Shown: piece by piece, positions 1 through 64,000 of the stretch
How positions within the stretch are numbered: the stretch's first letter is position 1
How the letters are laid out: every line of letters starts with the position of its first letter
Assembly: GCA_050260175.1 (NCBI GenBank)
Contig: JBLNBS010000070.1
Coordinates: 3,379 to 67,378, forward strand
Direction: 5' to 3'
DNA from: Patescibacteria group bacterium
Lineage (GTDB): Bacteria; Bacillota; UBA4882; JAAYXC01
DNA length: 64,000 bases
Notes under the pieces: model-generated
The model's input: only the letters and a program-made list of their open reading frames with translations
The model's database searches: none
What the model was told of the DNA's origin: nothing
Made by a program: the position numbers and the translations under genes

Positions 1-8
1 CCAGCCTG

Positions 9-1355
9 GTGGGGGTGCTCTATATCCTGGACGAGCCCAGCATCGGCCTGCATCAGCGGGACAACCAGCGCCTCATCAGCACCCTCAAGGGCCTGCGCGA
101 CCTGGGCAACACCCTCATCGTGGTGGAGCACGACGAGGAGATGATGCGCCAGGCCGATTACCTCGTGGACATCGGCCCGGGCGCGGGCGCCCACGGCGGC
201 GAGATCGTGGCCGCGGGCACGCTCGACGAGATCATGGCCTGCCCCGGCTCGATCACAGGCGATTACCTGGCGGGGAGGAAACGGATCCCCGTGCCGGCCG
301 GGCGGCGCAAGGCGGACGGCAGGTTTCTCGAGGTGCTGGGCGCCGCGGAGCACAACCTGAAGCAGATCGACGTCAGGATACCCCTCGGCCTCTTCGTCTG
401 TGTGACGGGTGTCTCCGGCTCGGGCAAGAGCACCCTGGTGAACGAGATCATCTACCCGGCCCTGGCCCGCGCCCTGAACAGGGCCTACACCAGGCCGGGC
501 AAGCACAATGCCATCAGGGGCCTCGAGCATCTGGACAAGGTCATCGACGTGGACCAGTCCCCCATCGGGCGGACGCCGCGCTCCAATCCCGCCACCTACA
601 CGGGGGTCTTTGACTTGATCCGCGACGTCTATGCCCAGACCGTGGAGGCCAAGACCAGGGGGTACGGGCCGGGGCGGTTCAGCTTCAACGTGCGCGGCGG
701 CCGGTGCGAGGCATGCAGCGGCGACGGCATCATCAAGATCGAGATGCACTTTCTCCCCGATGTCTACGTGCCGTGCGAGGTCTGCAAGGGTAAGCGTTAC
801 AACCGGGAGACGCTCGAGGTCCGCTACAAGGGCCAGAACATCGCCGAGGTCCTGGCCATGACGGTCGAGGAGGCGCTGTCCTTCTTCGAGAACGTGCCCC
901 GCATCAAACGCAAGCTCCAGACCCTGCACGACGTGGGCCTGGGCTACATCCAGCTGGGCCAGCCCGCCACGACCCTCTCGGGCGGCGAGGCCCAGCGGGT
1001 CAAGCTGGCCACGGAGCTGTCGCGCCGGAGCTCCGGGCGGACGCTCTACATCCTGGACGAGCCCACGACCGGCCTCCATTTCGCGGACACCCAGAGGCTC
1101 CTGCAGGTCCTGGGCCGCCTGGTGGACAACGGCGACACGGTGCTCGTCATCGAGCACAATCCCGATGTGATCAAGACAGCCGACTACCTGATCGACCTGG
1201 GTCCAGAGGGTGGGGACCGCGGTGGCCGTGTGATCGCCGCCGGCAGCCCCGAGGAGGTCGCGGAGGTTGGCGAATCCTACACAGGCAGGTTCCTCCGGGA
1301 GATACTGGGCGGGCCGGGGCGGGCTCAAAGATCCAGGCGCGCCGCCACGGGATGA
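9..1355 (+). CDS. uvrA: Excinuclease ABC subunit A, C-terminal part (5' end lies outside the window)
   Basis: Walker A GSGKST, ABC signature LSGGEAQR, the zinc-finger CEACSGDG...CEVCKGKRY and C-terminal DLGPEGG are all typical of UvrA. The ORF runs from the window edge. Confidence 0.9.
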
Positions 1356-2212
1356 GCAGGGGGCGGCTCCATGACCGAGACCAGCATTGCCGCCAGGATC
1401 GCCCCGCCGCCCAAAAGCATCCGGGCGGTCACTTTTTCCCCACCCAGCGTGACCGCGACGATCGCCGCAAAGAGGGGCTCGGTCGAGAGGATGATGGCCG
1501 TGTCCACCGGCGGCGTGTGGCGCTGGGCGGCGGTCTGGACGAGGAAGGCGAAGCCCGTCGCGGCCAGACCGAGGTAGGCCAGGGCGGCCAGATCCGACGC
1601 GCGCGGCAGGACGAAACCCCCGCCGGCCAGGGCGTTCAGGATGAGACAACACGCGCCGACCGCCGCGAACTGGATGCCGGCCAGGGGAAATGGATCGCAC
1701 GACGGCGCAAATTTACCGGTCATGACGATATGCAGGGCGAAGAATACGGCGCAGCCCAGGGTGAGTAAGTCCCCCGGACCCAAGCGCCATGCTCCCTCCT
1801 GCCAGGAGAGGGCGGTGAGCCCCAGGGTGGCCAGGAGAACGCCGATGCCCACGCGGATCGTCATGCCGCCGGGCATAAAGAGCGCGGCGATTACGGCGAC
1901 GAAGACGACGTTCAAGCCCGTGATGAAGCCGGAAACGCTGGCCGCGGCATACCTGAGGCCGTATGTCTGCAGGATGAAACCACCCATGAGCAGGCCGCCG
2001 AGTGCCAGCCCGGGCAAAAGGTGCCGGCGCCAGCCAAGGAGGGAGCGGGGGGAAACGAGCAAAAGCGCGATGAGGGCCAAGGCGAAGCGGGCGCCGATCA
2101 GGAGGAGCGGCGGCAGGGATTGCACGGTGTGCCGCACGATGACGAACGTCCCGCCCCAGACGGCGGCCACGGAGATGAGGAGCAGATCGGCGGCCAGGCG
2201 GCTGAGACGCAC
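1325..2212 (-). CDS. EamA/DMT-superfamily transporter
   Basis: About 10 hydrophobic helices with a two-fold repeat architecture typical of EamA. The likely start is GTG at 2212, preceded by AAGGAGG. Its 3' end overlaps the uvrA 3' end convergently. Confidence 0.55.
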
Positions 2213-2464
2213 GCGCGCGAAACCTCCTTGTCGCGATTGGTTCAGGCAGCGGTATTCGCGCTCGCGGCGGAGGTTCCTGCAGTGTCGACGTAATTTAGGA
2301 CCGGACAAAAAGGATCGGAGAGAGATTCTGCGTCACCCGGCCCATTTCGAGACGGGCAGTAGAAGCAAGGCATCTACTGGGAGCCGCAATCGCGGACTCG
2401 TGACGGAACTCTTCCGATCCCGCGGTTATCTTCTCCCCCGGCCGGGGGTATTATGCATCAGGCG

Positions 2465-2500
2465 GAAAAAAGAGCGCGGGGGCCGGAGGCCCCCGCGCTC
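2465..2500 (-). terminator. Rho-independent terminator downstream of the LysR gene
   Basis: GC hairpin GAGCGCGGGGGCC-GGA-GGCCCCCGCGCTC, followed on the minus strand by a U-run (AAAAAA at 2465-2471 on plus). Confidence 0.5.
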
Positions 2501-2605
2501 AACGGATCTATAGAAGAGGCCGGCACGGCCAATCGAGCGTTCACTCACCCCGCGGGGCCGAGCAGCAGCCGCATTCGCGGCTAAGCTGAGAACCGCTGTC
2601 GCGGT

Positions 2606-3604
2606 TCATGATCTCGTCATCTTGGCATCCGCCGGCCTCTCGTCCATAGGTTTCCCCCCGCCCGCCAACCCATGCTCCCCGCGGCAGGCCTGATCCTGGA
2701 TGAATAGAGAATCGCTGGCACCGTACTCCTCGGCCAAGAGAGCGAGGAAGGCCCGGAACGGCTCGGCCGGGTATTGCTCGCGCCTGTAGACCGCCCGCGT
2801 GGTGCGGCGCGTGGGGGCCAGGCCGACGACGGAGGCCGTGCAGAGGAGGCCCGAGGCCAGTTCCTCCTCGACCGCGATGCGGGGCAAAAATGAGATGCCC
2901 AGCCCGATCTGGACAAGGCGCTTGATCCCCTCGATGCTGTCCAGTTCCATGACGACCTCGGGCTGGTACCCGGCCAGGGCGAACCGCTCGTCCAGGAAGC
3001 GGCGGAAACCGGATCCCCGGGCGAAGAGGATCGACGGCGTGCCCACCAGGGCCGCCGGGGACAAGGCGCCGCCCCGCCCCAACCGGTGGCCGCCCTGCAG
3101 GATGAGAATGATTTCGTCGTCAAAGAGAGGGACGGCTTGCAGCCCGCTTCCCTCGACGGGGGAGGTGACGAGCGCCAGGTCGATTTGGCCCTGGGCGAGC
3201 AGGGCCAGGAGTTGATCGGAGTTGCCGGAGCGGACGATGATCTCGATCGCGCCATGCCGCCGGCGATACTCCCGCAAGAGGCGCGGCAGGCGGAAAGTGA
3301 TGGTGGTATTGCCCGCGCCCAGCACCAGCCTGCCGCGGCGCCCCGTGCGGAACTCGTCCATGGCTGCCCGGCCGCGATCCGCCGCGGCGACCAGGGCTTG
3401 GGCGTGCTCCAGCAGGATCTCGCCGGCCCGCGTCGGGCTGACCGATTTGCCCTTGCGGTACAGGAGAGTGAGCCCCAGCTCGCGCTCGAGCCCCCGCACC
3501 TGCTGGCTGACGGCCGGCTGGGTGAGATGCAGGGCCTGGGCGGCCCGGCTGAAGCTCCCCTCCGCCGCCACGCGGACGAAGGTTCTGAGCTGGCTGAGTT
3601 CCAT
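2606..3604 (-). CDS. LysR-family transcriptional regulator
   Basis: N-terminal HTH MELSQLRTFVRVAAEGSFSRAAQALHLTQPAVSQQVRGLERELG followed by a LysR substrate-binding domain. The ATG at 3604 is preceded by GGAGAGGAGG. Confidence 0.8.
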   Translation of the reverse strand: MELSQLRTFVRVAAEGSFSRAAQALHLTQPAVSQQVRGLERELGLTLLYRKGKSVSPTRAGEILLEHAQALVAAADRGRAAMDEFRTGRRGRLVLGAGNTTITFRLPRLLREYRRRHGAIEIIVRSGNSDQLLALLAQGQIDLALVTSPVEGSGLQAVPLFDDEIILILQGGHRLGRGGALSPAALVGTPSILFARGSGFRRFLDERFALAGYQPEVVMELDSIEGIKRLVQIGLGISFLPRIAVEEELASGLLCTASVVGLAPTRRTTRAVYRREQYPAEPFRAFLALLAEEYGASDSLFIQDQACRGEHGLAGGGKPMDERPADAKMTRS

Positions 3605-3863
3605 CCTCTCCTCCAGTCCCGCGGAGTCCGTCCGGGTCATGGCGCCCGCGCCCAAGTACGCGCCATGCGGCACATGGTACAGGTTTGTGCTCCGGCGGCC
3701 AAAAGCGGGTTGGCCTCACAAGTTCCAGGGGAATCATCGCATATCATGGCCGGGGAGGCAAACCGCGGCGCCCCCTTTTTTCCGCCGTACCGGGCAGAAT
3801 AGGGGCCTGGGATTGAGCGGTTCGCTATAAACAATTCTTATCTCAGTCATAAAAGATATTCAT

Positions 3864-3892
3864 TTGCTTTATAGTATGCCGGATGGTATGAT
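3864..3892 (+). promoter_or_regulatory. Candidate sigma-A promoter of purA
   Basis: TTGCTT -35 box, 17-nt spacer, TATGAT -10 box, about 35 nt upstream of the purA RBS. Confidence 0.4.
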
Positions 3893-3925
3893 GAACCGGG
3901 ATCAGCGCTTTTGGAGGTGTGATGC

Positions 3926-5260
3926 ATGCCGTCCATGGTCGTGGCGGGGATGCAATGGGGCGACGAGGGCAAGGGCAAGATCATCGATTACCTGGCCGCG
4001 CAGGCGCAGGTCGTGGTCCGTTTCCAGGGGGGGAACAACGCCGGCCATTCCGTGGTGGTGGGCGAGGAGGAATTCAAGTTCCACCTCCTTCCCTCGGGCG
4101 TGCTCTATCCGGATGTCGTCTGCGTGATCGGCAACGGCGTCGTGATCGATCCCGCGGTCCTGCTCGGGGAGATCGAGGCCCTGCGGCAGAAGGGATTTGC
4201 CGTGTCACGGCTATGGATCAGCGACAGGGCGCATCTCATCCTGCCCTATCATCCCCTCATCGACCGGCTGGAGGAGGCGGGCCGGACCGCGGATCGCATC
4301 GGCACCACCGGCCGGGGCATCGGCCCGGCCTACGTGGACAAATACGCCCGTTACGACGCGATCCGTCTCTGCGACCTCCTGGACGCCGGGTTCTTTCGCG
4401 AAAAGCTCGTGCGGGTGCTGGCGGTCAAGAACCGGCTGCTTACCGGGTACTATGGCGCCGCCCCCCTCGATCCGGCGGAGATCCTCAGCCGGTACGAAGC
4501 GTACGCCGCGGCCCTGGCACCCATGGTTGCCGACACCTCGGTGCTCGTCAACGAGGCGCTCGACGCGGGACAAAGGGTGCTCTTTGAGGGCGCGCAGGGG
4601 TCGCTCCTGGATATCGATCACGGCACCTATCCCTACGTGAGCTCCTCGTCGCCCGGCGCGGGCGGCGTCACCTCCGGGGCGGGGGTCGGCCCGACGAGGA
4701 TCGACGGCGTGCTGGGCGTCGTCAAGGCCTACACGACCAGGGTGGGAGAGGGCCCCTTCCCGACCGAGCTGCCGCCCGACCAGGTGAGCCAACTCCGGGA
4801 CGGCCGGGATGGCCGGGGCAGGGAATACGGCACGACGACGGGGCGGCCGCGGCGCTGCGGCTGGTTTGACGCGGTCATCGCCCGTCATGCCGCCCGCATC
4901 AACGGCGTCACCGCGCTGGCCGTGACCAAGCTGGACGTCCTCGATCCCTTTCCCGTCATCAGGGCCTGCACGGGCTACCGCCTGCGGGGGAAGACGATCG
5001 GCGAATTCCCGGCCTCGTTGCGCGTCCTGGCCGAGTGCGAGCCGATCTACCGCGAGTTTCCGGGCTGGCAGTGCGAGACCTCGGGGGCAAAATCGCTCGC
5101 CGATCTCCCCTCCCAGGCCCGCGCCTACCTGGATTGGATCGCCGAAACCGTCGGGGCGCCGCTCAGCATGGTCTCGGTGGGCTGGCGGCGGGGAGAGACG
5201 CTCATGGCGGAGGATCCGTGGCAAGCAACAAGTCTGAAAGCCATAAGGTCAAAAGCCTAA
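3926..5260 (+). CDS. purA: Adenylosuccinate synthetase
   Basis: N-terminal QWGDEGKGK P-loop, GNNAGH and TTGRGIGP motifs. RBS GGAGGTG lies 6 nt before the ATG. Confidence 0.9.
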   Translation: MPSMVVAGMQWGDEGKGKIIDYLAAQAQVVVRFQGGNNAGHSVVVGEEEFKFHLLPSGVLYPDVVCVIGNGVVIDPAVLLGEIEALRQKGFAVSRLWISDRAHLILPYHPLIDRLEEAGRTADRIGTTGRGIGPAYVDKYARYDAIRLCDLLDAGFFREKLVRVLAVKNRLLTGYYGAAPLDPAEILSRYEAYAAALAPMVADTSVLVNEALDAGQRVLFEGAQGSLLDIDHGTYPYVSSSSPGAGGVTSGAGVGPTRIDGVLGVVKAYTTRVGEGPFPTELPPDQVSQLRDGRDGRGREYGTTTGRPRRCGWFDAVIARHAARINGVTALAVTKLDVLDPFPVIRACTGYRLRGKTIGEFPASLRVLAECEPIYREFPGWQCETSGAKSLADLPSQARAYLDWIAETVGAPLSMVSVGWRRGETLMAEDPWQATSLKAIRSKA

Positions 5261-5390
5261 AAGTCGAAACCCGAATCACGTGAAGGCACACGATCCGTGA
5301 CACGCGACTCGTTACGAACTTCGCCCCGACCATTTGACGCGGCGCGTGCCGTGGTGTATAATGAATTGGCCGGGGTCTCCCGGCTTTTTC

Positions 5391-5466
5391 GGGCCATTAG
5401 CTCAGTTGGCAGAGCACCTGACTTTTAATCAGGGAGTCTGGCGTTCGAGTCGCCAATGGCCCACCA
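5391..5466 (+). tRNA. tRNA-Lys (anticodon TTT), including CCA
   Basis: Cloverleaf: acceptor GGGCCAT/ATGGCCC, D arm GCTC..GAGC, anticodon loop CTTTTAA, T arm TGGCG-TTCGAGT-CGCCA, 3' CCA. Confidence 0.85.
5417..5466. repeat. attL core: 50-bp tRNA-Lys 3' segment duplicated at 19425-19474
   Basis: The 50-bp sequence CCTGACTTTTAATCAGGGAGTCTGGCGTTCGAGTCGCCAATGGCCCACCA occurs here and again 14 kb downstream. Confidence 0.7.
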
Positions 5467-5479
5467 GGATAAATGCCCG

Positions 5480-6742
5480 TCAGGACTGAATTCCTGCCGG
5501 GCTTTCTTTTTGTCCATCGGCGCCTACTGTATCCTTTGTGTATCCATTCCAAAGGGTATCCATAAAGGCGCCCATCCCCGCCGCCGCAGCCTCGTCCCGG
5601 CCCGGGAACAGGTGCCCATAAACCCCTAACGTCACGTGGATCGATGCGTGGCCCATGCGGTATTGCAAGGTCTTGGGGTCCACGCCTTGGGCGATCAGGA
5701 TCGCCGCGTGCGTGTGCCGCAAGGTATGCAAGCTTACCCCTTCGAGTCCGGCGGCCGAGGTTACTGCGGCCAGGTCCCGCCGCAGAACGTTCCTCTTCCT
5801 GAGCGGCCCGCCGTCCTCATCGGTGAAGACCAGATCCCATTCATTCCTCCACGGCGGCCAGTCCGGCACGTGCCGGCGCATGGCCGTTCTTCGTTCCCTG
5901 CGTTCGATGGCGGCCTGCTTCTCCGCGTCTTGGCGTTCCTTCTGCCGCGCCAAGGCGGCCATGCCCATGGGAGACAAGGTGATCGTCCGGCGGCCGGCGC
6001 CGGTCTTCACCGGGCTGATCGATATTTGACCCGTCGCCGAATCCTCGATGATGGCCTGCCGGACGGTGGCTTTCGACCCTTCCCAATCGATGGCGGACCA
6101 AGCTAAACCGCGCAGTTCCCCGGAACGCATCCCGCTGTCCAGGCCGAGCAGGAACAGATCCTCGAGCCTGGCCCCCCGGGCGGCGTCGAGGAACCGGCGC
6201 AGCTCGTCCGGTACGAGAAAGCGCGCTTCCTTGTGGGAGTAAGTCCGCTTTGCCGCCAAGCGGGCTGGGTTCCGCGCGATCAGCCCCTTGGCCAGGGCAT
6301 CGTCGAAGGCGGCCCGCAGGACAAGGGCGGCAAGGGCGACAGTCCGCGGGGAGAGCCCGGCCTCGTCCAGTTCGGCAAAGAGGGCGTTGATCCGTCGATA
6401 GTCCACCGCCGCCAGCTGAAGCCCGCCGAAGTAAGGCCGGATATATCGTTCATAGGTTTCCGTGTAGCTTGACAGGGTGGAAGGCCTGACTTCGGCTTTC
6501 TTCGCGCGCAGCCAGTCCCGGAAATGATGCTCGACCGTGATCCGCCCGACCTGGACCGGGGCGCCCTTCAACGCGTCGCCCTGCACGGTGCGCAGTTTCT
6601 CCAAGGCTTCGGTCTTGGTCCGGCCGTAGACTCGCCGGCGGATCCGCTTCCCGTTGGCGTCAAAGCCAAACGAGGCCTGAGCGTACCAAAGGCCGGACTT
6701 CAACCGGCCCACAGAACCTTCACCGCGGCCACGCCTTGGCAT
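5480..6742 (-). CDS. int: Tyrosine-type site-specific integrase
   Basis: N-terminal MPRRGRGEGS...GKRIRRRVYGRTKTEALEKL is typical of phage integrases. C-terminal catalytic region HTLRHTHAAIL...HASIHVTLGVYGHL carries the R..H..R..Y residues. RBS AAGGGAGG precedes the ATG at 6742. Confidence 0.85.
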   Translation of the reverse strand: MPRRGRGEGSVGRLKSGLWYAQASFGFDANGKRIRRRVYGRTKTEALEKLRTVQGDALKGAPVQVGRITVEHHFRDWLRAKKAEVRPSTLSSYTETYERYIRPYFGGLQLAAVDYRRINALFAELDEAGLSPRTVALAALVLRAAFDDALAKGLIARNPARLAAKRTYSHKEARFLVPDELRRFLDAARGARLEDLFLLGLDSGMRSGELRGLAWSAIDWEGSKATVRQAIIEDSATGQISISPVKTGAGRRTITLSPMGMAALARQKERQDAEKQAAIERRERRTAMRRHVPDWPPWRNEWDLVFTDEDGGPLRKRNVLRRDLAAVTSAAGLEGVSLHTLRHTHAAILIAQGVDPKTLQYRMGHASIHVTLGVYGHLFPGRDEAAAAGMGAFMDTLWNGYTKDTVGADGQKESPAGIQS

Positions 6743-6918
6743 TATGTCGCCTCCCTTGAATGGCCTCAAGATCGCTACGATCATATCAGGACGGGCTGGC
6801 ACAAACAAGGGCGAAGAACGAAAAGCGCGCCATCACAGCATTTGAAGGCGCCGACGACCGGATCATTGACCCGTGGTCGGGGCTAGATTTACGATAGGAC
6901 GCGAAAGGGGGCGCAGGA

Positions 6919-7140
6919 ATGAAAAGACAGAACGTTACTGAAGCGGCGTTTTTCGAGGATGGCTTGGTTCCGATCCCAGATGCGGCGCGATTCCTTGGGC
7001 TCGGGATCACAAAGGTCTACGAGTTAATGGGCAAGGGCCAGCTACCGTTCGTCTTGATCGACCGTTCCCGGCGGATCCGGCGAAGCGACCTTCGGCGGTT
7101 CGTAGAGGAACGGCGCCGCGGCGGGCAGGCGGCGAGCTGA
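6919..7140 (+). CDS. AlpA/excisionase-family HTH DNA-binding protein
   Basis: Short protein; AARFLGLGITKVYELMGKGQLPFVLIDRSRRIRRSDLRRF resembles the excisionase/MerR-type winged helix. It sits next to and divergent from the integrase gene. Confidence 0.55.
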   Translation: MKRQNVTEAAFFEDGLVPIPDAARFLGLGITKVYELMGKGQLPFVLIDRSRRIRRSDLRRFVEERRRGGQAAS

Positions 7141-7152
7141 GGAGGGATCGAG

Positions 7153-7419
7153 TTGGCGTGTGATGCCGGCGCTCATCATGATCCCGAAGGCTACCTGCTT
7201 CTTCCGCGGCAAATTCGGCGGACGCTCAAGACGGCCGGATTGGTCCTCGAGTGCTACCACGAAGAAAGCCTGGGGAAGATCATTGAGCTGTCTTGCCGGC
7301 GATGCGGGCGCGAGTGGGCGGTTTTCCGCATGTCAGACGGCCGCTATGTCCGTTCCTGGTGGCGCTGTCGGAACGGGTGCAACCTGCCAGGCCGACGGGC
7401 CAGCACGAAAGGGGGATGA
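7153..7419 (+). CDS. Small Cys-rich (zinc-ribbon-like) protein; TTG start after GAGGAGGG
   Basis: CRRCG...CRNGC motif pairs with a strong RBS upstream. No family assignment is possible. Confidence 0.35.
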   Translation: MACDAGAHHDPEGYLLLPRQIRRTLKTAGLVLECYHEESLGKIIELSCRRCGREWAVFRMSDGRYVRSWWRCRNGCNLPGRRASTKGG

Positions 7420-7426
7420 GCTGACG

Positions 7427-7603
7427 ATGGGCGATGTCATCCTTTTGCCTGCCCTACGTAACGGCCAGCTATGCCCAATGTGCTTCCAACACCCGGTCTT
7501 ACCGGGCCGGCTGTGCTGGACGTGTGAGCACTTGATGGATTCCGTGGAGGGATGCCTTCGCCGCGAGGAGGAACGGGAGAGGGCGATACCCCATGCAAAA
7601 TAA
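7427..7603 (+). CDS. Small zinc-ribbon protein
   Basis: CPMC...CWTC motifs. The ATG at 7427 is preceded by AAAGGGGGA. Confidence 0.3.
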   Translation: MGDVILLPALRNGQLCPMCFQHPVLPGRLCWTCEHLMDSVEGCLRREEERERAIPHAK

Positions 7604-7655
7604 AGAAAACGCGCCCGGCGGAAACGGGCGCGGCGACGAAGGGTTGGTGACAAGG

Positions 7656-8717
7656 ATGTCTCATAATCAGGATACCACATCCATCCCGCAGAGACAAGAT
7701 CTCGCGGGCTTTTTTGGAGGTCAATGGGTGGCGGTTCCGCGCATCCTGTGGAGGGTGATTTGGCAAAAAGGGCTTACCATGTTGGAACTTAGGATTCTTG
7801 CGGTTTTGATAGACCAATCCTGGCATGCCGGCTACCGGGTGGATACCATGTCGCAAATAACGCCCGGGGATCTCGAGACGCTGATCGGTGGTCCCCGTTC
7901 TCGGATAAGGGCGGCCCTGCGTGCAATGGAATCCTGCAATGTGATCCAAAGGGCTGATGGCGGCCGCTACAGCGTTAATAAAGATCCTTGGGCCTGGACC
8001 GGTGATTATGCACTTGATAGAGCGGCCTTCGATACCGCCATGAACCACCTGAAGAGGATGAAGGAACGGAAATACCAAGCCGATGCTTTAGCGCATGTGT
8101 GCGCATCACGTGCGCAGCACGTTATGCAAACGACCCAAACGACAAGCCCTAAAGGACCAGTAGCAGGCAATATAGGGAGCATGCCCGAAGCATGCCCGGA
8201 GCATGCCCAGTTAGCGAATCACGAAGTGGGGACAGATCGTCCCCAGGAAGAATTGAAAGTGGGGACAGATTGTCCCCAGCAAATGGGGACAGATCGTCCC
8301 CACCTCGACGCCGCAAACCCCTGCGGCGACGGCGACGGCGGCGCCCCTTTAGAAGGTTCTTTAGATCCTAAAAGAAAGAAAAAAAGCAACTTAGATCCCC
8401 CGGCTGCCGCCGCTCATTCTTTGTCCGCGCCTTCGGCGACGGACGACGCGCACCGAACCTATACGCCCGGGGTGATCGTCGAGAGAATCAATACTGCCCG
8501 GAGCTTCAAGGGCATGCCACCATTGACCGATGAAGAGACGCAGGCCGAATTGCCTGGGATCAAGAGGTTCTGCGAACGGTTTACCGACGACGAGATCCGC
8601 CGCGGACTGGGTGAATGGATGGCAGGTGACCAACCCGCGACCGTGCCCGCGTTGATAGCGTTTCTCGTGGCTCGGCAACATCCGAAGGTGAGCCGTGCAG
8701 AGCGGCTTGTGAGTTGA
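7656..8717 (+). CDS. Replication-initiator-like protein with an N-terminal winged-helix (HTH_36-like) domain
   Basis: LTMLELRILAVLIDQSWHAGYRVDTMSQITPGDLETLIGG...RAALRAMESCNVIQR resembles phage/plasmid replication-initiator DNA-binding domains. The gene contains iteron-like repeats. Confidence 0.45.
   Translation: MSHNQDTTSIPQRQDLAGFFGGQWVAVPRILWRVIWQKGLTMLELRILAVLIDQSWHAGYRVDTMSQITPGDLETLIGGPRSRIRAALRAMESCNVIQRADGGRYSVNKDPWAWTGDYALDRAAFDTAMNHLKRMKERKYQADALAHVCASRAQHVMQTTQTTSPKGPVAGNIGSMPEACPEHAQLANHEVGTDRPQEELKVGTDCPQQMGTDRPHLDAANPCGDGDGGAPLEGSLDPKRKKKSNLDPPAAAAHSLSAPSATDDAHRTYTPGVIVERINTARSFKGMPPLTDEETQAELPGIKRFCERFTDDEIRRGLGEWMAGDQPATVPALIAFLVARQHPKVSRAERLVS
8227..8302. repeat. Three iteron-like palindromic repeats TGGGGACAGAT(C/T)GTCCCCA inside the rep-like gene
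   Basis: Near-identical 19-bp units at 8227-8245, 8260-8278 and 8284-8302. Each is a 7-bp inverted repeat (TGGGGAC/GTCCCCA) around a 5-bp spacer. Confidence 0.6.
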
Positions 8718-8749
8718 CGGTCATTCCTGGAATAGGGAGGAGGAGCGCA

Positions 8750-8950
8750 ATGCGGCGCGAGATACCGGGATTCGTGCCATTCCGCTGTCTGAAGTGCGCA
8801 AGTCATCTCGTGTGGCTGATCGGGCGGTCCTCGATTTGGTGCTCAGGGTGCCAAAGGCACATCGGCTGGGAGGAGTTCGAGCGAAGCCCGAGTGGCATGG
8901 AGACACTGCGGCCGGCCAGGGATGCATCACACACAATCATCTCTCGCTGA
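8750..8950 (+). CDS. Small zinc-ribbon protein
   Basis: CLKC...CSGC motif pairs. The ATG at 8750 is preceded by GGGAGGAGG. Confidence 0.35.
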   Translation: MRREIPGFVPFRCLKCASHLVWLIGRSSIWCSGCQRHIGWEEFERSPSGMETLRPARDASHTIISR

Positions 8951-9281
8951 ATCTTAATCGCAGGTAGAAGGCACGTCACGAGGAGTTTTCGGAAACCAAC
9001 TTAAAAACAAAGCCACGATAGATCTATTGCCCAGCTAGACTGCGGGGCGTGGGATGCATCACAAGGCGTGAAAATCGAAAACAGGTCAGCGAGGGATGTT
9101 TACCAGATTTTTCCTCCCCCCCTCGGGTTCGGGTAGGGCGGCCAGGCGATGACCGGAAGGGGGAGGCTTCCGACTCGTACAGGCCGAAATTTCAAATTTT
9201 TCCCATGGATTCGAGGCCGCACGAGCCTGGTCCAGGAATTTCCTGGAAGAATGGACATTTTGCCGATTTCGGGAATCAAGC

Positions 9282-9310
9282 TTGACGGCTCATCGGGGAC
9301 ATGCTATAGT
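9282..9310 (+). promoter_or_regulatory. Strong candidate sigma-A promoter driving the RHH to tape-measure to capsid block
   Basis: TTGACG -35 box, 17-nt spacer, TATAGT -10 box, located after a ~400-bp non-coding gap. Confidence 0.5.
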
Positions 9311-9331
9311 ATTACCGATAGCATTACCGAT
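9311..9331. promoter_or_regulatory. Two direct repeats ATTACCGAT just downstream of the -10 box (candidate operator)
   Basis: ATTACCGAT at 9311-9319 and 9323-9331, between the promoter and the RHH gene. Confidence 0.4.
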
Positions 9332-9364
9332 GATATTCGCTTATAGACTATGAGGAGGATTCCG

Positions 9365-9841
9365 ATGGGCGATACTTTCAGTGTCAAGCTCCCGGCCGGT
9401 CTTCCCCTGGCCGACATCGACGCGGCAGCCGCGGCGCGGGGATTGAACCGCAACCAATTCGTAATCGATGCGATCGGGCTTCTGGCGGTCCTCACTCCCG
9501 AGTTCATCCAGGCAGTGGATCACTTCGCCGCCGGCCTTCGGGTACCGCGCGCGACGGTGATTGAGGCGTTCACGATCCGCCGCCTAGCGGAACTGAAGGC
9601 AAAGGCGACGGTTCACCCGCGCTATAGCGAAGCTCTGGATGAGATCATGCTCTCTTCGCGGGGCGCCATTCTTGGGCAAGAACTGCTTGCTACACTTACA
9701 AACCAATTCGCCCAGCGGGAGCGGGACCGCCTGACCCGGGCCGAACGGGCGAAGAACCCCAAGCAAACGGCGACCGGCGCCGGCATCCCGCCCGAGGCCG
9801 ACGAAGACGAGATAGTCACGCAGGGTGAGTTGGATGAGTAA
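9365..9841 (+). CDS. Ribbon-helix-helix (CopG/Arc-like) domain protein
   Basis: The N-terminus FSVKLPAGLPLADIDAAAAARGLNRNQFVIDAI fits the RHH beta-strand plus two helices. RBS GAGGAGG precedes the ATG at 9365. Confidence 0.4.
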   Translation: MGDTFSVKLPAGLPLADIDAAAAARGLNRNQFVIDAIGLLAVLTPEFIQAVDHFAAGLRVPRATVIEAFTIRRLAELKAKATVHPRYSEALDEIMLSSRGAILGQELLATLTNQFAQRERDRLTRAERAKNPKQTATGAGIPPEADEDEIVTQGELDE

Positions 9842-9996
9842 AAAAATCGCGCTGGTTCTGCTCATCCTGCTGATTGTGTGGCTTTTCAGGTCCCCCCGTG
9901 GGCGCCTGGTCACAGGAAGGCTAATCTACTGGGTGGCTTGGAACATCGGTTGGGCGGTTGAGCTTGTAAAATTGATTATTTTTGGGGGCGCTAAGG

Positions 9997-12552
9997 ATGG
10001 CGCTGCTGGGCAAACTCGCCGTCGCCGTAGTCGGTGACATCAACCAGCTCAAAACCTCTTTCCGCGAGGTCAAGAGAGAGTCCCAGTCTTTGGGGAGAGA
10101 GGTTCAGAAGTCCGGTCTGGGCCTTCAGCAGATCGCCAAGTATGGCACGATGGCCGGCGCGGCGATCGTATCGGCCATGGGCGCCATGACCATCGCCACT
10201 ACCAAGAGCGCGGAGGAGATCGATCTCCTCAGCAAAAGGACGGGCGTATCCCGCGAGGAACTGCAGGGCCTTGCCTACGCAGCCCAGCAAGAGGGCACGG
10301 ACATACAGAGCCTCGGAACGGCCCTGGCCCGGCTTTCGCAAAACATGTACGACGCGAGCCAGGGGACCGGCGAGGCGCGTAAGGCTTTCAAAGACTTCGG
10401 CATCGTTGTCACGGATGGACAGGGGCGCCTCCGGTCTTCTGCAGACGTGCTCATGGACCTGGCCGATCGCATGAGGGGTATGACCAACGAGACCGAGATG
10501 TCTGCCCTGGCCATGAAAGTACTTGGCCGTGGCGCGCAGGATTTGGTACCGTTCCTCCGTATGGGCCGGGCGGAGATCGAACGGCTCATCGAGGAGGCGC
10601 GACGGCTCGGATACGTCATCGGTGAAGAGGCAACAAAACAGCTCGAGGCCCTGGGGGACGAGCTTGACGCCATTAAAATAGGTTTTGCCGGGTTCGGTAG
10701 GCAAATCTCGGCGGACCTTGTGCCAGTTAATCTTGCCTTCGCCCGCGGCCTCAAGGAGATTTTGATGTGGATTCATGCGATCCCTGCGCCGATTCGCAAG
10801 CTGGTGACGGTCGGCTCCCTATTGGCAGGGACAATCGCCCTGATTGGGGGCGCCCTGTCGTTACTGGTTGTCAAAGCCGCAGCGGCCCGCGCGGCCTTGC
10901 TGGCTTTGGGCACATCGTTTGGGCCATTCCTTATTGGCGGAGCCGTCGTTGTCGGTATCGGAGCAGCCGTCAGTTTGATCGGTGAAATCGCCCAGCGTGT
11001 CAAAGTGATAAAAGGCGATCTCGACGATATGTCACGCAATACACTAGAAGCCGAACTCATCAAATGGGAAGCCAGGCTGAAAAAGGCGCGAGAAGAATTA
11101 CGAAAAACAGAAAAGATGGTCGGGCAAAAATATGATCCCAAGAAAAATACTGACATGTTGGGGCCGTTATATATCGGTGGTATTCTTGATGAAATTGAAG
11201 TCGCCAATAAAGCAGTCGCTAATCTCAAAAAGAGATTGAAAGAACTTGGCGAGGAAGAGCCTGCGGCTGGCACAGAGAAATGGTCCCTGACCGAAACCCT
11301 CGCCAAAGCCAAGAAAGAGCTTGCCGACATCGACAAGATAGCTGATGCCTTCGGCGACAAGAGCCAGGTAGCCGCCGACAAGATAGCCGTGCTCAAGCGC
11401 GTCATCGTTGACCTGATCGAGCATGGATATGACCCGACAAAGACCAGCCTGGGGAATCTCATCGCCATGTACCAGGCATATGCCGAGGCCTCCCAGGCCG
11501 CCACCGACGCCAAGGAGCGGGAAAAGAAGGCGACCGATCTCCTCACGCAAGCCCAGCAGGCACTCAACGGGGAGACCTACCAAGATATCTCCGCACTGGA
11601 GACCCTGCGCGCACAGCTTGAGGCGCAGGCAGCCGTGGATACGGAACGCGCCGATTCTCTCAGGGCGGCGGCCGCAGCCCTGAACGTCCTGATCCTATCT
11701 CTGCGCCAAGCGACCCAGGACGAGCAGAACGCCGCGGAAGCGACGGAACTCCTTGCCCAGGGGCAAGCCAAGCTGGCGGAGATGACCGGCCAAGCGATCC
11801 CGGAGTGGGAGACGTTCGCCCAGAAGCTCGAGGAGGCCGCCGCGGAGTCCGGCGTCCTGCCGGAGACGGCCGAGGCCCTGCGCGACCTGGCCGCGGCGAT
11901 CCGCGAGGCGGGCCTGGCCACCGTGGAGATCGAACCCTATGATTTCGAAACCGCCTTCATCGCCGGCCTGCGGGACACGGCCAAGGAGTGGAAGGACTTC
12001 CTGGACCACGTGCGCGGGGGCGCGGCGGACTTGGCACAGACCATGAACCAGACCCTCAACGACTTCTTCTTTGACGGTGTGACCGCTCAGCTCAAGAACC
12101 TGGGCGACTATGCCCAGCAGGTATTCAACTCCATCGCCCGCAGTTTCGCCAATATGCTCTCGGACATGTTAATGAACTGGCTGATGAGCGGCTTCACCAA
12201 CATATTTGGCGGCGGGTTCTTTGGTGGCGGGCCGGTTGGTATGCCCTGGCCGTCTTATATCGGTACCATGGCCGAGGGTGGGACCGTGGCGGCGCGGGCG
12301 GCCTACCTCGTGGGCGAACGCGGGCCTGAGTTATTCGTCCCGCAGCAGTCCGGGACCATCATCCCCAATGACGAGATCGGCAGTCTCTCCCCTAAAGTTA
12401 CAGTCAACCTGATTAATCAGTCCGGCACTCCCCTGCAGGTAACGGACCGCAGAACCGAGGTTGACGGCGAGCAGGTAGTCGCCACACTCTGGCTTGGCGC
12501 CTACTCGAAGAACAAGGGCGGCCTGCAGGACGTTCTTGGCGGGGGGCGATAA
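9997..12552 (+). CDS. Phage tail tape-measure protein (TP901-family-like)
   Basis: 852 aa, highly helical. The N-terminal core TGVSREELQGLAYAAQQEGTDIQSLGTALARL...FKDFGIVVTDGQGRLRS resembles tape-measure cores. Central hydrophobic segments and a long coiled coil follow. The C-terminus carries the conserved GERGPELFVP motif. Confidence 0.65.
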   Translation: MALLGKLAVAVVGDINQLKTSFREVKRESQSLGREVQKSGLGLQQIAKYGTMAGAAIVSAMGAMTIATTKSAEEIDLLSKRTGVSREELQGLAYAAQQEGTDIQSLGTALARLSQNMYDASQGTGEARKAFKDFGIVVTDGQGRLRSSADVLMDLADRMRGMTNETEMSALAMKVLGRGAQDLVPFLRMGRAEIERLIEEARRLGYVIGEEATKQLEALGDELDAIKIGFAGFGRQISADLVPVNLAFARGLKEILMWIHAIPAPIRKLVTVGSLLAGTIALIGGALSLLVVKAAAARAALLALGTSFGPFLIGGAVVVGIGAAVSLIGEIAQRVKVIKGDLDDMSRNTLEAELIKWEARLKKAREELRKTEKMVGQKYDPKKNTDMLGPLYIGGILDEIEVANKAVANLKKRLKELGEEEPAAGTEKWSLTETLAKAKKELADIDKIADAFGDKSQVAADKIAVLKRVIVDLIEHGYDPTKTSLGNLIAMYQAYAEASQAATDAKEREKKATDLLTQAQQALNGETYQDISALETLRAQLEAQAAVDTERADSLRAAAAALNVLILSLRQATQDEQNAAEATELLAQGQAKLAEMTGQAIPEWETFAQKLEEAAAESGVLPETAEALRDLAAAIREAGLATVEIEPYDFETAFIAGLRDTAKEWKDFLDHVRGGAADLAQTMNQTLNDFFFDGVTAQLKNLGDYAQQVFNSIARSFANMLSDMLMNWLMSGFTNIFGGGFFGGGPVGMPWPSYIGTMAEGGTVAARAAYLVGERGPELFVPQQSGTIIPNDEIGSLSPKVTVNLINQSGTPLQVTDRRTEVDGEQVVATLWLGAYSKNKGGLQDVLGGGR

Positions 12553-12554
12553 CG

Positions 12555-13325
12555 ATGCCGGCTTTTATTGAACCGCTGCCGCGCGGTACGGGGAACGCTG
12601 TGGTGGTTTGCCACAAAGCGCGATGGGCTCTCGTCCAGGATGACGAATTAAGGCGAAACATTCTCCTCCTCGCGCGGGAGTTTTTCCCGCTGGAGCATTG
12701 GCTTGCCCTGCGAGAAGGCGACCGCCTGGTTTATTGGCGCGTTGATGATCGATACCATCCCGGTAAAAACTTGGCCCTGGACGCGACTTGGTCGGCCACC
12801 GCGCCAACGCTACCAACGAACCCCGAAGACAGGCACGCGGTACGGCTGGGGCGAATTGTTGGCGTCCTCCCGGATCGGAGGCTTTGCTTCATCAGGGACT
12901 TGGCAACAGGCAGGGAGATCCTTTGCCACGCGCGGGCCGTTATACCCGCCAGTGATTGGTCTATGCTGACGGTAGGGACTCTGGTGTCTTTTTGCGCCGA
13001 TTACGATCGGCTCCATCCAGGTCTTTTCCGCGCCGTTGTTGTTCAGCGTGGCAATGCAGAGGAAATTCACGCCGGCCTCCCCGGGGTTCTCGTGGCCGCC
13101 GCCGATCCCCCGGTCGAGGACGGCCAGAAGGCCACAAAAAGCGAAGAGACCACCAGTGCCGCCGGTGTTGGCGGCGGCTGTGGCATAGAACCCGGGTTCC
13201 GCTGGAGAGCGGACCTGCCGCGGCCTGTTGGAGAGCAGGGAAACGGCCTTGCCGAACTACCACGAGGCCACCGCGCAAGAGTTGGAGAACCCTTGCCGCG
13301 GGCGTTGGAGAACGCGGCCGGATGA
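12555..13325 (+). CDS. Hypothetical protein; the 3' extent is uncertain
   Basis: Start codon overlaps the tape-measure stop (ATAACGATG). No recognisable domain. The C-terminal half is compositionally odd. Confidence 0.3.
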   Translation: MPAFIEPLPRGTGNAVVVCHKARWALVQDDELRRNILLLAREFFPLEHWLALREGDRLVYWRVDDRYHPGKNLALDATWSATAPTLPTNPEDRHAVRLGRIVGVLPDRRLCFIRDLATGREILCHARAVIPASDWSMLTVGTLVSFCADYDRLHPGLFRAVVVQRGNAEEIHAGLPGVLVAAADPPVEDGQKATKSEETTSAAGVGGGCGIEPGFRWRADLPRPVGEQGNGLAELPRGHRARVGEPLPRALENAAG

Positions 13326-13379
13326 ACGGACGGCAGGAGGGTGAATGGAACCCCAAAAACAGGAAAGGGAGTGTCACGG

Positions 13380-14642
13380 ATGACACCTGATGAGATTCGG
13401 GCTGCGATCGCGGAAAAGGGCGAGCAGAAACGCGCGTTACTCAGGCGGATTGACAAAGCCCCCGTGGAGGAACTTAGAGCGATCAATATCGGCCTGGAAA
13501 ACCTGAACGCGGAAATCGCCGATTTGCAGCAGCAATTGGCCGAAAGCGAAGCCCAGCGGACGCCTGGCGGCCCTGTGGGTCGGATGCAGATCTTGGGTAC
13601 CTATGGAATCCACCCCGCCGCCGGCAACGTCGCGGGCACGGGCGCCATGCGGGAAGAGTTCCGCGCGGCCCTCGAGGAAAAAGGCAAGGCGCTTCTCGAG
13701 CGGCGCGCGGTGATCTTTACACCCGAGGAGATCGCGGAAGCACGGTCCATCACAATCGCTACTACCGGGATCGTAACAGGCAAGGCCGTCGATCCGACGA
13801 TCGCCCCCGCGCCCCAGCAGGTGAGCGCGCTGATCGACATGGTAGACGCGCCGACGATGATTGGTGCCGAATCGTTTGCCAAGCCGTTCCTGGTCAGCGT
13901 AGGGGAGGGCGATTACACCGGCGAAGGTTTAGACGCCGCGGAAGCGGAACCGACCTTTGGATCGGTTACGATTCAAAAGGCGAAAGTGACCGCGTATGCC
14001 GAATTTTCCGAGGAAATGCGCAAACTGTCGCCGATTGACTACGCCGTGGCCATCATCGGCGGGGTTCGGGAAGCCGTGCGAAAAAAACTCGGCCGGCAGA
14101 TCGTTGTCGGCTCCGGTGGTGTCAATGCCCTCGTTGGCATCTATAACGCCCCGGAGGCCGTCATCCCGGCCGCGTCGGACCTGGAGATTGGGACCGTCGA
14201 TTCGGAGACACTCAACAAGTTAATTTTCGGCTTCGGCGGAGATGAGGCCGTGGAAGGCGAAGAGGCCGTCCTGATCCTGAACAAGCTGGACCTCAAAGCC
14301 CTCGCGGATCTTTATGGAAACGATGGTCGAAACCTTTACGACATCCAATATGCCGGCGCTACTGGGTTTATCACTAACCGCGGGGGCGGCGGGATGAAGA
14401 TTCGGTACGTCATCAACGGCGCATGCGGCGTTCTGAGCGACCCGGCTACAGTCGCAGGTGCCAAAACCATGTTGTTCGGCTATGCCAAGGCCTATACCCT
14501 GTGTCAGTTCAGCGGCCTCGAGGTCCAAGAGTCATCCGAGTACCTCTTCAAGAAGGGCATGATTGCAGTGCGGGCCGTTGCGATGGTTGGCGGTAACACG
14601 GCGCGGTACAAGGGTTTCGTCCGTGTCAAGAAAGCGGCCTAG
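13380..14642 (+). CDS. HK97-fold major capsid protein-like protein with an N-terminal coiled-coil delta domain
   Basis: About 420 aa. The first ~100 aa are coiled coil (scaffold-like delta domain). The C-terminal part has the glycine-rich, beta-rich pattern of HK97-family capsid proteins (GFGGDEAVEGEEAVLILNK...ITNRGGGGMKIRYV...). AAGGGAG RBS precedes the start. Confidence 0.5.
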   Translation: MTPDEIRAAIAEKGEQKRALLRRIDKAPVEELRAINIGLENLNAEIADLQQQLAESEAQRTPGGPVGRMQILGTYGIHPAAGNVAGTGAMREEFRAALEEKGKALLERRAVIFTPEEIAEARSITIATTGIVTGKAVDPTIAPAPQQVSALIDMVDAPTMIGAESFAKPFLVSVGEGDYTGEGLDAAEAEPTFGSVTIQKAKVTAYAEFSEEMRKLSPIDYAVAIIGGVREAVRKKLGRQIVVGSGGVNALVGIYNAPEAVIPAASDLEIGTVDSETLNKLIFGFGGDEAVEGEEAVLILNKLDLKALADLYGNDGRNLYDIQYAGATGFITNRGGGGMKIRYVINGACGVLSDPATVAGAKTMLFGYAKAYTLCQFSGLEVQESSEYLFKKGMIAVRAVAMVGGNTARYKGFVRVKKAA

Positions 14643-14795
14643 CGGCGCCCTGAGAACCTCGTGGAGTTACAGCGCGCCCGGTTCACGCCGGGCGCGCCTA
14701 CGGTTCCCGCGTGATCCCGGCCTTTTCGTTCGTCCTTGGCAGGGCGGCAGCCGGGGGCGATGAACCCCCGGCCGCCGGCAAGAGGAGATGATTCC

Positions 14796-15407
14796 ATGGA
14801 CCGCTACTTCGTTGACAAGGATGGCTATGTGTACAGATACGATGGGGAATTAGAGCGGCCAGATCCCGAGATCACGGAGGCACTTGCCGAGATCACCCTG
14901 GCCCGCCATCAACGGTTCCCTTTCCCCCTGCCCGCCGACTGGCCGCGGTTTAGAGCCTTCATTACCTCTAGCGGTGAGGTGTACGTTGCCGAAGCGCCAC
15001 GCAACGAAGCAGATAAGGACATCTCCTGCCGGCTGCCAAAGTACCACGTATCACCGACGTACATCACTCCGTCTGGCGATTGCTATAACGGCGACAGGCA
15101 GAGCGAAGAGGACATCGAAGTTCCTCCCAAGCCTCCTTTCCATAGGTGGGATGGCCAGAAATGGGCCTTCGACATTGAGGTGTACCGTCAGGAGTATCTG
15201 CGGCCCCGGCGTAATGCCCTGTTGGCCGCGACCGATTGGACGGACCTACCTTCCGCTCCGCTTACGGCGGAACAGAAGGCGGCCTGGCAAACTTACCGGC
15301 AGGCTCTACGGGATCTCCCCGAAAAGACCACAAGTGCCGAAGTGGCCTGGCCGGAGATGCCGATGAAAATCCAAACCCTACCTGATTTAGGAGGTCTGAT
15401 AGCATGA
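14796..15407 (+). CDS. Phage tail fibre assembly (Tfa)-like protein
   Basis: The C-terminal motif NALLAATDWTDLPSAPLTAEQKAAWQTYRQALRDLP...WPEMP matches the conserved Tfa/gpG C-terminus (W..YR..L......WP..P). RBS AGAGGAG precedes the start. Confidence 0.45.
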   Translation: MDRYFVDKDGYVYRYDGELERPDPEITEALAEITLARHQRFPFPLPADWPRFRAFITSSGEVYVAEAPRNEADKDISCRLPKYHVSPTYITPSGDCYNGDRQSEEDIEVPPKPPFHRWDGQKWAFDIEVYRQEYLRPRRNALLAATDWTDLPSAPLTAEQKAAWQTYRQALRDLPEKTTSAEVAWPEMPMKIQTLPDLGGLIA

Positions 15408-16213
15408 GCGGCGCCATCAAAGTTTCCGGCGCGACGTTTCTCCATTTATGTTATCATCCCACTATCCACGAGTCTCAGCCCGTCGAACACCTGGGCGTGA
15501 AGCCGTGGGCCATAGGACGGTCATACGAGTTCGGAAAGACCGCCAATCCGCACAAAAAATTCATTGATTCGCGGCTCTTTGGTATTAAGAATCCCCACAC
15601 AGGGAACATTCATTTTTTGAATCACTTAATACAAGAGATATATTCATTTGGGAAAACAGGTCAAAAAGACTCCGTGATATCCACTTTTTACCACTATGAC
15701 CCGCTTATCGCATTCCATGAGGCTAATGTTTTAATTTATGAACTGCTCTATATCATCCGCGAACAAATCTTTGAGGAGGTCAGGCGGGAGCGGTTCCCTT
15801 CGCTTCCTTCCAGGGAAACATGCCTCTTCGCCTTGAATGACAGCGAGAAAGATCTTGATTATTGGATAAACAATCTGCTTGGCGGCCGGGCAGCGGCCGA
15901 AGGTAAAGAATCCTTCCCGGTTACCCTGGTTAAAATCAGGTTCACCGGGAAGGTGTTCAAAACAAACCGCTTGACCGGTGTGTTTCTGCCGCTGGTTTCT
16001 GCGGGTCCGGATTATTGGCGCGAACAAGCGGGCAAGTACTGGTCGGGATCCGTCCCAGACTCACCAGACGCGGAAGAGGTTCTTCTTGGGGAAGGCGTAG
16101 GCGTGGTCGAATCTATTTCTCCGATCGAGTGGCGCGTGGATCCTGTGCAGTTCAGTACGGCGCGAAAGGCCGAACTGGTCCAGACTACCTTGGTCCCGGC
16201 GGCAGGAGGTTGA
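15404..16213 (+). CDS. Hypothetical protein in a low-GC island (cargo/moron candidate)
   Basis: The 5' two-thirds is markedly AT-richer than its surroundings. The start overlaps the upstream stop (ATGA). No family recognised. Confidence 0.45.
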   Translation: MSGAIKVSGATFLHLCYHPTIHESQPVEHLGVKPWAIGRSYEFGKTANPHKKFIDSRLFGIKNPHTGNIHFLNHLIQEIYSFGKTGQKDSVISTFYHYDPLIAFHEANVLIYELLYIIREQIFEEVRRERFPSLPSRETCLFALNDSEKDLDYWINNLLGGRAAAEGKESFPVTLVKIRFTGKVFKTNRLTGVFLPLVSAGPDYWREQAGKYWSGSVPDSPDAEEVLLGEGVGVVESISPIEWRVDPVQFSTARKAELVQTTLVPAAGG

Positions 16214-16291
16214 TTCCAGATTAACTACATACGCTGCGCCAATCCGAACTGCTCCACCCTGTTTGACTCCCGGTGCGGCTCTGTTTGTTCA

Positions 16292-17209
16292 GTGTGCCGT
16301 GCGGCCCAGGCGGCGGGGAAGCTGCCCTTAGAATTTCCCAAGATTGAGCCAGCCGCTACAGTCACTCCCGCAGGATCGGGAAGTCTCGTCACATATTTCC
16401 CGGTGCACCATGGTTCCCTGGGCGTCCAGATACGAGGCGCGGAATATTCATGGGTTCGCTATACTTCGGGGTTCTCCGCGCCGCCCGACGTGGTGGACCT
16501 TTGCACGGTCTACCATACGTGGTCCCTTGTCGGGATGAGTTATCATCAATGGGGCAGGATTATTGTTCGACCCAAGTCCTATGTTGGGCTTTATTCGACC
16601 CCCCGATGTCACAACGATCTATTTGATGATTTTCACGCCATAACAAGAGTGGATCTCGAAATGATGGAGAAATGGGGCCGAGAAAACAATTCGTTATTTG
16701 ATTGGCGGTTGTCTTCTTCGAATCCACCAAATGGACGCGGACCTAAACAATTTGGCGAAAACGCGATTATTCCGATTTGTATTGCCCAAATACCCGAAGG
16801 TTTCCTCAAGGTTTTTTATGGCGGTGTTCATTCGTTTGGGTTGAACTGGGAATTCTCACCCGATGGTAGATTCAGCAGCAATACGGAACCTCCAACTGCG
16901 GAAGACAGCAAAATGCTGTATGAACGCGCGTTCCGGATCAAGGCCGCGAAAATGCTCTGGTTGACTGATTGGACTACCCGGGCTGATGCACCGCTGACGG
17001 AAGAGAAACGCGCAGCCTGGGACGCATACCGCGCGGCTCTTTACTGCCCAGACGAGATCCTTTCGGGTGCCCGGGAGATGCCGCGGATGCCGGCAGGCCG
17101 GGTCCTTAATCCGAGGTGGGACTCAGCACCGATGGAAATCTGTTGGGACACCTGGTGGAAGTTCAGGGAGCCGGCTGGCAACGCAGGTGATTTTCCCTTG
17201 GCTGAGTGA
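16292..17209 (+). CDS. Hypothetical protein with a Tfa-like C-terminal motif; possible Cys-rich N-terminal extension from 16214
   Basis: C-terminus AAKMLWLTDWTTRADAPLTEEKRAAWDAYRAAL repeats the motif of the 14796 gene. The in-frame upstream stretch encodes RCANPNCSTLFDSRCGSVCSVC. Confidence 0.4.
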   Translation: MCRAAQAAGKLPLEFPKIEPAATVTPAGSGSLVTYFPVHHGSLGVQIRGAEYSWVRYTSGFSAPPDVVDLCTVYHTWSLVGMSYHQWGRIIVRPKSYVGLYSTPRCHNDLFDDFHAITRVDLEMMEKWGRENNSLFDWRLSSSNPPNGRGPKQFGENAIIPICIAQIPEGFLKVFYGGVHSFGLNWEFSPDGRFSSNTEPPTAEDSKMLYERAFRIKAAKMLWLTDWTTRADAPLTEEKRAAWDAYRAALYCPDEILSGAREMPRMPAGRVLNPRWDSAPMEICWDTWWKFREPAGNAGDFPLAE

Positions 17210-17247
17210 CGGTCCGTTTCGATCGGCAGCACCATGGAGGGTGAGAG

Positions 17248-17703
17248 ATGGCCGCGAGAACGCCGGGTGATCTCCTGCTGAGTTACGATGAGATCCGGCT
17301 GGTCTATAACACCCTGGCCGGCGTCCCGAACAAGTCTTTGCCCGCGGCTGAACTCCTGGGCAAGCTCTATCGGGCCATCGTGGTCCGGGCATCCCAGGAA
17401 GAGCGGGCGGAATTGGCCGCGCGGATCCGTGCCGGCGTGAACTATGCCGGCCGGCTGTGCCCGGAGTGCGGCCGGGGCCTCGAGAAGATCGCCGGCCAAG
17501 ATGCCTATGGCTGTCCCAAATGCGGCGGCGAGTGGTGGCCGGCGGACTCGAACGAGGCGCCGATGTCGGCGGCGGCCTTGTGGCAGGACGAGCAGCGGGT
17601 GAAGCGAGCCCTGATCGACCCGAACTCCCACGGCGGCGGCAAAAAGGGAGGTCGGCGTCAAAAGCAAAAGAAGCCGCCGCCAGTGCCCTGGTACCAAAGA
17701 TGA
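17248..17703 (+). CDS. Zinc-ribbon protein (CPECG...CPKCG) with a basic C-terminal tail
   Basis: Cys pairs spaced for a zinc ribbon, with a Lys/Arg-rich C-terminus. Confidence 0.4.
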   Translation: MAARTPGDLLLSYDEIRLVYNTLAGVPNKSLPAAELLGKLYRAIVVRASQEERAELAARIRAGVNYAGRLCPECGRGLEKIAGQDAYGCPKCGGEWWPADSNEAPMSAAALWQDEQRVKRALIDPNSHGGGKKGGRRQKQKKPPPVPWYQR

Positions 17704-17715
17704 TCCCCGCCCGGT

Positions 17716-17744
17716 CTATATAGACCTATATAGACTCTATATAG
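17716..17744. repeat. Three phased copies of the palindrome-like CTATATAG(A) at ~10.5-bp spacing
   Basis: CTATATAGA at 17716-17724 and 17726-17734, CTATATAG at 17737-17744. They lie between the ends of two convergent genes and overlap the stop of the minus-strand HTH gene. Confidence 0.6.
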
Positions 17745-17961
17745 GTTTTGTATCGTACGAAACAATTGTCTGGTTCAACCGTTCCCGGATCGCCTCTTTC
17801 GAGATCCTGAACCTGCGCCCGATCCTCATGGCCGGGATCTGGCCGGCATGGATGGCGTCGTAGATCGAGTCGTGCGTGACGTGTAGAAGCTCCGCCGCCT
17901 GATCGACGGTTAGCACGTCGTCATAATCATCGAACCGCTTGGGTTTGCGAGATCTGGGCAT
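17737..17961 (-). CDS. Excisionase-family HTH DNA-binding protein
   Basis: LTVDQAAELLHVTHDSIYDAIHAGQIPAMRIGRRFRISKEAIRERL matches the excisionase-type HTH fold. Confidence 0.6.
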   Translation of the reverse strand: MPRSRKPKRFDDYDDVLTVDQAAELLHVTHDSIYDAIHAGQIPAMRIGRRFRISKEAIRERLNQTIVSYDTKPI

Positions 17962-18340
17962 GCGGAATAATTCGCCCTACTGACTGCTTCTCCTCCATCC
18001 CCGAAAGTGGGGTGGACGCCGAACAGGTCAGGGCGGGCGGCGGGGACCAGGACGAGGGGAGGGTACTTTTACGTCCAGCCCTCAATATCCCGTCCTGGGG
18101 CATCCTGAGGCCTCGTTTTTGGGCCGATGCCCGCCCGGCGTAGGTTTGGAGACTGTAGCGCCTCTCTTGCGGAATACCCCGAACTGTTATAAGCTTGATC
18201 AGAGGCCGTGGATCGGTAGTTTGCGGCTCCCCATCCGCGCCTCCGGCCCGGGGCTTAACCGCCCCGGGCTTTTGCGGGTTACGGGTATAAAAAACCCCCA
18301 CGGGGAGATCCCGAAGGGGTTTATAGCCAATGAGGACAAC

Positions 18341-18538
18341 TTACGCGGGGCGGATTTGTGCATTGCACTGATCACAGAAGAACCGCTCTCCGTCGTCTAT
18401 GGCCTTCTGTATGTCCACAAAGGTGATTAGATCGTCCTGCCTTACTTTGTCAACTTCTTCTTCTGTGGCACAATCTTTACAAACTATTTCTTTATTGATG
18501 TAATACCCAGCGATTTCCTCATCTTTATAGGTGGCCAT
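18341..18538 (-). CDS. Small acidic zinc-ribbon protein
   Basis: CKDC...CDQC motif pairs in an AT-rich segment. Confidence 0.35.
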   Translation of the reverse strand: MATYKDEEIAGYYINKEIVCKDCATEEEVDKVRQDDLITFVDIQKAIDDGERFFCDQCNAQIRPA

Positions 18539-18671
18539 GGGTTACACCTCCTTTCGTCTGCCTTCATGATACCAGATCCTCTGGGCAAGCCCCAATAGGT
18601 GCGAAAATTCTTTTATTGACCGCTTGCCGTTACCTGCCACAGGCGGCCGCCATCCCGGACGGCACAATCCC

Positions 18672-18935
18672 CTAAGACTGGCGCCCCATAGAGACAAGGA
18701 TGGACTTCATTGCTTCGGCGAGAGGCACTTTCTTATGGCTTGGCGGCCGTTTCATACCAAGATCCGCCCAAGTGATAATCGCAATATCTGCCGCTTTCAG
18801 TTTCTCATTGGCCAAGCGCCAGATCGTGTGGTTCATGGCTTCGGGCAGATTGGCGAACGGGATGACAACCGGACCCGTCGAGAAATTCGCGGCAGCGGCG
18901 GCGATTTCCGGCCGGACGTGCAGACCGTCTTCCAT
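18672..18935 (-). CDS. Hypothetical protein
   Basis: ORF with coding-like composition; no family recognised. Confidence 0.25.
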   Translation of the reverse strand: MEDGLHVRPEIAAAAANFSTGPVVIPFANLPEAMNHTIWRLANEKLKAADIAIITWADLGMKRPPSHKKVPLAEAMKSILVSMGRQS

Positions 18936-19039
18936 CACTACACCCCTTCTCGCTTGTAAGTACATGCCTTCATATATAATACCATGCGTTCATATGGATG
19001 TCAAGCTTCGCATATGACCGAATTGTCTTCTAGTGTAGT

Positions 19040-19249
19040 TTGTGGTATCCTGTTACCGGGGAGGTGATCCGCTTGGAGTTCTTGACACCCGAGGAGGCCG
19101 CGGCCAAGCTCAAAGTGACCCGGCGAACGGTCTACAAATGGCTGACATCGGGGCGCATCAAGGGCGTAAAGCTTGGCGATAGTTCGTTATGGCGCATCCC
19201 GGAATCAGAGATGCTCCGCCTTCTCGGAGAGAGCCAAGGCCAAAAGTAA
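19040..19249 (+). CDS. Excisionase-family HTH DNA-binding protein (start uncertain)
   Basis: LTPEEAAAKLKVTRRTVYKWLTSGRIKGVKLGDSSLWRIPESEM matches the excisionase-family HTH fold. It lies next to attR. Confidence 0.5.
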   Translation: MWYPVTGEVIRLEFLTPEEAAAKLKVTRRTVYKWLTSGRIKGVKLGDSSLWRIPESEMLRLLGESQGQK

Positions 19250-19424
19250 AGGCCGGGGATCATCTCCCCGGCCGGTGATGGGCAATTCTCATGTATCCAT
19301 TTTGTATCCATATGGGCGAAAAAACGCCCTAAAAAACGGATGACGACGAAACCCATGATGGGCTAAAACCCCAGTATTATGAAGGACTTCGGGCACTGAT
19401 GAAAATACATGAAAAAGGCCTGAT

Positions 19425-19474
19425 CCTGACTTTTAATCAGGGAGTCTGGCGTTCGAGTCGCCAATGGCCCACCA
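19425..19474. repeat. attR: 50-bp copy of the tRNA-Lys 3' end
   Basis: Identical to 5417-5466. It lacks the 5' 26 nt of the tRNA. Confidence 0.7.
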
Positions 19475-19482
19475 GCTTTAAG

Positions 19483-19517
19483 AAGGGCTTGCGATTATTT
19501 CGTAAGCCCTTTTTTTG
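19483..19517 (+). terminator. Rho-independent terminator (probably the original tRNA-Lys terminator)
   Basis: Hairpin AAGGGCTTGCG-ATTATTT-CGTAAGCCCTT followed by TTTTTTT. Confidence 0.5.
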
Positions 19518-19739
19518 TACAACTCGCCATTATTAATACATGACCGCGGCCCGATACCTGCAGCCCCGCATGCTTTTTGGCGGTTAGCCGGATGGATCCG
19601 GCAACATATCATAGAACAGATCACGGAGTGCTCTGCATGGGCGAGAGCGGTTATTCCGCAATGATTCAAGCCTGATGCCAAGGTAAGCACCTCTGATCAA
19701 ATACCGGAATCGCTTGACGCAAAGAAGGGAGAGAACTAA

Positions 19740-19847
19740 ATGGGCGGCAGCACCGGCGGTCTCGGCATTTTCGGTGGCAATTTCGCCTTCATCGTCTTCT
19801 TGGTCTTCATCCTGTTGCTCTTTGGCGACAGTTTTCCCCGTAACTAA
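19740..19847 (+). CDS. YjcZ-like tiny glycine-rich transmembrane peptide (35 aa)
   Basis: MGGSTGGLGIFGGNFAFIVFLVFILLLFGDSFPRN. RBS AAGGGAGAG. Not in the ORF track because it is under 60 aa. Confidence 0.5.
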   Translation: MGGSTGGLGIFGGNFAFIVFLVFILLLFGDSFPRN

Positions 19848-19920
19848 GCACGCCTGAACAAAAGCCCGTCCTGGGAATCTGGTACGGTTGACTATTCTGT
19901 CGCAAAAGGTGGGTATCAGA

Positions 19921-19995
19921 ATGGGCGGTACCCATGGAGGATTAGGCGGCATCAACATTATCTGGCTCCTCCTCCTTTTGTTGCTCTTCCTCTAG
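19921..19995 (+). CDS. Second YjcZ-like tiny transmembrane peptide (24 aa)
   Basis: MGGTHGGLGGINIIWLLLLLLLFL; tandem paralogue of the preceding peptide. Confidence 0.4.
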   Translation: MGGTHGGLGGINIIWLLLLLLLFL

Positions 19996-20222
19996 ACCAA
20001 GACAGCCGCTTAAACCAGGCTATAGCCAAGACCAAAGCCCGCTCAGGCGGGCTTTTTTCCACTTGCGACAGCATGTCGGGGAGGGGCGGCGCGGCCTACG
20101 GGGCCGGTGTACAGTGCTGTATTGCCGCGGCGGGATCGGGGCCGGTTGACCCGCGCGCCGGTCTGTGGTATCATAATTGATGCCCCCGGGCGAGGAGAGT
20201 TCGCGGGGCGGCAGTATGACAA

Positions 20223-20298
20223 GCGCCCGTAGCTCAGCGGATAGAGTGCCGGACTACGAATCCGTAGGCCGCTGGTTCAAATCCAGCCGGGCGCGCCA
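20223..20298 (+). tRNA. tRNA-Arg (anticodon ACG), including CCA
   Basis: Acceptor GCGCCCG/CGGGCGC, anticodon loop CTACGAA, T loop TTCAAAT. Confidence 0.8.
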
Positions 20299-20308
20299 AG
20301 AATGACGA

Positions 20309-20340
20309 GGGTTTCCGGGATCGCCGGAAACCCTTTTTTG
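20309..20340 (+). terminator. Rho-independent terminator after tRNA-Arg
   Basis: Hairpin GGTTTCCGG-GATC-GCCGGAAACC followed by CTTTTTTG. Confidence 0.55.
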
Positions 20341-20896
20341 CTGCCGGGGGACCTAGTGTTCAGTATATCTCCGGGCTTGGCTTCGAGCATGGCTTTGGGT
20401 ATAAGATCGAGCGGAGATGTCAAGATTGGCCATGGATGTTTGATCGAAAAAGAAAGAAGGTTGCGTGATGGACCAAGCTGATAAAATTCGAGAAAACCGG
20501 TTGCGGAGGATGCTGAAGAGGCAAGGATTTTGCCTGGTCAAATCCAGGCGGCGCGACCCAAGGGCCATCGATTACGGCGGGTACATGATCGTGAACGAAT
20601 CCAACGTGGTTGTGGCCGGCGAACTCAACACGGGCTGGGTGTTGTCGCTCGACAGTGTCGAGCGCTTCGCGCTCGGAAAAGGCCTGGCGAGGCAAGGGCC
20701 GCTTCCGACTGAAGGGTGCGGGCAGGGAGCGGGCGGGTTCCGCGGGCGGTGACCGCGGGCAGGTGCGGCCGGGAGGCGATGTCGAAGAGAGGGGAAAACG
20801 CGCCCCTGGGATACTGGCGATGTGGCGCGGGGGAGCCCGTCTCCATCCCGCCGGTTGGTTGCCAGTCCCAGAGGGCGAAGGGAGGACGGGGCCGCA

Positions 20897-21868
20897 ATGC
20901 AGATCCCAACTGAGTTGCGCATCGCCATCGCGGACGAAGTCGGATCGCGGCCCATCAAGGCCATCGGCGCGGCCGCCTCCAGGCTTTCCAGGAGCTATCG
21001 CGGCGGCATGCCTCCCGGCGAAGGCAAACACCTCCATTCATACGAGGATGTGCTTGCCTATGCCGCGTTCCGCATGCCGGCCACGTTTGCCGCCATATAT
21101 GCCGCCCTTCACCAAATCACGGACCGTTCCCCAAACCTGAAGCCAAGATCATTACTGGACGCGGGCGCCGGCCCGGGCACGGGGATGTGGGCGGCGTCGA
21201 TTCTCTGGCCGGATTTGGAGCATATCACTCTGCTCGAGCGGGATGAGGATGCGATCGATCTCGGCAGAAGAATTGCCTCCCGTTCCCTCTCGATAGCCGT
21301 GCAGAAGGCGGACTGGGTCAAGACCGATCTCGAGAAAACATGGCCCGTCCCGCCGCATGATTTGGTCATTGCCTCGTACGCGCTGAACGAACTGCCGCAG
21401 AACACGAGAACGGCAATTATCCAACAGCTCTGGCAAAGCACGGGGAGTGTCCTGGTGATCGTGGAACCCGGCACACCCCAAGGATTCCTGCTGATCAAGC
21501 AGGCACGGGAATTGCTGCTTCAAGCGGGCGCCAGGACCATGGCTCCCTGTCCCCACGACAAGACGTGCCCCATGGAGGAGAGAGACTGGTGCCATTTTTC
21601 GCGGAGAGTGGCGAGAACACAACTGCATCGCCAGGCAAAGGCGGGAGAGTTGTCTTACGAGGATGAGAAATTTTCCTTCCTGGCCATGTCCCGGACGAGC
21701 GGTGAAGCGATTAAAGGCCTGGTCATAAGGCATCCCCAGATCAGGAAAGGCCATATTCATCTCAAGCTTTGTACGCCGGATGGTTTGACGGATGCCATAA
21801 TAACTCATAAAGACAAGGGGTTATTTCGAAAGGCGCGTGATTTGCGCTGGGGTTCGATTTATGATTGA
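20897..21868 (+). CDS. Rsm22-like SAM-dependent methyltransferase
   Basis: SAM-binding motif LLDAGAGPGTG and a Cys cluster CPHDKTCP...WCHF, as in bacterial Rsm22 homologues. Confidence 0.45.
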   Translation: MQIPTELRIAIADEVGSRPIKAIGAAASRLSRSYRGGMPPGEGKHLHSYEDVLAYAAFRMPATFAAIYAALHQITDRSPNLKPRSLLDAGAGPGTGMWAASILWPDLEHITLLERDEDAIDLGRRIASRSLSIAVQKADWVKTDLEKTWPVPPHDLVIASYALNELPQNTRTAIIQQLWQSTGSVLVIVEPGTPQGFLLIKQARELLLQAGARTMAPCPHDKTCPMEERDWCHFSRRVARTQLHRQAKAGELSYEDEKFSFLAMSRTSGEAIKGLVIRHPQIRKGHIHLKLCTPDGLTDAIITHKDKGLFRKARDLRWGSIYD

Positions 21869-22022
21869 TTCAATACCAGAATGCAAAACCGCGGGGCCCA
21901 ATCACCGGGCGCCCGCGGTTTTGCGCTCTCCCCCGGCGCCTCTCCGCCGCCGGCATCCGTACGTGCCGCAAGCGGTTCCCCGCCGGGCTCCTGGGGAAGC
22001 GGGAAGCAAGGCGCGGGCCGGG

Positions 22023-22388
22023 TCAGGTCTTTTCGCCCGGCTGCTCCTTGGTCACGAACCAGCGGTGCAGGAAGTACTCGGCCACGGCAAGCACGATGCC
22101 GATGGCCGCCAGGCCGCCGAGGGTGATGTCGAACCGGGTCATGAGGCGGCTCATGATCCAGAGGATCACCCCGGCCGTGACCCCGTCCGCGATGGCGGTC
22201 GCCAGGGTGCCGATGGCCGGCAGGAGGAAGAGGTCCCAGAGAAAATAGAGGATCACGGTCACGACCGCGCCCGACAGCACGGCGTTGCCGAAGGTCATGC
22301 GGCCCGCCGACGCCCCCACGAGCCAGATGACGGCCGTGGTGACCAGGAATTTGACGAGCAGGTTCACCCAATGCCGCACGGATGCCAA
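22023..22388 (-). CDS. Small integral membrane protein (four predicted helices)
   Basis: Hydrophobic helices; composition typical of Firmicute membrane proteins. Confidence 0.4.
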   Translation of the reverse strand: MASVRHWVNLLVKFLVTTAVIWLVGASAGRMTFGNAVLSGAVVTVILYFLWDLFLLPAIGTLATAIADGVTAGVILWIMSRLMTRFDITLGGLAAIGIVLAVAEYFLHRWFVTKEQPGEKT

Positions 22389-22537
22389 CTCCTTTTCGGG
22401 GATCTTGCGCTAGTCTCCCACAGGAAAGAGGGGTGTTATGCTGGTAAAGCGGTCCCGAGCGCGGGGAGGCACGGGAAGGGCATCGATTGCCAGATTTTTC
22501 TTCTTGGCCGCGCGCCGGAGGCGTGATAGAATTGAAT

Positions 22538-22551
22538 CGAACAAATGTTCG
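22538..22551. promoter_or_regulatory. LexA box (Gram-positive Cheo box) CGAACAAATGTTCG upstream of dinB
   Basis: Perfect match to CGAAC-N4-GTTCG, 15 bp upstream of the GTG start of the polymerase IV gene. Confidence 0.55.
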
Positions 22552-22565
22552 TGGGAGGGGAAAAC

Positions 22566-23774
22566 GTGCCCAAGCTGCTCGTCGACTGCGACGCCTTCTT
22601 TGCCAGCTGCGAGCAGGCCCGCAACCCCGGTCTCAGGGGCAAAAAGGTCCTGGTGGCGGGGGACACGGAGCGGCGCAGCGTGGTCGTGGCCGCCTCCTAC
22701 GAGGCGCGGCAGGCGGGCGCCAAGGCGGGCATGCCCATCCAGGCGGCCCGCAGGCTCGTGCCGGACGGGATCTTCATCATGGGCGATCACGGCTTCTACA
22801 TCGACTGCAACCTCAAGCTCTTCCGCAAGCTCCGCTCCTACCGGCATCCCGTGGAGATCTATTCCGTGGACGAGTTCTTCGTGGACTTCCCGGGCTCCTA
22901 CGAGGGGGCCGAGGCCATGGCGGGCGACTTCCGCGCCTGGGTCCGGTCGGACCTGGGCATCACCGTTTCCATCGGCATCGCGCCGACCAAGGTCTACGCC
23001 AAGCTGGCGGCGGAGATGCAAAAACCCGACGGGATGACGGTGCTCCGCCCCGGGGACATCCCCGCGGCCGTGCAGGACCTGCCCGTGGGCAGGCTGTTCG
23101 GCGTGGGGCCGCGGACGGAGGAATTCCTCGCGGGCCGCGGGGTGAGGACCATCGGGGACCTGCGGCAATACCCGCCCGAGCTCCTCGAGGCGGAGCTCGG
23201 CGCCAGGGGCCGCTGGCTCCACGCGGCGGTGATGGGGACAGACGATGATCTCGTCAAGGTGGTCCCCGATCCATACAAATCCATGGGCAACGAGATGACC
23301 CTGCCCGCGGATACGGACGACCCCCGGACCATCCGCGCCTTTCTCTATTACCTCGCGGACATGGTGGCCAGGCGCCTGCGGGCCGACGGCTCCGCGGCGC
23401 GCACCGCGCACCTGTACGTGAGGTACGGGGACTTTACGGGCTTTGCCAGATCCAGGACCATGCCCAGGCCGGGCTTTTTGGCCGAGGACCTCCTGGCGGC
23501 CGCCGAGGCCCTGCTCGCCAAGCATCACCGCGATCCCGCGCGCAAGATCCGGCTGCTCGGCCTCGGCGCCTCCAACCTGGTGCGGGCCAACGGCTTCCAG
23601 CTCCCCCTCTTTGCCGGGGAGCAAAAGGCGCTGGCCCTGGCCAGGGCCTTGGATCGCATCAGGGATGCCTACGGGCAGGACGCCATCGGCCGCGCCTCGA
23701 GCTTTGCCGTGCAGAACGCGCCGCATCTCGCGACCTTCGCCATCGTGCCCGGCACGGGCCGCAGGCCGCCGTGA
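22566..23774 (+). CDS. dinB: DNA polymerase IV (Y-family)
   Basis: N-terminal LLVDCDAFFASCEQ and SIDE-type catalytic motifs (YSVDEFFVD). RBS GGGAGGGG precedes the GTG at 22566. The ATG at 22545 lies inside the LexA box. Confidence 0.85.
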   Translation: MPKLLVDCDAFFASCEQARNPGLRGKKVLVAGDTERRSVVVAASYEARQAGAKAGMPIQAARRLVPDGIFIMGDHGFYIDCNLKLFRKLRSYRHPVEIYSVDEFFVDFPGSYEGAEAMAGDFRAWVRSDLGITVSIGIAPTKVYAKLAAEMQKPDGMTVLRPGDIPAAVQDLPVGRLFGVGPRTEEFLAGRGVRTIGDLRQYPPELLEAELGARGRWLHAAVMGTDDDLVKVVPDPYKSMGNEMTLPADTDDPRTIRAFLYYLADMVARRLRADGSAARTAHLYVRYGDFTGFARSRTMPRPGFLAEDLLAAAEALLAKHHRDPARKIRLLGLGASNLVRANGFQLPLFAGEQKALALARALDRIRDAYGQDAIGRASSFAVQNAPHLATFAIVPGTGRRPP

Positions 23775-23844
23775 GCGGCTTCCGCGCGGCGCCGGTGAAA
23801 GAAGCATGCACTTCAGCGTGACATAACTAGGCCGGTGCGTTATA

Positions 23845-26238
23845 ATGGAGGTGTCCCACACAAAGCCGGAGCTTGATTGCCGGGTTGCTGCGGATGGCCC
23901 GCGGTTCGTCCCGCCCGCCCTTTGGCGCGCCCCTTGGGCTCCAGTAGAACGGAGTGACTCGATGACAGGGGTTCTCCTGCACCGGGAACCGGAGCTGATT
24001 CGCTATCGCGATTATATCCTCGACGATTTCCAGGTCGAAGCCATCGAGGCGCTGAACCGGGGCAACTCGGTGCTGGTGGCGGCCCCCACCGGGGTGGGCA
24101 AGACCCTCATCGCCGACTACCTGATCGACCTCGCCATGGCCCGCGGCGACCGCATCATCTACACGGCCCCGATCAAGGCCCTCTCCAACCAGAAATTCAA
24201 GGAGTTCAAGGAACTCTACGGGCCGGACCGCGTGGGCATCATCACGGGAGACGTGGTCATCAACCCCGACGCCGAGGTCGCCATCATGACCACGGAGATC
24301 TTCCGCAACATCCTCCACCAGGACCAGGCCAGGCTGGAGGGGATCACGCATCTCGTCTTCGACGAGATCCACTACCTCTCGGACGAGGATCGCGGCACGG
24401 TCTGGGAGGAATCCATCGTTTTCATGCCGGACCGCATGCGGCTCCTTGGCCTTTCCGCCACCATCCCCAACGCGGAGGAACTGGCCGCCTGGATCCAGGA
24501 GATCAAGGGGCACCGGGTCGAGGTGGTGCGCAAGGCCACGAGATCTGTGCCGTTGCAGCACCATTACTTCGAGCGGCACCTCGGCGCCACCACCCTGCCG
24601 GAGATCAAGCGCTACGTCTCCCGCCTGGAGCAGTCCGATCCCACGCTCCTGGGCGGCAGGCAGGCCACCCGCCACCTGGACCTGATCAGGCACGCGGCCA
24701 AGACGGGCGGCCTTCCCCTGCTCTACTTCGTCTTTAGCCGCCGGCTCTGCGAGGAGATGGCCTACGAGGCGGCCGAGCAGCGGAGTTACCTGGGGCCGGC
24801 CGAGACGGCCAGAGTGGAGGCCCTGGTCGAGCGGTTCTATGCCGAGCAGGGCATCGACAAGCTCAAGCATCTCGCCCGGGTAAAGCAGCTCTTGGCCAGG
24901 GGCGTCGCCTTTCACCACGCCGGGGTGCTGCCCTCGCTCAAGGCCGTCGTGGAGCATCTTTTCGGCCTCGGGCTGATCAGGGTGATGTACGCCACGGAGA
25001 CCTTTGCCGTGGGCATCAACTACCCCGTCAAGACGGTCTGTTTCGACTCGCCGACCAAGTTCGACGGTTTCACCTTCAGGCCCATGACCACCCTGGAGTA
25101 TTTCCAGATGGCGGGCAGGGCCGGCCGTCGGGGCATCGACACCAAGGGGACGGTCTATCTCCTGGCGGATCTCTCCCATTTCCGGGCGGCGGACTTTCCG
25201 AGCACCCGCGAGGAGGACATCCTGCCGCTGCAGAGCCGGTTCGAGCTGTCCTTCAACACCGTGCTCAATCTCAAGCGCAACTACACCTCGGAGGAGATCC
25301 AGGTCATCCTGGACCGCAATTTCGCCACCTACCAGGCGAGGAACGAGCGCGCCCGCCTCGAGGCGGAGCTGCGGGCCGCGCGCGCCGCCGCCGCCGAGCT
25401 GCGCCAGGGTCTCTGCCCGGACCGCGAGGCGCGCGACTGCCCCAACAACTACCATCGCGCCAAGACCCGGCTCAAAAGGCGCCAGCACCGGTTGAAACGG
25501 AGCGGCTCCACCGCCGGGCTGCTCGAGGAGATGCAGTCGCTGCGCGGCGAGATCGCCGGCGTGCGCCCGCGTCCATGCCAAAAGGATAAGCAGCGCAGGT
25601 GCAGGAACCAGAACCTCCGCTACGAGCAGGCCACCCAGAACGTGCAGGAGCTGTACAGGCGTATGACCGAGATCAAGGTGGCGGGCAGGTTCGCCGAGTC
25701 CCTGGCGCTCAAGGAGCGCATCCTGAACGACCTCGGTTACCTGCACGGCGGCAAGCTCCTGCCGCGCGGGGAGTTCGCGGCGGAGATCTACGCCCAGGAA
25801 CTGCTCCTGACGGAAATCTACCACGCCGGGCTCCTGCACGACTTGGACGTGGACCAGGTCAACGCCCTGCTCGTCGGAGTGGACTACGAGCCCCGCAAGG
25901 GCGAGATGGGCTGGCCGCGCGACCTGCCGTTCGACCCCAAGCCCGTGCGCAGGATCCTGCGCGACCTGGTCTACCGTTACGGCGTGGACGAAAAAGACGC
26001 CCGTTTCCATCCCTCCTTCGCCCCCCTGGCATACCGCTGGAGCAGGGGATGCACCTTTGCCGAGCTGATCAAGGGCCGGGCGAATATCCAGGAGGGCGAC
26101 GTCGTCATCGCCTTTCGCCGCGAGATCGACATCCTGCGGCAGCTCCGCACGGCCTGCCGGGGGGATGAGTCGCTCTCGGCCAAGCTGCGGGAGTGTATGG
26201 ACCGCATGGACCGGGATCTGATCCAGGTCAAGCTTTAA
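23845..26238 (+). CDS. Ski2/HelY-like DEAD/DEAH-box helicase (start may be the ATG at 23962)
   Basis: Motif I AAPTGVGKT, motif II DEIHYL, SAT and the helicase C motifs. The C-terminal region has Cys pairs (CPDREARDCP...CQKDKQRRC). Confidence 0.75.
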   Translation: MEVSHTKPELDCRVAADGPRFVPPALWRAPWAPVERSDSMTGVLLHREPELIRYRDYILDDFQVEAIEALNRGNSVLVAAPTGVGKTLIADYLIDLAMARGDRIIYTAPIKALSNQKFKEFKELYGPDRVGIITGDVVINPDAEVAIMTTEIFRNILHQDQARLEGITHLVFDEIHYLSDEDRGTVWEESIVFMPDRMRLLGLSATIPNAEELAAWIQEIKGHRVEVVRKATRSVPLQHHYFERHLGATTLPEIKRYVSRLEQSDPTLLGGRQATRHLDLIRHAAKTGGLPLLYFVFSRRLCEEMAYEAAEQRSYLGPAETARVEALVERFYAEQGIDKLKHLARVKQLLARGVAFHHAGVLPSLKAVVEHLFGLGLIRVMYATETFAVGINYPVKTVCFDSPTKFDGFTFRPMTTLEYFQMAGRAGRRGIDTKGTVYLLADLSHFRAADFPSTREEDILPLQSRFELSFNTVLNLKRNYTSEEIQVILDRNFATYQARNERARLEAELRAARAAAAELRQGLCPDREARDCPNNYHRAKTRLKRRQHRLKRSGSTAGLLEEMQSLRGEIAGVRPRPCQKDKQRRCRNQNLRYEQATQNVQELYRRMTEIKVAGRFAESLALKERILNDLGYLHGGKLLPRGEFAAEIYAQELLLTEIYHAGLLHDLDVDQVNALLVGVDYEPRKGEMGWPRDLPFDPKPVRRILRDLVYRYGVDEKDARFHPSFAPLAYRWSRGCTFAELIKGRANIQEGDVVIAFRREIDILRQLRTACRGDESLSAKLRECMDRMDRDLIQVKL

Positions 26239-26386
26239 GAGTCTTCAGGGCTTACGCTCTCTACGATTGAGGCAGCTTTCGTCAAGGATTGCGATCTGAA
26301 CTCGCCCCTGACCGGGGTGAGTTCAAAAACTAAGCGAAACCTCCATCGCCGTTCCGCGTACCAAGAGAACAGAACACGCAGAAGGA

Positions 26387-26980
26387 GTGAACGGTGCAGT
26401 GAAAAAAGGATGCCTCGGACTGGTCGTCGTCTTTGGCGGACTCATTGTTCTGGCTCTCATCCTCGTGCTTTACGGCATCGGCTTCAACAACGCCGTCATC
26501 AGGATGCAGGAAGGCATCGACTCCCAGTGGGCGCAGATCGACAACCAGCTCCTGCGGCGCAGCGACCTCATCCCCAACCTCGTCAACACGGTCAAGGGGT
26601 ACGCCAAGCACGAGCGGGAGGTCTTTACCAACCTGAATAACGCCAGGAACCAGTTGCTCGCGGCCAACACCGTGGCGGCCAAGGCCCAGGCGGCCGGGTC
26701 GTTCGAGGCCGCCCTCAACCGGCTCATGGCGGTGGTGGAGAACTACCCGCAGCTCAAGGCCGACGCGCAGTTCAGCAAGCTCATGGACGAACTGGCCGGG
26801 ACCGAGAACCGCTTGTCCGTGGAGCGCATGCGCTACAACGAGCAGGTCAGGGACTACAATACCAAGATCAAGCAGTTCCCCGGGGCGATCATCGCCGGCA
26901 TCATCGGGGCCCGCGCGCGCGACTACTTTGAGATTCCCAAGGAAGCCGCGGCCAGGCCCGAGGTGGACTTCAACGAATAA
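26387..26980 (+). CDS. LemA-family protein (start probably GTG at 26399)
   Basis: N-terminal transmembrane helix followed by the LemA domain (QIDNQLLRRSDLIPNLVNTVKGYAKHEREVFTNL...RMRYNEQVRDYN). Confidence 0.75.
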   Translation: MNGAVKKGCLGLVVVFGGLIVLALILVLYGIGFNNAVIRMQEGIDSQWAQIDNQLLRRSDLIPNLVNTVKGYAKHEREVFTNLNNARNQLLAANTVAAKAQAAGSFEAALNRLMAVVENYPQLKADAQFSKLMDELAGTENRLSVERMRYNEQVRDYNTKIKQFPGAIIAGIIGARARDYFEIPKEAAARPEVDFNE

Positions 26981-27013
26981 GCCGCGGCCTTTGCCCGGCG
27001 GACGGGAGGATGC

Positions 27014-27811
27014 ATGAACTTGCGACACCGGCTCGGTTTGGCGCTCCTGCTATTGCTGGGGGGCGCGCTCCTTGCCGCTCCGGCAGGCGGCGCGGCGGCG
27101 CGATTCCCCGCCTTGACCGGGCGCGTCGTGGATAACGCCGGCCTGTACGGCCCGGAGGAGGAACAACTGCTCACGCAGGCCCTGGCCGATTTCGAGGCGG
27201 CCACCACGAACCAGTTCGTGGTGGCCACGGTGGACAGCGTGGGTGATGACGATATCGACCTGTATGCCGCGGAGCTTGCCCATTACTGGAAGCTTGGCCG
27301 GGCGGACAAGGATAACGGCGCCCTGCTCCTCGTCGCGCTCTCCGACCGCAAGGTGGCGATCGCCGTCGGCTACGGGTTGGAGGAACGCCTGACCGACGGC
27401 ATCTGCGGCGAGATCATCCGCGGGCGGATCACGCCGTATTTCAAGAGCCAGGAGTATTTCGAGGGGACAAAAGCCGGATTGGCGGCCATGATGGCAAGGG
27501 CTGAACCCGGGTATCAACCCGCCTTTGCCGCCGGTCTCGCCCCGGCGCCCGCGGCAAGGGAGAAACGCAGGGACGGCAGCTTTATCCCGGCCATGGTCGT
27601 GGCCATCATCATCTTCTCCATCCTTGGTTCGATGGGCAGCAAGGGCAGGAGCCGCCGGTACTGGCGCGGGCGGGGCATCTCCACCTTCGGCGGGGGGTTC
27701 TTCGGCGGCGGCTTCGGCGGGGGCGGATTCTCGGGCGGCGGCGGTAGCGGCGGAGGCTTCAGCGGCGGCGGCGGCGGTTTCGGCGGCGGCGGCGCCAGCG
27801 GAGGATGGTGA
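27014..27811 (+). CDS. TPM-domain protein (YgcG-like) with a Gly-rich C-terminus
   Basis: Signal peptide, TPM domain (VVDNAGLY...FVVATVDSV...ALLLVALSDRKVAIAVGYGLE), a transmembrane helix, and a GGGF-repeat tail. Confidence 0.7.
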   Translation: MNLRHRLGLALLLLLGGALLAAPAGGAAARFPALTGRVVDNAGLYGPEEEQLLTQALADFEAATTNQFVVATVDSVGDDDIDLYAAELAHYWKLGRADKDNGALLLVALSDRKVAIAVGYGLEERLTDGICGEIIRGRITPYFKSQEYFEGTKAGLAAMMARAEPGYQPAFAAGLAPAPAAREKRRDGSFIPAMVVAIIIFSILGSMGSKGRSRRYWRGRGISTFGGGFFGGGFGGGGFSGGGGSGGGFSGGGGGFGGGGASGGW

Positions 27812-27819
27812 GCGGAGTG

Positions 27820-28281
27820 ATGAAGATACGCGGCAAAAGAAGGGCGCATCCCCATCATTTCTTTGACCGCGAGGAAAAACGGCGGCTCGTAGCGGCCATC
27901 GCCGCCGCGGAGCGCCTGACCTCGGGCGAGATCCGGCTGCACGTGGAGTCCGACTCCGGGGGCGATCCGGTACGCCGCGCCCAGGCGGCCTTTACCGCCC
28001 TGGGCATGGACCGCACGGCGGCCCGCAACGGCGTGCTCATCTACCTGGCGGTGCGCGAGAGGAAATTCGCCATCATCGGCGACAGCGGCATCGACCAAAA
28101 GGTGCCGCCGGGATTCTGGGAGGAGACCAAGGAGATCATGGCGGATCATTTCCGCGCGGGGCGGTTCGTCGAGGGCGTGATCCACGGCATCGAGTCCGCC
28201 GGCGCGCACCTGGCCGCCTTTTTCCCGCGCGCCGCGGACGACCTGAACGAGCTCACGGACGAGATCTCCGAGAGCGGCTGA
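27820..28281 (+). CDS. Second TPM-domain protein
   Basis: FDREEKRRLVAAIAAAERLTSGEIRLHVE...GVLIYLAVRERKFAIIGDSGI is typical of the TPM domain. Confidence 0.6.
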   Translation: MKIRGKRRAHPHHFFDREEKRRLVAAIAAAERLTSGEIRLHVESDSGGDPVRRAQAAFTALGMDRTAARNGVLIYLAVRERKFAIIGDSGIDQKVPPGFWEETKEIMADHFRAGRFVEGVIHGIESAGAHLAAFFPRAADDLNELTDEISESG

Positions 28282-28499
28282 GGGAAAGCGTGCAGCCCGT
28301 TGCTCGTCGCTCGGGGAACCTTGCGGGGTTCTTCGTCTCTCCGATACAGCAGGATGCGGGAGATCTTTGACTGCCGCGGCCGGATTTCGAAAGTACCTTT
28401 GCGAGCCGCGGGTAAAGCTTTCGCCTTCGAAATTCCGCTTGCAAAGGAAGGGGGGACCGGCGACAGCCGATCCCCCTTCACTTCGGCCTGCGTGCGATC

Positions 28500-29093
28500 C
28501 TAGAACACCCACCCCAGCAGGGCCAGGAGAATGCCCAGGATCCCTAGGCACCTGGCTTTCTTCGCGTCTTTCTGAGCCTGCTCGAGATCGGCCTGCGCCC
28601 GGGCGATGGCCGTATCCTGCTGGGTGTCCTTGGCCTTGAGGCTTTGGACCTCAGCCTCCAGCGTGGTCACCCGGACCCCGAGGGCGTCCAGATCCGCGCG
28701 AAACTCCTTCTCCAGCTTTTGGATGGCCGCGTAGATGCCGTCCACCACGGCCTTGAACTGGCCGCTCGACACGCACTTGACCTCGATGGTCGCGGAGATC
28801 AGCTCCTTGACCTCGTCCTCGGTGAGCGCGCCGCACTTCTCCTCGAAATACTGCAGCAAGCGGGCGATGAACGCCACGACCTCGTAGCGGGTGGCATGGT
28901 GCTCGCCCTTGAACGTCCCGTCGGGGTAACCCTCGATCAGGCCCGCGTCATTGAGCTGCTGGTAATAGTCGTAGACCCAATGGTTCTCGGAGGGCGCATC
29001 GGACAGATCCGCCGCGAGGGCGGCCTGGCCGAAAGCCAGGCAGAGGGCGAGGATCAGGCTCAAGCCCAGGGGAAGCAAAGTGTGACGACGCAA
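28500..29093 (-). CDS. SLH-domain coiled-coil surface protein (TTG start)
   Basis: Signal peptide, SLH motif (WVYDYYQQLNDAGLIEGYPDGTFKGEHHATRYEVVAFIARL), coiled coil and a C-terminal transmembrane helix. AAGGAGGTGA precedes the TTG. Confidence 0.55.
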   Translation of the reverse strand: MRRHTLLPLGLSLILALCLAFGQAALAADLSDAPSENHWVYDYYQQLNDAGLIEGYPDGTFKGEHHATRYEVVAFIARLLQYFEEKCGALTEDEVKELISATIEVKCVSSGQFKAVVDGIYAAIQKLEKEFRADLDALGVRVTTLEAEVQSLKAKDTQQDTAIARAQADLEQAQKDAKKARCLGILGILLALLGWVF

Positions 29094-29375
29094 GATATCA
29101 CCTCCTTTCGCCGTACGATGGAGCCAAACTCGCTCAGCACGGCTCATCCATATTGGCCCGGCGGCGATCCTATGCTCGTCCTGTGCCGTCATGTGGGGGC
29201 ATGTACGCCCGTTACAACCACTTTCCGCGCGCTTTTTGCCGCGGCTCGTCCCCGGACAGCCTCTGGCGCGGTCGAGAGATGACGCGCCAAGGCCGCGAGA
29301 CCGTCCGCGGCGTTGGGAGGTGTCCCGCCGGGCGGGGGAGAATGATGAGGCAGGCAACCTTTTGGGGGTAGTCTG

Positions 29376-30206
29376 ATGGCCGCGGATCTCAGCCGCGCCG
29401 CGCTCGCCCGGGCGCGCGCCGCGCGGCGCCGACTGAAAGACGGCTCGCGGATCGCCGATGACGCCGGCGCGGCGCGCTTTATCGACGAGCGGGGATTCGC
29501 CCTGCTCATGCCCTTGGCCGGTGTGCCGTTGCCCAGCGTCTCCGAGGCGGACGGCGCGGCCCCCTGGTCCGAGGAGTTCAGGTGCACGGACCGGGCCTGG
29601 GCGTGGAAGGAGACCCTGCCCGGTCGCAAGCTGTGCGCGTATGGCAAGCTCATCCGGCACCGCGGCACTTTTATCAGCTGGCGGCTTTTCCCGGCATTTG
29701 CAGCTGTCTACGGGCCCGCGGGGGACTTGGCCGAGGAGTACGAGGCGGGAAGGCTGGGCCGCGCCGAGCGGGATTTGGCGGAGATGGTGGCGGAATACGG
29801 CCCCGTCAGCTCCCACGACCTCTGGCGCCGGGCGAGGGGCCTCTTCGGCGGCAGGCGCCACCAATTCCTCGCCGCGCTCGACCGCCTGCAGGCCGGATTC
29901 ATCCTGACCGTGGCCGGCGGCACACTGGACGGCTGGTCCCAGCATACCTGGGACCTCGTCGAGCGGCAGGCGCCCCCGGGTGTCCTGGCGCGTGTGCCCC
30001 CGACCTCCGCGGCCCGCGAGGCGATCCTGGAACAGACCTTGGAAAACTGCGTGGCCCTGCCCGAGGCCGCGTTGCGCTCGATCCTGCGCTGGTCGCCGCA
30101 GGAATTGACCGCAGCCGTCACGGCCCTGTCCGCGCGGGGCCTCTTACGGAAAATCCCGGTCGAGGACGAACGGGCGCCATGGCTGGCGTTGAACTCACCG
30201 CTTTAG
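29376..30206 (+). CDS. Hypothetical protein (winged-helix-like; possibly YcaQ/AlkZ-related)
   Basis: Coding-like ORF flanked by two downstream hairpins. The family assignment is weak. Confidence 0.3.
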   Translation: MAADLSRAALARARAARRRLKDGSRIADDAGAARFIDERGFALLMPLAGVPLPSVSEADGAAPWSEEFRCTDRAWAWKETLPGRKLCAYGKLIRHRGTFISWRLFPAFAAVYGPAGDLAEEYEAGRLGRAERDLAEMVAEYGPVSSHDLWRRARGLFGGRRHQFLAALDRLQAGFILTVAGGTLDGWSQHTWDLVERQAPPGVLARVPPTSAAREAILEQTLENCVALPEAALRSILRWSPQELTAAVTALSARGLLRKIPVEDERAPWLALNSPL

Positions 30207-30356
30207 TTCCTCTCTCCGGAAAAGAGAGGGGAAAAGGCTCTGAGGCCGTTTCACCAAAGGCCCCTCTCTTCGCAAGAGAGAGGGCATCAACCCTGACCGG
30301 GTGGGTTCAAACGGGTCTTGTCGGTTTGAGGAGAAGATTCAGTAGGAGGTTAGGCC

Positions 30357-30998
30357 ATGAAAAAAAGGCTGATTTGCGCCTTGTCTCTCCTGCTTCTCCC
30401 CTGCCTGGCGGGCTGCGGCAGGCCGGTGGAACTGTACGGCATCCGGCGCGTCGCCATCCTGGCGCTCGACAACTACACGGCCCGAAGGCAACTGGGCGCC
30501 GAGATCGGGCGTGAGCTCATGGCCCAGATCCCGGTGAGGTTGGCCGTGGAGGTCATCGACGGCGCGGCCGTCGAGGCCGGACTGCCCACAGGCGGCGCCG
30601 GGTCCTTGCTGGGCGATCCCGGCCTCGCGGCCGGGCTTGGACAGCGGTTCGGGGTCGATGCCTTTCTCTGCGTCACGGCCGTCTCCTACCGTGAATTCCG
30701 CGACCGCACCCTGGACCTCTCCCTGGCATCCGGCGAGGGCCTCGGCGCGGCCTTCGTGGTCAAGGTCGGCGTGGAGGTGGTTTTCGACCTGAGGCTCGTC
30801 CTGGCCGCGGACGGCTCCGCGCCGCTCTACCGCCAGTCCGCAGCCGTGCGAGAGGAGAGGCTGGTCTTTGACCTCACCCGGCCTTACCGTTCTTTTGCCC
30901 TCTCCATCGAACCCTGTTACCGGCGCCTGAGGGAGGAGGCCGTCCACGAGGCGGTGGCCAAACTGATCGCCATGCTCCGAAGGGAGTATGGTGTATAG
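30357..30998 (+). CDS. Lipoprotein (lipobox LAGC)
   Basis: Signal peptide MKKRLICALSLLLLPCLAGC. RBS AGGAGG. Confidence 0.45.
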   Translation: MKKRLICALSLLLLPCLAGCGRPVELYGIRRVAILALDNYTARRQLGAEIGRELMAQIPVRLAVEVIDGAAVEAGLPTGGAGSLLGDPGLAAGLGQRFGVDAFLCVTAVSYREFRDRTLDLSLASGEGLGAAFVVKVGVEVVFDLRLVLAADGSAPLYRQSAAVREERLVFDLTRPYRSFALSIEPCYRRLREEAVHEAVAKLIAMLRREYGV

Positions 30999-32490
30999 CC
31001 ATGCCATCTTTCCAACAGACTCCCGGGGGGGATCAAAAGTGGGCCTGCACCGCGTCGATCCTTACCGCCTCCTCCTCGATGAGCGCATCACGATCTACCT
31101 CAGCAAGAAACTCGAACGGACGCTGGAGGACGGCGCCCTGGCGCAGCTCAGGAACGCCCTGACCGTGCCGGGCGTGGTCGGGATCTGCGCCATGCCTGAT
31201 ATCCACACGGGTTTCGGCCTGCCGATCGGGGGCGTGATGGCCGTGGCATGCGAGGGCGGGGCGGTCTCCCCGGCCGCGGTCGGGGTCGACATCAACTGCG
31301 GTGTGCAGTTGCTCGCCACCGACATCGAGCTGGAGCGGGTGGCGCGCGAGCCGGACCGCCGCCGGCTCTTCAGCCGCTGCGTGTTCGAGGCCGTGCCGGC
31401 CGGGGAGGGCAAGCGCGGCTTCCTCCATTTCGAGGCGGAACGCGAGGGGCGCCGGCGCTACGACCGAGTCCTGGATGGGGGTGTAAAGGCCCTGGTGGAG
31501 CAGGATCTCCTCCCAAGAGTCGACCTCGAGCGCATCGAGGAGGGCGGCGCCATGACGGGCGCCGAACCGGGCGCCCTGCCGCCCGGGGCGTACGAGATCG
31601 GCCGCGTGCAACTGGGCTCGCTGGGCTCGGGCAACCACTTTATCGAGCTGCAGGCCCTGGACGAGGTCTATGACCCGGCGTTGGCCGCGGCCTGGGGGCT
31701 CGCGCCCGGCCGCCTGCACGTCATGATCCACAGCGGCAGCCGGCGCCTGGGCAATATCACCGGCATGCACTACGCCAGCCGCGTGGCGCCGGCGGTCATG
31801 GGCCGCCTTGGCCTCGCCTCGCCCCTGGGCTGCCTGCCCCTGGACACGCCGGAGGCCAGGAGCTACCTCGGTGCGATGACCGCGGCAGCCAACTGGGCCT
31901 TTGCCAACCGCGCGCTCATGGCGGACCGCCTGCGGCGGGCTTTCTCGGACGAATTGGGGAGGCCGGTGGAGTTCACGCTGATCTACGATGTGGCCCACAA
32001 TATCGCCAAGTTCGAGCGCCACGCCGCCGCCGGGCGGGAGCGGGACGTACTGGTGCACCGCAAGGGGGCTACCCGCGCCTTCCCGCCGGGTTTCCCCGGC
32101 TTGTCCGGCCTCCTCGCCGGGACCGGCCAGCCCGCGATCATCCCGGGGAGCATGGGCACGCGTTCCTGGGTGGCGAGGTCGGTGCCCGGGGCGATCGCGG
32201 AGACATTCGCCTCGGTCAACCATGGCTCGGGCCGCGTCATGAGCCGGACGGCCGCGGCGGGTGGGCGCGGGCGCAAGGGTGGTAAGGGCGGCGGCGCCGT
32301 CAGCCGGGAGGAGTTCGAGCGGGCCACGGCGGGCCTCGGCATCCTGGTCATGAGCGGCAGCCACGCGGACCTGCGCGACGAGGCCCCGCAGGTCTACAAG
32401 GACAGCGAGGAGGTGCTGCGCGTGCTCACCGGCGCGGGCCTGGCCGAGGCCGTGGCCGCGCTACGGCCGCTGGCGGTCTTGAAGGGATGA
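30988..32490 (+). CDS. rtcB: RtcB-family RNA 3'-phosphate ligase
   Basis: Motifs MPDIHTGFGLPIGGV, DINCGV and GSGNHFIE; C-terminal SGSHADLRDEAPQVYKD. Confidence 0.85.
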   Translation: MVYSHAIFPTDSRGGSKVGLHRVDPYRLLLDERITIYLSKKLERTLEDGALAQLRNALTVPGVVGICAMPDIHTGFGLPIGGVMAVACEGGAVSPAAVGVDINCGVQLLATDIELERVAREPDRRRLFSRCVFEAVPAGEGKRGFLHFEAEREGRRRYDRVLDGGVKALVEQDLLPRVDLERIEEGGAMTGAEPGALPPGAYEIGRVQLGSLGSGNHFIELQALDEVYDPALAAAWGLAPGRLHVMIHSGSRRLGNITGMHYASRVAPAVMGRLGLASPLGCLPLDTPEARSYLGAMTAAANWAFANRALMADRLRRAFSDELGRPVEFTLIYDVAHNIAKFERHAAAGRERDVLVHRKGATRAFPPGFPGLSGLLAGTGQPAIIPGSMGTRSWVARSVPGAIAETFASVNHGSGRVMSRTAAAGGRGRKGGKGGGAVSREEFERATAGLGILVMSGSHADLRDEAPQVYKDSEEVLRVLTGAGLAEAVAALRPLAVLKG

Positions 32491-32608
32491 ACGAAAAGGC
32501 GGCAGGGTGAACTACCGCCACAGAAAACCAGCAGGCCATTCCTGGCCGGTATACGGTCCAATCCAAGGGCCTTCAGGCCCTTGACGGGTTTTGTGTGGCG
32601 GCAGGCTA

Positions 32609-33097
32609 TTAGCCTGCCGGCGGCTTGATCGCGGCCACGCGCCCGCCGGCGATCCGGACGAGGTCGGCGGGGGGCAGTTTGAAGACGGCGCGGGGGGTGC
32701 CCGCGGCTGACCAGACCTCGGGGTGGGCCAGGAGATCGCAATCGACGAGCACGTCCATGGGCCCGGCGAGCCCGACGGGAGGGACGCCGCCGATGGCAAA
32801 GCCGGTCCTCTCCCGCACGAACTCCGCGTCGGCCTTGGAGACCGGCTCGGCGACGAGATCCGCCAGCCTCTTTTCATCCACCCTGTTCGTGCCGCTCACC
32901 AGGACGAGGATGGGGCGCCCGCTCCGCTCGCCCCTAAAGACGATCGACTTGACGATCTGTCCAAGTTCGCAGTCCACCGCCTGCGCGGCCTCGAGCGCCG
33001 TGCGCGTGCTCACCGGCAGCTCGACGACGCGGCAGGAAAGCCCTTGTGCAGCCAGCGCGTCCTGGACCCTTTGCGCGGCGGGGCTCAAAGGCGCCAT
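32609..33097 (-). CDS. YbaK/ProX-type aminoacyl-tRNA deacylase domain protein
   Basis: IVKSIVFRGERSGRPILVLVSGTNRVDEKRL...GFAIGGVPPVG is typical of YbaK. Confidence 0.7.
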   Translation of the reverse strand: MAPLSPAAQRVQDALAAQGLSCRVVELPVSTRTALEAAQAVDCELGQIVKSIVFRGERSGRPILVLVSGTNRVDEKRLADLVAEPVSKADAEFVRERTGFAIGGVPPVGLAGPMDVLVDCDLLAHPEVWSAAGTPRAVFKLPPADLVRIAGGRVAAIKPPAG

Positions 33098-33152
33098 GCA
33101 TCTTCGACCTCCGTTATGCTATAAATCACAGTCTGGAAATGACGCTGTAGTG

Positions 33153-34712
33153 CTAGATATTCACATACAGCTCGTACGTGTAGGTCAGCGTCTTCTTGCC
33201 CTTGGCGGGCAGGTCCACCTGCCAGTCGATGCGCGAACGGGGGTTGACGTTCCAGAGGTACTCCGTGGTCTTGGTCACCGCGCCGCCGCCGCCGTCCCTG
33301 ACCGCGCCCCAGAGGTTCTTCCTGATCTCCACGCGGGCCGGTTCCTTCTTGAAGTTCTCCAGGGTGAGCGTGCCGCGCACCGTGATCTGGAGGTAATCGT
33401 CGTTCTTGAAGAGCCGCACCGTCTTGCGCTCGATCTCCTCCTCCGCGGCCCTGCCCCGGAGATCGGTCGCCACGGTCACGCGCAGGTCGTGGCTGCCGCC
33501 AACCGAGACGTATTTCATGAGGTCCTGGGCCACGGGCTGCCAAGCCGAGACGATCATGGCCGGCGCGGTGGTCCAGGGGACGTTCGTCCTGTTCGTCAGG
33601 CGGAAGTAATGCCAGACCTCGCCCGCCTGCTCCCCCCGGAGGGCCCCCTGGTTCTGGAACTGGCTCTGGTTGTAACGGCCCGTATCGGGCAGGGGGACGT
33701 CCCACTTGTAGAGCGACTCGCAGGGAATGAGGCTGCGGAAGAGCTCGAGCTGCATCCTCTGGCCCTTGCCCAGGGTGAAGGCCTTCTTTTCGTAGACGAA
33801 AAGGTCCTCCACATCCCCCACGGGCACGGCGCCGCCCGCGGCATCGCCGTCGTAAGCCGCCTCCGCCGCCGCATAGCCCTTGGCCATGACCTGCGAACGC
33901 AGGGCATTGTCCAGCCTGGGCGCGGCCGCCAGGACGCCGGTCTCGACATCGAGCGCCATGGGGCTCAGGGTGCCTCGCATCATAAAGTTCGGCACGCCCA
34001 CGATGAGGTGGAGCGTCGCGCCCTGCACGTCCTCGGCGTTGTTGACCACGGTGGCCGCCAGCACCAGTTCCGCCTGGCCGCCCGGGCGCAGATTCAGCCG
34101 GTAGGTGGGGAACCAGGCCCAGGACTCCTCGAGGTACGAGAGGCCCAACCTGGCGCGGCGGGCGTTGCCCAAAAGCTTGATCCTGAAACGTGCCTGGCGT
34201 CCCTGCTCCGTGCCGGCCAGGGCGGGCGCGCCGACAAAGGTCAGCCGCGTGACGGCGGCGATGGGGATGAGGACGGTGTCGGCGCCCGTCTCCACGAGCA
34301 GGTGGCCCGGGGAGAGCACAGCGCGCAGCACGCCCTCGACGGCGCCCTTGTCGTACTCCAGCTCGACCCGGCGGCCGATCTGCCGCCGGTAAAAGGCATC
34401 GAGGTCCGTGATGGGCGCCTCACGCTCAAACTCGTCGTAAAAGGCCACGACCTCGCCGACCTTGACCCCCTCGGTCAGGGAATAGACATCGAGGGTGCCC
34501 AGGACGGGGCGCGGCACCCGCTCGGTGAGGATGCCGCCGGGAGCGATGCTGGTCTCGCCCTCGCGGATGATGTAGGCGCAACCGGCCTTGAAGATGGCCA
34601 CGTCGGTGGCGGGGGGCCAGAAATAGGCGGGGGGCGGGGAATCAGCGGCCGCCGCGGCCGCGGCGCCGATGAGCAGGAGAATGACGGCAAGACGGGTGAT
34701 GAGGCGGAGCAT
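33153..34712 (-). CDS. Secreted DUF4139/DUF4140-like protein
   Basis: Signal peptide and a ~500-aa two-domain beta-rich protein. The family assignment is tentative. Confidence 0.4.
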   Translation of the reverse strand: MLRLITRLAVILLLIGAAAAAAADSPPPAYFWPPATDVAIFKAGCAYIIREGETSIAPGGILTERVPRPVLGTLDVYSLTEGVKVGEVVAFYDEFEREAPITDLDAFYRRQIGRRVELEYDKGAVEGVLRAVLSPGHLLVETGADTVLIPIAAVTRLTFVGAPALAGTEQGRQARFRIKLLGNARRARLGLSYLEESWAWFPTYRLNLRPGGQAELVLAATVVNNAEDVQGATLHLIVGVPNFMMRGTLSPMALDVETGVLAAAPRLDNALRSQVMAKGYAAAEAAYDGDAAGGAVPVGDVEDLFVYEKKAFTLGKGQRMQLELFRSLIPCESLYKWDVPLPDTGRYNQSQFQNQGALRGEQAGEVWHYFRLTNRTNVPWTTAPAMIVSAWQPVAQDLMKYVSVGGSHDLRVTVATDLRGRAAEEEIERKTVRLFKNDDYLQITVRGTLTLENFKKEPARVEIRKNLWGAVRDGGGGAVTKTTEYLWNVNPRSRIDWQVDLPAKGKKTLTYTYELYVNI

Positions 34713-35019
34713 GTCGCTTCCTCTCCTTTCATGATTGCCTACCGCATCACTTAGACGCTCGTCCCTGGAGTTGGTTCCCTTGGGAATACCAGTTTTATGA
34801 AAAGCGCATCACGATCCGGCGGGACGGCGCGCGATCTCGAGCCTCCATCCCGCCTCCTCGGCCCGGTCTTGCCAGATCGCATCAAAGATTACCTCGTAAT
34901 CCGCCAATCCAATCTGTTCCTTGAGATGAGTGGCGCGTTGATAGAGGCGCCAGTGCAGCGGATCCGTCAACTCGAGGCGCGTTTACCAAGCCCTCGCCGC
35001 CAAGGGTTTCCCTCAGCCT

Positions 35020-36594
35020 TTACAGCAGCTTCTTTAACGTATCCACGGGCGCGTAATCGTCCGTGAGGAGCAGGGCGCTCCGCAGGGCCTCCTCGCCCGC
35101 GGCCGCCCGGTCTTCCACCAGCATCTCGGCGAATGCCGGCACGGCCTCGGTGATCTCACCCGTGTTATGGAGCCTCTTGGCCTCGGCGATCCAGTCCATG
35201 GCGCTCCAGCGCCTTACCTGCTGCGTGCCCACGAGGATGATGTTCTGCACGGCCCGCCAGTCGGCCATGCCGGAATAGCCGATGGGAAAGAGGTAGATCT
35301 GGGGGAAGGCCGTGCCGTAGGTCCGCGCCATGGCGCGCACGAGCAGGCTGTCCGGCCCGATCACCGAACCGATCAGGTTGGCCGCCACCACCCCGTCCGG
35401 CGCGAGGATCGCCCGAAGCGAGCGGCAGAATTCCAGGGTGGTGAGGTGGTAGGGCACGGTGTCCGCGTTGTAGGCGTCCACCAGGACCAGATCGTAGGGT
35501 TCCGCGCGGCCGGCCGCGATCTCGCGGGCCAGACGATCCACGTAAAGACGGCCGTCCTGCACGTTGATACGCAGGCGGGAATCGTCCACGGGCAGCCGGA
35601 AATAACGCCTGGCGACGGAGACGACTGCCGGATCGATCTCCACCACGTCCACGCGCGCCAGGGAGGGGTAGTCATGCAGAAAGCGCGTGACGGCCGAGCC
35701 GCCCCCCAGGCCGATGAGGAGCATGCGGCGGGGCCGGGGCCGGGCCACGACCCCGAGGTGGAGGTAGGATGTGTACTCGAAGTTCGCGCGCAGGGGATCA
35801 TCCAGGTACATGCCGCTCTGCCAGGAATTGTCGAAGTGGAGGTGGCGCTCGTTGCCCACTTCATCCACGACGATGTGATGGTAGAGCGAGTCGGCGGTGT
35901 AAAGGGTCCTGGCTCCCCAGGTCCCGTGTGGGCCGTACGCGGGAGGCGCGAACCGCCAACCCAGGGCCAGCAGGATGATGGCCCCGAGCGTGGCGCCTGC
36001 CAGCGGCAGCCGGCCGCGGCCGCGTTCCCTGCCGAGCGCGATGAAGGCCAACAGGGCCAGGATCAAGAGAACCAGGCCCAGGGCATGCACGATATTGCGC
36101 ACGCCCATCACGGGGATGAGAAAGAAGGACGTCACCAGGGTGCCGAGGATGCTCCCGCCGCTGGAGATGGCCGCCATGCGGCCCGCCGTGTTGCCGATCG
36201 TGGCCATGCTGCGGCCGGCCAGCTTGATGCCGAAAGGCGAGATCGTGGCCATGAACAGGCTGGGCAGAAAGAAGAATGCCGTCGCGGCCAAAAGCGTCCC
36301 GAGGCGCGGCTCCAGCCCGTCCAGGAGACGATTGGCGGGAGCGGTCCACAGGGGCAGGATCCCCGTGAGCAGACCGGCGGCGGCCAGGATGGCCGCCATG
36401 GCTCCGGGCCTTGGGAAACGGTCGGCGATCTTGCCGCCGAGGTAGTACCCCAGGGTAAGAGCGGCCATGACCACCGTGATGAGCGAACCCCAGACGTAGA
36501 TCGAGGTGCCGAAGGTCGGCGCCAGGAGCCTGCTGCCGATCATCTCCAACGACATCAGGACCGCGCCGCTCATGAAGACCAGGATATAAAGCAT
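35020..36594 (-). CDS. Fused membrane-domain/spermidine-synthase-like polyamine aminopropyltransferase
   Basis: Seven or eight N-terminal transmembrane helices followed by a SpeE-like domain (LLIGLGGGS...VDVVEIDPAVV...VDAYN). Confidence 0.7.
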   Translation of the reverse strand: MLYILVFMSGAVLMSLEMIGSRLLAPTFGTSIYVWGSLITVVMAALTLGYYLGGKIADRFPRPGAMAAILAAAGLLTGILPLWTAPANRLLDGLEPRLGTLLAATAFFFLPSLFMATISPFGIKLAGRSMATIGNTAGRMAAISSGGSILGTLVTSFFLIPVMGVRNIVHALGLVLLILALLAFIALGRERGRGRLPLAGATLGAIILLALGWRFAPPAYGPHGTWGARTLYTADSLYHHIVVDEVGNERHLHFDNSWQSGMYLDDPLRANFEYTSYLHLGVVARPRPRRMLLIGLGGGSAVTRFLHDYPSLARVDVVEIDPAVVSVARRYFRLPVDDSRLRINVQDGRLYVDRLAREIAAGRAEPYDLVLVDAYNADTVPYHLTTLEFCRSLRAILAPDGVVAANLIGSVIGPDSLLVRAMARTYGTAFPQIYLFPIGYSGMADWRAVQNIILVGTQQVRRWSAMDWIAEAKRLHNTGEITEAVPAFAEMLVEDRAAAGEEALRSALLLTDDYAPVDTLKKLL

Positions 36595-36815
36595 GTCATC
36601 ACTCCATTCATGCTGTTGCACATGGCATGATTACGAAAGATCGGCTCTTTCTCCGCCGGCGCCGGATCAGGCTATTCCACGAACAGAAACGGTTTGGGCT
36701 GGTCCGGCTCAACCGGCAACCGCTTCAGACGCAGACTGCCGGTGATCTCCTGCAATGAACGAACGATCTCTTCCGCCGCCTTCATGCCGCGCCACATCGC
36801 CACGAGCAGAAGGAT

Positions 36816-37122
36816 GTCATATTCGAAATCGGACCCCTTCCGATTTCGAATTACCTTACTGCGCCTTTGCTCGCCATGAATCACGGCGGCAAAGGCGTAA
36901 CAGGCCCGATATGCGACTTTCATATTCGAAATCGGACCCCTTCCGATTTCGAATTACCTTACTGCGCCTTTGCTCGCCATGAATTACGGCGGCAAAGGCG
37001 TAACAAACCCGATATGCGACTTTCATATTCGAAATCGGACCCCTTCCGATTTCGAATTACCTTACTGCGCCTTTGCTCGCCATGAATCACGGCGGCAAAG
37101 GCGTAACAGGCCCGATATGCGG
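36816..37122. repeat. Tandem repeat: three copies of a ~104-bp unit with two strong internal stem-loops
   Basis: Unit starts at 36816, 36920 and 37023. Copies differ at three positions only. Each unit holds a 12-bp perfect palindrome TTCGAAATCGGA-CCCCT-TCCGATTTCGAA and a second long hairpin CGCCTTTGC...GCAAAGGCG. Confidence 0.85.
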
Positions 37123-37131
37123 CCCCGGGTT

Positions 37132-37965
37132 CTACGCAAAGGCAAGGCCCAGTTCCCCCGCGACCTGCCGGAGATGGGCAGCGGCGGCCGCGTAGTCCCC
37201 GGCCGTGCCGAGGTGCTCGATGATCAAGGGCATATCGGGTTCGAGCGACGCCAGACAGGTGAGATAGGCGCGGTAGTCCAGGCCCCCCAGGCCGGGACGG
37301 ACCTCGTCGAGATGGACCGTGAGCCTGCCGGAAAGGCTGATGTCCTTGGCGTGGCAGCTCTTGATCCATGGTCCCAGCTTGGCGAAGCATTCCCTGATCA
37401 CGGCGGCGTTGTCGAAATACCGCGCCGGGCTGTTGATGATGTTCACGGGGTCCAGGTGCACGGCGAATCGCGGACGCCCGACGGCCTCGATCAGTTCCAG
37501 GTACGAATCGGCCGAGTCCGGAAAGATCCACGGCATGGGCTCCAGGGTGTAAAAGGTGCGGCTGGGCTTGACCGCGTCGATGATCGACCGCACGGTCTCG
37601 ACGATGAGATCGAACGTGTCGCGGGCCAGGTTCGCGGGATGCGGCCCGTCCCACTGGCTGCCGCGCGAGCCGGCGATATTGACGCAGCAGCGCGCGCCGA
37701 TCCGGTCGGCCAGGGCAAGCCGCTCCCGGCAGAGCTCAAGGGCCTCGCGGCGCGTCTTCTCCTCCGGGCTCAGGGGATTGCTCCAGGCCCCCACCTCGGC
37801 GATGACGATGCCGGCCTTCGCGGCTGCCCTGGCGAACGCCGCCGCGAGATCGTCACCCTCACCGCCCGCCAGGGGGCAGATGCCGGCGGTGTATCCCAGG
37901 GCGCGCAGGGAGGCGATCCAAGCCTCCGGGTCCCTGGTCTCCGCGACTGGCCCGCCCAAGCGCAT
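37132..37965 (-). CDS. Sugar phosphate isomerase/epimerase (xylose-isomerase-like TIM barrel)
   Basis: Family-typical pattern with conserved acidic and histidine residues (EHLG, HLDP). Confidence 0.7.
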   Translation of the reverse strand: MRLGGPVAETRDPEAWIASLRALGYTAGICPLAGGEGDDLAAAFARAAAKAGIVIAEVGAWSNPLSPEEKTRREALELCRERLALADRIGARCCVNIAGSRGSQWDGPHPANLARDTFDLIVETVRSIIDAVKPSRTFYTLEPMPWIFPDSADSYLELIEAVGRPRFAVHLDPVNIINSPARYFDNAAVIRECFAKLGPWIKSCHAKDISLSGRLTVHLDEVRPGLGGLDYRAYLTCLASLEPDMPLIIEHLGTAGDYAAAAAHLRQVAGELGLAFA

Positions 37966-38225
37966 CGCACGGACCTCCTTTTACTGGTCCAATCGACTGG
38001 CATGTATCGTGCTCGTAGCTATAATCGTCCAGACACCCGATGACGAACACCGCTCTGGTGGCACATGACTTTTCTCATCCGTTCGTGGAAGGATGGGCTG
38101 ACTCCTGCCGGGCGGCGCGTCCCTGAGGGGTTAAACGAACTGCTGATGCGCAGAGGTCGGGCGCAGTATATCGCGCCCTAACACAGGTCCGACGGATACG
38201 CAATACGATCTTACGCATCCGCCTC

Positions 38226-39626
38226 TCACCATCTCTCGGCCGTTTTGAGCCTCTCCCTCAGGCTCAGCATGGCCGTGTAGGTGGCCAGGACGTAGAGGGG
38301 CCCGGTGCCGGTGGCGGCCAGGCGCAGGCCGCGGCGGATGCGGGGCAGGATGGCGATCCGCTCGGGGGGCAGGCCGGAGTAACGCAGGCGGACGGCCAGG
38401 TCCAGGGCGCGGCGGCCGGAGACGAGCACCCGCCCGGGCGGGCCGTTCCTCTGCCAAAAGCCCTCGAAATCCACGTCCCAGAGCCAGGAGACGTCGCGGC
38501 CGTCCGCCGTGAGGTCGTTGATGGCAAACCACAGATCGGCGGCCCGCCGGGGCGAGATGGTCTCCAGGATCGCGTTGGCCCCGGCCGGGTTCTTGATCAG
38601 GAAGAGCCTGAGCTCGCGGCCGCCCAGCCGCTGCCTTTCGCCCCGGCCGTAACAGGGCGCGGCCGAGGAGAGGCCGGCGGCGGCCTCCTCCGGCCGCACC
38701 CCGTGGCTGACCGCGGCCGCGGCGGCCGCCAGGGCGTTGTAGACGTTGTGGAGCCCGGGCAGGGGCAGGCGCGCGGCGATCTCCTCCCCTCCCAGGTCCA
38801 GGCGGAGCGCGAACCCCTCGCCCCCGGGATCCGGGGCCAGGCCCGCCAGCCCGGCCTGGCGCGCGGGACGCGCGAGGCCGCAGGACGGGCAGTGCCAGTC
38901 CCCGCAATGGCCTAGAAAGATGCGGTTGTAAGCCAGCTCGGCGCCGCAGGACTCGCAGGCAAAGTGCTCCAGGGGCGGAGACCATGCGCCGGCAAGCTCC
39001 GCGTCCAGACCGTAGTACGAGACCCCGGCCCGGCCGGAACCCAGGCGGGCCACGCCGGGATCGTCGGCATTGAGGATCAGGGCCGGCGGGGGCTCAAGCC
39101 CGGCCAGGGCGCGCCCCAGCCGGGCGGCCATCGCGTCCAGCTCCCCGTATCGATCCAGTTGATCCCGGCAGAAATTCGTCAGGATCACGGTCTCGGGCCG
39201 CAGGCGGTCGGCCAGCCGCGCCAGGGCCGCCTCGTCGACCTCGAGAATGAAGGTGGCCGAAGCCCCGCTGGGCGGGCGCAGCGGAAGCCGCGTCAGGATG
39301 GCGGTCAAAAGGCCGCTTTCAAGGTTTGCGCCGCTGTCGTTGAGCAGCGCCCGCCGGCCGGAGCGCGCGAGCAGATGGTGCAGGAGATGGGCCGTGGTGG
39401 TCTTGCCGTTGGTCCCGCTGACGAGGATGAAGCGAAGCCAGGGCAGTTCGGCCACGGCCCGCCAGAGGCCCGGCAGGAGCCTCGCCGCGATCCTCCCCGG
39501 CAGGGTGCTGCCGTGCCCCAGGCGCAGGGCGCGCAGGCAAGAGGCGAGCGTCCGGGCCAGAATCGCCGCCGCAAGCAGGGCTGGAGCCAGGCCCCCTCTC
39601 CGATTGGCGGCGGGACGGAGGTATAG
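38226..39626 (-). CDS. murT: Lipid II isoglutaminyl synthase subunit MurT (Mur-ligase family); the 5' end is uncertain
   Basis: VSGTNGKTTT P-loop, Mur-ligase central domain, and a C-terminal Cys4 ribbon (CESCG...CPSCG, the DUF1727 signature). The conserved N-terminal GSTLPGRIAARL is encoded upstream of the first in-frame GTG. Confidence 0.65.
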   Translation of the reverse strand, partial: LYLRPAANRRGGLAPALLAAAILARTLASCLRALRLGHGSTLPGRIAARLLPGLWRAVAELPWLRFILVSGTNGKTTTAHLLHHLLARSGRRALLNDSGANLESGLLTAILTRLPLRPPSGASATFILEVDEAALARLADRLRPETVILTNFCRDQLDRYGELDAMAARLGRALAGLEPPPALILNADDPGVARLGSGRAGVSYYGLDAELAGAWSPPLEHFACESCGAELAYNRIFLGHCGDWHCPSCGLARPARQAGLAGLAPDPGGEGFALRLDLGGEEIAARLPLPGLHNVYNALAAAAAAVSHGVRPEEAAAGLSSAAPCYGRGERQRLGGRELRLFLIKNPAGANAILETISPRRAADLWFAINDLTADGRDVSWLWDVDFEGFWQRNGPPGRVLVSGRRALDLAVRLRYSGLPPERIAILPRIRRGLRLAATGTGPLYVLATYTAMLSLRERLKTAERW

Positions 39627-39630
39627 ATCT

Positions 39631-40356
39631 TTAAAAACGCGCCAGGGCGGCCAGATGCGCCTCGACCTCCAGATCGCCCTCCTCCGGCGGGGGGAGGGGA
39701 CAAGTGCCGTACCGCCGGGCCAGAGCCAGGTCGAGGAGGTAATCGGCGAGATGGGGATTGAGGGCCAGGACCGGCCCGTGCAAATAGGTGCCGAGGCAGT
39801 TTAGGTGAACCGCGCCCTCGCCGCCGTCCAGGCCATTATTGCCGTGCCCGTGCAGGACCGTGCCGAGCGGGGCGGTCTCGCCCAGGTAGGTCCGGCCGGC
39901 ATGGTTCTCGAAACCCGCTAGAGTGGGCCGGGCGAGACCCGGGAGAGACGCGCGCAAGGCGATGTTGCCCACCAGGCGGCCCGGCTCGGCCACGGTCACG
40001 AGATCGAAAAGGCCCAAGCCGGCCAGGCGCTCGCCGCCAGCGGTCTGGTAGTAATGCCCTAATAACTGGTAGGTGCCGCAAACGGCCAGTAACGGGAGCC
40101 CGTCGTGGACCGCCGCGATCAACTCGCGCCCGTGCCTCAGGAGATCGGGCTGGATCAGCCTCTGCTCGCGATCCTGGCCGCCGCCGCCCACGGTGAGGTC
40201 CAAGAGGCCGTAACGTGGGCGGCTGCCGGGTTCGATGGACGAGAGGGTGACGGCGATACCCCGCCTCTCCGCCCGCCGGGCGAGGATCATGGCGTTGCCC
40301 CGGTCGCCGTACAGGCTCATGAGTGAGGGATAGAGCAAGCCCAGTCGCAGTTCCAC
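39631..40356 (-). CDS. gatD: Glutamine amidotransferase GatD (CobB/CobQ-like type 1 GATase), partner of MurT
   Basis: GATase-1 motifs LAVCGTYQLLG and HG..NG; 241 aa. The GTG start is preceded by GAGGAGG. Confidence 0.7.
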   Translation of the reverse strand: MELRLGLLYPSLMSLYGDRGNAMILARRAERRGIAVTLSSIEPGSRPRYGLLDLTVGGGGQDREQRLIQPDLLRHGRELIAAVHDGLPLLAVCGTYQLLGHYYQTAGGERLAGLGLFDLVTVAEPGRLVGNIALRASLPGLARPTLAGFENHAGRTYLGETAPLGTVLHGHGNNGLDGGEGAVHLNCLGTYLHGPVLALNPHLADYLLDLALARRYGTCPLPPPEEGDLEVEAHLAALARF

Positions 40357-40515
40357 TCCGGCCCTCCTCGTGGAGATAATTGAGAGCCCGTTGCCGCTGA
40401 TGCCATGAGATCCCGATCTATTATGCCCCGCCGGGCCGCGCAGGAGATGGCGCCGCCGCGGCGAAATAAGAATCTTGCGGGCACGGGCGCAGACGCGCGC
40501 GAGGAGTGAGAGGCC

Positions 40516-41322
40516 GTGCATCCACTGGCATTCTTTTACAGCCTGGCGGGCTTGCGGTATTATCCTCTCCTGGTCCGGGGGGGAGTGAGGCGGGCCCTCC
40601 GCTACCTGCTCCTGCTCGTCCTTTTCGTGGTGATCGTCTTTGGCGCCAGGAACTACGTGCGGGTGGGGAGGGTGCTGGCCGCGGTCGCGGAGGACATGGC
40701 CGGCTGGCCCGATTTCAGCCTGCGGGACGGGCGCCTTTCCTTCAAGGGCCGCATGCCATACTACGCATACAGCGGGAACACGGTCTATCTCATCGACACC
40801 ACCGGCGCGACGGGGCCGGAGGCGTTGAATCGCTATACCAACGGTTTCCTGCTCACCGCCACCCATGTCTACCTCAAGGATCCGCTCTTCCCCTCGACGC
40901 CGATCGCCTGGCGCGACCTGCCTTTCGAAACGACCCGCGACCGGCTGGCCGGCAGCCTGGGCCGTTTGTTCTGGCCTATTTTCGCCTTGGTCGTTCTCTA
41001 TCTGCTGCTCGGCAACCTGGCGGGCAAGGCCTTGGCCGCGTGCGTGCTGGGCCTGGCGGGCTGGCTGGCCACGGGCTGCCGCGGACTCACCTACGGCCAG
41101 TCGCTGGCCGCGGCGGCTTACGCCCTGACCGGGCCCACACTCCTGGCGATCGCCAAGAACCTGTTCTTTCCCCATGCGCCGGCGGCGCGGTATTTCGGCT
41201 GGTTGTACTGGGGCCTGGCCGCGGCCTGGACCATCCTGGCGGTCCTGCGCGTCAAGCGGAGCATGGCGCCTGCGGCAGGGGCCGGGCAGGCAGGGGATGA
41301 TCGGGATTTGGACTTGATCTAG
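40516..41322 (+). CDS. Integral membrane protein (DUF1189-like?)
   Basis: Multiple transmembrane helices; coding-like composition. Confidence 0.4.
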   Translation: MHPLAFFYSLAGLRYYPLLVRGGVRRALRYLLLLVLFVVIVFGARNYVRVGRVLAAVAEDMAGWPDFSLRDGRLSFKGRMPYYAYSGNTVYLIDTTGATGPEALNRYTNGFLLTATHVYLKDPLFPSTPIAWRDLPFETTRDRLAGSLGRLFWPIFALVVLYLLLGNLAGKALAACVLGLAGWLATGCRGLTYGQSLAAAAYALTGPTLLAIAKNLFFPHAPAARYFGWLYWGLAAAWTILAVLRVKRSMAPAAGAGQAGDDRDLDLI

Positions 41323-41559
41323 AGGCGTCGTGAACAACCCATTTTCGACCGGTAAACAAGTAAAACATGGAACGTTATCACATGATTTACATGATTAACA
41401 GGATTAACGAGATTCGGGATCTACGGTCATTGACAAAGACGATTAATAGACAAAGAATTCGTGTAAATCCTGCAAATCATGTTAATCCTGTCAAATATTG
41501 TTCTAATTCGATCTGGTTGTGACGTTACTGTAGAAAGCAAAGTACGGGGAGATGGGCGG

Positions 41560-42540
41560 ATGCCGGCCAACCTCACCCCGCAGTACATGGCGGCCGAGGC
41601 GGCTTTTAAGGAAGCCAGGACCACGGAGGAGAAGATTCACGCCCTCGAAGAGATGCTGGCCGTCATCCCCAAGCACAAGGGCACCGAGAAACTGCAGGCC
41701 GAGATCAAGAGCCGCCTGGCCAAGCTCAGGCAGGGCAAGGAGCAGGCCTCCGCGGCCAAGGGTCCGGATCCGTTTCACGTGCCGCGCGAGGGCGCCGGGC
41801 AGGTGGCGCTCGCGGGGTACCCCAACACGGGCAAGTCCTCGCTTCTTGCCGCCTTGAGCAGGGCCAAGGTCGCCGTGGGGGATTACCCCTTTACCACCGC
41901 CCTGCCCCAGGCTGGGATGGTGCCTTTCGAGGATGTCCAGATCCAGCTCGTGGACACGCCTCCGGTCCTGGCCCAGGAAATGCCGAGCGGCCTGGCGGGC
42001 ACCCTGCGTATGGCCGACGCGCTGCTCATCGTCGTCGACCTGGCCACGGACGAGTGCCTGGAGCAGCTCGAGGGCACCCTGGCCATCCTGCGGCAGCGCC
42101 ACATCCTGCGCAGCGAGGACGAGTACGAGGCGCCGCACACCAAGGCCATGGCGGACTGCCTGATCGCGGGCAACAAGAGCGACGCGGAGGGCAGCGGGGA
42201 GCGCCTGGGCATCCTCGGGGATCTGCTCCCGCCCGGCACGGAGATCCGCCCCGTTTCGACCAGGACCGGCGCGGGGCTGGCGGAGTTGCCGCACCGCCTC
42301 TTTGACCTCCTGGGCGCGATCAGGGTCTACAGCAAGCTGCCGGGCCGGGAACCGGATCTCCGGGCGCCCTTCACCCTGCCGCGGGGGAGCACGGTGCTGG
42401 ACATGGCCGCGGCCGTGCACCGCGACTTTCCGTCCCGCCTCAAGAACGCGCGCCTGTGGGGCTCGGCGCGCTTTCCCGGCCAGTCCGTGCCCAGGGACTA
42501 CGTCCTGGCTGATCGGGATATCGTGGAGTTGCACGTCTAG
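41560..42540 (+). CDS. Obg/DRG-family GTPase with a C-terminal TGS domain
   Basis: G1 [10 protein letters not shown]2 FTT, G3 DTPP, G4 NKSD, then a TGS-like C-terminus (IRVYSK...[15 protein letters not shown]). Confidence 0.65.
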
Positions 42541-42567
42541 AATCACATCATTCCAGAGGTGGCACTC

Positions 42568-42822
42568 ATGCGTGAACTCCCCATCATCGCCGTCTTGCTC
42601 GGCGCCGGGGCGATGGGTTGTCTTGCCTGGCCAAGGCTGGCCGGGCTGATGTCAAAGAGGACGGCGACGGCCGTCCGGCTGGCCCTCGCCGTGGCGGCGG
42701 TCCTGGCTGCCCTGGATTTTGCCAGGCCCTGGGTCTTCCCATTGGCGTTGGGATTGTTCGTGGGGAGCTATCTCGCGCACGAGGCCGCCAGGCCTGGTTC
42801 AGGTCCGGCGCCGGGAACCTGA
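42568..42822 (+). CDS. Small membrane protein (hypothetical)
   Basis: Two hydrophobic helices. Weak call. Confidence 0.2.
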   Translation: MRELPIIAVLLGAGAMGCLAWPRLAGLMSKRTATAVRLALAVAAVLAALDFARPWVFPLALGLFVGSYLAHEAARPGSGPAPGT

Positions 42823-42862
42823 GACGAACTCCGGCTATCTTCCTCACGGGTGGGATGACCGC

Positions 42863-44683
42863 TCAGCCCGCGCCGGCGTAGCCGAAAGCTCCCTCCTCGT
42901 CCGGGAACTGGCTGCGGTAGAGCCGCGCGTAGAGCCCGTCCGCGGCCAGGAGAGACTCGTGGTCCCCTTCCTCCGAGACACCGCCGCCGTCGATGACCAG
43001 GATCCGATCGGCCCGCCTGATGGTGGAGAGGCGATGGGCGACGATAAAGGCCGTCCTGCCCGTCAGGAGCAGGTCCAACGCCTCCTGGAGCCGCCTCTCG
43101 GTCTGCGAGTCAACGTTGGCCGTGGCCTCGTCGAGGACGAGCAGGCGCGGATCCGCCACCAGGGCGCGGGCAAAGGCGATCAGCTGGCGCTGGCCCACGG
43201 AAAGGCGCGAACCGCGCTCGTTGACAAAGGTGTCGTAGCCTTTGGGCAGGCCGGCGATGAAATCGTGGATCCCCACCGCCCGGGCGGCGGCCTCGATCTC
43301 CGCGCGCGACGCGTCGGGCCGCCCGTAGCGGATATTCTCGTGAATGGTGGCGGAAAAGATGAAGGTTTCCTGGAGGACCACGGCCAGGTTGCGCCGGAGG
43401 TCGGCGAAGGAGATCCGCCGCAGGTCGATGCCGTCGAGCAGGATCCGGCCGGCGGTCGGGTCGTAGAACCGGCAGAGCAGGTTGATGATGGTCGTCTTGC
43501 CGGCGCCGGTGGGTCCGACCAGGGCGATGATCTCGCCGGGGGCCGCCTCGAGGTCAAAGTCACGCAGCACGGGCCGGTCCGGCTCGTAGCCAAAGCTGAC
43601 CCGCTCGAAGCGCACCGCGCCAGCGGCCCTGCGCAGGCGTACGGGTTCGGCTGCCTCGGCCACCTCCGGCCGTTCGTCCAGAAAGTCGAAGATGCGCTCG
43701 CAGGAGGCCATGGCGGCGTTGATGAGGTTGTAGAGATTCCCCAGGTTCTGTATGGGCTGGAAGAAGCGGTTGATGTAGCTGGTATAGGCCACCAGGACCC
43801 CGATGGTCAGCGAGCCTGAAAGGACGAGCCAGCCGCCGAGGCCGAGGACGAGCACGTTGCCCAGGACGGCCAGCATGCCGATGGCCGGCCAAAAGAACGC
43901 CACCACGGGCACCACGGACTGCAGGGCCTCGGCGAGCGAGCCGTTCGTGCGGCGGAAGAGCGCCGCGTTTTCAGTCTCGCGGCCAAAGGCCTGGGTGACG
44001 CGGATCCCGCTGATTGTCTCGTTGAGATTGGCGTTGACGTTCGAGATCCGCCTGCGGATCTCGCGGTAGCCCCGGATCATCTTTTGCCGGACAAAAACCG
44101 CCAGCCAGGCCGTGAGCGGCAGGGTCAGAAAGAGGATCAATGTCAGCCGCCGGTCGAGGTAGATCATGACGGCAAGGATGCCGATGAGGGTAAAGATGTC
44201 GGCCACGACGGTGACCAGGCCGGAGCCGAGCAACTCCTGCAGGGAGTTGACGTCGTTGGTCACCCTCGTCAGGATGCGGCCGACCTTGCGCCGGTCGTAG
44301 AAACGCAGGGAGAGCCTCTGGAGGTGGTCGAACAGCTCCTGCCTGAGGTCGAAGACCGCGTCCTGGCCCGTCCGGATCATGAGGTACGACTGCGCGTACC
44401 CCGCGAGCCACTGCACGGTGATGGCGATGAGGTACAGGAGAGCCACGGGCACGAGGCCTCCGGCATTCCCCCGGCCGATGCAGCCGTCGATCCCCACCTT
44501 GAGCAGGTACGGGCCCACGAGCGCGCTGCCGAGCACCACGAAGGAGAGTGCGATGGTCAGGAGCACGCGGCGGCGGTAAGGGCGCAGGTAGCCGAGGAGG
44601 CGCAAGAAGAGGCTCCGGCTGAAGGAGCGCGTTTCCTGCTCGTCGTCCTCGTAGGCCACGAGCCCGCGCGGCGGGGCGGTCAT
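42863..44683 (-). CDS. ABC transporter permease/ATP-binding protein (type I exporter half-transporter)
   Basis: Six-helix transmembrane domain followed by NBD motifs GPTGAGKTT, LSVGQRQ and LVLDEATA. Confidence 0.85.
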   Translation of the reverse strand: MTAPPRGLVAYEDDEQETRSFSRSLFLRLLGYLRPYRRRVLLTIALSFVVLGSALVGPYLLKVGIDGCIGRGNAGGLVPVALLYLIAITVQWLAGYAQSYLMIRTGQDAVFDLRQELFDHLQRLSLRFYDRRKVGRILTRVTNDVNSLQELLGSGLVTVVADIFTLIGILAVMIYLDRRLTLILFLTLPLTAWLAVFVRQKMIRGYREIRRRISNVNANLNETISGIRVTQAFGRETENAALFRRTNGSLAEALQSVVPVVAFFWPAIGMLAVLGNVLVLGLGGWLVLSGSLTIGVLVAYTSYINRFFQPIQNLGNLYNLINAAMASCERIFDFLDERPEVAEAAEPVRLRRAAGAVRFERVSFGYEPDRPVLRDFDLEAAPGEIIALVGPTGAGKTTIINLLCRFYDPTAGRILLDGIDLRRISFADLRRNLAVVLQETFIFSATIHENIRYGRPDASRAEIEAAARAVGIHDFIAGLPKGYDTFVNERGSRLSVGQRQLIAFARALVADPRLLVLDEATANVDSQTERRLQEALDLLLTGRTAFIVAHRLSTIRRADRILVIDGGGVSEEGDHESLLAADGLYARLYRSQFPDEEGAFGYAGAG

Positions 44684-45387
44684 CGGCTTGTCCTCCTGCT
44701 TCTGAAGGATTTGGACGGCGGATTTATGTTTTTTATATCGTATAAACGGCCTTAGGTCAACAGTTAGGGTCTCCGGGAGGCGCTACCCGCCCTCCCGGAC
44801 CCTCCCGGGCCAAGGGGTTGTGCCGGCAACCCCTTGGAACCCCCCGGCCGGAACCAAGGTTCCTGGACCTCCTTATCCTTGGGATGGTGGGACGTCACCA
44901 TCCTTGGCTCCTCGACGTTAATAAGGTTCCGCGCCCTCCGGGCGCTCCAGACCTATGATGGTCCACGCTGCCGACGGCGGGACCGCATCCAGCGGTCTAC
45001 GCCGCGTGGCTCGGCATCCTGCCTGCGCCGGGAGCACCCCAGGATGGGGTGCCGTTTACAGTAGCAGGAGGCTGGCAACTGCGCCGGGTGCGCCGGACTC
45101 AGCTTCTTCGACACTGCTTGCGGCCTCAGAGACGAGCAGATCAAGGAGCAAGGAAGTCTGGTCGCTAATTGTACATCCCTGTACTTAGCGACTTTAACCC
45201 ATCCTGGGTCTGAGAGCGCAAGCGTACTCAATGTACGCTGAGCACCGGAACGACGCAGCGACGAAGAGATGCGAAGTCTATCAGGCCGCACCGGCGCACC
45301 CGGCGCCGTTCTAAAGTTTACCAAAGCCTAAACACAAGGCCGTTTATACGACACCTTCTTCCAAGGCCGTTGCACGGTTTCAAAGCT

Positions 45388-47118
45388 CTAAGCCCGCTTT
45401 AACTGCAGATCGTACAGCTCCCGGTAGAAACGGTTCCGCTCGTACAGGCAGGCGTGGTTACCGCTGTCCAGCAACCGTCCGCCCTGCAGGACGAGGATCT
45501 GGTCCGCCAGCCTGATGGTGGAGAGGCGCTGGGCGATGATAAAGGTCGTGCGCCCTCTGACCGCGGCTTGCAAGGCCCGCTGGATGGCCTGTTCCGTCTC
45601 GGTGTCCACGCTGGCCGTGGCGTCGTCCAGGATGAGGACGCGGGGATCGCAGATCAGCGCCCGGGCCAGCGCCACCCGCTGTTTTTGCCCGCCCGAAAGC
45701 CCCAGGCCGCGTTCGCCCACGAGCGTCTCGTAGCCCTTGGGCAGGCCGGCGATGAAGTCGTGTATCTGGGCCGCCCTGGCCGCGCGCTCGATCTCGTCCT
45801 GGGTCGCGTCGGGCTTGCCAAAGGCGATGTTCGCGGCAATGGTGGTGGAAAAGAGGAACGTCTCCTGCAGCACGGTGCCGATCGACTTGCGCCAGGCGTG
45901 CAGGTCGAGGCGGCTAAGATCCGCGCCGTCCACCAGGATGCGGCCGCCGGTGGGGGCGTAAAAACGGGGGATGAGGTTGACCAGGGTCGTCTTGCCCGAG
46001 CCGGTCAGGCCGAGGAGGGCGATCTTTTCCCCGGCGCGCGCGGTGAAACTGACGTCGCTCAGGATGGGTTCCTCGCCGTAGGAAAAGGAGACGCGCTCGA
46101 ACCTGATCTCGCACGCGGCGGCCGGAGGGGTTAACGGGGAGGGGGCCAGGGCGATCTCCGGCGCGGCGTGCAGGATCTCGGCCAGGCGGAGCGCGGCCCC
46201 TTCCGCCTGTTTCCAGGTGTTGATGGTGGGGCCCAGGGCCCAGATCGGCCAGGCCAAGAGCCCGAGATAGAAATGGAAGGAGACGAAGATCCCCAGCGTG
46301 ACCTCGCGTGCGATCACCTGGCGCCCGCCGAAATAGAGCACGCACAGGGTGCCCAGGCCGTTGAAGAAGCCGAACAGAGGGCCGTAGAAGGCATGCAGGC
46401 GGGAGACCTCCATGTTGCGGAGGCGCATCCGGTCGTTCTCCCGGCGGAACTTGGCCATCTCCGTGCCTTCCGCGCCGAAGGCCCTGACGACCCGTACGCC
46501 CGCGATATTCTCCTGGGCGGCCACGTTGAGCCTGGCCGCCTGCTCCTGGCGGGACACGACGCCGCGCCGCACGGCGCGCCCGAACCGCCCGACGCAGAGG
46601 GCCACCGGGGGCAGGATGACGGAGTAGACGAGGGCCAGCTGCCAGTCGAGGCTATAGAGGACGGCGGTGGCGGCAAGGAGCACCACGAGGATGTTCACGC
46701 CGTGGCTGACGCCAAAGGCGAAGAAATTGCGGACGAACTCGATGTCCTGGGTGAGGCGGGACATCAGATCACCCGTGGGCGTGCGGTCAAAGTAGGAGAA
46801 GGAGAGTTCCTGCAGATGCTCGTAGAGCGCTTGTCTGAGGTCGGTGACGATGCGGTTGGCGGAACTCTCGTAGAGCGTGATCTGGACAAAGCCCAAGACG
46901 AGCCTAGCCGCGCCGAGTGCCAGGATCAGAGCGAGGCGGAAGAGGAGGAGCGGCAGCCTGACGCCGGCCGCCAGGCCGTCGACGGCGCGGCCGATCAGGA
47001 GGGGGATACCGAAGCTCGCGGACTGGTTGCAGAGGAGGAGCAGGGTTGCCAGGAAAAAACGGCCCCGATACGGCCGAAAAAAGTCGCGCAACATCCGAAA
47101 GACCGGCACGCACCGCAC
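45388..47118 (-). CDS. ABC transporter permease/ATP-binding protein (probable heterodimer partner)
   Basis: Transmembrane domain followed by NBD motifs GLTGSGKTT, LSGGQKQR and LILDDATS. Confidence 0.85.
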   Translation of the reverse strand: MRCVPVFRMLRDFFRPYRGRFFLATLLLLCNQSASFGIPLLIGRAVDGLAAGVRLPLLLFRLALILALGAARLVLGFVQITLYESSANRIVTDLRQALYEHLQELSFSYFDRTPTGDLMSRLTQDIEFVRNFFAFGVSHGVNILVVLLAATAVLYSLDWQLALVYSVILPPVALCVGRFGRAVRRGVVSRQEQAARLNVAAQENIAGVRVVRAFGAEGTEMAKFRRENDRMRLRNMEVSRLHAFYGPLFGFFNGLGTLCVLYFGGRQVIAREVTLGIFVSFHFYLGLLAWPIWALGPTINTWKQAEGAALRLAEILHAAPEIALAPSPLTPPAAACEIRFERVSFSYGEEPILSDVSFTARAGEKIALLGLTGSGKTTLVNLIPRFYAPTGGRILVDGADLSRLDLHAWRKSIGTVLQETFLFSTTIAANIAFGKPDATQDEIERAARAAQIHDFIAGLPKGYETLVGERGLGLSGGQKQRVALARALICDPRVLILDDATASVDTETEQAIQRALQAAVRGRTTFIIAQRLSTIRLADQILVLQGGRLLDSGNHACLYERNRFYRELYDLQLKRA

Positions 47119-47305
47119 CTCCGCCTGGATTCAAGGGGTATCGTAGCACGGGTGGTAAAGCTTGTCAATCGACCGGGATGATTGTTTTACGGACAACCGG
47201 GCCGAATTGCGCGGATCTGTCCCATGGCGTACGGCGGGCGCGCTATGGCGCACAAAGAAGCCGGGCAGGAACTCCGCTCCGCAGGGGCGAATTCGGTGAA
47301 GCGGG

Positions 47306-49117
47306 GTGAGGATCATGCGATGGCTCATGGCGGTGCGTGAAAAAAAAGGCGACTGGGGCACGGGATTCAGGGCCGCATCATGCACGATCAAGGCCCCCGC
47401 CTGCTGGCAGGAGAGGATCGCGGCGCTCGTGGCCGCGGCGGGACACCGCCCGGCTTCCGACGGACGTTACGCGCTGGTGGCGGCGGAGGCGCCGGAGCTG
47501 CCGCCGGAGTCATACCGCATCAGGTTCGTGCCCGCGGAGGGGCGCGGCACGCTCGCCATCGCGGCATCCGACGCGCGCGGCGCGGCCTATGCCGCCCGGA
47601 CGGCCGCGGAGCTCATGGGGGCCGAACCGGGCGGAGAGGTGACTATCGAGGACGGGCCGGCCTTTGCCGTGCGCGGCGTGGTGGAGGGTTTCTACGGCCG
47701 GCCCTGGAGCCACGCCGAGCGCCTGGATGCCCTGGCATTCATGGGCGGGCACCGGCTGAACACTTACATGTACGCGCCAAAGGACGACGCCTACCATCGC
47801 AGGCTGTGGCGGATCCCTTACGGGCGCGCGGCGATGGGCCGGTTCCGCGCCTTGGCCGGGGCCGCCGCCCGCCACGGCGTTGATTTCGGCGTGGCGATCA
47901 GCCCCGGGCTGTCCCTGCGTTACAGCGACGAGGGCGATTACCGCCTCCTCCTCGCCAAGTACAGGCAGTTCACGGCCCTCGGCCTCCGCGTCCTCGGCCT
48001 CTATCTCGACGACATACCCGGCCGGCTGGTCCACGAGGCCGATCGGGACCGGTTCGGCACCCTGGCGCGCGCCCAGGCGGCGCTGGCCAACCGGCTCCGC
48101 AGCGATCTGGCCCGCGAGATCCCCCGGCTCTGCCTCGTTTTTTGCCCCACGGAGTATTGCGGGCAGGGCGGCTCCGCCTACCTGCGCGAGCTGGGGGAGC
48201 TCTTGGACCCGTCAATCGAGGTGCACTGGACGGGAAACCGCGTCTGCGCGCGCAGGATCACCCGGGCCGAGGCGCAAAGGGTAGGGGAGGTCCTGCGGCG
48301 GCCCCCGCTCTATTGGGATAACTATCCCGTGAACGATTATTTCATGGTCACCGAGCTGCACCTGGGCCCCTACCGCGGCCGCGCGGCCGACCTGGCCGGC
48401 GCCGCCCGGGGCGTCCTGGCCAATCCCATGAACCAGGCCCTGGCGAGCCGGCCCGCGCTGGCCAGCATGGCCAGGTATCTCTGGCGGCCCGAATGCTACG
48501 ACCCGCGGGAAGCCGCCCTCGAGGCCTACGCGGATCTCGTTCCCGAGCCGGCGCGGGCGGCATTCGCGCATTTTGCGGCGGCCAACGCGCCGGGGCCGTT
48601 TCGCGCGCCGGCGGTGCCGCGGCAGAGCCTTGCATTGGCCCGGCGGCAGGAGGCCCGCGAAGATCGGGACGGGGCGCGCCGCACCTGGGCGGCGGAGGCG
48701 CACCGGCTGGCAAGCTCGGCCGCGGCCCTGCGCGCCCATCTGCCCGCGCCGCTCAAGCGGGAGATAGGCCCCTGGCTCGACGAATACAGGGGTTGGGCCG
48801 TGCTCGCCGCCGTGGGCCTCTTCGCGGAGGCCGGGTTTCACAAGGTGCAGGGGGCGAAGGGGAAAGGGGAAAAGCTCGCGGCCTATCTCAGGCTCGAGCG
48901 GGATTTGGCGCGGCTGCGCCGGGGGCTGTCGGCAAGCGCGCGCTGGCGGACCGGCGTTTGCGGCCGCGAGATCCACGCCCATCTCGTCGATCAGGCCCAA
49001 AGGCTGGAAGGGGTCCTCCGGGTGATGTCGCCGTTCCCCGCTGTTCTCCGGCCGCTTCTGCGGTTTTGCGGCCGGTTCGTCACAGGGCGGCGTGCTTTTC
49101 CCCCACCCGGGCCTTGA
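47306..49117 (+). CDS. GH84-family beta-N-acetylglucosaminidase (O-GlcNAcase-like)
   Basis: GVVEGFYGRPWS, LNTYMYAPKDD, YLDDIP and YWDNYPVND match GH84 signatures. Confidence 0.7.
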   Translation: MRIMRWLMAVREKKGDWGTGFRAASCTIKAPACWQERIAALVAAAGHRPASDGRYALVAAEAPELPPESYRIRFVPAEGRGTLAIAASDARGAAYAARTAAELMGAEPGGEVTIEDGPAFAVRGVVEGFYGRPWSHAERLDALAFMGGHRLNTYMYAPKDDAYHRRLWRIPYGRAAMGRFRALAGAAARHGVDFGVAISPGLSLRYSDEGDYRLLLAKYRQFTALGLRVLGLYLDDIPGRLVHEADRDRFGTLARAQAALANRLRSDLAREIPRLCLVFCPTEYCGQGGSAYLRELGELLDPSIEVHWTGNRVCARRITRAEAQRVGEVLRRPPLYWDNYPVNDYFMVTELHLGPYRGRAADLAGAARGVLANPMNQALASRPALASMARYLWRPECYDPREAALEAYADLVPEPARAAFAHFAAANAPGPFRAPAVPRQSLALARRQEAREDRDGARRTWAAEAHRLASSAAALRAHLPAPLKREIGPWLDEYRGWAVLAAVGLFAEAGFHKVQGAKGKGEKLAAYLRLERDLARLRRGLSASARWRTGVCGREIHAHLVDQAQRLEGVLRVMSPFPAVLRPLLRFCGRFVTGRRAFPPPGP

Positions 49118-50399
49118 TCTCCTCGAGCCTGCGGCCGTGCAGGGGATACCAGATCATCCCCAGGACGGTGAGAACGAGCGCGGCAAGGGGGATTGCGCTC
49201 ATGAGAAACCGGATGCCGAAGAGCGCCGTGGCCGTCTGTGCCGCGGCGTTTTCGTCGTACCGGAAAACCGTGAGGACGGAGGCGATGATCACGCCCTGCA
49301 GGGCGCCGGCCAGGCGGATGGCGAGGCCGTTGATGCCAAAGAACATGCCCTCGCGCCGCTCGCCCGTACGCAGCTCGTCCTCGTCGATCACATCGGAGAT
49401 CAGGAGGTCGGGGATGAGCATCAGGCCGGCCAGCCCCACGCCGAGGAGGCCGCAGAGGACGAAGGCCGCGGGCACGCTGCCCACGAAGATGAAGCCGAGG
49501 CAGGCCAGGCCGAAGGCGGCGGCCGTGCAGATCTGCGCCGCGCGGGGGCCGCGCTTGACCGTGACGGCCCGCCAGAAAAGGAGCAGGGGCAGGGTCACGA
49601 GGAAGGCCGTGCCCAGGAGGAGGGTCTGGATCATGCCCTCCGCGTGCAGGATGTACTTGGCAAAAAAGGCGAAGGTGGCCTGGACCGTGCCCATGGCCAG
49701 GGTGATGCCGAAATTGGCCAGGGCGAAAAGAAGGAAAGCCTTGCTCGTGAAGGTGAACTTGAGCGCGCGGATGAGGCCGACCTCGGCGCCCTGCCGGTAC
49801 TCGGGCCGCTCCCTGCTGCCGAGGAGCGAGAGGAACATGGTGGCCAGGGTGACCAGGGCCAAGGCCCCGCCCATCCAGGCCCAGCCCAGACCCTTGTAGA
49901 GTATGGGCGGAATGGCCATGCCGAGCACGAGGCCCACGATGGCCAAGATCTGCCGCCACGCCGAGACCTCCGCCCGTTCCTCGAGGCTGGGGAACATCTC
50001 CGGGAACAGGGCGGTCCAGTTGAGCACGACCAGGGTAAAGAAGGAGTCGAACAGGAACATGGAGCCGAGCAGGTACCAAAAGAGCCAGCCCTGCTGGGCC
50101 GCGGTAGAGGGGGGCACCCAGAGCAGGAAGAAGAAGAGGGCGAAGGGCACGGTGCCGAGGGCGATGAAGGGTATGCGCCGGCCCCAGCGGGTGCGCGTCC
50201 GGTCGGACCACTGGCCGAAGAGCGGATCGTTGATCGCGTTCCAGAGGCCGAAAAAGAACCAGGCCAAGCCGAAGAGGGTCTTGGGGAATTTCATGACATC
50301 GATGTAAAAGAAGGTGATGTAGGTGAGGAAAGCCTGGTTGGAGACGGCCGCCGCGAGGGAGCCGCAACTGTAGAGGATCTTGCGCCCGCGCATGCCCAT
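49080..50399 (-). CDS. GPH-family (MelB-like) glycoside/cation symporter
   Basis: Twelve transmembrane helices and the GPH motif GQWSDRTRTRWGRRIPF. Confidence 0.7.
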   Translation of the reverse strand: MGMRGRKILYSCGSLAAAVSNQAFLTYITFFYIDVMKFPKTLFGLAWFFFGLWNAINDPLFGQWSDRTRTRWGRRIPFIALGTVPFALFFFLLWVPPSTAAQQGWLFWYLLGSMFLFDSFFTLVVLNWTALFPEMFPSLEERAEVSAWRQILAIVGLVLGMAIPPILYKGLGWAWMGGALALVTLATMFLSLLGSRERPEYRQGAEVGLIRALKFTFTSKAFLLFALANFGITLAMGTVQATFAFFAKYILHAEGMIQTLLLGTAFLVTLPLLLFWRAVTVKRGPRAAQICTAAAFGLACLGFIFVGSVPAAFVLCGLLGVGLAGLMLIPDLLISDVIDEDELRTGERREGMFFGINGLAIRLAGALQGVIIASVLTVFRYDENAAAQTATALFGIRFLMSAIPLAALVLTVLGMIWYPLHGRRLEEIKARVGEKHAAL

Positions 50400-50510
50400 G
50401 CCCCCCGGTTCAGAGGATGAGCGGGTATTCAACGCCGTATATGGGAAGTCCTGCCGGTTATAATCCGCCCCCGATCCTTGGATGCTATCGCTTTGACGGG
50501 GGTGTTTTTG

Positions 50511-51476
50511 ATGTCCGGGAAAAATCCATCCGCGCCTGGTTTGGCAATCCTTCTTTGCTTTGCCGCTATCCTTGCCCTTGGCTGCCCGAGGGGGCTCTCG
50601 CCCCTGCGGGGCGCGCCGACCCGCCGGCGGAGCGAGCCCGTCATCAGCGTGTTTTTTCACGAGAACGGCACGACGCGCAAGATGCCCCTCGAGCAGTACC
50701 TGGTGGGCGTCGTGGCGGGCGAGATGAAGCCGGACTGGCCGCGCAAAGCCTATGCCGCGCAGGCCATCGTGGCCCGGACCTTCACCATGGAATTCATCGG
50801 GCGGGGCGGCACGCGCCGGCTGCACGGCACGGACATCTGCACCGACGAAGAGCACGCCCAGGCCTATACCACGAGCAGCATCACGCCTCTGATCCGCCAA
50901 GCCGTGGCCGACACCAGGGGGGTCGTCATGCTCCATGGCGGCCGCTACGTCCACGGCTGGTTCTCCGCGAGCTGCGGCGGGCGGACCGCCTATGCCAGGC
51001 AGGGGCTGGCCTATAAGGGCGCGGAGCCGCCGTACATCAGCTCGGTCTCCTGCCCCGAGGGGCGGGTCATCCCAAAATCCGAGCAGCTCTGGCAGGCCCG
51101 GTTCAGCGGCGCGGAGATGGCTGCGGCGGTAAAGAAAGCCACCGGCAGGGATCTCGGCCAGGTCACCGGGGCCGAGCGCTTGGGCGTGGATCGGACGACG
51201 CACCGCACCACCAGGCTCCGCCTGACGGGCGCGAACGGCTCGGCCGAGTTGGCGGCGGCGGATTTCCGCGTGGCCATAGGGCCGGAAAAGATGCGCTCGA
51301 TCTGGCTTTTGGAGCTCAAAAGCGAGGGCGGCGCCACGGCCATGTCCGGGCGCGGTTTCGGCCACGGCGTGGGCCTCTGCCAGTGGGGGGCGCATGCCCT
51401 GGCCAAGGAGGGCAAGACGCCCAACGAGATCGTGCAGCATTTTTACCCCAGGGTGAAGATCACGAAGATGTGGTGA
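50511..51476 (+). CDS. SpoIID/LytB-domain protein
   Basis: AQAIVARTF, CTDEEHAQAY and SASCGGRT match SpoIID/LytB-domain signatures. Confidence 0.7.
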   Translation: MSGKNPSAPGLAILLCFAAILALGCPRGLSPLRGAPTRRRSEPVISVFFHENGTTRKMPLEQYLVGVVAGEMKPDWPRKAYAAQAIVARTFTMEFIGRGGTRRLHGTDICTDEEHAQAYTTSSITPLIRQAVADTRGVVMLHGGRYVHGWFSASCGGRTAYARQGLAYKGAEPPYISSVSCPEGRVIPKSEQLWQARFSGAEMAAAVKKATGRDLGQVTGAERLGVDRTTHRTTRLRLTGANGSAELAAADFRVAIGPEKMRSIWLLELKSEGGATAMSGRGFGHGVGLCQWGAHALAKEGKTPNEIVQHFYPRVKITKMW

Positions 51477-51580
51477 CCTGACCCGCTATTGGGTGAGGCT
51501 GCGGCCGTCCCCGGGCGCAGCTTCCAGCTTTTACAGTCGCGGCCGCCACGGCGGAGCAGGTCAACGGTGCCCAGACCCTG

Positions 51581-53725
51581 GTGACGACGTACGAATACGA
51601 CGCCCTTGGGCGGCAGACGGGACTGAAAGATGCCAAATACAATGCCGGTCAAACCACGGCCCAGACCGTCATGGCCTATGACTCCCTGGGCAGGCTGCTC
51701 GACAAGACCGACCCCTACGCCGGTCACACGACCTATCAATACGATCTCGTCGGCAACGTGATCGCCAAGACCGACGCCAAGGGGAGCAAGCTGATCTACG
51801 CCTACGACGCCTTGAACCGCCTGGTCAGCAAATCCGTTTTGCGCCCGGGTGAATCGGTGCCGGTCGTTCTTTCCACGCTGGTTTACGACGAGACGACGCG
51901 TACTTTTGGCATCGGCCGGTTGACCAGCACCTATCTGGGCTCGTCCACCCAGGACGGTGAGTACGATTATGACGCCGAGGGCAACCCAACCTACACCACG
52001 AAGTATATCGACGGTACGGCCTATATCACCCGGGTGGAGACCGATCCCCTGGGCAGGATGACCCGCCTGACCTATCCGGATGGCTCCATCGTCGACTACA
52101 CATACGAGGCCGGGGCATTGAAAACCGTGGGTTCTTACGCCACTTACAGCAACTGGAACGCCGCCGGCCTGCCGCGGGATGTGGACTACGGCAACGACAC
52201 AGAAACGACCTATACTTATGATCCTCAAACACTGCGACTGGCCAACCTCGAAACCCGCGCCCCGGGAGGCACGGTGATCCAGTCCTACGCCTACAGCTTC
52301 GACCCCGTGGGCAACATCACAGCCATCACCGACAACGCGCCCATCACCTCGCTTCATACAATCAGTGTCAGCCAGAGCTTTACCTACGACGCCCTGAACC
52401 GCCTGACCGGCTCCAGCGTCTGGGGTTCCTATGCCTATGACGAGGTCGGCAACATCACCGCCAAGGAAGGCATAACATTCACCTACACCGACCCCGCGCA
52501 TCCCTACTGCCCGACCGGGGGCAGCAGCGGCTACCAGGCGAGCTACGATCCAAACGGCAACCTGGCGGAGAAGACGGACAAGAATGGCGTCCACTGGCGG
52601 TACGTATACGACGATGAAAACATGCTGATCCAGGTCTATAAGACACCGGCGGGAGGGTCCGAGGGTCTGGTCGAGGAATATACCTATGGAACGGATGGAC
52701 TAAGAAGCCGGAAGGTCAATCATGAGGGTGGCCAAGCGGTAAGCACATCCTACGTTTATCTCGGTTATAACGTCCTTTACGAAAAGACCGGGGAAACGGC
52801 CGCGCGGTACATCCTGGCCAATGACCGGGAGATCGCCAAAGTAGCCGGCAGTGAGACATACTACACGCACCGGGACCATCTGGGGTCGTCGTCTGTGGTA
52901 ACCAATGGGTCAGGTAGCGTTGTGGCCTGGAATGCCAATCACCCGTATGGCGATGAGTGGATCGTCGGACCGGGGGCGGATGTGGACCGGCATAGGTTCA
53001 CGGGTAAGGAGACAGATGCAGGAACTGGGTTGGTATATTTCGGGGCGAGGTATTATGATACGGAGATCGGGAGGTTTACGACAGTTGATCCAATACAAGA
53101 TGGATGGAATTGGTATGAGTATTGTCGATCAAATCCATTGACATATATAGATCAAAACGGCTTTTATCCCGCCATAGGTTCCAGCGCTCAAGAAGAACAA
53201 AAACTAAGAGGTAATGGATATACAGAAACTAAAACAAATCCGGATGGATCGATCACAACGACAACAACAATTTATCGTGGTTATTATGGTACAGATGTGA
53301 CCATTATCCAAGATAAAAGATCAAAATATTTTCCATTTGGCACAAGAATAGTTACTGAAGTTCATGCAACATTTAATATTATTGATACCAATCAAGAAGC
53401 ATATAATCTTAATCGATTAGATAATATATGCAATTGGTTTAAAGACGGATTGATGATCGTTGGCGGTTATGTTATAGCTGAACCGTTTGCGTTATTAGGG
53501 ATATTGAATTTCGCTGCCGATGCTTTTACTTCATTCGGTAGCGGCCAGCCTACTTATGAAAAAGGGGATGTTGTTTACGAGGTCAATGCTACAAGAGATT
53601 CTTATACCTTTCCATTCCTTCATACCTCACAGACTATGCAGTATATCATCATCGTGAAAAGCGATAAGGTATTGATTATAGAAATTACTAATAGCTTGAA
53701 TTATGGAGGCGGGTTTTATCAATGA
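51581..53725 (+). CDS. RHS/YD-repeat protein fragment (5'-truncated) with the RHS core and a low-GC C-terminal toxin domain
   Basis: YD repeats (YEYDALGRQ, YQYDLVGNV, YAYDALNRL and others) and the RHS core (YYTHRDHLGSS...RFTGKETD...ARYYDTEIGRFTTVDPIQ...NPLTYIDQNGF). The last ~190 aa drop sharply in GC. An in-frame stop at 51494 and the end of the upstream SpoIID gene at 51476 leave no room for an N-terminal domain. Confidence 0.75.
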   Translation: MTTYEYDALGRQTGLKDAKYNAGQTTAQTVMAYDSLGRLLDKTDPYAGHTTYQYDLVGNVIAKTDAKGSKLIYAYDALNRLVSKSVLRPGESVPVVLSTLVYDETTRTFGIGRLTSTYLGSSTQDGEYDYDAEGNPTYTTKYIDGTAYITRVETDPLGRMTRLTYPDGSIVDYTYEAGALKTVGSYATYSNWNAAGLPRDVDYGNDTETTYTYDPQTLRLANLETRAPGGTVIQSYAYSFDPVGNITAITDNAPITSLHTISVSQSFTYDALNRLTGSSVWGSYAYDEVGNITAKEGITFTYTDPAHPYCPTGGSSGYQASYDPNGNLAEKTDKNGVHWRYVYDDENMLIQVYKTPAGGSEGLVEEYTYGTDGLRSRKVNHEGGQAVSTSYVYLGYNVLYEKTGETAARYILANDREIAKVAGSETYYTHRDHLGSSSVVTNGSGSVVAWNANHPYGDEWIVGPGADVDRHRFTGKETDAGTGLVYFGARYYDTEIGRFTTVDPIQDGWNWYEYCRSNPLTYIDQNGFYPAIGSSAQEEQKLRGNGYTETKTNPDGSITTTTTIYRGYYGTDVTIIQDKRSKYFPFGTRIVTEVHATFNIIDTNQEAYNLNRLDNICNWFKDGLMIVGGYVIAEPFALLGILNFAADAFTSFGSGQPTYEKGDVVYEVNATRDSYTFPFLHTSQTMQYIIIVKSDKVLIIEITNSLNYGGGFYQ

Positions 53726-54015
53726 AAGTTGGTTTCGCGGCTTTTTTATGGTTATTATTTACATTTTTTGGATATTTTCTAAATACTAAGTTTATACTTC
53801 ATTATGAATCAAATTTATTACATATGATTTTTAAGATCAATAATAGATATTTATATAGATTTATTCAATCATTATGGCGCATGACGGTTGCAACAGGATT
53901 TTATTTGTTATTAATTTATAGTACTAAGTTATTTTATCGATATATTTACTTTGCTTTATTAAGTTTCACGCTTGGTTTATTATTAAGTAAAAAAACATTT
54001 ATGAAATGTCGGTGA
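53722..54015 (+). CDS. Putative RHS-toxin immunity protein (low-GC, membrane)
   Basis: Start overlaps the toxin stop (ATGA). Very AT-rich; three or four transmembrane helices. Confidence 0.4.
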   Translation: MKVGFAAFLWLLFTFFGYFLNTKFILHYESNLLHMIFKINNRYLYRFIQSLWRMTVATGFYLLLIYSTKLFYRYIYFALLSFTLGLLLSKKTFMKCR

Positions 54016-54431
54016 TTACTATATCCTGAAGTCGGAGGACAAGCAAAGCCCCAAAGGACCGCAAAGGAAAACCGTCTCCTGCTGTAGCCGGGGAGGCGGT
54101 TTGTTATCAGGAATCTATCTCCACTCAGGATGGGCTTATAGGCGGCGATGTACATGGAGGTACCCAAGCCGCCACCGAATCCCCGCAGGGATTTGAGAAC
54201 GCTTTTGAGGCGGTGTGAAAAACCCGTCTCTCTACCCGGGGGGCTGCTTTGGACCATCCTTGGTCGTCGCTGCCTTTTACCCATCGTGGGTATGAGGTGA
54301 ATCCCCAGGCTACAACTGAACGATTTTCCAAAGCCCTGTCCGGCCCGCTTTGAGACATCCGTGTCCGTCGCGGGCTTCAATCCCTTCTGGGCTGACCTGA
54401 CAGGGCTCGGATAGTCTTCGAAGTTACACCG

Positions 54432-54470
54432 AACCCGTACAGGACGTACGGGTTTTAGAAGTGTTTTTTT
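54432..54470 (+). terminator. Rho-independent terminator-like hairpin
   Basis: AACCCGTAC-AGGAC-GTACGGGTT followed by TTAGAAGTGTTTTTTT. Confidence 0.4.
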
Positions 54471-54559
54471 GAATAGCCCAGGGTTTCAACCCTGGGTTGA
54501 CGGTGATCGGTCTTTTCACACCGCTTTTAGCGTAGCCCAGGAATTCATTCCTGGGCACC

Positions 54560-56716
54560 TCAATTCCTGTTCTCCACCGTCCTCGTCAAGATCGGAAACC
54601 CCGTCGGCCGCAGGATCTCCACCACCAGGCTGTGCCCGGACGGCGCCTCATAGTCCCAGGCGTAGCGCCAGACCGCGCCCGGGGCCAAGGTGGGCAGGAC
54701 CCGCGTGCCCGAGCAGAATTCCCCGCCATTGGCGTCCAGAACCGTCCAGCGCAGCCGGTAGCCGCGGAGCGTGTACGCGGGCATCTCCCGCTCGACCGGC
54801 CCGCGGGCGTGCAGGACCAGCTCGGCGCCGTAAAAGTTGCCGGTCCGCGTGGCCATGGTGACCAGGCTGTCGAGGACGGCCGGCGCGTATTCCGCCGCGA
54901 GGAGATCCCTTGAGGGCAGGGGCCTGCGCTCGGCATCCACGAGGCCCATGCGAAAGTTGGCGGGCGTGCGGTAGTCGGCGTAGCACCAAAAGACGGCGGC
55001 CGCGATGTAGTCGCGCCGGCGAAAGGCCGCCATCTGCTCGCGGATGACCGCCTGCCGCTGCCTGTCGTGCTGGAGGGGCGGGGCCGTGCCGGGCGCCACG
55101 TAAAAAGAGGTTGTGTCCTCGGGGCGGGGGCCGAAGGGCCAGTTGGGCTCGTAGCCGAACTCGGAGATGACGATCATCCGGTCCGGCCAAATCCTGTGGA
55201 GGTTGTCCAGGGCGGGTTCCAGGTCCTGCTTGCGGCCGGCCCAGGTGCCAAAGTACTGGTTCATCATGATGAAATCCACGAGATCGCTGGCCTCGTCCCC
55301 GGCCCGCGCCAACCAGCCCAGGCGGTTGCTGGCAAAGGAGACGGGGCGTGTCGGGTCGAGCGACTTGACGTAGCCGTACAGGGTCTTGACGAATTCCTTG
55401 CCCGCCGCCGAAGTGGAGTCGATCTCGTTGCAGAGGCTCCAGGCCCAGATGCAGGGGTGGTTGTAGTCGGTCTCGATCATCTCGCGGAGCTGCTGCTTGA
55501 CGAGGTCCACGACCTTGGCGTCGCTCATCTGGCTGGCGCTGAGCTGCCAGGCCGGCACCTCAGGGATGAGCAGGATGCCGTTGCGGTCGCAATAATCCAG
55601 GATGAAGCGGTGCTGCGGGTAATGGACGGGCCTGGTCAGGGTCGTGTTCAAGAGCTTGAGCTGGTCAAAATCCCAGCGCATCATGGCCACCGGCTCGGCC
55701 GAGCCGTACCAGGCGCTGTCCGCGTGCCTGGTCACGCCGGAGAGCCGCACCCGTTCGCCGTTGAGGTAAAGCCCGGTGCCCCTGATCTCCACCCGCCGCA
55801 CGCCAAAGGTGGTCCGGTAAGTGCCGGGGGAAAACCCCTTGGCTCGCAAGCCGAGTTCCAGGCGGTAGAGGACCGGCCGGTCGAAATGCCAGGGCTCGAG
55901 ATTCGGCACCACGGCCTTGAAGCGGACCTCTCCCCGGCCCGCGGGCGCGGCGGCGGCCACCGCGTCGCCCGTCCAGAGGGGCGCCCCGCCGCCGTCCGGG
56001 TAGACCGCGGGGAGGAGTTCCACGGGCACCTCCCTGCCCGTGGCGTTCTCGAGGAATGCCCTGATCTCGAGCTCGCCCCGGCCGGACTCCGCCGGCACGG
56101 CGGAGACCAGGGCGTGATGGACGTAGACCGGGCCCGTCGAGACGAGGCTGACGTCCCGCACCAGCCCGCCGTAGCCCCACCAGTCGTAGGACCAGGAGGG
56201 GCCGAGCTTTGCCGGCACCCGGTCGTAGTCGCGGCGGTTGTCGAGCCGGACGGCGATGAGGTTGAGCTCGCCCGGCCTCAACAGCTTCGTCACGTCGAAC
56301 TCGAATCTGGTGTAGCCGCCCTCGTGGGCGCCCAGGAAGACGCCGTTGAACCAGACCCGGGCCAGGTAAAAGGCGGCGTCGAAGACGAGACGCGTCTGCC
56401 TGCCCGCGGCGGCGCGCGGCCCGGCGAACGATTTGCGGTACCAAGCCACGCCCTCGTAGTCGCGCCAGGCCCTCATGGTGTTCCAGGTATGGGGGACGCT
56501 GACCGTCTCGGCTCCGGGCGGCTCAAAGCCAGGACGGTACCACTTGTTCTCTTCCCCCCTGCCGGCCGGATCGGCGGCAAAGGACCATTCGCCGCCGAGA
56601 TCGTAGACCTCGCACCCCGCAGGCTGGCCCGGGACGGGTGGCGGAGAAGCGGCCCGCACCGGCAGGGCCAGCACGGCGACTGAGAGCAGGAGCAGCAGCT
56701 TGATCGGCTTGCCCAA
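54560..56716 (-). CDS. GH2-family secreted glycoside hydrolase (beta-galactosidase/mannosidase/glucuronidase-like)
   Basis: Signal peptide and GH2 sugar-binding/TIM-barrel signatures (NGVFLGAHEGGYT, WSLCNEI). Confidence 0.8.
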   Translation of the reverse strand: MGKPIKLLLLLSVAVLALPVRAASPPPVPGQPAGCEVYDLGGEWSFAADPAGRGEENKWYRPGFEPPGAETVSVPHTWNTMRAWRDYEGVAWYRKSFAGPRAAAGRQTRLVFDAAFYLARVWFNGVFLGAHEGGYTRFEFDVTKLLRPGELNLIAVRLDNRRDYDRVPAKLGPSWSYDWWGYGGLVRDVSLVSTGPVYVHHALVSAVPAESGRGELEIRAFLENATGREVPVELLPAVYPDGGGAPLWTGDAVAAAAPAGRGEVRFKAVVPNLEPWHFDRPVLYRLELGLRAKGFSPGTYRTTFGVRRVEIRGTGLYLNGERVRLSGVTRHADSAWYGSAEPVAMMRWDFDQLKLLNTTLTRPVHYPQHRFILDYCDRNGILLIPEVPAWQLSASQMSDAKVVDLVKQQLREMIETDYNHPCIWAWSLCNEIDSTSAAGKEFVKTLYGYVKSLDPTRPVSFASNRLGWLARAGDEASDLVDFIMMNQYFGTWAGRKQDLEPALDNLHRIWPDRMIVISEFGYEPNWPFGPRPEDTTSFYVAPGTAPPLQHDRQRQAVIREQMAAFRRRDYIAAAVFWCYADYRTPANFRMGLVDAERRPLPSRDLLAAEYAPAVLDSLVTMATRTGNFYGAELVLHARGPVEREMPAYTLRGYRLRWTVLDANGGEFCSGTRVLPTLAPGAVWRYAWDYEAPSGHSLVVEILRPTGFPILTRTVENRN

Positions 56717-56722
56717 CGCGGA

Positions 56723-57466
56723 TCAGCACCTTTCGCAAGGGCCAGTCTCCCCGGATTTGGCACAGGTCTGATCCTCCGGAGGGGGGAGTACCTCCCAGCC
56801 CAGCTCCTGGGCCTTGCGCAGGAGCCCCCGGTCCGGGTTGACCGCCACCGCATGTCCGGCCAGGGAGAGGATGGGCAGGTCGTGAAGGGAATCCGCATAG
56901 GCATACGCCCGGTCCAGGTCGTATGTCTCGCCGGCCCGCCCGAGCCCGGCCAGGTATGCCCTGAGGGCCGCGGCCTTGGCCGGCCCAATGCAGTGGGCGC
57001 CGATGCGGCCCGTGCATCGCCCGTCCCGCATCACGAGCGGGGTGCCGAGCCAGGCCCCGGCGCCGATCTCACGCGCGACCAAGCCGAGGAAAACCTCGAA
57101 AGCCCCTGAGAGCAGCACGATCCGGTCGCCGGCGGCGGCGTGGGCCCGGAGCCGCGCCAGGACGGCCGGGTTGAAACGGCTCACGGCCTCGGCCAGGCAG
57201 CGGCCGAAATATGCCTGGAGCTCGTCCTCGTCCATGCCGCGCAGGATCCGGGCCAAGCCCCGCGTGGCGTAGGTCATGAGCCGCAAGCGGCAGAAACCCA
57301 GCTTGTACAGGGCGTAACCGGCCGCGTGCGTGAGGTAGTACCATCTTATCCTGCCGCGCCTGGCCGGGTCCCGGCTGAGCACGCGCAGGAAGAGGCGGAA
57401 CGTTTCCCCGCCGTAAATGGTGCCGTCGAAATCGAAGATGGCCAGCCCCAACGATTTTTTTTGCAT
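56723..57466 (-). CDS. HAD-IB family hydrolase (SerB-like)
   Basis: DFDGT motif in LGLAIFDFDGTIYGG. Confidence 0.6.
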   Translation of the reverse strand: MQKKSLGLAIFDFDGTIYGGETFRLFLRVLSRDPARRGRIRWYYLTHAAGYALYKLGFCRLRLMTYATRGLARILRGMDEDELQAYFGRCLAEAVSRFNPAVLARLRAHAAAGDRIVLLSGAFEVFLGLVAREIGAGAWLGTPLVMRDGRCTGRIGAHCIGPAKAAALRAYLAGLGRAGETYDLDRAYAYADSLHDLPILSLAGHAVAVNPDRGLLRKAQELGWEVLPPPEDQTCAKSGETGPCERC

Positions 57467-57547
57467 CATCTTAACACTATTAATGGTTTTATCCGCATAA
57501 TCTGTGAAATCGGTGGTTCAATCGGTCTGGGTTTTCGAGATTCGGGT

Positions 57548-58720
57548 TTACGGAAACACGATCTTTAGATATTCCCGCTGCAGCTCGATCTCTTCCCCAA
57601 AAGTTGCGCCGGGTTTAGTGCGCACGAAGACGAGGTGGAGCTGCCGCCCCTTGAGCGACGCGATGCCCCCGGTGGCGCCGCCGGCTCCCGCGATTACGTA
57701 ATTGGCCACGGTGCGGCGGCAGACGATCGCTTCGCCCTTGCGCACGGCGGTGTCGAAACGATGGTCGGCCTCGCTTGCGTAGTACCAGTATTGCGTGATG
57801 TTACCGCCCAGGTAGAGGAGTTTGTCCGGATTGAAGGCGCTCTCGGCAGCGACGTTGCCGGGGTTCGTCACCTCGGCCAGGGACTTGCGCGCGCGGGCGT
57901 TCATAAAGCAACCCGGGTCAAGGGAGGCATGCACATAAACCCCGCCGGGCTCCGGCAGGTTGATGACGAGGACGAAGGGTTTCTTCCTCAGCTTGACCTG
58001 ATGGTCCCGGATGCGCGCCGCCTTGCCGTCCTGCTCCACGCCGACGGTGAAACCCGCGGTTACAGCACCGGCGGGCGGCGGGGCCGCGGTCCGGGCGGCC
58101 GGGATTTGGGAGGCGGCCGGCGGCTGAGTCTCGGTGGTGCCGGACTGGGGCGCCCGTGCCGGCTTGTCCCCGGCGCCGGCCGGTTTCCCCGCGCTCAGCT
58201 TAAAACTGCGGCAGATCTGGTCGAAGGCCTTGCGGAACCGGCCGAAGCTCTCGGGCGTGGCCGAGCAGGTGATGGTGTAACAGGTCTTGCCCGCGAGGAT
58301 GGCGTAGGCCAGGTTCTTGAGCTTGACCTGGCCCATGCGGTGGCTGTAGACGAGCCAACCGGCGGGGAGGTCCGAGAGATCGATCCGCCCCTCCTCATGG
58401 CCCTGGAAATCCGTGAGATATTTCTTCATCTCAGCGACGGAGGCCGCCATGTACGCGTCGATGCTGACAGCCTCCGGCAGCTCGTCGAGGATGACGTTCA
58501 CGTTCTCGCGAAAGGTGTCGTTCCCGCTCTCCGCGGGGCTGATGGCGACGAGCGGCACGCCGAGGGGCCCCTTGGAAGCCTCCCAATCGGCCGGCAGCTC
58601 GAGGGAGAAGCCCAGCTCATCATCGTGATATACGCGCGTCCCGGCGGCCAGCGGCATGGCCGCGGCCAGGCAAACCAGGCATGCCGCCGCGATGAGCGGC
58701 CGGATCCACCTGCGGCGCAT
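57548..58720 (-). CDS. Secreted two-domain protein with an N-terminal DcrB/PsbP-like domain
   Basis: Signal peptide MRRRWIRPLIAAACLVCLAAAMPLAAG. RBS GGGGGAGGA. The domain assignment is tentative. Confidence 0.4.
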   Translation of the reverse strand: MRRRWIRPLIAAACLVCLAAAMPLAAGTRVYHDDELGFSLELPADWEASKGPLGVPLVAISPAESGNDTFRENVNVILDELPEAVSIDAYMAASVAEMKKYLTDFQGHEEGRIDLSDLPAGWLVYSHRMGQVKLKNLAYAILAGKTCYTITCSATPESFGRFRKAFDQICRSFKLSAGKPAGAGDKPARAPQSGTTETQPPAASQIPAARTAAPPPAGAVTAGFTVGVEQDGKAARIRDHQVKLRKKPFVLVINLPEPGGVYVHASLDPGCFMNARARKSLAEVTNPGNVAAESAFNPDKLLYLGGNITQYWYYASEADHRFDTAVRKGEAIVCRRTVANYVIAGAGGATGGIASLKGRQLHLVFVRTKPGATFGEEIELQREYLKIVFP

Positions 58721-58962
58721 TCCTCCCCCACCCCTTCCAGCCACGCGGCATTCGATGCCAGTATTCACCACGCCCGGGCCGACTCCTGCTTTTGGGGCGG
58801 GGGGTCTGGGCGCCCGCATGCATATCAGAGATGCGAAAACGAGTTCCATCTTTCACGCGAAGGCGCGATGCGCGAAAAAGAAGCATAGCCCATCGTGATC
58901 GGAGCCTGGCAGAATCAAGCCCCCACAACCTGGGGCATCAGGGGCGCGTGCGCGAGGCAAGG

Positions 58963-59370
58963 TTACAGGCCGGAGGTGAGATTGACCTGGCGGAGGACCT
59001 GGCCGGTGCCGGTCATCTTGCCGCCGTCCCTGGCTAGGTAAGGGTTGCCGTCGAAGAAAAAGAGCAAGATCGCGTACTCGTCCCGCAGCTTGACGGTGAG
59101 GCGCCGCATGCGGTCGATGAAAGGCTCGATGAGGCGCCTGTCCCCGGGTTGGCCCGAGGTGTAGCAGTTGATGGTGATGGTGTTGCCCGTGACCGTGTAC
59201 CCCGTGAGGGAAAAGCCCCCCCGCGGCACGCCGCGCATGGCGAAGTCACCGTAATTCGCGTAAGGCTCCTCGATGCCGATGAGCAGGGCGAGATCGACGG
59301 GGTGCACGAACTGGTTGTAGGCCAAAAAGGCCAGGACGGCGAGGATCAGGGTGATGACCACGGCTTTCAT
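58963..59370 (-). CDS. Small secreted/membrane-anchored hypothetical protein
   Basis: N-terminal signal/anchor helix. Weak call. Confidence 0.3.
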   Translation of the reverse strand: MKAVVITLILAVLAFLAYNQFVHPVDLALLIGIEEPYANYGDFAMRGVPRGGFSLTGYTVTGNTITINCYTSGQPGDRRLIEPFIDRMRRLTVKLRDEYAILLFFFDGNPYLARDGGKMTGTGQVLRQVNLTSGL

Positions 59371-59539
59371 GGCTATCCTTCCCGTGGAGCCGGATGGGGC
59401 CGCGCCAGGGGTGGTGGATGGTCCTATTAGAGTGTTCGAAGGGGGTGGGGAGTTTGAGGACGGGAGTACTCCCGGCAGGAACCCGTACCCTTCATCTGGA
59501 ATGCCTCCATCAGGGTTCTACGATCGGGAGGCGTGCAAC

Positions 59540-60679
59540 ATGATCCCCGGCATCCTCTTTTTCCTCCTCTTCCCCGCGGTCGCGCTCTGGCTCTGCCACC
59601 GTTTCCCGGTGCTGAACAAGGCCGGCGCCATCGTCATCTGCTACGCGGCGGGGCTGCTCGTCGGCAACCTCGGCCTCCTGCCCGCCGGCTTCCGCGGGGC
59701 GCAGGAGGCCATGCTCAACTACGCGGTCCCCATCGCGCTGCCGCTCCTCTTTTTCTCCCTCGACATCAGGCGCTGGTCCAGGCTGGCGGGGATCTCGCTC
59801 CTCTCGTTCCTTTTCATGTCCGTCGCGGTGCTGGTCGCAGCCACCGTTTCCTTCTTCATCTTCCGTGGCGTCATCGGGCCGGAGAGCTGGAAGGCACTGG
59901 GGATGCTCATCGGCTGCTACACCGGGGGCACCATCAACCTGGCGGCCATCGGCACGGCGCTGCGGACGGAGTCGAACCTCTTCGTCTCCGTCAACGTGGC
60001 GGATATGCTCGTCACACCGCTCTATCTCCTTTTGGCCATCACCGTGCTCCAGCGGCTGCTCCTCCTCGTCCTGCCGCCCTTCGCGCGGGGTGCCGCCGAG
60101 GCGGCGGCGGGCGAGGACGCCGATTTTACGAATTACGCTGGGATCCTCTCGGGCCGGAGGATCGTGGGGCTGGCCAAGGCCCTGGCGCTCGCCCTGGCGA
60201 TCTTCGCCATAGGCGGCGGCGCTTCGCTGCTCGTGCCGGCGTTCTCGCCGGTGGTGGCGATCCTCGTCATCTCCACGCTGGGGATCGCCTGTTCGTTCAT
60301 TCCCGCCGTGCGCAAGATCGAAAAGAGCTTCCAGTTGGGCCAATACTTCATCCTCGTCTTTTCCCTGGCTCTGAGCACCATGGCCGACGTGAGGCAGCTC
60401 CTGACCACGGCGCCCGCGGCCATGGCCATGGTGGGGACCATGGTCGCCATCGCCGCCGTTATCCACGTTTTCCTGGCCGCGGTCGCGAAGATCGACGCGG
60501 ACACGACGATCACGACCTCCATCGCGGGCATCTTCTCCCCGCCCTTCGTGCCCATGGTGGCGGCGGCGCTAAAAAACCGCGAGATGGTCGTGACCGGGGT
60601 CGTGACGGGGATCATCGGCTGGGTGATCGGGACCTATCTGGGGATCGGCTACGCCTACGTTTTGCGGCTCTTTGGTTAG
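59540..60679 (+). CDS. DUF819-family integral membrane protein
   Basis: Ten to twelve transmembrane helices. GGGAGG precedes the ATG at 59540. Confidence 0.5.
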   Translation: MIPGILFFLLFPAVALWLCHRFPVLNKAGAIVICYAAGLLVGNLGLLPAGFRGAQEAMLNYAVPIALPLLFFSLDIRRWSRLAGISLLSFLFMSVAVLVAATVSFFIFRGVIGPESWKALGMLIGCYTGGTINLAAIGTALRTESNLFVSVNVADMLVTPLYLLLAITVLQRLLLLVLPPFARGAAEAAAGEDADFTNYAGILSGRRIVGLAKALALALAIFAIGGGASLLVPAFSPVVAILVISTLGIACSFIPAVRKIEKSFQLGQYFILVFSLALSTMADVRQLLTTAPAAMAMVGTMVAIAAVIHVFLAAVAKIDADTTITTSIAGIFSPPFVPMVAAALKNREMVVTGVVTGIIGWVIGTYLGIGYAYVLRLFG

Positions 60680-60693
60680 CCGCGGTCACTCAA

Positions 60694-61803
60694 TTACAGC
60701 GCGCATGCAAAGATCCTGTAGACCTTGTACAGCTCCCCGCCGGCCCGTTCCGCGTCGCGCCGCATGGGCAGGTTCTCCTCCCTGATGGTGGAGCCCTCCA
60801 GCCATTTGTAGCCCTTGGCGGAACCCACTTCAAAAGTGCGCACGAAGATCGCGGCGGTCACGCCTTTGCCTCGCCACTCCGGCACGACAAAGAGGGCGAA
60901 GAAACGGAGGGCGTCGATCCGCCGCCGCCAGAGGAGGAACCTGATCCACCCCGTGGGAAAGAGCCTGCCGTGCAGGTGGATGAGGGCCTGGTTGAGGTCG
61001 GGCATGACCACGCTGAAGCCGATGGGTTCCCCATCCGCGCGGGCGATGTAGATCAGGTCCGGATCGGCGTAGGACTTTAGATCGCGCGCCATGTTCCGCA
61101 CCTCCTCGAGGGTGGGCGGCACGGCGTCGGGCCACTCGGGCATGGAGCGGTCGATGATCTGCTTGATGTCGCCGATCTCCCGCTCGAGCCGGGAGAGGTC
61201 CAGGCGGTCGAGGCGGAAACCATAACGAGACTGGGCGTATTGCACGGCGCGCGGGTTCTTGGGCATCCTGGGGAAATAGCGGTAGGCCAGCCAGTCGTAG
61301 TCCTTGGCCAGGCCGCAGCCCTCGAGGAGGCCGGCGTAGTAGGGCGGGTTGTACGAGTCCATGAGGACGGGCGGGGAGCCGTGGCCCTGGACCAGGAGGC
61401 CCCGGAAATCCTCGCTCCCGGTGGGCGAGACGGGCCCACGCATGCGGTCGCAGCCTTCCGCGGCGAGGAAGTCACGTGCCGCATCTATGAGGCCGCGCGC
61501 GATTCCCGGGTCGTCCTCGGCCTCAAAGAGGGCGAACCACCCGTCCCGGCGTCCCTTGCGCAGGTTCATGACCCCGTCGATCCCCGCCATGATCCTGCCC
61601 GCCGGCCGGCCGTCCCGGTAGGCGACGAAGAGCCGGTGCGGGCCTTTCTTGAGGTATCCGTTTCTTGACGGGTCTATCATCCGCTTCATCACCGCGGCGA
61701 GCGGCTGGACCCAGGCCGGATCGTTCGCGTAGACAGATTGGGGCAGGTGGAGAAAGTCGCGCCGCGTGCGGGCGTTCGAGACGGGAATGATGGTGATGCT
61801 CAT
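60694..61803 (-). CDS. GNAT-family N-acetyltransferase-like protein
   Basis: Acetyl-CoA binding motif VVPEWRGKGV in the C-terminal domain. Confidence 0.45.
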   Translation of the reverse strand: MSITIIPVSNARTRRDFLHLPQSVYANDPAWVQPLAAVMKRMIDPSRNGYLKKGPHRLFVAYRDGRPAGRIMAGIDGVMNLRKGRRDGWFALFEAEDDPGIARGLIDAARDFLAAEGCDRMRGPVSPTGSEDFRGLLVQGHGSPPVLMDSYNPPYYAGLLEGCGLAKDYDWLAYRYFPRMPKNPRAVQYAQSRYGFRLDRLDLSRLEREIGDIKQIIDRSMPEWPDAVPPTLEEVRNMARDLKSYADPDLIYIARADGEPIGFSVVMPDLNQALIHLHGRLFPTGWIRFLLWRRRIDALRFFALFVVPEWRGKGVTAAIFVRTFEVGSAKGYKWLEGSTIREENLPMRRDAERAGGELYKVYRIFACAL

Positions 61804-62268
61804 GAGGTACCTCCTGGCATAGGTGATCCCGTTCGCGGCCGAGAGCCGGGACGAGTCCGTCATGCTGAATGGCGTGCGATGTTGTCTTTATTGTAGCACT
61901 ACGGAAGGGCTTTGTCACAAGAACCGCCGTATGCACCTTGATACAGCGAACTCACCCTCTTCCCCCGCTCTTTCGCGGAGGCTTAATCCGCTCGATTCGC
62001 TTGATGGAGGATACAGGAACGCATATCCTCGAATATGTCGCCAAACATGCATCCGGGTCGGGCGCAATTTATTGCGCCCCAATACAAGACCGACGAATCA
62101 CGCAACGGCATCCCGTTCCTGTGTGGGGGTGCGGCATGCTGCACCCTTGGCCCAAATGCACGCCCGAAAAAGATCGACCACCACCCCGAATTGCGCCTCC
62201 GCGGAGGAGAAGGATCCGCCGCCCCCATTACGAATATCGCCGCTATGACGAAAAAGGAGGTCTCTCCT

Positions 62269-62538
62269 ATGTCCAGGATCACCGTCTCCCGCCCGACTCC
62301 CTCCGAGCTGGTCGCCCTCGGTACAGACGCCTGGGATTCCTGGTCCTGCGGCGTCTCGACTTTTCCCTGGCATTATGACAGCCAGGAGACCTGCTACGTC
62401 CTGGCCGGACGGGTCACGGTCGAGGCTGAGGGGGAAAAGGTGGAGATCGGCCCCGGGAACCTCGCGACCTTTCCCGCGGGGCTCGACTGCATCTGGCACG
62501 TGCACGAGCCGATCAGGAAGGTGTACAGGTTTGAGTGA
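62269..62538 (+). CDS. Small cupin-domain protein (DUF861-like)
   Basis: AAGGAGG RBS. Beta-barrel signature GRVTVEAEGEKVEIGPGNLATFPAG. Confidence 0.5.
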   Translation: MSRITVSRPTPSELVALGTDAWDSWSCGVSTFPWHYDSQETCYVLAGRVTVEAEGEKVEIGPGNLATFPAGLDCIWHVHEPIRKVYRFE

Positions 62539-63097
62539 CGGCAGGGGCCGCTACGTCTACGACTACCCCAGGCCCATGGCCACGGTGGACGTGGTGGTGC
62601 TGGCGGGGGATTTACCGGGACGCGATTCCGATAGGGGCGTACAGGTCTGCCCTCAGGCCCTCCTGGCCGGGCAGACTTTAGACCATCCTGGTCCTGAGCT
62701 GTGCGCCCCTGCGAAGAACGGCCGGGATAAAGGCCTGCGCGTCCTCCTGATCAAACGCCGCCGCGACCCTTTCACCGGCGCGTGGGCCCTGCCCGGGGGG
62801 TATCTCGACGAAAACGAGGATCCGGCGGCGGGCGCCGGGCGGGAGCTTTGGGAGGAAACGGGCCTCGAGGGACTGGCCCTGCGCGAGCTGGGTTTCTTCG
62901 GCAGGCCCGGGCGGGACCCGCGGGGCTGGACGATCACCCTGGCCTTTTGGGCCCTGGCGGGGGAGGGGGAGGTCCGCGCCGGGGACGACGCGGCCGAGGC
63001 GGCCTGGTTTCCCGCGGGCGCCTTGCCGCCGCTGGCCTTTGACCACGGGGAGATCATCGCCAGGGCAGTGGCGGCGATGTCCGCCGGTCCCGTGTAG
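62531..63097 (+). CDS. NUDIX hydrolase (start uncertain: TTG at 62531 or ATG at 62576)
   Basis: Nudix box GGYLDENEDPAAGAGRELWEETG. The start overlaps the cupin gene stop. Confidence 0.7.
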   Translation: MSDGRGRYVYDYPRPMATVDVVVLAGDLPGRDSDRGVQVCPQALLAGQTLDHPGPELCAPAKNGRDKGLRVLLIKRRRDPFTGAWALPGGYLDENEDPAAGAGRELWEETGLEGLALRELGFFGRPGRDPRGWTITLAFWALAGEGEVRAGDDAAEAAWFPAGALPPLAFDHGEIIARAVAAMSAGPV

Positions 63098-64000
63098 GGG
63101 CGCGATATATGCGCCCCATCCGTGGCGGCCTGGGGGGACCGGTGCGGCAAATGGAGCGGGGCGGGGGCTGAGCGGCCGGTCTTGGTATAAACAGGACCTA
63201 CAGCCGCGGCTGCGTAGGCCGGATGCTGATTTCGCCTATCTATACCGCCGGTTGCATCGTTGTCCGATCCACTTAACCGGCTTTTCATCGACGGCAGGCT
63301 GAAGCCCACCGCTATTATGTGCAAGCCCTTCGGGCTGGGTTGGAGGAGCATCCTTTGGCCCTCCACGGGCAGCATCTCACGCAATTGCTCTTTATGTAAG
63401 AGAGCGGTGGTATCTCAACGCCGTGTGAGCGGCTGACTCGCGCCCCGCGACTCGTGACTATCTTTTTTCGGGGCCGTCATTCTTTGACGGTCTCGTTTGT
63501 TATTGTTGACATGTCGCGGAAGATTGGCAGGAATCGGGAGCGGGTGGGCGAATTTTCCGATATTGGGGCTGGATGTTATGGGCCGACGCCGGCCTAAAGA
63601 CCGGCGCTAATCTCACGAAGGGCCGTGAACGGCCCTGGGAACGGATGGACCGGATCACCCATGGAGGGGTTCGTGCGATTAGCCCCGAGCCCCGAGCCCC
63701 GAGTTTTAACCCGGGGCGGCGAAATCGCAAGAGCACGGCAACGATCTGGATGCGCTGGCGGCCCATTTGCGCAATGAAAATACTCGAGAAAGGCGCGACG
63801 CGGTCGATCTTCGCTCGATGCGGCGGGGATTCTCGGTGGGCGAGGAACCGGGAATGCCTTATGATCCACGGGGTAGCGGGAACCTGGTGATGGACACGAC
63901 CGGGACCGGGGACTGACCCGCGATCTGTGACTCTCTCCGCCAGGCGATAAATGGCCTGGCTGGGTTAAATGCGGCTGAAGGCCCCGCGTCCGTGCGGGGG

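Follow-up and report, generated by a model that had tools for sequence, protein, structure and literature searches.

The window, the whole stretch of 64,000 nucleotides that we analysed, holds a tRNA-Lys gene whose 3′ part recurs about 14 kb downstream. This raises the question of what lies between the two copies, how it arrived there, and whether it can still leave and spread.

Integration into tRNA-Lys

Alignment confirmed the exact recurrence of the last 50 nt of tRNA-Lys described in an earlier note and extended it by one base. These 50 nt make up most of the attL core, and the two 51-nt cores are 100% identical at a spacing of 14,008 bp (Table 1). The bases flanking the repeat differ between the copies (A/T upstream, G/C downstream). 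There is no third, degenerate copy, since a probe of 24 nt taken from the 3′ end of the tRNA matched these two sites only at up to three mismatches (0 expected in shuffles). The element of 14,008 bp, comprising 13,957 unique bp and one 51-bp core, agrees with the boundaries of about 14.0 kb proposed earlier, and its GC content is 0.586, compared with 0.668 and 0.651 in the DNA on either side.

The closest relative available, L001, has a purA that is 78% identical at the amino acid level; its purA, tRNA-Lys and tRNA-Arg are syntenic, the inter-tRNA gap is 1.7 kb and the 14-kb insert is absent. Its tRNA-Lys is followed on the 3′ side by sequence that aligns with the attR flank of the window, not with the attL flank, and the relative thus provides the unoccupied site that the earlier note had suggested seeking. 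The sequence directly 3′ of tRNA-Lys in this relative also aligns with the hairpin at 19480-19514, in line with the earlier proposal that the original terminator now follows the distal copy. The hairpin behind the intact tRNA overlaps the 3′ end of the integrase gene, and a sigma-70-like promoter, TTGACG-17-TATAAT, lies at 5334-5362, ahead of tRNA-Lys(UUU).

The repeat, the adjoining tyrosine recombinase, the intact tRNA, the drop in GC content and the synteny of the relative establish the attL/attR pair and the integration anatomy of the element. Entry would have occurred by tyrosine-integrase recombination between attP of the element and the 3′ 51 bp of tRNA-Lys. This would have restored a complete tRNA at attL, its 3′ half and a replacement terminator being contiguous with element DNA, and moved the original terminator 14 kb off, behind the partial copy at attR.

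Table 1. Features of the element and its integration site (positions in the window).
Feature	Position	Strand	Evidence or remark
tRNA-Lys(UUU), intact	5391-5466	+	ARAGORN; Rfam RF00005, 68.6 bits
attL core, 51 bp, anticodon stem to CCA plus G	5417-5467		exact direct repeat
Element-supplied terminator-like hairpin after regenerated tRNA	5475-5502	+	-17.8 kcal/mol, z = -3.1, then CUUUCUUUUU
Tyrosine integrase, 420 aa	5480-6742	-	gene caller; PF00589 5e-21; phrog_1 2.6e-72
Three TGTATCCAT-type repeats, putative P′ arm-type integrase sites	5528-5563	+	61-88 bp from core
HTH_17 (AlpA/excisionase-family) gene, divergent from int	6919-7140	+	PF12728 9e-11
Replication initiator, lambda-O-like N-terminal domain	7593-8717	+	
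Putative origin within rep gene	8178-8396		
Small CxxC...CxxC protein, 66 aa	8750-8950	+	called in L081
Promoter-like site TTGACG-17-TG-TATAGT	9282-9310	+	ahead of rhh158-TMP-MCP gene string
All-helical protein (rhh158), 158 aa	9365-9841	+	
Tail tape-measure protein (TMP), complete, 851 aa	9997-12552	+	PF10145 and many TMP PHROGs
Orphan protein, cold-shock-like OB segment, 256 aa	12555-13325	+	
HK97-type major capsid protein (MCP), complete, 420 aa	13380-14642	+	PF05065 7e-27; TIGR01554 92.7 bits; phrog_10
Tail-fibre assembly chaperone, 203 aa	14796-15407	+	PF16778 4e-18; phrog_4912
DUF2441 protein	15404-16213	+	PF10386 2.8e-11; PDB 2AUA 'hypothetical protein' 9e-8
ORF with second, weak tail-fibre-chaperone C-terminus	16292-17209	+	PF16778 5.7e-5, below cutoff
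Zn-ribbon protein, 151 aa	17248-17703	+	PADLOC Cas12u2 9.6e-5, profile positions 358-435 of 445
Second HTH_17/excisionase-family gene	17737-17961	-	PF12728 1.9e-14; PHROG RDF and excisionase families
Double-CxxC protein, 65 aa	18341-18538	-	read from sequence
Orphan gene, 97 aa	18672-18965	-	
Third HTH_17/excisionase-family gene	19064-19249	+	PF12728 6.9e-14; phrog_66, phrog_2907 excisionase; position beside core read from sequence
Two exact TGTATCCAT repeats, putative P arm-type sites	19292-19311	+	114-125 bp from core
attR core, partial tRNA-Lys 3′ copy, 51 bp	19425-19475		exact direct repeat
Ancestral tRNA-Lys terminator, displaced by insertion	19480-19514	+	-22.6 kcal/mol, z = -7.0, then U-run

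Recombination and replication

The integrase retains the catalytic residues R206, H339-x-x-R342, H365 and Y375 and is identical in a co-occurring variant allele of the element (L087). The earlier note had placed the start of its gene 14 bp from the tRNA; the distance stands, but it is the stop codon that lies there, since the gene is on the minus strand and is therefore transcribed towards the tRNA. Of the seven TGTATCCAT-type matches in the window, five lie inside the two cores at a distance of no more than 150 bp (p about 5e-11, post-hoc Poisson). Among the three HTH_17 genes, the one divergent from int encodes a product matching phrog_66 'excisionase and transcriptional regulator', and the one adjoining attR is the best candidate for a recombination directionality factor. 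Because int is intact, three HTH_17 genes are present and the repeats lie inside both ends, it is plausible that the element is still excisable. Neither an attP or attB junction nor a circular or encapsidated form of the element turned up in the collections searched.

The replication initiator matches PF04492 Phage_rep_O (E = 4.7e-5) at 24.3 bits, under the 28.7-bit cutoff, and our search found no homologues outside its own cluster. The putative origin consists of three AGCATGCCC repeats (8178-8208) and three palindromic iterons, GGGGACAGATCGTCCCC (8228-8301), followed by a 75% A+T tract (about 8357-8396). The variant allele has a fourth 24-bp iteron, which is in-frame and keeps the Rep reading frame. 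The recombination and replication hardware appears complete. The integrase and an HTH_17 factor would excise the element as a circle, after which Rep would fire the internal origin.

Virion structural genes

Along its entire length, the TMP shares 40-52% identity with TMPs that lie in lambda-like siphophage late operons. It is as similar to these proteins as they are to one another (38-50%, one close pair aside), and its conservation profile along the length is the same as theirs. The four SNPs that separate it from the variant allele, a small sample, are all synonymous. The MCPs of these late operons are unrelated to the MCP of the element.

The MCP, which has an N-terminal coiled-coil (delta-like) domain, is 50% identical to its nearest relative and 40-43% to the next. 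These relatives stand in TerL-portal-protease-MCP operons and belong to phage lineages other than those of the TMP relatives. Of 88 columns that are highly conserved, the MCP deviates at 15, a larger number than in most phage MCPs, though the changes are mostly conservative. The order of the two genes, TMP then MCP, is the opposite of that in every one of the 26 viral contigs with both genes, and tblastx beside them found no debris of neighbouring structural genes. These results establish that both genes are intact and of separate ancestry.

A scan of all ORFs of at least 100 aa against Pfam, PHROGs and NCBIfam found no terminase, portal, prohead protease, connector, tail tube, baseplate or lysis genes. 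Since it lacks them, the element cannot produce virions alone, and it is not an autonomous prophage. Within it we identified no small terminase, pac or cos site or known capsid-size factor and recognised no CI/Cro-type repressor. Searches for related islands sharing its gene set, and of phage and plasmid collections with its DNA, gave no match.

Other genes

The promoter-like site ahead of rhh158 lies in a 415-bp non-coding gap, where indels between the variants also fall. The N-terminus of rhh158 has, by eye, a ribbon-helix-helix look; the protein has no Pfam, NCBIfam or PDB match and its AF2 model is poor (pLDDT 57), so that a small-terminase-like role is a guess only. A search of 1.8 billion representatives gave only three relatives of the 256-aa protein, all weak, and one (P0149) shows PF00313 CSD across the aligned part; the AF2 model of the 256-aa protein is unusable (pLDDT 36). 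Family searches gave no match for the 66-aa protein or the 97-aa orphan product, the latter preceded by a strong promoter-like site (TTGACA-17-TG-TATTAT, 19004-18976), and sub-threshold Pfam matches only for the 65-aa protein. PADLOC gave no match for the DUF2441 protein, and the Zn-ribbon protein is possibly a TnpB/Cas12f C-terminal fragment. The ORF at 16292-17209 is 37.5% identical to the C-terminus of the chaperone; its GC content is flat over the three codon phases, gene callers do not call it as one gene, and it is probably decayed. About 24% of the element lies outside called genes.

Nature of the element

We favour, with somewhat better than even confidence, the reading of the element as a non-autonomous, probably helper-dependent, satellite-like phage-derived island in tRNA-Lys. 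None of the named satellite families accommodates it. Its kind is common; its cargo, a single capsid gene and a single tail-ruler gene, is unusual. Spread would need a helper phage supplying packaging and the remaining particle parts, and the capsid and tape-measure proteins of the island would be built into the helper particle or reshape it. Spreading in this helper-dependent way, it would behave as a phage satellite. Candidate helpers are phages with related TMPs, which occur in the same run series (SRR24035584, SRR24035587). We read TMP and MCP as selected rather than left over, which we count in favour of the island.

The main rival, which we hold to be a real but clearly less probable possibility, is a prophage remnant that is cryptic and decaying. 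In this case a temperate phage of mosaic make-up, integrated at tRNA-Lys, would later have lost most late genes by deletions and rearrangements, leaving TMP, MCP and chaperone without a current role; excision might still occur, with no onward spread. Every recognisable cargo gene is indeed of phage type. The weak duplicate chaperone ORF, the possible TnpB fragment, the non-coding share and the divergence of the MCP at conserved positions speak for decay and against a satellite-like island. The element is also a singleton, and the absence of related islands with the same gene set, and with it of comparative evidence for spread, counts against a satellite-like island; likewise, no packaging-hijack gene was recognised. 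However, deletion alone does not explain the element, because its TMP and MCP differ in phage ancestry and TMP stands upstream of MCP, an arrangement beyond the reach of simple deletions. Fragments of adjacent structural genes are absent, and TMP, MCP, int and rep have each kept their full length. In addition, the TMP is conserved like those of working phages and differs between alleles by synonymous changes only, and the Rep frame survives gain or loss of an iteron.

It is improbable, in our judgement, that the structural homologues serve an integrative island as anti-phage interference factors, whereby capsid and TMP copies would corrupt the assembly of related invading phages or lead it to a wrong size and so protect the host, transfer being rare or by other means. 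Decoys that consist of a whole MCP or TMP are, to our knowledge, without precedent, which counts against this idea. Complete, conserved single copies of proteins obliged to co-assemble with phage partners would suit such a role, as would the presence of related-TMP phages in the same samples, and PMC11364771 describes prophage- and PICI-carried genes that hinder tail assembly. However, PADLOC defence models match no cargo gene except for the one weak Zn-ribbon match, and decoy use and satellite use of the same proteins look alike in sequence.

Very improbable is an assembly artefact, in which a free circle with a tRNA-like attP (a phage-like plasmid or satellite) was joined to the chromosome by the assembler by way of the 51 bp common to both: the integrated arrangement was read from a metagenome-assembled contig, and independent Logan unitigs (k=31) end within the repeat and therefore speak neither for nor against the joins at attL and attR, but a false join would require an assembler k-mer of at most 51 and the same error at both ends, and the element terminator stands exactly where the regenerated tRNA needs one, with the ancestral terminator at attR. 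Even in that case, the element and its attP would be real.

Comparison with known systems

The satellite-like island that we favour shares several traits with lambdoid-type tRNA-integrating prophages and cryptic remnants: a core running from the anticodon stem past CCA with regeneration of the tRNA, an adjoining int, arm-type repeats flanking the core, an excisionase-family RDF candidate, and a lambda-O-style replicon whose initiator gene contains iterons and an A+T-rich tract. Unlike lambdoid-type prophages, it is only 14 kb long and lacks terminase, portal, protease, tail tube and lysis genes as well as a recognisable CI/Cro-type repressor.

EPIP satellites of Mycolicibacterium (11 kb) carry both MCP and TMP, and other satellites have no TMPs, according to a preprint (PMC12822802). 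They are thus a precedent for a small element that has these two genes but lacks the remainder of the virion genes and the lysis genes. Compared by description, EPIPs encode a serine integrase, a small terminase, a scaffolding protein and a head-to-tail adaptor and stopper. The island yielded none of these; it combines a tyrosine integrase with a tRNA att site and a RepO-like replicon.

The criteria for capsid-forming PICIs (cf-PICIs; 10.1101/2025.02.11.637232) comprise a size of 10-18 kb, integrase, regulation and replication modules, an HK97 capsid gene of their own, and the absence of lysis genes or a complete tail module. The island resembles them in size, integrase and modules, HK97 capsid gene and in having neither lysis genes nor a tail module that is complete. 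In contrast, of their packaging module (protease, portal, adaptor, connector, HNH, small and large terminase) it has the capsid gene only, and it holds a tape-measure gene, which cf-PICIs do not carry.

With classical PICIs/SaPIs and P4-like elements it shares a left-end int and divergent AlpA/HTH_17 gene, a replication module and origin next to these, a single long rightward gene string, a length of about 14 kb and a dedicated att site. It differs from them in lacking a primase-helicase replicase, a Stl-type repressor and, by Pfam and PHROG, homologues of terS, cpm, ppi, psu, sid and delta. Conversely, the island carries bona fide structural genes, which classical PICIs by definition do without.

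Integration site and unoccupied locus

The island lies in the 3' end of tRNA-Lys(UUU), with purA on its left and tRNA-Arg(ACG), an Rsm22-type methyltransferase gene and a DEAD/DSHCT helicase gene on its right. A repeat finder returned a two-copy family at 5417-5467 and 19425-19475, whose 51-nt members are 100% identical and spaced 14,008 bp apart; a script also confirmed the identity and showed that the bases flanking the two copies differ on either side. The earlier note had described a 50-nt repeat of the tRNA-Lys 3' end recurring at 19425-19474. Alignment of the two segments bears this out at 100% identity, and the coordinates are right but one base short. The repeat spans the anticodon stem through CCA plus one G. 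A 24-nt probe for the tRNA 3' end, with up to three mismatches allowed, detected these two copies, no third or degenerate copy, and none in shuffled sequences, so tandem elements are not indicated. Rfam reported two tRNAs only and no other RNA family. The G+C content is 58.6% in the 13,957 bp between the cores, compared with 66.8% on the left and 65.1% on the right.

A purA search of genome contigs gave L001 as the best match (78% amino acid identity; next best at most 62%), the sole relative at that closeness for an unoccupied-site comparison. L001 and the window are collinear from window position 3 through tRNA-Lys, and L001 carries no insert: the distance from tRNA-Lys to tRNA-Arg(ACG) is 1.7 kb in L001 and 14.7 kb in the window. 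The L001 sequence directly after tRNA-Lys (CCACCAGCTTATAAGG..., a hairpin and a T-run) aligns to the attR flank of the window and not to the attL flank, indicating that the ancestral order was tRNA-Lys followed by its terminator and that the 14 kb is an insertion. Thus, the empty site that the earlier note suggested seeking in a related genome exists, with a post-tRNA flank corresponding to the attR side. The suggestion that the tRNA terminator now stands behind the distal copy also holds, since the hairpin there folds and is the part of the window to which the L001 bases align. The hairpin at attL differs from the ancestral one and sits in element DNA, so the element brings a replacement terminator. 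Exact repeats, an intact tRNA, a tyrosine integrase and the unoccupied site of L001 together support an attL/attR pair delimiting an integrated element of about 14.0 kb. The finding is real and its interpretation is supported; the anatomy of integration is as well established as sequence data allow.

A strain with an empty site was sought by looking up the exact flanking purA, which returned no record. A degenerate pattern for the attL, attR, attB or attP junctions had 0 matches in JGI metagenome contigs, and an attR/attP-specific pattern had 0 matches in IMG/VR.

In L001 the spacer between tRNA-Lys and tRNA-Arg (11625-13366) carries a 212-aa membrane-like ORF that the window lacks, and to the right of tRNA-Arg the two genomes are no longer syntenic. 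In the window, two tiny ORFs at 19740-19847 and 19922-19996 lie in host DNA between attR and tRNA-Arg and encode Gly-rich and then very hydrophobic peptides (MGGSTGGLGIFGGNFAFIVFLVFILLLF..., MGGTHGGLGGINIIWLLLLLLLFL), which we take to resemble the YjcZ-type sporulation peptides of Firmicutes.

Features of the island and its boundaries (window coordinates)
Feature	Position	Strand	Evidence and remarks
tRNA-Lys(UUU)	5391-5466	+	ARAGORN, Rfam; intact copy at attL
Hairpin after the regenerated tRNA at attL	5475-5502		Fold -17.8 kcal/mol, then CUUUCUUUUU; element DNA, overlaps int end
Tyrosine integrase (int)	5480-6742	-	420 aa as called by the gene caller; PF00589 5e-21, phrog_1 2.6e-72
HTH_17 gene	6919-7140	+	PF12728, AlpA/excisionase family; divergent from int
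Rep	7593-8717		374 aa; PF04492 Phage_rep_O, E = 4.7e-5, 24.3 bits against a 28.7-bit cutoff
11-bp repeats AGCATGCCC, three copies	8178-8208		Within rep
17-bp palindromic iterons GGGGACAGATCGTCCCC, three copies (four in L087)	8228-8301		Within rep
A+T tract	~8357-8396		75% A+T in an element of 59% GC; ~55 bp past the iterons, within rep
Promoter-like site	9282-9310		Ahead of a single rightward gene string
Tape-measure protein (TMP)	9997-12552		Complete; PF10145, many TMP PHROGs
HK97 major capsid protein (MCP)	13380-14642		Complete, N-terminal coiled-coil domain; PF05065 7e-27, TIGR01554 92.7 bits
Tail-fibre assembly chaperone	14796-15407		PF16778 4e-18
DUF2441 protein	15404-16213
ORF with a second, weak chaperone C-terminus	16292-17209		Flat GC over codon phases; not called as a single gene
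151-aa Zn-ribbon ORF	17248-17703		Weak PADLOC match (9.6e-5) to the C-terminal RuvC/Zn-finger end of Cas12u2/Cas12f
HTH_17 gene	17737-17961	-	PF12728
HTH_17 gene	19064-19249	+	PF12728; ends 175 bp before the attR core
Terminator hairpin behind the distal copy	19480-19514		Fold -22.6 kcal/mol, z = -7.0, then a U-run

Recombination and replication modules

The integrase retains the catalytic residues R206, H339-x-x-R342, H365 and Y375. Its gene lies 14 bp from the tRNA, as described earlier, but does not start there: it is on the minus strand, and it is the stop codon that abuts the tRNA. Seven copies of the motif TGTATCCAT (at most one mismatch) were counted over the 64 kb, a window-wide number that is not enriched. 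Five copies, all on the plus strand, lie within 150 bp inside the cores, three at 5528-5563 and two at 19292-19311 (post-hoc Poisson probability of this clustering, about 5e-11). On the circularised element they fall at -125/-114 and +61/+72/+88 relative to the core. This layout, as in a lambda-like attP, suggests that they are putative arm-type integrase sites.

The match of Rep to PF04492 covers profile positions 11-95 of 95, although it is weak and below the Pfam cutoff. The origin of lambda lies within gene O, where iterons and then an A+T-rich tract occupy the linker of the initiator gene. In the island, iterons likewise lie within the rep gene and an A+T-rich tract comes after them, an organization like that of a lambda-O-type replicon. 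The number of iterons differs between co-occurring alleles, being three in the window and in the Logan unitig L081 and four in the variant unitig L087 (2740-2990, SRR24035588). Each iteron adds a peptide unit of the VGTD(R/C/H)PQ(E/Q) type, and the four-iteron allele stays in frame, giving a Rep of 382 aa instead of the 374 aa in the window. A search of 5.8 billion proteins found no Rep homologues beyond its own cluster, and tblastn found none in cultured phages. Pfam and PHROGs gave no match in the element to a partner helicase loader of the lambda-P-like or DnaC-like type.

Cargo genes

Scans with Pfam, PHROGs, NCBIfam and PADLOC covered every ORF of at least 100 aa as well as the small called genes. 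A 256-aa orphan lies between the TMP and MCP genes; its one informative remote relative carries a cold-shock domain across the region of alignment. Neither this protein nor the DUF2441 protein had a match in phages by tblastn. Single-sequence AlphaFold2 models were too poor for fold searches (pLDDT 36 for the 256-aa protein and 57 for a 158-aa protein). An exact look-up of the 65-aa gene at the right end returned no record. Since its GC is flat over the codon phases and it was not called as a single gene, the ORF at 16292-17209 is probably decayed. The 151-aa Zn-ribbon ORF, the source of the only PADLOC match in the cargo, may be a fragment of a TnpB-like gene.

Pfam, PHROGs and NCBIfam detected no terminase, portal, protease, connector, tube, baseplate, holin or lysin in the element, and no unassigned gap or ORF is big enough for TerL or portal. 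With the virion and lysis genes absent and the gaps too small, the element cannot be an autonomous phage; of the parts of an autonomous temperate tailed phage, it has only the TMP, the MCP and the tail-fibre chaperone.

Ancestry of the tape-measure and capsid genes

Full-length relatives of the island TMP are 40-52% identical to it. The five distinct contexts inspected (contigs L088, L089, L090, L093 and L094, with L091 and L092 counted with L090 as near-identical copies) are all canonical lambda-like late operons. L089 is ordered TerL, portal, S78 protease, MCP, connectors, tube, chaperone and TMP, followed by gpM-, gpL-, gpK- and gpJ-like genes; the head genes are missing from the start of L088, and neither L093 nor L094 extends past the TMP gene. 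The run series that yielded the island also yielded L089 and L094. The similarity between the island and phage TMPs is at the phage-phage level, and identity along the protein follows a phage-like pattern (about 60% at the N-terminus, 30% in the middle and 50% at the C-terminus). All four allele differences in the first 477 nt of the TMP gene are synonymous, third-position changes. The island TMP has 851 aa; compared with 793-814 aa for the TMP of a candidate helper, this would predict slightly longer tails should the protein be incorporated.

The capsid genes of these TMP-relative phage contigs are unrelated to the island MCP. The closest MCP relative (P0002) has 50% identity and is encoded on a 3.4-kb contig. 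The others are 40-43% identical, and both contexts inspected are TerL-portal-protease-MCP operons of other lineages. An MCP alignment query of IMG/VR retrieved relatives of 28-47% only, none with any other island gene. The MCP is the more divergent of the two structural proteins and departs from 15 of 88 highly conserved columns, mostly by conservative replacements, compared with 0-8% in most phage MCPs. In 26 of 26 IMG/VR contigs with relatives of both proteins, the MCP gene lies 3-4 kb upstream of the TMP gene; the island has the reverse order. By tblastx, no fragments of neighbouring structural genes were found beside the TMP or MCP gene.

Single-protein queries with the MCP, integrase and TMP found no related loci in viral contigs. 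In metagenomes the MCP alignment query, whose patterns were not specific enough, confirmed no relative. The element as a whole had no megablast match in phage and plasmid collections.

On L084, the contig of the closest capsid relative (JGI 3300022230, 170-2130), the MCP gene is followed by an HTH_17 gene like the attR-proximal gene of the island and a small Csx3-like ORF, with no head-tail connector genes. This may be a second "orphan capsid" locus, on a contig of only 3.4 kb.

Nature of the element

We see a little more than an even chance that the island is a helper-dependent, satellite-like element. This reading explains the compact size, the complete integrase, recombination directionality factor and att module together with the rep/ori module, and the single rightward gene string behind the promoter-like site. 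It also explains the absence of lysis and packaging genes and the retention of just those structural genes. An inert remnant of a phage, which we consider rather unlikely, would make other predictions if it had arisen by deletion: phage gene order should be kept, the structural genes should share a single ancestry and gene debris should be present. In the island, the order is reversed, the TMP and MCP do not have a single ancestry and debris is absent. Nevertheless, prolonged decay together with recombination could still have led to what is seen now; some decay is evident in the island, and no relatives of it are known. It is improbable that the lone structural genes serve an interference or defence role; PADLOC found nothing in the cargo but the one weak match to the Zn-ribbon ORF.

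The comparison with known families places the island as satellite-like in layout and as a member of no named satellite family. It is a tRNA-integrated tyrosine-recombinase element by definition, with tRNA 3' repeats, one complete tRNA, a catalytic R-H-R-Y integrase and an unoccupied site. It resembles the cf-PICIs in size (14.0 kb, within 10-18 kb), in its integrase, regulation and replication modules (int, HTH_17, and Rep with iterons) and in its lack of genes for lysis and of a full tail module, with no lysin or holin match and a tail complement of TMP and fibre chaperone. However, the cf-PICI criteria include an eight-gene packaging module (10.1101/2025.02.11.637232), of which the island has the capsid gene only. 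The island differs from the classical PICI/SaPI type in having MCP and TMP genes and a RepO-like replicase rather than a primase-helicase; no terS or cpm-type match was found in it with Pfam or PHROGs. With P4-like satellites it shares the integrase and the AlpA-family HTH only, and the same databases gave no match in the island to the P4 primase-helicase (alpha), psu, sid or delta. According to a December 2025 preprint (PMC12822802), EPIP satellites combine MCP and TMP, and TMP genes are otherwise absent from satellites. The island likewise has both in a small element without other virion genes. By their description, however, EPIPs have a serine integrase, a small terminase, a head-to-tail adaptor, a stopper and a scaffolding protein, whereas the island has a tyrosine recombinase and the others were not detected with Pfam, PHROGs or NCBIfam.

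If the island is satellite-like, it may, as a tentative proposal, represent a type of phage satellite not seen before, hosted by a high-GC bacterium that is uncultured: a tRNA-integrating hijacker of a lambda-like siphophage with a tyrosine integrase and a RepO replicon. Its own genes would supply only a capsid protein, a TMP and a fibre chaperone, drawn from different phages, and these would re-size or re-target particles whose building, packaging and release are otherwise the work of a helper phage. That the island excises, replicates and depends on a helper is predicted from its sequence.

Several other classes were considered. Gene content rules out an intact small prophage. An encapsulin operon is rejected because the capsid protein is of the standard HK97 type of phages, has phage relatives and matches no cargo or encapsulin family, and an ICE or IME is rejected for want of a relaxase, coupling protein or T4SS match. 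A deletion derivative of an L089-type phage is also rejected, since the TMP is the only gene in common.

A tRNA-integrated island with an integrase is of a routine, very common kind. The value of this one lies in its clean delimitation and readable attP architecture, with core, arm repeats and replacement terminator. The less ordinary part is the cargo, a complete TMP gene and a complete capsid gene of separate origin in a non-autonomous element. If the island does exploit a helper with these proteins, it would extend the observation of PMC12822802 to another recombinase class, replicon and bacterial lineage, and would offer a test case for the resetting of both head and tail dimensions by a satellite with a minimal set of genes. 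A remnant would be ordinary.

Provenance and independent copies

Records of the capsid and Rep proteins exist in a 67.9-kb NCBI MAG contig named "Patescibacteria group bacterium" and in Logan assemblies of runs SRR24035584, SRR24035586 and SRR24035588. Unitig L081 equals window 5439-18247 at 100% identity, and L087 covers 5438-10474 at 99.2%. L087 represents a second allele with an extra 24-bp iteron; the gap at 8951-9364 contains two indels, and there are a few SNPs. Both unitigs begin 29-30 nt inside the core, owing to the behaviour of a k=31 graph at a two-copy repeat. The unitigs therefore confirm the sequence of the element and cannot confirm the attL and attR joins, which is the one caveat on the integrated state; that the island is an assembly artefact is nonetheless very improbable.

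Two unitigs from different runs, L081 and L082, share an end at 18247, where a G+C-rich hairpin begins, GCCCGGGGC-TTAACC-GCCCCGGGC-TTTTG (18245-18270); the sequence there occurs once in the window. The shared end reflects either a fall in coverage at the hairpin or allelic variation in the right 1.2 kb of the island. The nearest purA relatives are labelled as a Bacteroidota MAG (78%), Bacillota (57-62%) and Heliobacterium (56%), and the window has 65-67% GC and encodes purA; the "Patescibacteria" name or the binning of the source MAG looks doubtful. A sharp low-GC patch at 51581-54015 (0.46, compared with 0.65 around it) contains the C-terminal tip of a YD/Rhs-repeat ORF and, after it, a 97-aa membrane ORF; judged from translation only, the two resemble an exchanged polymorphic-toxin tip and the matching immunity gene.

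Follow-up and report, generated by a model that had tools for sequence, protein, structure and literature searches.

Is a short chromosomal stretch that carries integration and replication genes beside a few virion genes a phage satellite, or is it the cryptic, mosaic remnant of a complete temperate siphophage from which the packaging, head-accessory, tail, and lysis genes disappeared through deletions and rearrangements? An earlier note on the window (the whole 64-kb stretch of DNA analysed here) had leaned toward a satellite and named a heavily decayed prophage as the other option. We propose, with a probability of roughly 0.5, that the locus is a helper-dependent satellite building chimeric virions. 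This satellite-like interpretation is the best-supported one; a remnant, whose capsid, tape-measure, and Tfa-like genes would be not-yet-mutated leftovers without a role in transfer, even if excision and reintegration may persist, is less likely but a serious alternative.

A discrete mobile element in tRNA-Lys

The span that the note had singled out (6919-17703) is the interior of a larger unit, a discrete 14.0-kb insertion in tRNA-Lys that occupies 5417-19475 of the window (Table 1). A perfect direct repeat of 51 bp marks its two ends, with copies spaced 14,008 bp, and the integrase gene abuts attL. In the closest related genome (L007; PurA 78% identical) the insertion site is empty, tRNA-Lys and tRNA-Arg being 1.7 kb apart versus 14.8 kb here, and the GC content is 0.586 in the element versus 0.664 in the flanking host DNA. 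The locus is a recently mobile, site-specific integrative element. The host was suggested to be a high-GC Firmicute, which is plausible given that the nearest named relatives of PurA are Bacillota, although the MAG labels read Patescibacteria and Bacteroidota.

The implausible taxonomic label of the source MAG, and the ending of two Logan contigs at the same internal point (18247), would be consistent with an assembly or binning artefact, i.e., a contig joined from fragments of different phages. This is, nevertheless, extremely improbable: three independent runs yielded identical assemblies of the element; contig L003, which derives from another run and another assembly, matches it at 100% identity over 5439-18247; contigs L004 (matching 11642-18247) and L005 (13254-14664) agree with it; a co-occurring variant (L087) is 99.2% identical over 5438-10474; and the element is framed by its att repeats precisely at the tRNA. 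No second copy was found in scans of IMG/VR and JGI, and a single population carries the element, an instance without a conserved family that counts in favor of a remnant.

Table 1. Features of the element, with coordinates in the window
Feature	Coordinates	Strand	Evidence and remarks
attL	5417..5467	+	left copy of the 51-bp direct repeat; 3' part of tRNA-Lys(UUU) 5391-5466
Tyrosine integrase	5480..6808	-	PF00589 5e-21, phrog_1 3e-72
HTH_17 protein ('xis')	6919..7140	+	PF12728 9e-11, phrog_66; divergent from int
Replication initiator 'rep', lambda-O-like	7593..8717	+	PF04492, weak N-terminal match
Putative origin inside rep	8224..8400		three iterons 8224-8306, then A/T-rich tract 8349-8400
Strong sigma-70-like promoter	9282..9310	+	TTGACG-17-TATAGT, extended -10; ahead of structural operon
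163-aa protein, first gene of operon	9350..9841	+	no Pfam, PHROG, or PDB match
Tail tape-measure protein, 851 aa, full length	9997..12552	+	PF10145; tape-measure PHROGs down to 5e-34
256-aa orphan	12555..13325	+	occupies the slot of the prohead protease in relatives
HK97-fold major capsid protein, 420 aa	13380..14642	+	PF05065 6.7e-27, profile positions 7-279 of 280
Tfa-like protein 1	14796..15407	+	PF16778 4e-18, phrog_4912, PDB 2kz6 1e-12
DUF2441 protein	15404..16213	+	PF10386 2.8e-11; lower-GC (0.51) segment
Tfa-like protein 2	16292..17209	+	PF16778 5.7e-5, under cut-off
151-aa zinc-ribbon protein, last gene of operon	17248..17703	+	weak matches to Cas12/TnpB C-terminal region, nothing else
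Three phased copies of palindrome CTATATAG	17716..17744		sole copies in the window
Second HTH_17 regulator	17737..17961	-	PF12728 1.9e-14
Two small ORFs	18341..18965	-	65-aa zinc ribbon 18341-18538; 97 aa 18672-18965
Third HTH_17 regulator	19040..19249	+	PF12728 1e-13
attR	19425..19475	+	right copy of the 51-bp direct repeat

Regulatory and replication genes

The regulatory and replication module described earlier was recovered as regards the HTH_17 'xis' gene and rep with its iterons, but the 'RHH' label of the gene at 9350-9841 came solely from reading the sequence and has no HMM support. The HTH_17 protein divergent from the integrase (for which gene prediction on contig L003, identical in sequence, places the start at 6742, giving 420 aa) is a candidate excisionase or AlpA-type regulator. 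Toward the right end, a strong promoter-like site at 19004-18976 accompanies the leftward pair of small ORFs, and the copies of CTATATAG (three observed versus 0.11 expected) form a candidate protein-binding array.

The Rep protein matches Phage_rep_O (PF04492) at 4.7e-5 with 24.3 bits, which is under the cut-off of 28.7, and it is essentially an orphan, its sole database relative being a 98% variant. The three iterons within its gene are dyad-symmetric and 24-26 nt long, and their number is polymorphic (3 or 4), the co-occurring variant L087 having a fourth iteron of 24 nt. An O-like initiator whose gene contains both iterons and an A/T-rich tract points to an autonomous lambda-type replicon. 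PLEs, satellites of the Vibrio cholerae phage ICP1, also carry an initiator and a replication origin of their own.

A compact structural operon

The structural genes follow one another on a single strand, separated by short gaps, behind a promoter-like site recognized by consensus match alone (10/12). Tight packing of this kind behind a strong promoter-like site speaks against a remnant, as do the 851 and 420 uninterrupted codons of the tape-measure and capsid genes, the perfect att repeat, and the intact integrase. The few virion genes named in the note were confirmed: the tape-measure gene by PF10145, the delta-bearing HK97-fold capsid gene by PF05065 with AlphaFold2 and Foldseek, and the pair of Tfa-like genes by PF16778, for the second through a match under cut-off plus its similarity to the first. 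The 163-aa protein was considered as the tail assembly chaperone of related phages and rejected (hhalign probability 0.1 against the chaperone profile); by the same comparison, no chaperone was detected beside the tape-measure gene. A 70-aa ORF at 9825-10037, judged hydrophobic from inspection of its translation and absent from the gene calls on L003, could be a holin, which qualifies the earlier statement that a holin is lacking.

The 256-aa protein, in which no protease was detectable, has only four matches, itself included, among 1.84 billion proteins; its AlphaFold2 model was unusable (pLDDT 36), and one homolog (P0124) shows a CSD domain at 2e-6, suggesting that it is probably a cold-shock-domain-like nucleic-acid binder. 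Tfa-like protein 1 combines an N-terminal domain without assignment and a C-terminal tail-fiber assembly/chaperone domain. The C-terminal 64 residues of Tfa-like protein 2 are 38% identical to it (E 5e-9), and that domain appears real; its N-terminal extent and full length are uncertain, with gene calls on the identical contigs L003 and L004 giving nothing or the last 98 aa alone, a point in favor of a remnant. The DUF2441 protein, which has no PADLOC match, is probable accessory cargo.

Capsid and tape-measure genes of different ancestry

The AlphaFold2 model of the capsid protein (pLDDT 85), a prediction that the note had proposed, has the HK97 fold and matches the capsids of HK97, RcGTA, Mycofy1, and the cf-PICI EcCI2 in the PDB (Foldseek probability 1.0); its first ~106 residues, helical with a disordered linker, form a delta-like domain in the model. 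It retains 58/68 conserved positions, the fewest in its family, which could reflect relaxed constraint and, as the greatest divergence at such positions, favors a remnant. In all 77 IMG/VR relatives, as well as in L001 and L002, the capsid gene is immediately preceded by genes for TerL, the portal, and the S78 protease.

The tape-measure protein keeps 130/145 conserved positions and is 37-52% identical to its full-length relatives (64-65% to the N-terminal fragment L093). A complete lambda-like tail module, comprising connector genes, tube protein, chaperone, tape-measure, and then gpM-, gpL-, gpK-, and gpJ-like genes, surrounds the gene in 8/8 relatives examined, three of which belong to the sequencing series that yielded the element. 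L090 and L174 (GC 0.58-0.60) share its run series (SRR24035584, SRR24035587), and their tape-measure proteins share 45-48% identity with that of the element (for L090, 62% across the N-terminal 296 aa); they represent a candidate helper lineage from the same habitat. These candidate phages share no sequence with the element beyond the tape-measure gene, and at 45-65% identity its tape-measure protein may be unfit for any co-occurring phage.

Phages that carry this tape-measure family encode capsid proteins unrelated to that of the element, and vice versa, indicating that the two genes were drawn from different phage lineages. Given these ancestries, and the tape-measure gene being upstream of the capsid gene, deletion from a prophage alone cannot yield the element: no head-then-tail phage is collinear with this order, and decay would have had to be accompanied by one or more rearrangements or captures.

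Missing functions

Searches of all 20 candidate ORFs with Pfam, PHROGs, and PADLOC, including the HMM searches advocated by the note, found no terminase, portal, protease, connector, tube, sheath, or lysin. The TerS, TerL, portal, protease, connector, and tail proteins of the closest phage relatives of the capsid were also used as tblastn probes; even at E<10 the capsid gene alone matched in the element, with no remnants of its neighbors, and nothing further matched across the 64-kb window. All five ORFs of at least 300 aa in the element are assigned, leaving no space for TerL or a portal. This gene content bears out the assertion that the element does not match a functional siphovirus or myovirus. 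Neither terS nor a cos or pac site could be identified in the element, and the lack of terS, cos, and a helper fits a remnant; the 77 capsid relatives, however, serve as a positive control for the always-flanking neighbors, of which no pseudogene fragments persist. Heavy decay, as the note's other option, is thus opposed by the att repeat, the intact and packed operon, the lack of such fragments, the gene order, and the dual ancestry.

Structural genes without their obligatory partners could also be read as an anti-phage interference island, in which the capsid and tape-measure proteins are mainly dominant-negative decoys that join the head or tail proteins of an infecting phage during assembly, poisoning it and shielding the host population, with the DUF2441 and small zinc-ribbon genes as further defense cargo. 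Satellites and prophages are known to prevent incoming phages from assembling tails or capsids (the Tai systems, PMC11364771; Rta of PLEs together with tape-measure substitution, PMC11838301), and the cargo segment at 15.4-17.2 kb is lower in GC. We regard this as improbable, since PADLOC detected no known defense protein in the element, and a full-length, conserved tape-measure protein and a delta-bearing capsid look made for assembly rather than interference alone; being compatible with satellite transfer, interference is more a facet of the helper-dependent satellite than a separate rival.

Comparison with known satellites and phages

By gene content the element falls outside the PICIs, cf-PICIs, P4, and EPIPs. 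The earlier likening to PICIs and cf-PICIs does not hold if membership is meant: a cf-PICI encodes all of the head and packaging functions but lacks tail genes (PMC10690885), whereas the element has the capsid alone of the head set, plus a tail gene. Like cf-PICIs and the Streptomyces satellites MulchRoom and MiniFlayer, it has its own HK97-fold capsid rather than a remodeled helper capsid, and it shares the 10-17 kb size class and integrase-at-the-end layout with cf-PICIs and MulchRoom (MiniFlayer lacks an integration module; PMC10690885). Unlike the element, these have a complete set of TerS, TerL, portal, capsid, scaffolding or protease functions, connectors, and HNH; tail genes are absent from MulchRoom and limited to a tail-fiber gene in MiniFlayer (PMC10690885).

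PLEs resemble the element at the level of gene content in being integrative and in encoding a tape-measure protein distantly related to that of the helper, which enters chimeric, otherwise helper-built tails (PMC11838301). They differ in host phylum, in having a chaperone (sometimes a baseplate hub) beside the tape-measure gene, in using the helper's capsid where the element has its own and no detectable chaperone, and in the contractile tail of ICP1 as against the lambda-like non-contractile tails of the element's tape-measure relatives. EPIPs (Extracellular Prophage-Inducing Particles) of Mycolicibacterium aichiense are likewise small (11 kb) and encode capsid and tape-measure proteins, with most tail genes and holins absent; the heads of their particles are smaller, and the tails are changed in length (PMC12822802, preprint). 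EPIPs have a small terminase, head-to-tail adaptor and stopper, scaffolding protein, and serine integrase, none detectable in the element, which in turn has a tyrosine integrase, lambda-O-type replicon, and Tfa-like genes. The parts themselves (Int, Xis-like HTH, O-like initiator with the origin inside its gene, delta-domain HK97-type capsid, Tfa-like proteins, and a tape-measure family used with gpM/L/K/J-like tips) are those of lambda/HK97-like temperate siphophages, a point in favor of a remnant; unlike such phages (about 40 kb), the element has about 14 kb, places the tape-measure gene upstream of the capsid gene, and lacks terminase, portal, protease, connector, tube, chaperone, tip, and lysis genes.

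A model for helper-dependent spread

The perfect att repeat, intact genes, own replicon, missing partners, and the precedents of PLEs and EPIPs together support the satellite, which would most likely need a helper phage to spread. Against it stand the single population and the orphan status of rep and the 256-aa protein, which leave no family whose shared architecture would show selection. The missing terS, cos, and pac sites, the lack of sequence shared with the candidate phages outside the tape-measure gene, the lack of a chaperone such as PLEs have, and the low conservation of the capsid protein also weigh against it. We propose that induction of, or infection by, a helper siphophage with a lambda-like tail would trigger excision of the element, replication from its own origin, and expression of its operon. 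Its capsid would assemble on the helper portal, be matured by the helper's S78-type protease, and be filled by the helper terminase. The shell might be small, since other satellites such as SaPIs and P4 enclose DNA of this size, 14 kb, in T=4 shells. The tape-measure protein would substitute for that of the helper in otherwise helper-built tails, as in PLEs, and the Tfa-like proteins would modify or assemble helper fibers.

The note's claim of novelty for a satellite with its own capsid and tape-measure protein was overstated in light of PLEs (PMC11838301) and EPIPs (PMC12822802): tape-measure genes in satellites have been known since 2025. The gene combination of the element, nonetheless, differs from both. 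What a satellite gains from its own tape-measure protein is a matter for speculation, one possibility being escape from exclusion or defense that targets the tape-measure protein.

A 14-kb integrative element in a tRNA-Lys gene

The element is integrative and encodes a recombinase, regulators and a replicon of its own. It also carries an operon of intact virion genes from which the usual partner genes are missing. The 3' part of the tRNA-Lys(UUU) gene recurs as a 51-bp perfect repeat 14,008 bp away. The GC content is 0.586 between the repeat copies versus 0.664 in the host flanks, whose genes are chromosomal (uvrA, purA, an Rsm22-like methyltransferase, a helicase, RtcB and transporters), and the distance from the tRNA-Lys to the next tRNA-Arg is 1.7 kb in the closest genome recovered (L007, PurA 78% identical) versus 14.8 kb in the window. 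The repeat, GC shift, flanks and tRNA spacing show that a discrete 14.0-kb stretch, 5417-19475, has been inserted here, and that the span singled out by the earlier note, 6919-17703, lies inside it. Three contigs (L003, L004 and L005) match the element at 100% identity over 5439-18247; as each was assembled from a separate sequencing run, the element is not an artefact of assembly. It was obtained from runs SRR24035584, 86 and 88, of paddy-soil microcosms. A co-occurring variant contig, L087, spans 5438-10474 at 99.2% identity. The element is known from one metagenomic instance, representing a single population. L003 and L004 both end at 18247, in its right arm, which suggests strain or element heterogeneity beyond that point. 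Rfam models matched two tRNAs and nothing further.

The window proteins bear the NCBI name "Patescibacteria group bacterium", and L007 is labelled "Bacteroidota"; further PurA relatives come from Bacillota MAGs (62% and 57%) and from Heliobacterium (56%), two of which also have their tRNA-Lys just downstream of purA. The host PurA is closest to named Bacillota, in conflict with the MAG labels, which are probably wrong. Elsewhere in the window, an RHS-repeat core protein gene is followed by a fall in GC to 0.33 at 53-54 kb, and the region 51581-54000 looks like a polymorphic-toxin tip with its immunity cassette.

Features of the element and its surroundings, in window coordinates
Feature	Position	Strand	Support or remarks
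tRNA-Lys(UUU)	5391-5466		ARAGORN
51-bp repeat, left copy	5417-5467		3' part of tRNA-Lys
Tyrosine-recombinase gene (int)	5480-6808	minus	PF00589 5e-21, phrog_1 3e-72; abuts left repeat copy
HTH_17 "xis" gene	6919-7140		Pfam/PHROGs; divergent from int
Zinc-ribbon ORF	7153-7419		CxxC...CxxC
Zinc-ribbon ORF	7424-7603		CxxC...CxxC
Initiator (rep), 374 aa	7593-8717		N-terminal lambda O domain match, 24.3 bits vs Pfam threshold 28.7 (sub-threshold)
Iterons	8224-8306		Three, dyad-symmetric
A/T-rich tract	8349-8400		
Zinc-ribbon ORF	8750-8950		CxxC...CxxC
Promoter-like site	9282-9310		Sigma-70-like, 10/12 match with extended -10
Same-strand gene run	9350-17703		Short gaps only; downstream of promoter match
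First gene of the run	9350-9841		
70-aa ORF	9825-10037		Overlaps 163-aa gene end and tape-measure gene start
Tape-measure protein	9997-12552		PF10145 34.1 bits vs 33.2; tape-measure PHROGs to 5e-34
Capsid protein	13380-14642		PF05065, 95 bits vs cut-off 24.2
Tfa-like protein 1	14796-15407		PF16778 4e-18
DUF2441 segment	15404-17209		GC 0.51-0.54
Tfa-like protein 2	16292-17209		Weaker match; only C-terminal 64-residue domain common to Tfa-1
Zinc-ribbon ORF	17248-17703		CxxC...CxxC
CTATATAG array	17716-17744		Three copies, spacing 10-11 bp
Zinc-ribbon ORF	18341-18538		CxxC...CxxC
51-bp repeat, right copy	19425-19475		
RHS-repeat core protein gene	51581-53725		

Regulators, replicon and accessory genes

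Pfam and PHROGs profiles bear out the earlier annotation of a xis-type HTH gene, a tape-measure gene, a capsid gene and two Tfa-like genes, and add two further HTH_17 genes near the element's right end; the RHH label given to the first gene of the same-strand run finds no profile support. The proposed replication gene with iterons stands in part, in that the iterons are present and the initiator match falls below threshold. This protein contains no primase or helicase domain, and its sole match among potential relatives is its own 98% variant. Iterons and A/T-rich tract lie, in that order, inside the initiator gene; the lambda origin inside gene O has the same layout. Compared with the window, L087 carries an extra 24-nt iteron in rep at 8283 (four copies versus three, adding 8 aa) and a 10-nt indel at 8974, in the intergenic region 8951-9349.

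The DUF2441 gene is wedged between the two Tfa-like genes, and its lower-GC segment is probably separately acquired accessory cargo, with no match to known defence genes; PADLOC likewise recovers no known defence protein or gene anywhere in the element. Five small ORFs encode zinc ribbons, the first two of which are not predicted in the gene calls of the identical contig L003, and a 151-aa one has a weak match (9.6e-5) to the Cas12/TnpB C-terminal region. The 70-aa ORF is also missing from the L003 gene calls. Its translation, as read by eye, is hydrophobic and contains two segments that might span the membrane, so it may have a holin-like or exclusion role. The palindromic octamer CTATATAG occurs three times in the 64-kb window (0.11 expected by chance), each time in the gap that separates the structural operon from a convergent HTH_17 gene. 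The copies could form an operator array or be recognized for packaging.

The capsid, tape-measure and Tfa-like proteins

Searches of PDB with the capsid protein, as a single sequence and as a profile, gave no matches, so a fold search was needed. An AlphaFold2 model built from a 53-sequence alignment (pLDDT 85) retrieves from PDB, by Foldseek, the capsid proteins of Mycofy1, the Rhodobacter GTA, HK97, D3 and the cf-PICI EcCI2 (probability 1.0, E-values down to 4e-15), and its residues 1-106 form long helices and a disordered linker resembling a delta domain. The predicted structure thus upholds the proposal of an HK97-fold capsid protein with a delta domain. An encapsulin was considered and judged unlikely, given the delta domain, the membership in a phage capsid family and the lack of an adjoining cargo gene.

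Apart from the element's own copy, the closest capsid relatives are 50% identical (on the contig L006) and then 40-43%; in the INPHARED cultured-phage set identity reaches at most 35%, in matches to uncultured records. The capsid protein retains 58 of 68 family-conserved positions, the lowest figure in the family, with mostly conservative changes (L to M, G to A, I to V, F to L, Y to F) and three non-conservative ones (F145P, Y186A, P342R); this divergence is compatible with relaxed constraint as well as with a shift toward a different assembly behavior, and does not decide between them. Of 145 positions with 90% or higher conservation across its relatives, the tape-measure protein keeps 130, which is mid-range for its family. 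Its relatives are 37-52% identical at full length, with one N-terminal fragment at 64-65%; in INPHARED cultured phages no match spans more than 30% of the query, and identity is 27-34% among the matches listed. Scans of IMG/VR with single capsid, tape-measure and Tfa-1 queries gave no matches, and a JGI scan with a tape-measure profile found two loci, both ordinary phages.

The L006 capsid gene was set aside as a second orphan-capsid element, the contig being 3.5 kb long and its capsid 44-48% identical to those of ordinary phages versus 50% here. In the region 170-2169 of L006 (JGI 3300022230), connector probes were negative downstream of the capsid gene, which is followed by a leftward HTH_17 gene 47% identical to the element's third. 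The contig L088, which encodes a homolog (P0124) of the element's 256-aa orphan, derives from the same metagenome. L006 may yet be a second such element; these contigs are very short.

Missing partners and mosaic origin

Profile searches of all 20 ORFs found no terminase, portal, protease, connector, tube, sheath, chaperone, tip or lysin. Since the five ORFs of at least 300 aa are all assigned (int, rep, tape-measure, capsid and Tfa-2), no TerL or portal can be hidden in the element. We also ran tblastn with head, packaging and tail proteins from phage relatives of the capsid and tape-measure: at E<10, probes from the capsid-bearing phage contigs L001 and L002 hit only the capsid gene in the element, and at E<0.01 all probes together, with those from L090 added, hit only the capsid and tape-measure genes in the 64-kb window. 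The probes work, as a positive control shows: they find TerL, portal and protease directly upstream of the capsid gene in 77 of the 77 capsid-homolog loci with upstream DNA (80 IMG/VR loci in all), each contig being scored for those of the three genes that it is long enough to include, and L001 and L002 have this arrangement too. The element thus holds no pseudogene remnants; outside it, this capsid family always occurs together with a portal and an S78 protease. The earlier observation that terminase, portal and protease are lacking therefore survives these searches, as does the view that this is no functional siphovirus or myovirus, the complete temperate siphovirus set from terminase to lysis genes being absent.

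Two ORFs were candidates for missing partners. The 163-aa protein encoded ahead of the tape-measure gene was rejected as a tail assembly chaperone after a negative hhalign comparison with the chaperone profile of related phages. The 256-aa ORF occupies the slot held by the protease in relatives, and Pfam, PHROGs and the tblastn probes give no support for a hidden prohead protease. It has no relatives in GTDB representative genomes; exhaustive HMMER searches of 1.84 billion proteins returned itself and three weak matches, and AlphaFold2 without an alignment gave an unusable model (pLDDT 36). P0124, the only homolog with a domain match, has a cold-shock DNA-binding domain, which points to a probable nucleic-acid-binding protein and away from a protease.

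The tape-measure relatives lie in canonical lambda-like tail modules in all eight contexts examined, in the order connectors, 266-271-aa tube, ~150-aa chaperone, tape-measure, then gpM-, gpL-, gpK (NlpC/P60)- and gpJ-like genes. The capsids of these phages are unrelated to the element's capsid, and the tape-measure proteins of its capsid relatives are unrelated to its tape-measure; the element is therefore a mosaic. The order of the two genes, tape-measure first and capsid after it, rules out descent from a head-then-tail prophage through deletions alone. Two candidate helper-type phages with tape-measure relatives, L174 and L090, come from runs SRR24035584 and SRR24035587, in the same series as the element's, and are similar in GC (0.58-0.60); comparison of the element's intergenic regions with the candidate helpers for shared cos or pac sites yielded chance-level matches only. 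A cryptic mosaic prophage remnant is the serious alternative, though we consider it less likely than not: it would agree with the single population, the somewhat divergent capsid protein, and the failure to find a helper, a packaging signal or a chaperone.

Comparison with known satellites

The earlier note likened the element to PICIs and cf-PICIs, a comparison that holds for the layout of classical PICIs/SaPIs: 14.0 kb, int abutting attL, att repeats and an HTH_17 gene divergent from int. Replication points both ways: where classical PICIs/SaPIs have a pri-rep primase-helicase and an adjacent iteron origin, the element has an iteron origin and a weak lambda-O match, with no primase or helicase domain. 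Of the packaging and capsid-redirection genes (terS, ppi, cpmAB and rpp), none has a Pfam/PHROG match, and small orphan ORFs could hide analogs. The cf-PICIs encode a full capsid module (capsid, protease, portal and head-tail connectors) with their own TerS, TerL and HNH and no tail genes, whereas the element has the capsid alone, no terminase or HNH, and a tape-measure with Tfa-like proteins. Psu, Sid, Delta and the alpha-primase of P4-like satellites likewise lack Pfam/PHROG matches.

EPIPs, with a serine integrase, small terminase, adaptor and stopper, scaffold, capsid and tape-measure (PMC12822802), share with the element the presence of both capsid and tape-measure; however, its integrase is of the tyrosine type, and Pfam and PHROGs recover neither terS nor an adaptor or stopper. 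Its own tape-measure protein is also reminiscent of PLEs, by functional analogy only (PMC11838301). PLEs are defined by RepA, TcaP, a chaperone with the tape-measure, a Vibrio host and the helper ICP1, whereas no chaperone was detected here. Gene content thus places the element outside the cf-PICI, classical PICI, P4-like and EPIP families; by analogy, it would work most like a cross of a cf-PICI or EPIP (own capsid) with a PLE (own tape-measure). The claim that a satellite with its own capsid and tape-measure would be new is weakened by these 2025 preprints (PMC12822802, PMC11838301). The element remains unusual in how far it is reduced, to capsid, tape-measure and Tfa genes accompanying a lambda-type replicon, and in belonging to a high-GC lineage that is uncultured.

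A candidate satellite and its significance

Because their relatives always pair with partners (portal and S78 protease for the delta-domain capsid; chaperone, tube and tip for the tape-measure), we infer that the capsid and tape-measure products function only with proteins supplied in trans by a helper phage. A satellite would be the most economical account. We propose that the element would replicate from its own origin, that its capsid protein would build shells, possibly small ones, on helper portals, and that the helper terminase would package it. SaPIs and P4 package 14 kb in T=4 shells. The tape-measure protein would in turn enter helper tails, a step with experimental precedent in the satellite-encoded tape-measure protein of PLEs (PMC11838301).

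We put at about 30% the probability that the element represents a new satellite class of an uncultured high-GC Bacillota-like soil bacterium. Its virion genes would be limited to those for the two size-determining proteins, the capsid with its own delta scaffold and the tape-measure, and for fiber-tip Tfa-like proteins; a lambda-like helper would supply portal, protease, terminase, connectors, tube and tip, and both heads and tails would be chimeric. The gain from an own tape-measure might, speculatively, be to evade exclusion or defence that targets the helper's, as with PLE11 Rta or HK97 gp15 (papers on gp15 are cited in PMC11364771). That the capsid and tape-measure instead serve as decoys or in interference appears improbable; such a role is compatible with satellite biology and not opposed to it.

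If the element is only a cryptic remnant, it holds little interest past annotation. If it is a working satellite, it would be a minimal "pick-and-mix" one in which nothing but capsid subunit and tail ruler is substituted, unlike those that remodel helper capsids (P4, SaPI) or carry a whole head (cf-PICI). The satellite-built chimeric tails described for Vibrio PLEs in 2025 would then have a counterpart among siphovirus-type tails and in a distant phylum, and the element would offer a natural test of which partners in head and tail accept foreign subunits.

Follow-up and report, generated by a model that had tools for sequence, protein, structure and literature searches.

The DNA analysed here, a stretch of 64 kb referred to as the window, contains an element of 14 kb (5417-19475; repeat-to-repeat span 14,008 bp), whose features are compiled in Table 1 together with those of the initiator-like gene that is the subject of this report. 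In the related genome L017, which is collinear with the window on both flanks, purA, tRNA-Lys and tRNA-Arg are found in the same order without the element. The 14-kb element is an insertion in tRNA-Lys and an integrative mobile element, and as such (att repeats, integrase, excisionase-like gene and an empty site in a relative) it would need a replicon. The metagenomic contigs end at the att repeat, which would be the case for an integrated as well as for a circular element.

Table 1. Features of the 14-kb element and of the repeat region within its initiator-like gene (positions in the window)
Feature	Position	Strand	Basis or remarks
attL	5417-5467	.	51-bp perfect direct repeat over 3' part of tRNA-Lys(UUU), 5391-5466
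Tyrosine integrase	5480-6808	-	Pfam Phage_integrase, E 5e-21
HTH_17 excisionase-like gene	6919-7140	+	Pfam HTH_17, E 9e-11; PHROG 66 excisionase and transcriptional regulator
Initiator-like gene, 374 aa	7593-8717	+	NCBI hypothetical protein MGE5528757.1; exact sequence in protein collection
N-terminal domain (aa 47-135) with remote similarity to the winged-helix DNA-binding domain of lambda O	7731-7997	+	Pfam, hhalign, BLASTP
Second repeat set, AGCATGCCC x3	8178, 8189, 8200 (8178-8208)	.	exact 11-bp period
Iteron 1	8227-8245	.	TGGGGACAGATCGTCCCCA = TGGGGAC-AGATC-GTCCCCA; sequence reading, repeat finder, pattern search
Iteron 2	8260-8278	.	TGGGGACAGATTGTCCCCA, C-to-T copy; palindrome TGGGGACA-GAT-TGTCCCCA
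Iteron 3	8284-8302	.	TGGGGACAGATCGTCCCCA = TGGGGAC-AGATC-GTCCCCA
GC-rich palindrome, CGCCGCA-AACCCC-TGCGGCG	8309-8328	.	within 54-bp spacer between iterons and A-rich tract
A-rich low-GC tract, candidate DNA-unwinding element	8349-8397	.	...CTTTAGATCCTAAAAGAAAGAAAAAAAGCAACTTAGATCC; peptide LDPKRKKKSNLD
C-terminal four-helix domain, aa 290-362, candidate partner-recruiting	8460-8678	+	AF2 model
RHH-like protein, 163 aa	9350-9841		domain searches
Second HTH_17 protein	17737-17961		domain searches
attR	19425-19475	.	second 51-bp copy

The element encodes an HK97-type major capsid protein and a tape-measure-like protein, while neither a terminase nor a portal gene accompanies them and no par gene was found in the element. 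Relatives of the capsid protein (40-50% identity) were located in ordinary TerL-portal-protease-capsid modules or on very short contigs. No relatives of the tape-measure-like protein were present in IMG/VR, and a 256-aa protein of the element is an orphan as well. Family searches detected no gene for a helicase (DnaB-like or other), a helicase loader (lambda-P-like or other) or a primase anywhere in the element. The initiator-like gene is followed by genes for a 66-78-aa CxxC protein and the RHH-like protein, the latter preceded by operator-like tandem 12-mers over a promoter-like site (9282-9339). The intergenic region 8950-9350 was considered as an alternative origin and rejected, since it contained just two-copy repeats and this operator-like tandem; no repeat with at least three copies was present in the entire stretch 3' of the initiator-like gene (8718-9350).

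The sole Pfam match of the N-terminus of the initiator-like protein was Phage_rep_O (PF04492; E 1.5e-5, profile positions 11-95 of 95), with a score of 24.3-25.9 bits that is below the curated cut-off of 28.7. The description of this protein in the earlier note as rep-like with a winged helix rests on this sub-threshold match. Comparison by hhalign with eight O-like proteins aligned residues 31-118 of lambda O with residues 47-138 of the present protein (E 2.8e-4, at a probability of only 41%), and BLASTP against lambda O returned an E value of 0.009. The same residues are aligned by all three methods, and the terminal NK..W motif is among them. No match to the protein was obtained in PHROGs or in a sequence search of the PDB, and NCBIfam yielded nothing useful. 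Homologues outside this element were absent among 5.8 billion clusters and 1.84 billion representatives (the latter searched with HMMER), while tblastn against phages and a search of IMG/VR recovered only variants of the same element; the only homologue is the 382-aa variant form belonging to the same element.

Between the N-terminal domain and the region encoded by the repeats described below, which is of low complexity and low pLDDT, lie some 75 additional residues, part of which are predicted to form a long helix (aa 143-183). Modelled by AF2 from its single sequence, the full-length protein reached a pLDDT of just 44, and the matches of this poor model to PDB entries in Foldseek were meaningless. 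Values of 72-93 were reached in the C-terminal part only, and the model of the C-terminal domain scored 79. Foldseek searches with this domain gave no match in the PDB and no significant match in BFVD, where the best one (E 0.19) was a protein whose name refers to the N-terminal domain of the helicase loader G39P. Several proteins named "replisome organizer" were also noticed among the weak BFVD matches.

Closer examination of the central part of the gene revealed an array of 19-bp repeats. The earlier note had described three near-identical palindromes of this length, one with a C-to-T change, at 8227-8302, and direct reading of the sequence, a repeat finder and a pattern search all recovered them. 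Copies of TGGGGACAGATYGTCCCCA start at 8227, 8260 and 8284 (start-to-start distances of 33 and 24 bp) and occur nowhere else in the 64 kb. When up to three mismatches were allowed, the 19-mer matched three times in the window versus 0.01 expected, and 0 of 100 shuffled sequences contained at least three matches. The unit is an imperfect palindrome with arms of 7 bp and a centre of 5 bp; iteron 2 is the better palindrome (8+3+8), as its C-to-T change lengthens the stem. Only the 19-bp cores are repeated, whereas the spacers between them differ in both length (14 vs 5 bp) and sequence. Within the 14-kb element the array is the sole cluster of at least three copies of one 14-mer. Loci with one 9-mer three times within 80 bp numbered only three in the window (the array, the adjacent AGCATGCCC triplet and a GGC microsatellite), against a background of essentially none in 30 Markov-2 simulations. 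These results for the window are based on the stricter scans; a looser repeat finder (16-mers, 4 mismatches), which lacked specificity in host DNA of high GC content (hits in 40 of 56 tiles), was reserved for the phage loci. Exact searches for an iteron pair gave no match in GTDB genomes, IMG/VR or JGI metagenomes. Four GATC sites are present in 180 bp of this region; their clustering was discarded as a signal, with 5.5% of windows being equal in this respect and GATC being common genome-wide.

All three 19-bp copies lie in frame 0 of the ORF 7593-8717 (codons 212-237), which bears out their previously noted placement inside a coding sequence. No stop codon interrupts this frame across the repeats and the A-rich tract, whereas both other forward frames contain stops there. 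The peptides encoded by the three copies are VGTDRPQ, VGTDCPQ and MGTDRPH.

The array is flanked by further features on both sides. The AGCATGCCC triplet, located 19 bp upstream of iteron 1, has a period of about one helical turn and, besides the GGC microsatellite, is the only evenly spaced 9-mer triple in the window (none in 30 simulations). Its copies start at offsets 585, 596 and 607 from the start codon; as a period of 11 bp is not divisible by 3, each copy falls in another reading frame, and the triplet is therefore a repeat at the level of the DNA and not of the peptide. It probably provides the proposed origin with an accessory site for protein binding. Downstream of the array, the GC-rich palindrome at 8309-8328 has a folding energy of -15.2 kcal/mol that none of 200 shuffles equalled. 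The A-rich tract, whose purine-rich strand is the coding strand and which encodes a Lys-rich peptide, is located inside the gene 54 bp past the last iteron and does not abut the array. It is the lowest-GC part of the gene (25-27% GC, the lowest 40 bp beginning at gene nucleotide 765), and its first 45 bp (8349-8393; 27% GC) rank in the lowest 0.4% of the 45-bp windows of the element. The order along the gene is thus DNA-binding domain, iterons, A-rich tract and C-terminal domain.

A near-identical metagenomic copy of the element (0.15% divergence) differs mainly by one 24-bp repeat unit and has four units instead of three. In this contig (L001) the fourth unit, TGGGGACAGATCATCCCCA followed by GGAAG (24 bp, in frame), is found directly before iteron 3. 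When the seven available repeat copies (four in L001, three in the window) were compared, no variation was seen in the outer 6 bp of either arm, and positions 12 and 13 in the centre were the only variable sites, each change altering an amino acid (R to C and R to H). Not a single difference was observed at synonymous positions. Judged by this comparison of copies, the 19-bp repeats appear to be under constraint at the level of the DNA. The presence of three versus four units in near-identical copies of the element parallels the iteron numbers of lambdoid phages, with four in lambda and six in Stx phages (PMC7466680).

As a calibration, eight distinct O-like genes were sampled and subjected to the same search for internal repeats. 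Seven of these (lambda, P22 gene 18, phi80 gp15, Pseudomonas, Erwinia, HK446 and Hafnia) harboured internal arrays of three to four repeats with dyad symmetry, each about 18 bp long, while flanks of the same length mostly scored zero. In the GenBank records of lambda and phi80, these internal repeats are annotated as binding sites of O/gp15. Each of the phages has a repeat sequence of its own. The lowest-GC, A-rich 40 bp of the gene were found at the end of the array in six of the seven, and elsewhere in the gene in phi80 and the Hafnia phage Meifeng. Array spacing in the Pseudomonas gene (33 and 23 bp) was close to the 33 and 24 bp observed here, and the 21-bp spacing of the phi80 type provides a precedent for iterons that remain in frame. 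The eighth gene, from the Gram-positive phage Spoks, had no internal array, and the architecture with an internal origin is therefore not universal in the O family. Each of the sampled O-like genes is followed downstream by a P-type or helicase gene.

The likeness to lambdoid O genes extends to most of the layout: an origin, here a proposed one, within the gene of its own initiator, three to four (or six) dyad-symmetric sites of 18-19 bp with outer G/C tracts, site spacings of 20-33 bp, an A-rich tract after the sites whose A-rich strand is the coding one and which encodes a Lys-rich linker (AAAAGAAAAAAGAAAAG in lambda), and an N-terminal winged-helix domain before the sites with a separate C-terminal domain after them, both of these being predicted domains here. 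The AT-rich part of ori-lambda, which lies inside O, tolerates in-frame deletions that leave the O protein functional (PMC6022878). In contrast to the lambdoid genes, the Phage_rep_O match is under the Pfam threshold here, the repeats start at codon 212 instead of codons 108-122, and the last iteron is separated from the A-rich tract by 54 bp that include a GC-rich palindrome instead of abutting it. Furthermore, the 11-bp-phased triplet upstream of the iterons is an addition, no P-type loader or helicase gene follows downstream, the host is a high-GC and probably Bacillota-related uncultured bacterium and not a proteobacterium, and the gene is carried by a 14-kb element that lacks both a terminase and a portal gene. 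Taken together, the domain match, the internal array, the A-rich tract and the variation in repeat number agree with the lambda O-type architecture that had been proposed for this locus in the earlier note.

Other replicons were compared in the same manner. The AB boxes of phage SPP1 are not known to be 19-bp palindromes, and SPP1 differs further in carrying its own loader G39P and helicase G40P, neither of which is present in the element. The initiator protein had no Pfam match to Phage_rep_org_N or Phg_2220_C even at E values up to 10. The weak C-terminal fold matches bear names such as G39P N-terminal domain and replisome organizer but are non-significant (E 0.19 or worse). The likeness to SPP1 G38P lies in the arrangement, oriL with its AB boxes and unwinding element being embedded in gene 38, so that a phage infecting Bacillota has repeated boxes and an adjacent AT-rich unwinding element within its initiator gene (PMC5737612). 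An origin within the initiator gene is thus a trait that the present locus would share with both ori-lambda in gene O and SPP1 oriL in gene 38.

PICIs and SaPIs resemble the element as small phage-related islands with tRNA- or site-specific integration and int and xis genes. PICI Rep proteins are helicases, frequently with a primase fused to them; the present protein showed no domain of either type, and its gene contains the repeats, all located to one side of the A-rich tract. In PICIs, a self-encoded initiator and its cognate iteron origin drive replication after excision; this origin is extragenic, follows directly 3' of rep and has an AT-rich region with an iteron set on either side (PMC6092414). 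The earlier note had also invoked the architecture of plasmid Rep genes, which proved imprecise. Iteron plasmids (Rep_3 and relatives, such as pPS10 RepA, F RepE, R6K pi and RK2 TrfA) do combine a winged-helix initiator with repeats beside an AT-rich unwinding element. Their iterons, however, lie outside the rep gene and are direct repeats of about 17-22 bp, usually with 22-bp phasing, inverted repeats serve as the rep operator and DnaA boxes are usual. Since the repeats of the present gene are intragenic and palindromic and its protein matched neither Rep_3 nor any other plasmid Rep family, plasmid Rep is the wrong comparison.

Several explanations other than an origin were weighed for the array. 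It might be a mere peptide repeat, (V/M)GTD(R/C/H)P(Q/H), that arose by in-frame duplication in a disordered linker and has no role as DNA. The spacings of 33, 24 and 24 bp are all multiples of 3, the variant unit is an in-frame 24-bp indel, the encoded region is of low complexity with low pLDDT, and a change in copy number by slippage is expected for any tandem-like repeat. Nevertheless, we regard this as quite unlikely. Each unit is palindromic with arms of 7-8 bp, which a peptide does not need and for which the chance per unit is about 4^-7, and the repetition is confined to the 19-bp cores, with unlike spacers of 14 and 5 bp. Both differences among the seven copies change an amino acid in the centre of the palindrome while the synonymous sites are identical, the adjacent AGCATGCCC copies are read in three frames, and in lambda and phi80 such a layout is annotated as an origin, with the phi80 iterons also in frame at 21-bp spacing. 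The palindromes could also be bound by a protein other than the initiator and serve as an operator or silencer for an HTH_17 or RHH-like protein, as a pac site or as a partition-type centromere. Pac sites and operators can be intragenic, the element does encode small DNA-binding proteins (two of the HTH_17 type and one RHH-like), and its replication module appears incomplete given the lack of a helicase or loader gene. This reading is unlikely nonetheless: the RHH-like gene has operator-like 12-mers of its own at 9282-9339, the element contains no terminase or par gene, and an array that is located past a lambda-O-like domain and followed by the lowest-GC A-rich tract is the specific signature of an O-type origin.

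A role in the mRNA, where three to four stable hairpins together with the GC-rich one would slow translation or serve as targets of an RNase or regulator, is very unlikely in our estimation. The units are predicted to fold into RNA hairpins of -12.5 to -13.1 kcal/mol (z about -3 to -4), the region 8170-8410 folds far better than shuffled sequences (z = -7.2) and the C-to-T change of unit 2 gives a longer stem. Folding does not discriminate between the readings, however, because any transcribed DNA palindrome forms a hairpin; moreover, no Rfam family matched, and the AGCATGCCC direct repeats, the A-rich tract and the parallel to O-type origins would be left unexplained. The least probable of the explanations is that the 19-mers are paired degenerate DnaA boxes that recruit the DnaA of the host. 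If each 19-mer is taken as a pair of inverted 9-mers, these agree with the box at 7 of 9 positions, and unit 2 holds TTGTCCCCA, which is one mismatch away from TTGTCCACA, the consensus box of high-GC Gram-positive bacteria. This mismatch affects the conserved CACA core, though, only one of the six half-sites matches at 8 of 9 positions and one-mismatch matches are not enriched in the window (9 vs 6.1 expected); the DnaA-box reading was rejected as weak on these grounds.

The lambda-O reading is the best supported of those considered, and we think it fairly likely that this integrative phage-derived element has its vegetative replication origin at 8178-8397, inside the gene of its own initiator. 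Under the lambda-O reading, the integrase and excisionase would free the element from tRNA-Lys as a circle, and dimers of the N-terminal lambda-O-like winged-helix domain would bind the three sites (four in the variant), TGGGGAC-N5-GTCCCCA. The resulting nucleoprotein complex may destabilise the A-rich tract with its 27% GC about 54 bp downstream, after which the C-terminal four-helix domain would recruit a replicative helicase or loader. As the element has no gene for either, the helicase or loader would have to come from the host or a helper phage, and autonomous replication after excision, which the earlier note had put forward, would likewise depend on host or helper-phage factors. The peptide encoded by the proposed origin is a low-complexity linker between two domains, so that the same DNA can serve both roles.

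The phage layout with an origin inside the initiator gene is known, and the understanding of this class of origins is unchanged by the present locus; here it would occur in the gene of a protein without close relatives. It is conceivable, if rather doubtful, that the element belongs to a novel type of phage satellite, found in an uncultured lineage that is probably related to Bacillota. Such a satellite would have its own capsid and tape-measure-like proteins but no terminase or portal, and a lambda-style origin served by a helicase and loader borrowed from the host or a helper phage. Its origin would be a composite of in-frame palindromic iterons and an out-of-frame 11-bp-phased triplet for a second factor, and its initiator would belong to an unsampled O-like branch. 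If the origin reading is correct, the replicon of an otherwise unannotated mobile element, whose initiator gene is listed as hypothetical by NCBI, would be located, with a compact cassette of about 1.2 kb as the candidate replicon. The origin-in-initiator layout would then reach as far as a very divergent initiator of an uncultured high-GC bacterium, and the combination of a weak Phage_rep_O match, an internal palindromic array and an A-rich tract could be used to annotate origins where homology searches fail.

The three near-identical 19-bp palindromic units at 8227-8302, which an earlier note had described as an iteron-like origin embedded in a rep-like gene, were present at exactly these positions, and repeat finding confirmed them. 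A pattern search of the 64 kb with up to three mismatches returned these three matches only (0.01 expected). The palindromes are imperfect, with two 7-bp arms around a 5-bp centre; symmetry is better in the C-to-T copy (8+3+8). When the entire window was scanned blindly for 9-mers occurring three times within 80 bp, only three loci were recovered, namely the palindrome array, the adjoining triplet and a GGC microsatellite, while 30 Markov-2 simulations yielded essentially no such triple. Inside the 14-kb mobile element the array was the sole cluster of 14-mers with at least three copies. The units also lie within coding sequence as proposed, being read in frame 0 of ORF 7593-8717 (374 aa; the initiator gene) as the GTDRP-type peptides VGTDRPQ, VGTDCPQ and MGTDRPH. 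Frame 0 is open across the repeats and the A/T-rich stretch, and both other forward frames contain stops there.

Coordinates of the palindromic array, its flanking features and further loci (window positions)
Feature	Position	Sequence or remark
att direct repeat	5417-5467 and 19425-19475	51 bp, perfect; overlaps 3' end of tRNA-Lys(UUU)
Triplet repeat (x3)	8178, 8189, 8200	AGCATGCCC; exact 11-bp period; 19 bp upstream of first palindrome
Iteron 1	8227-8245	TGGGGACAGATCGTCCCCA
Iteron 2 (C-to-T copy)	8260-8278	TGGGGACAGATTGTCCCCA
Iteron 3	8284-8302	TGGGGACAGATCGTCCCCA
GC-rich spacer, 54 bp	downstream of last palindrome	contains stable palindrome 8309-8328
Lowest-GC stretch of initiator gene	8349-8397	beyond 54-bp spacer
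RHH-like gene	9350-9841	
Tape-measure-like protein	9982-12552	
HK97-type major capsid protein	13341-14642	
GGC microsatellite	27.7 kb	blind 9-mer scan

Since 11 is not a multiple of 3, the copies of the upstream triplet are read in three different frames, and the triplet is therefore a feature of the DNA level only. The lowest-GC stretch on the other side has a GC content of 25-27% versus an element mean of ~58%, which places it among the lowest 0.4% of 45-bp windows; its coding strand is the A-rich strand (AAAAGAAAGAAAAAAAG) and encodes the peptide KRKKK. Two copies of TTAGATCC, 30 bp apart (8361-8368 and 8391-8398), are located on either side of the A-run in this candidate unwinding tract, and no GATC enrichment was detected at 8360-8397. 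The intergenic region 8950-9350 was rejected as a better origin candidate, as it holds only two-copy repeats and, in front of the RHH-like gene, a promoter-like site covered by an operator-like tandem. This site (TTGACG-17-TATAGT with an upstream TG; 9282-9339, just 5' of the gene) is overlapped by the tandem 12-mers ATAGTATTACCG and ATAGCATTACCG (then ATGATATTCG) and is probably the operator of the structural-gene operon of the element.

Phage_rep_O was the single Pfam family matched by the initiator, with residues 47-135 aligned to positions 11-95 of the 95-position profile (E = 4.7e-5 with the full-length protein as query, 1.5e-5 with only its N-terminal part) at a score of 24-26 bits, below the curated cut-off of 28.7. 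When a profile of our own built from eight O-like phage proteins was used, lambda O residues 31-118 aligned to initiator residues 47-138 (E 2.8e-4, probability 41%), and BLASTP against lambda O alone pointed to the same region (E 0.009). Searches of PHROGs, NCBIfam and PDB sequences gave no match, and the NCBI entry is a hypothetical protein of a MAG. A 382-aa variant encoded by the same element was the only homologue in collections of 5.8 billion clusters and of 1.84 billion representatives. High confidence from single-sequence AF2 was confined to a four-helix domain at the C-terminus (aa 290-362); in the full-length model residues 184-289, a segment that contains the translated repeats and A-rich tract, were of low confidence. 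Fold searches with the models returned no significant match. Among the best BFVD matches (none better than E 0.19) are several replisome organizers and proteins whose name refers to the N-terminal domain of the helicase loader G39P, a model-based resemblance that is suggestive at most.

For calibration, one repeat finder was applied to the O gene of lambda and to eight further O-like genes of a phage collection; as the copies of two Pseudomonas phages do not differ, these count as eight distinct genes. Three to four dyad-symmetric repeats of ~18 bp, starting at codons 108-122, were present in seven of the eight, and the lowest-GC, A-rich 40 bp of the gene lay at the array end in six of these seven (elsewhere in phi80 and Hafnia phage Meifeng). 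Repeat sequence varied from phage to phage, flanks of the same length scored mostly zero, and the lambda and phi80 records annotate the repeats as O/gp15 binding sites. The same repeat finder did not find an internal array in the O-like gene of the Gram-positive phage Spoks. Spacing in the Pseudomonas phages (33 and 23 bp) is almost the same as in the element (33 and 24 bp), and the 21-bp distance of phi80-type iterons provides a precedent for in-frame iterons. Lambdoid origins consist of iterons, four in lambda and six in Stx phages, and an AT-rich tract in mid-O (PMC7466680); lambda O remains functional after in-frame deletions in the AT-rich part (PMC6022878), and gene 38 of SPP1 similarly contains oriL (PMC5737612). 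In contrast to lambda, the initiator of the element matches the family below threshold only and carries ~75 extra residues between domain and repeats, the A-rich tract stands 54 bp away from the array, an additional 11-bp-phased triplet lies upstream, and a partner gene downstream of the initiator gene is lacking.

A pure peptide repeat, in which the units would matter only through the amino acids they encode, is disfavoured by their palindromic structure, the unequal spacers and the out-of-frame AGCATGCCC repeat next to them. Copies of the element speak to the same question. A contig from a sister sample (99.85% identity over 5 kb of aligned non-gap positions) differs within the initiator gene by one SNP and an additional 24-bp unit (TGGGGACAGATCATCCCCA plus GGAAG), giving four iterons spaced 33, 24 and 24 bp apart. 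In all seven iteron copies the outer 6 bp of both arms are invariant; the only two variable positions are central (12 and 13) and both changes are nonsynonymous (R to C, R to H), with no synonymous differences. This is the pattern expected of a dimer-binding site and would be evidence that selection acts on the repeat DNA, in a small sample of seven copies that may be young. The palindromes could possibly be sites of another regulator or a pac site, which their position does not favour, or act as mRNA hairpins, a possibility on which hairpin folding does not discriminate. The case for degenerate DnaA boxes is weak.

Between the att repeats the genes encode a tyrosine integrase, an HTH_17 excisionase-like protein, the initiator, a small CxxC protein and the RHH-like protein, followed by the tape-measure-like protein, an orphan 256-aa protein, the HK97-type capsid, tail-fibre-assembly-factor-like proteins and a second HTH_17. 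Terminase, portal, helicase, loader and primase families were not detected in the element, and only the capsid and tape-measure-like ORFs exceed 400 aa. Relatives of the capsid protein reside in normal TerL-portal-protease-capsid modules, and three element proteins are orphan or nearly so. In a related genome, whose purA is 78% identical, the order purA, tRNA-Lys, tRNA-Arg is kept with the element absent, and collinearity with the window extends to both sides; the element is thus a genuine insertion. Judged by its gene content, the 14.0-kb element looks like a satellite or cut-down prophage; mycobacterial satellites that likewise carry capsid and tape-measure genes are reported in a 2025 preprint (PMC12822802).

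On the two sides of the initiator gene are small, zinc-ribbon-like ORFs in which CxxC motifs occur in pairs (7153-7419, about 7427-7603 and 8750-8950); none of the three had a family match, and gene calling on the metagenomic contigs passed over the first two. Two independent metagenomic contigs 100% identical to the element both end at 18247, ~1.2 kb before attR, and the right end of the element may vary, or be repeated, within the population. The source MAG is labelled 'Patescibacteria group bacterium' at NCBI and its DNA has ~67% GC; the nearest match to its purA (3926-5260) is in a MAG labelled as Bacteroidota (78%), with Bacillota genomes next (62%, 56-57%). These taxonomic labels are probably erroneous, a deep Bacillota-related lineage being the more likely host. 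Elsewhere, the end of a YD/Rhs-repeat protein (51581-53725, 714 aa) and the following hydrophobic 97-aa ORF (53722-54015) fall within a sharp low-GC patch (33% versus about 65% around), which resembles the usual picture of a swapped toxin tip and immunity gene.

In the proposed mechanism the element would excise as a circle, dimers of the initiator's N-terminal domain would bind the palindromes, the resulting complex would open the A-rich tract, and the C-terminal domain would recruit a helicase or loader from the host or a helper phage. An origin within the initiator gene, as in lambda O and as the earlier note had claimed, finds in silico support in the Phage_rep_O match, the calibration genes and the A-rich tract, and we regard it as a fairly probable candidate function. 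The initiator would then be a very divergent O-type protein, in an origin-inside-initiator-gene layout already known from lambda.
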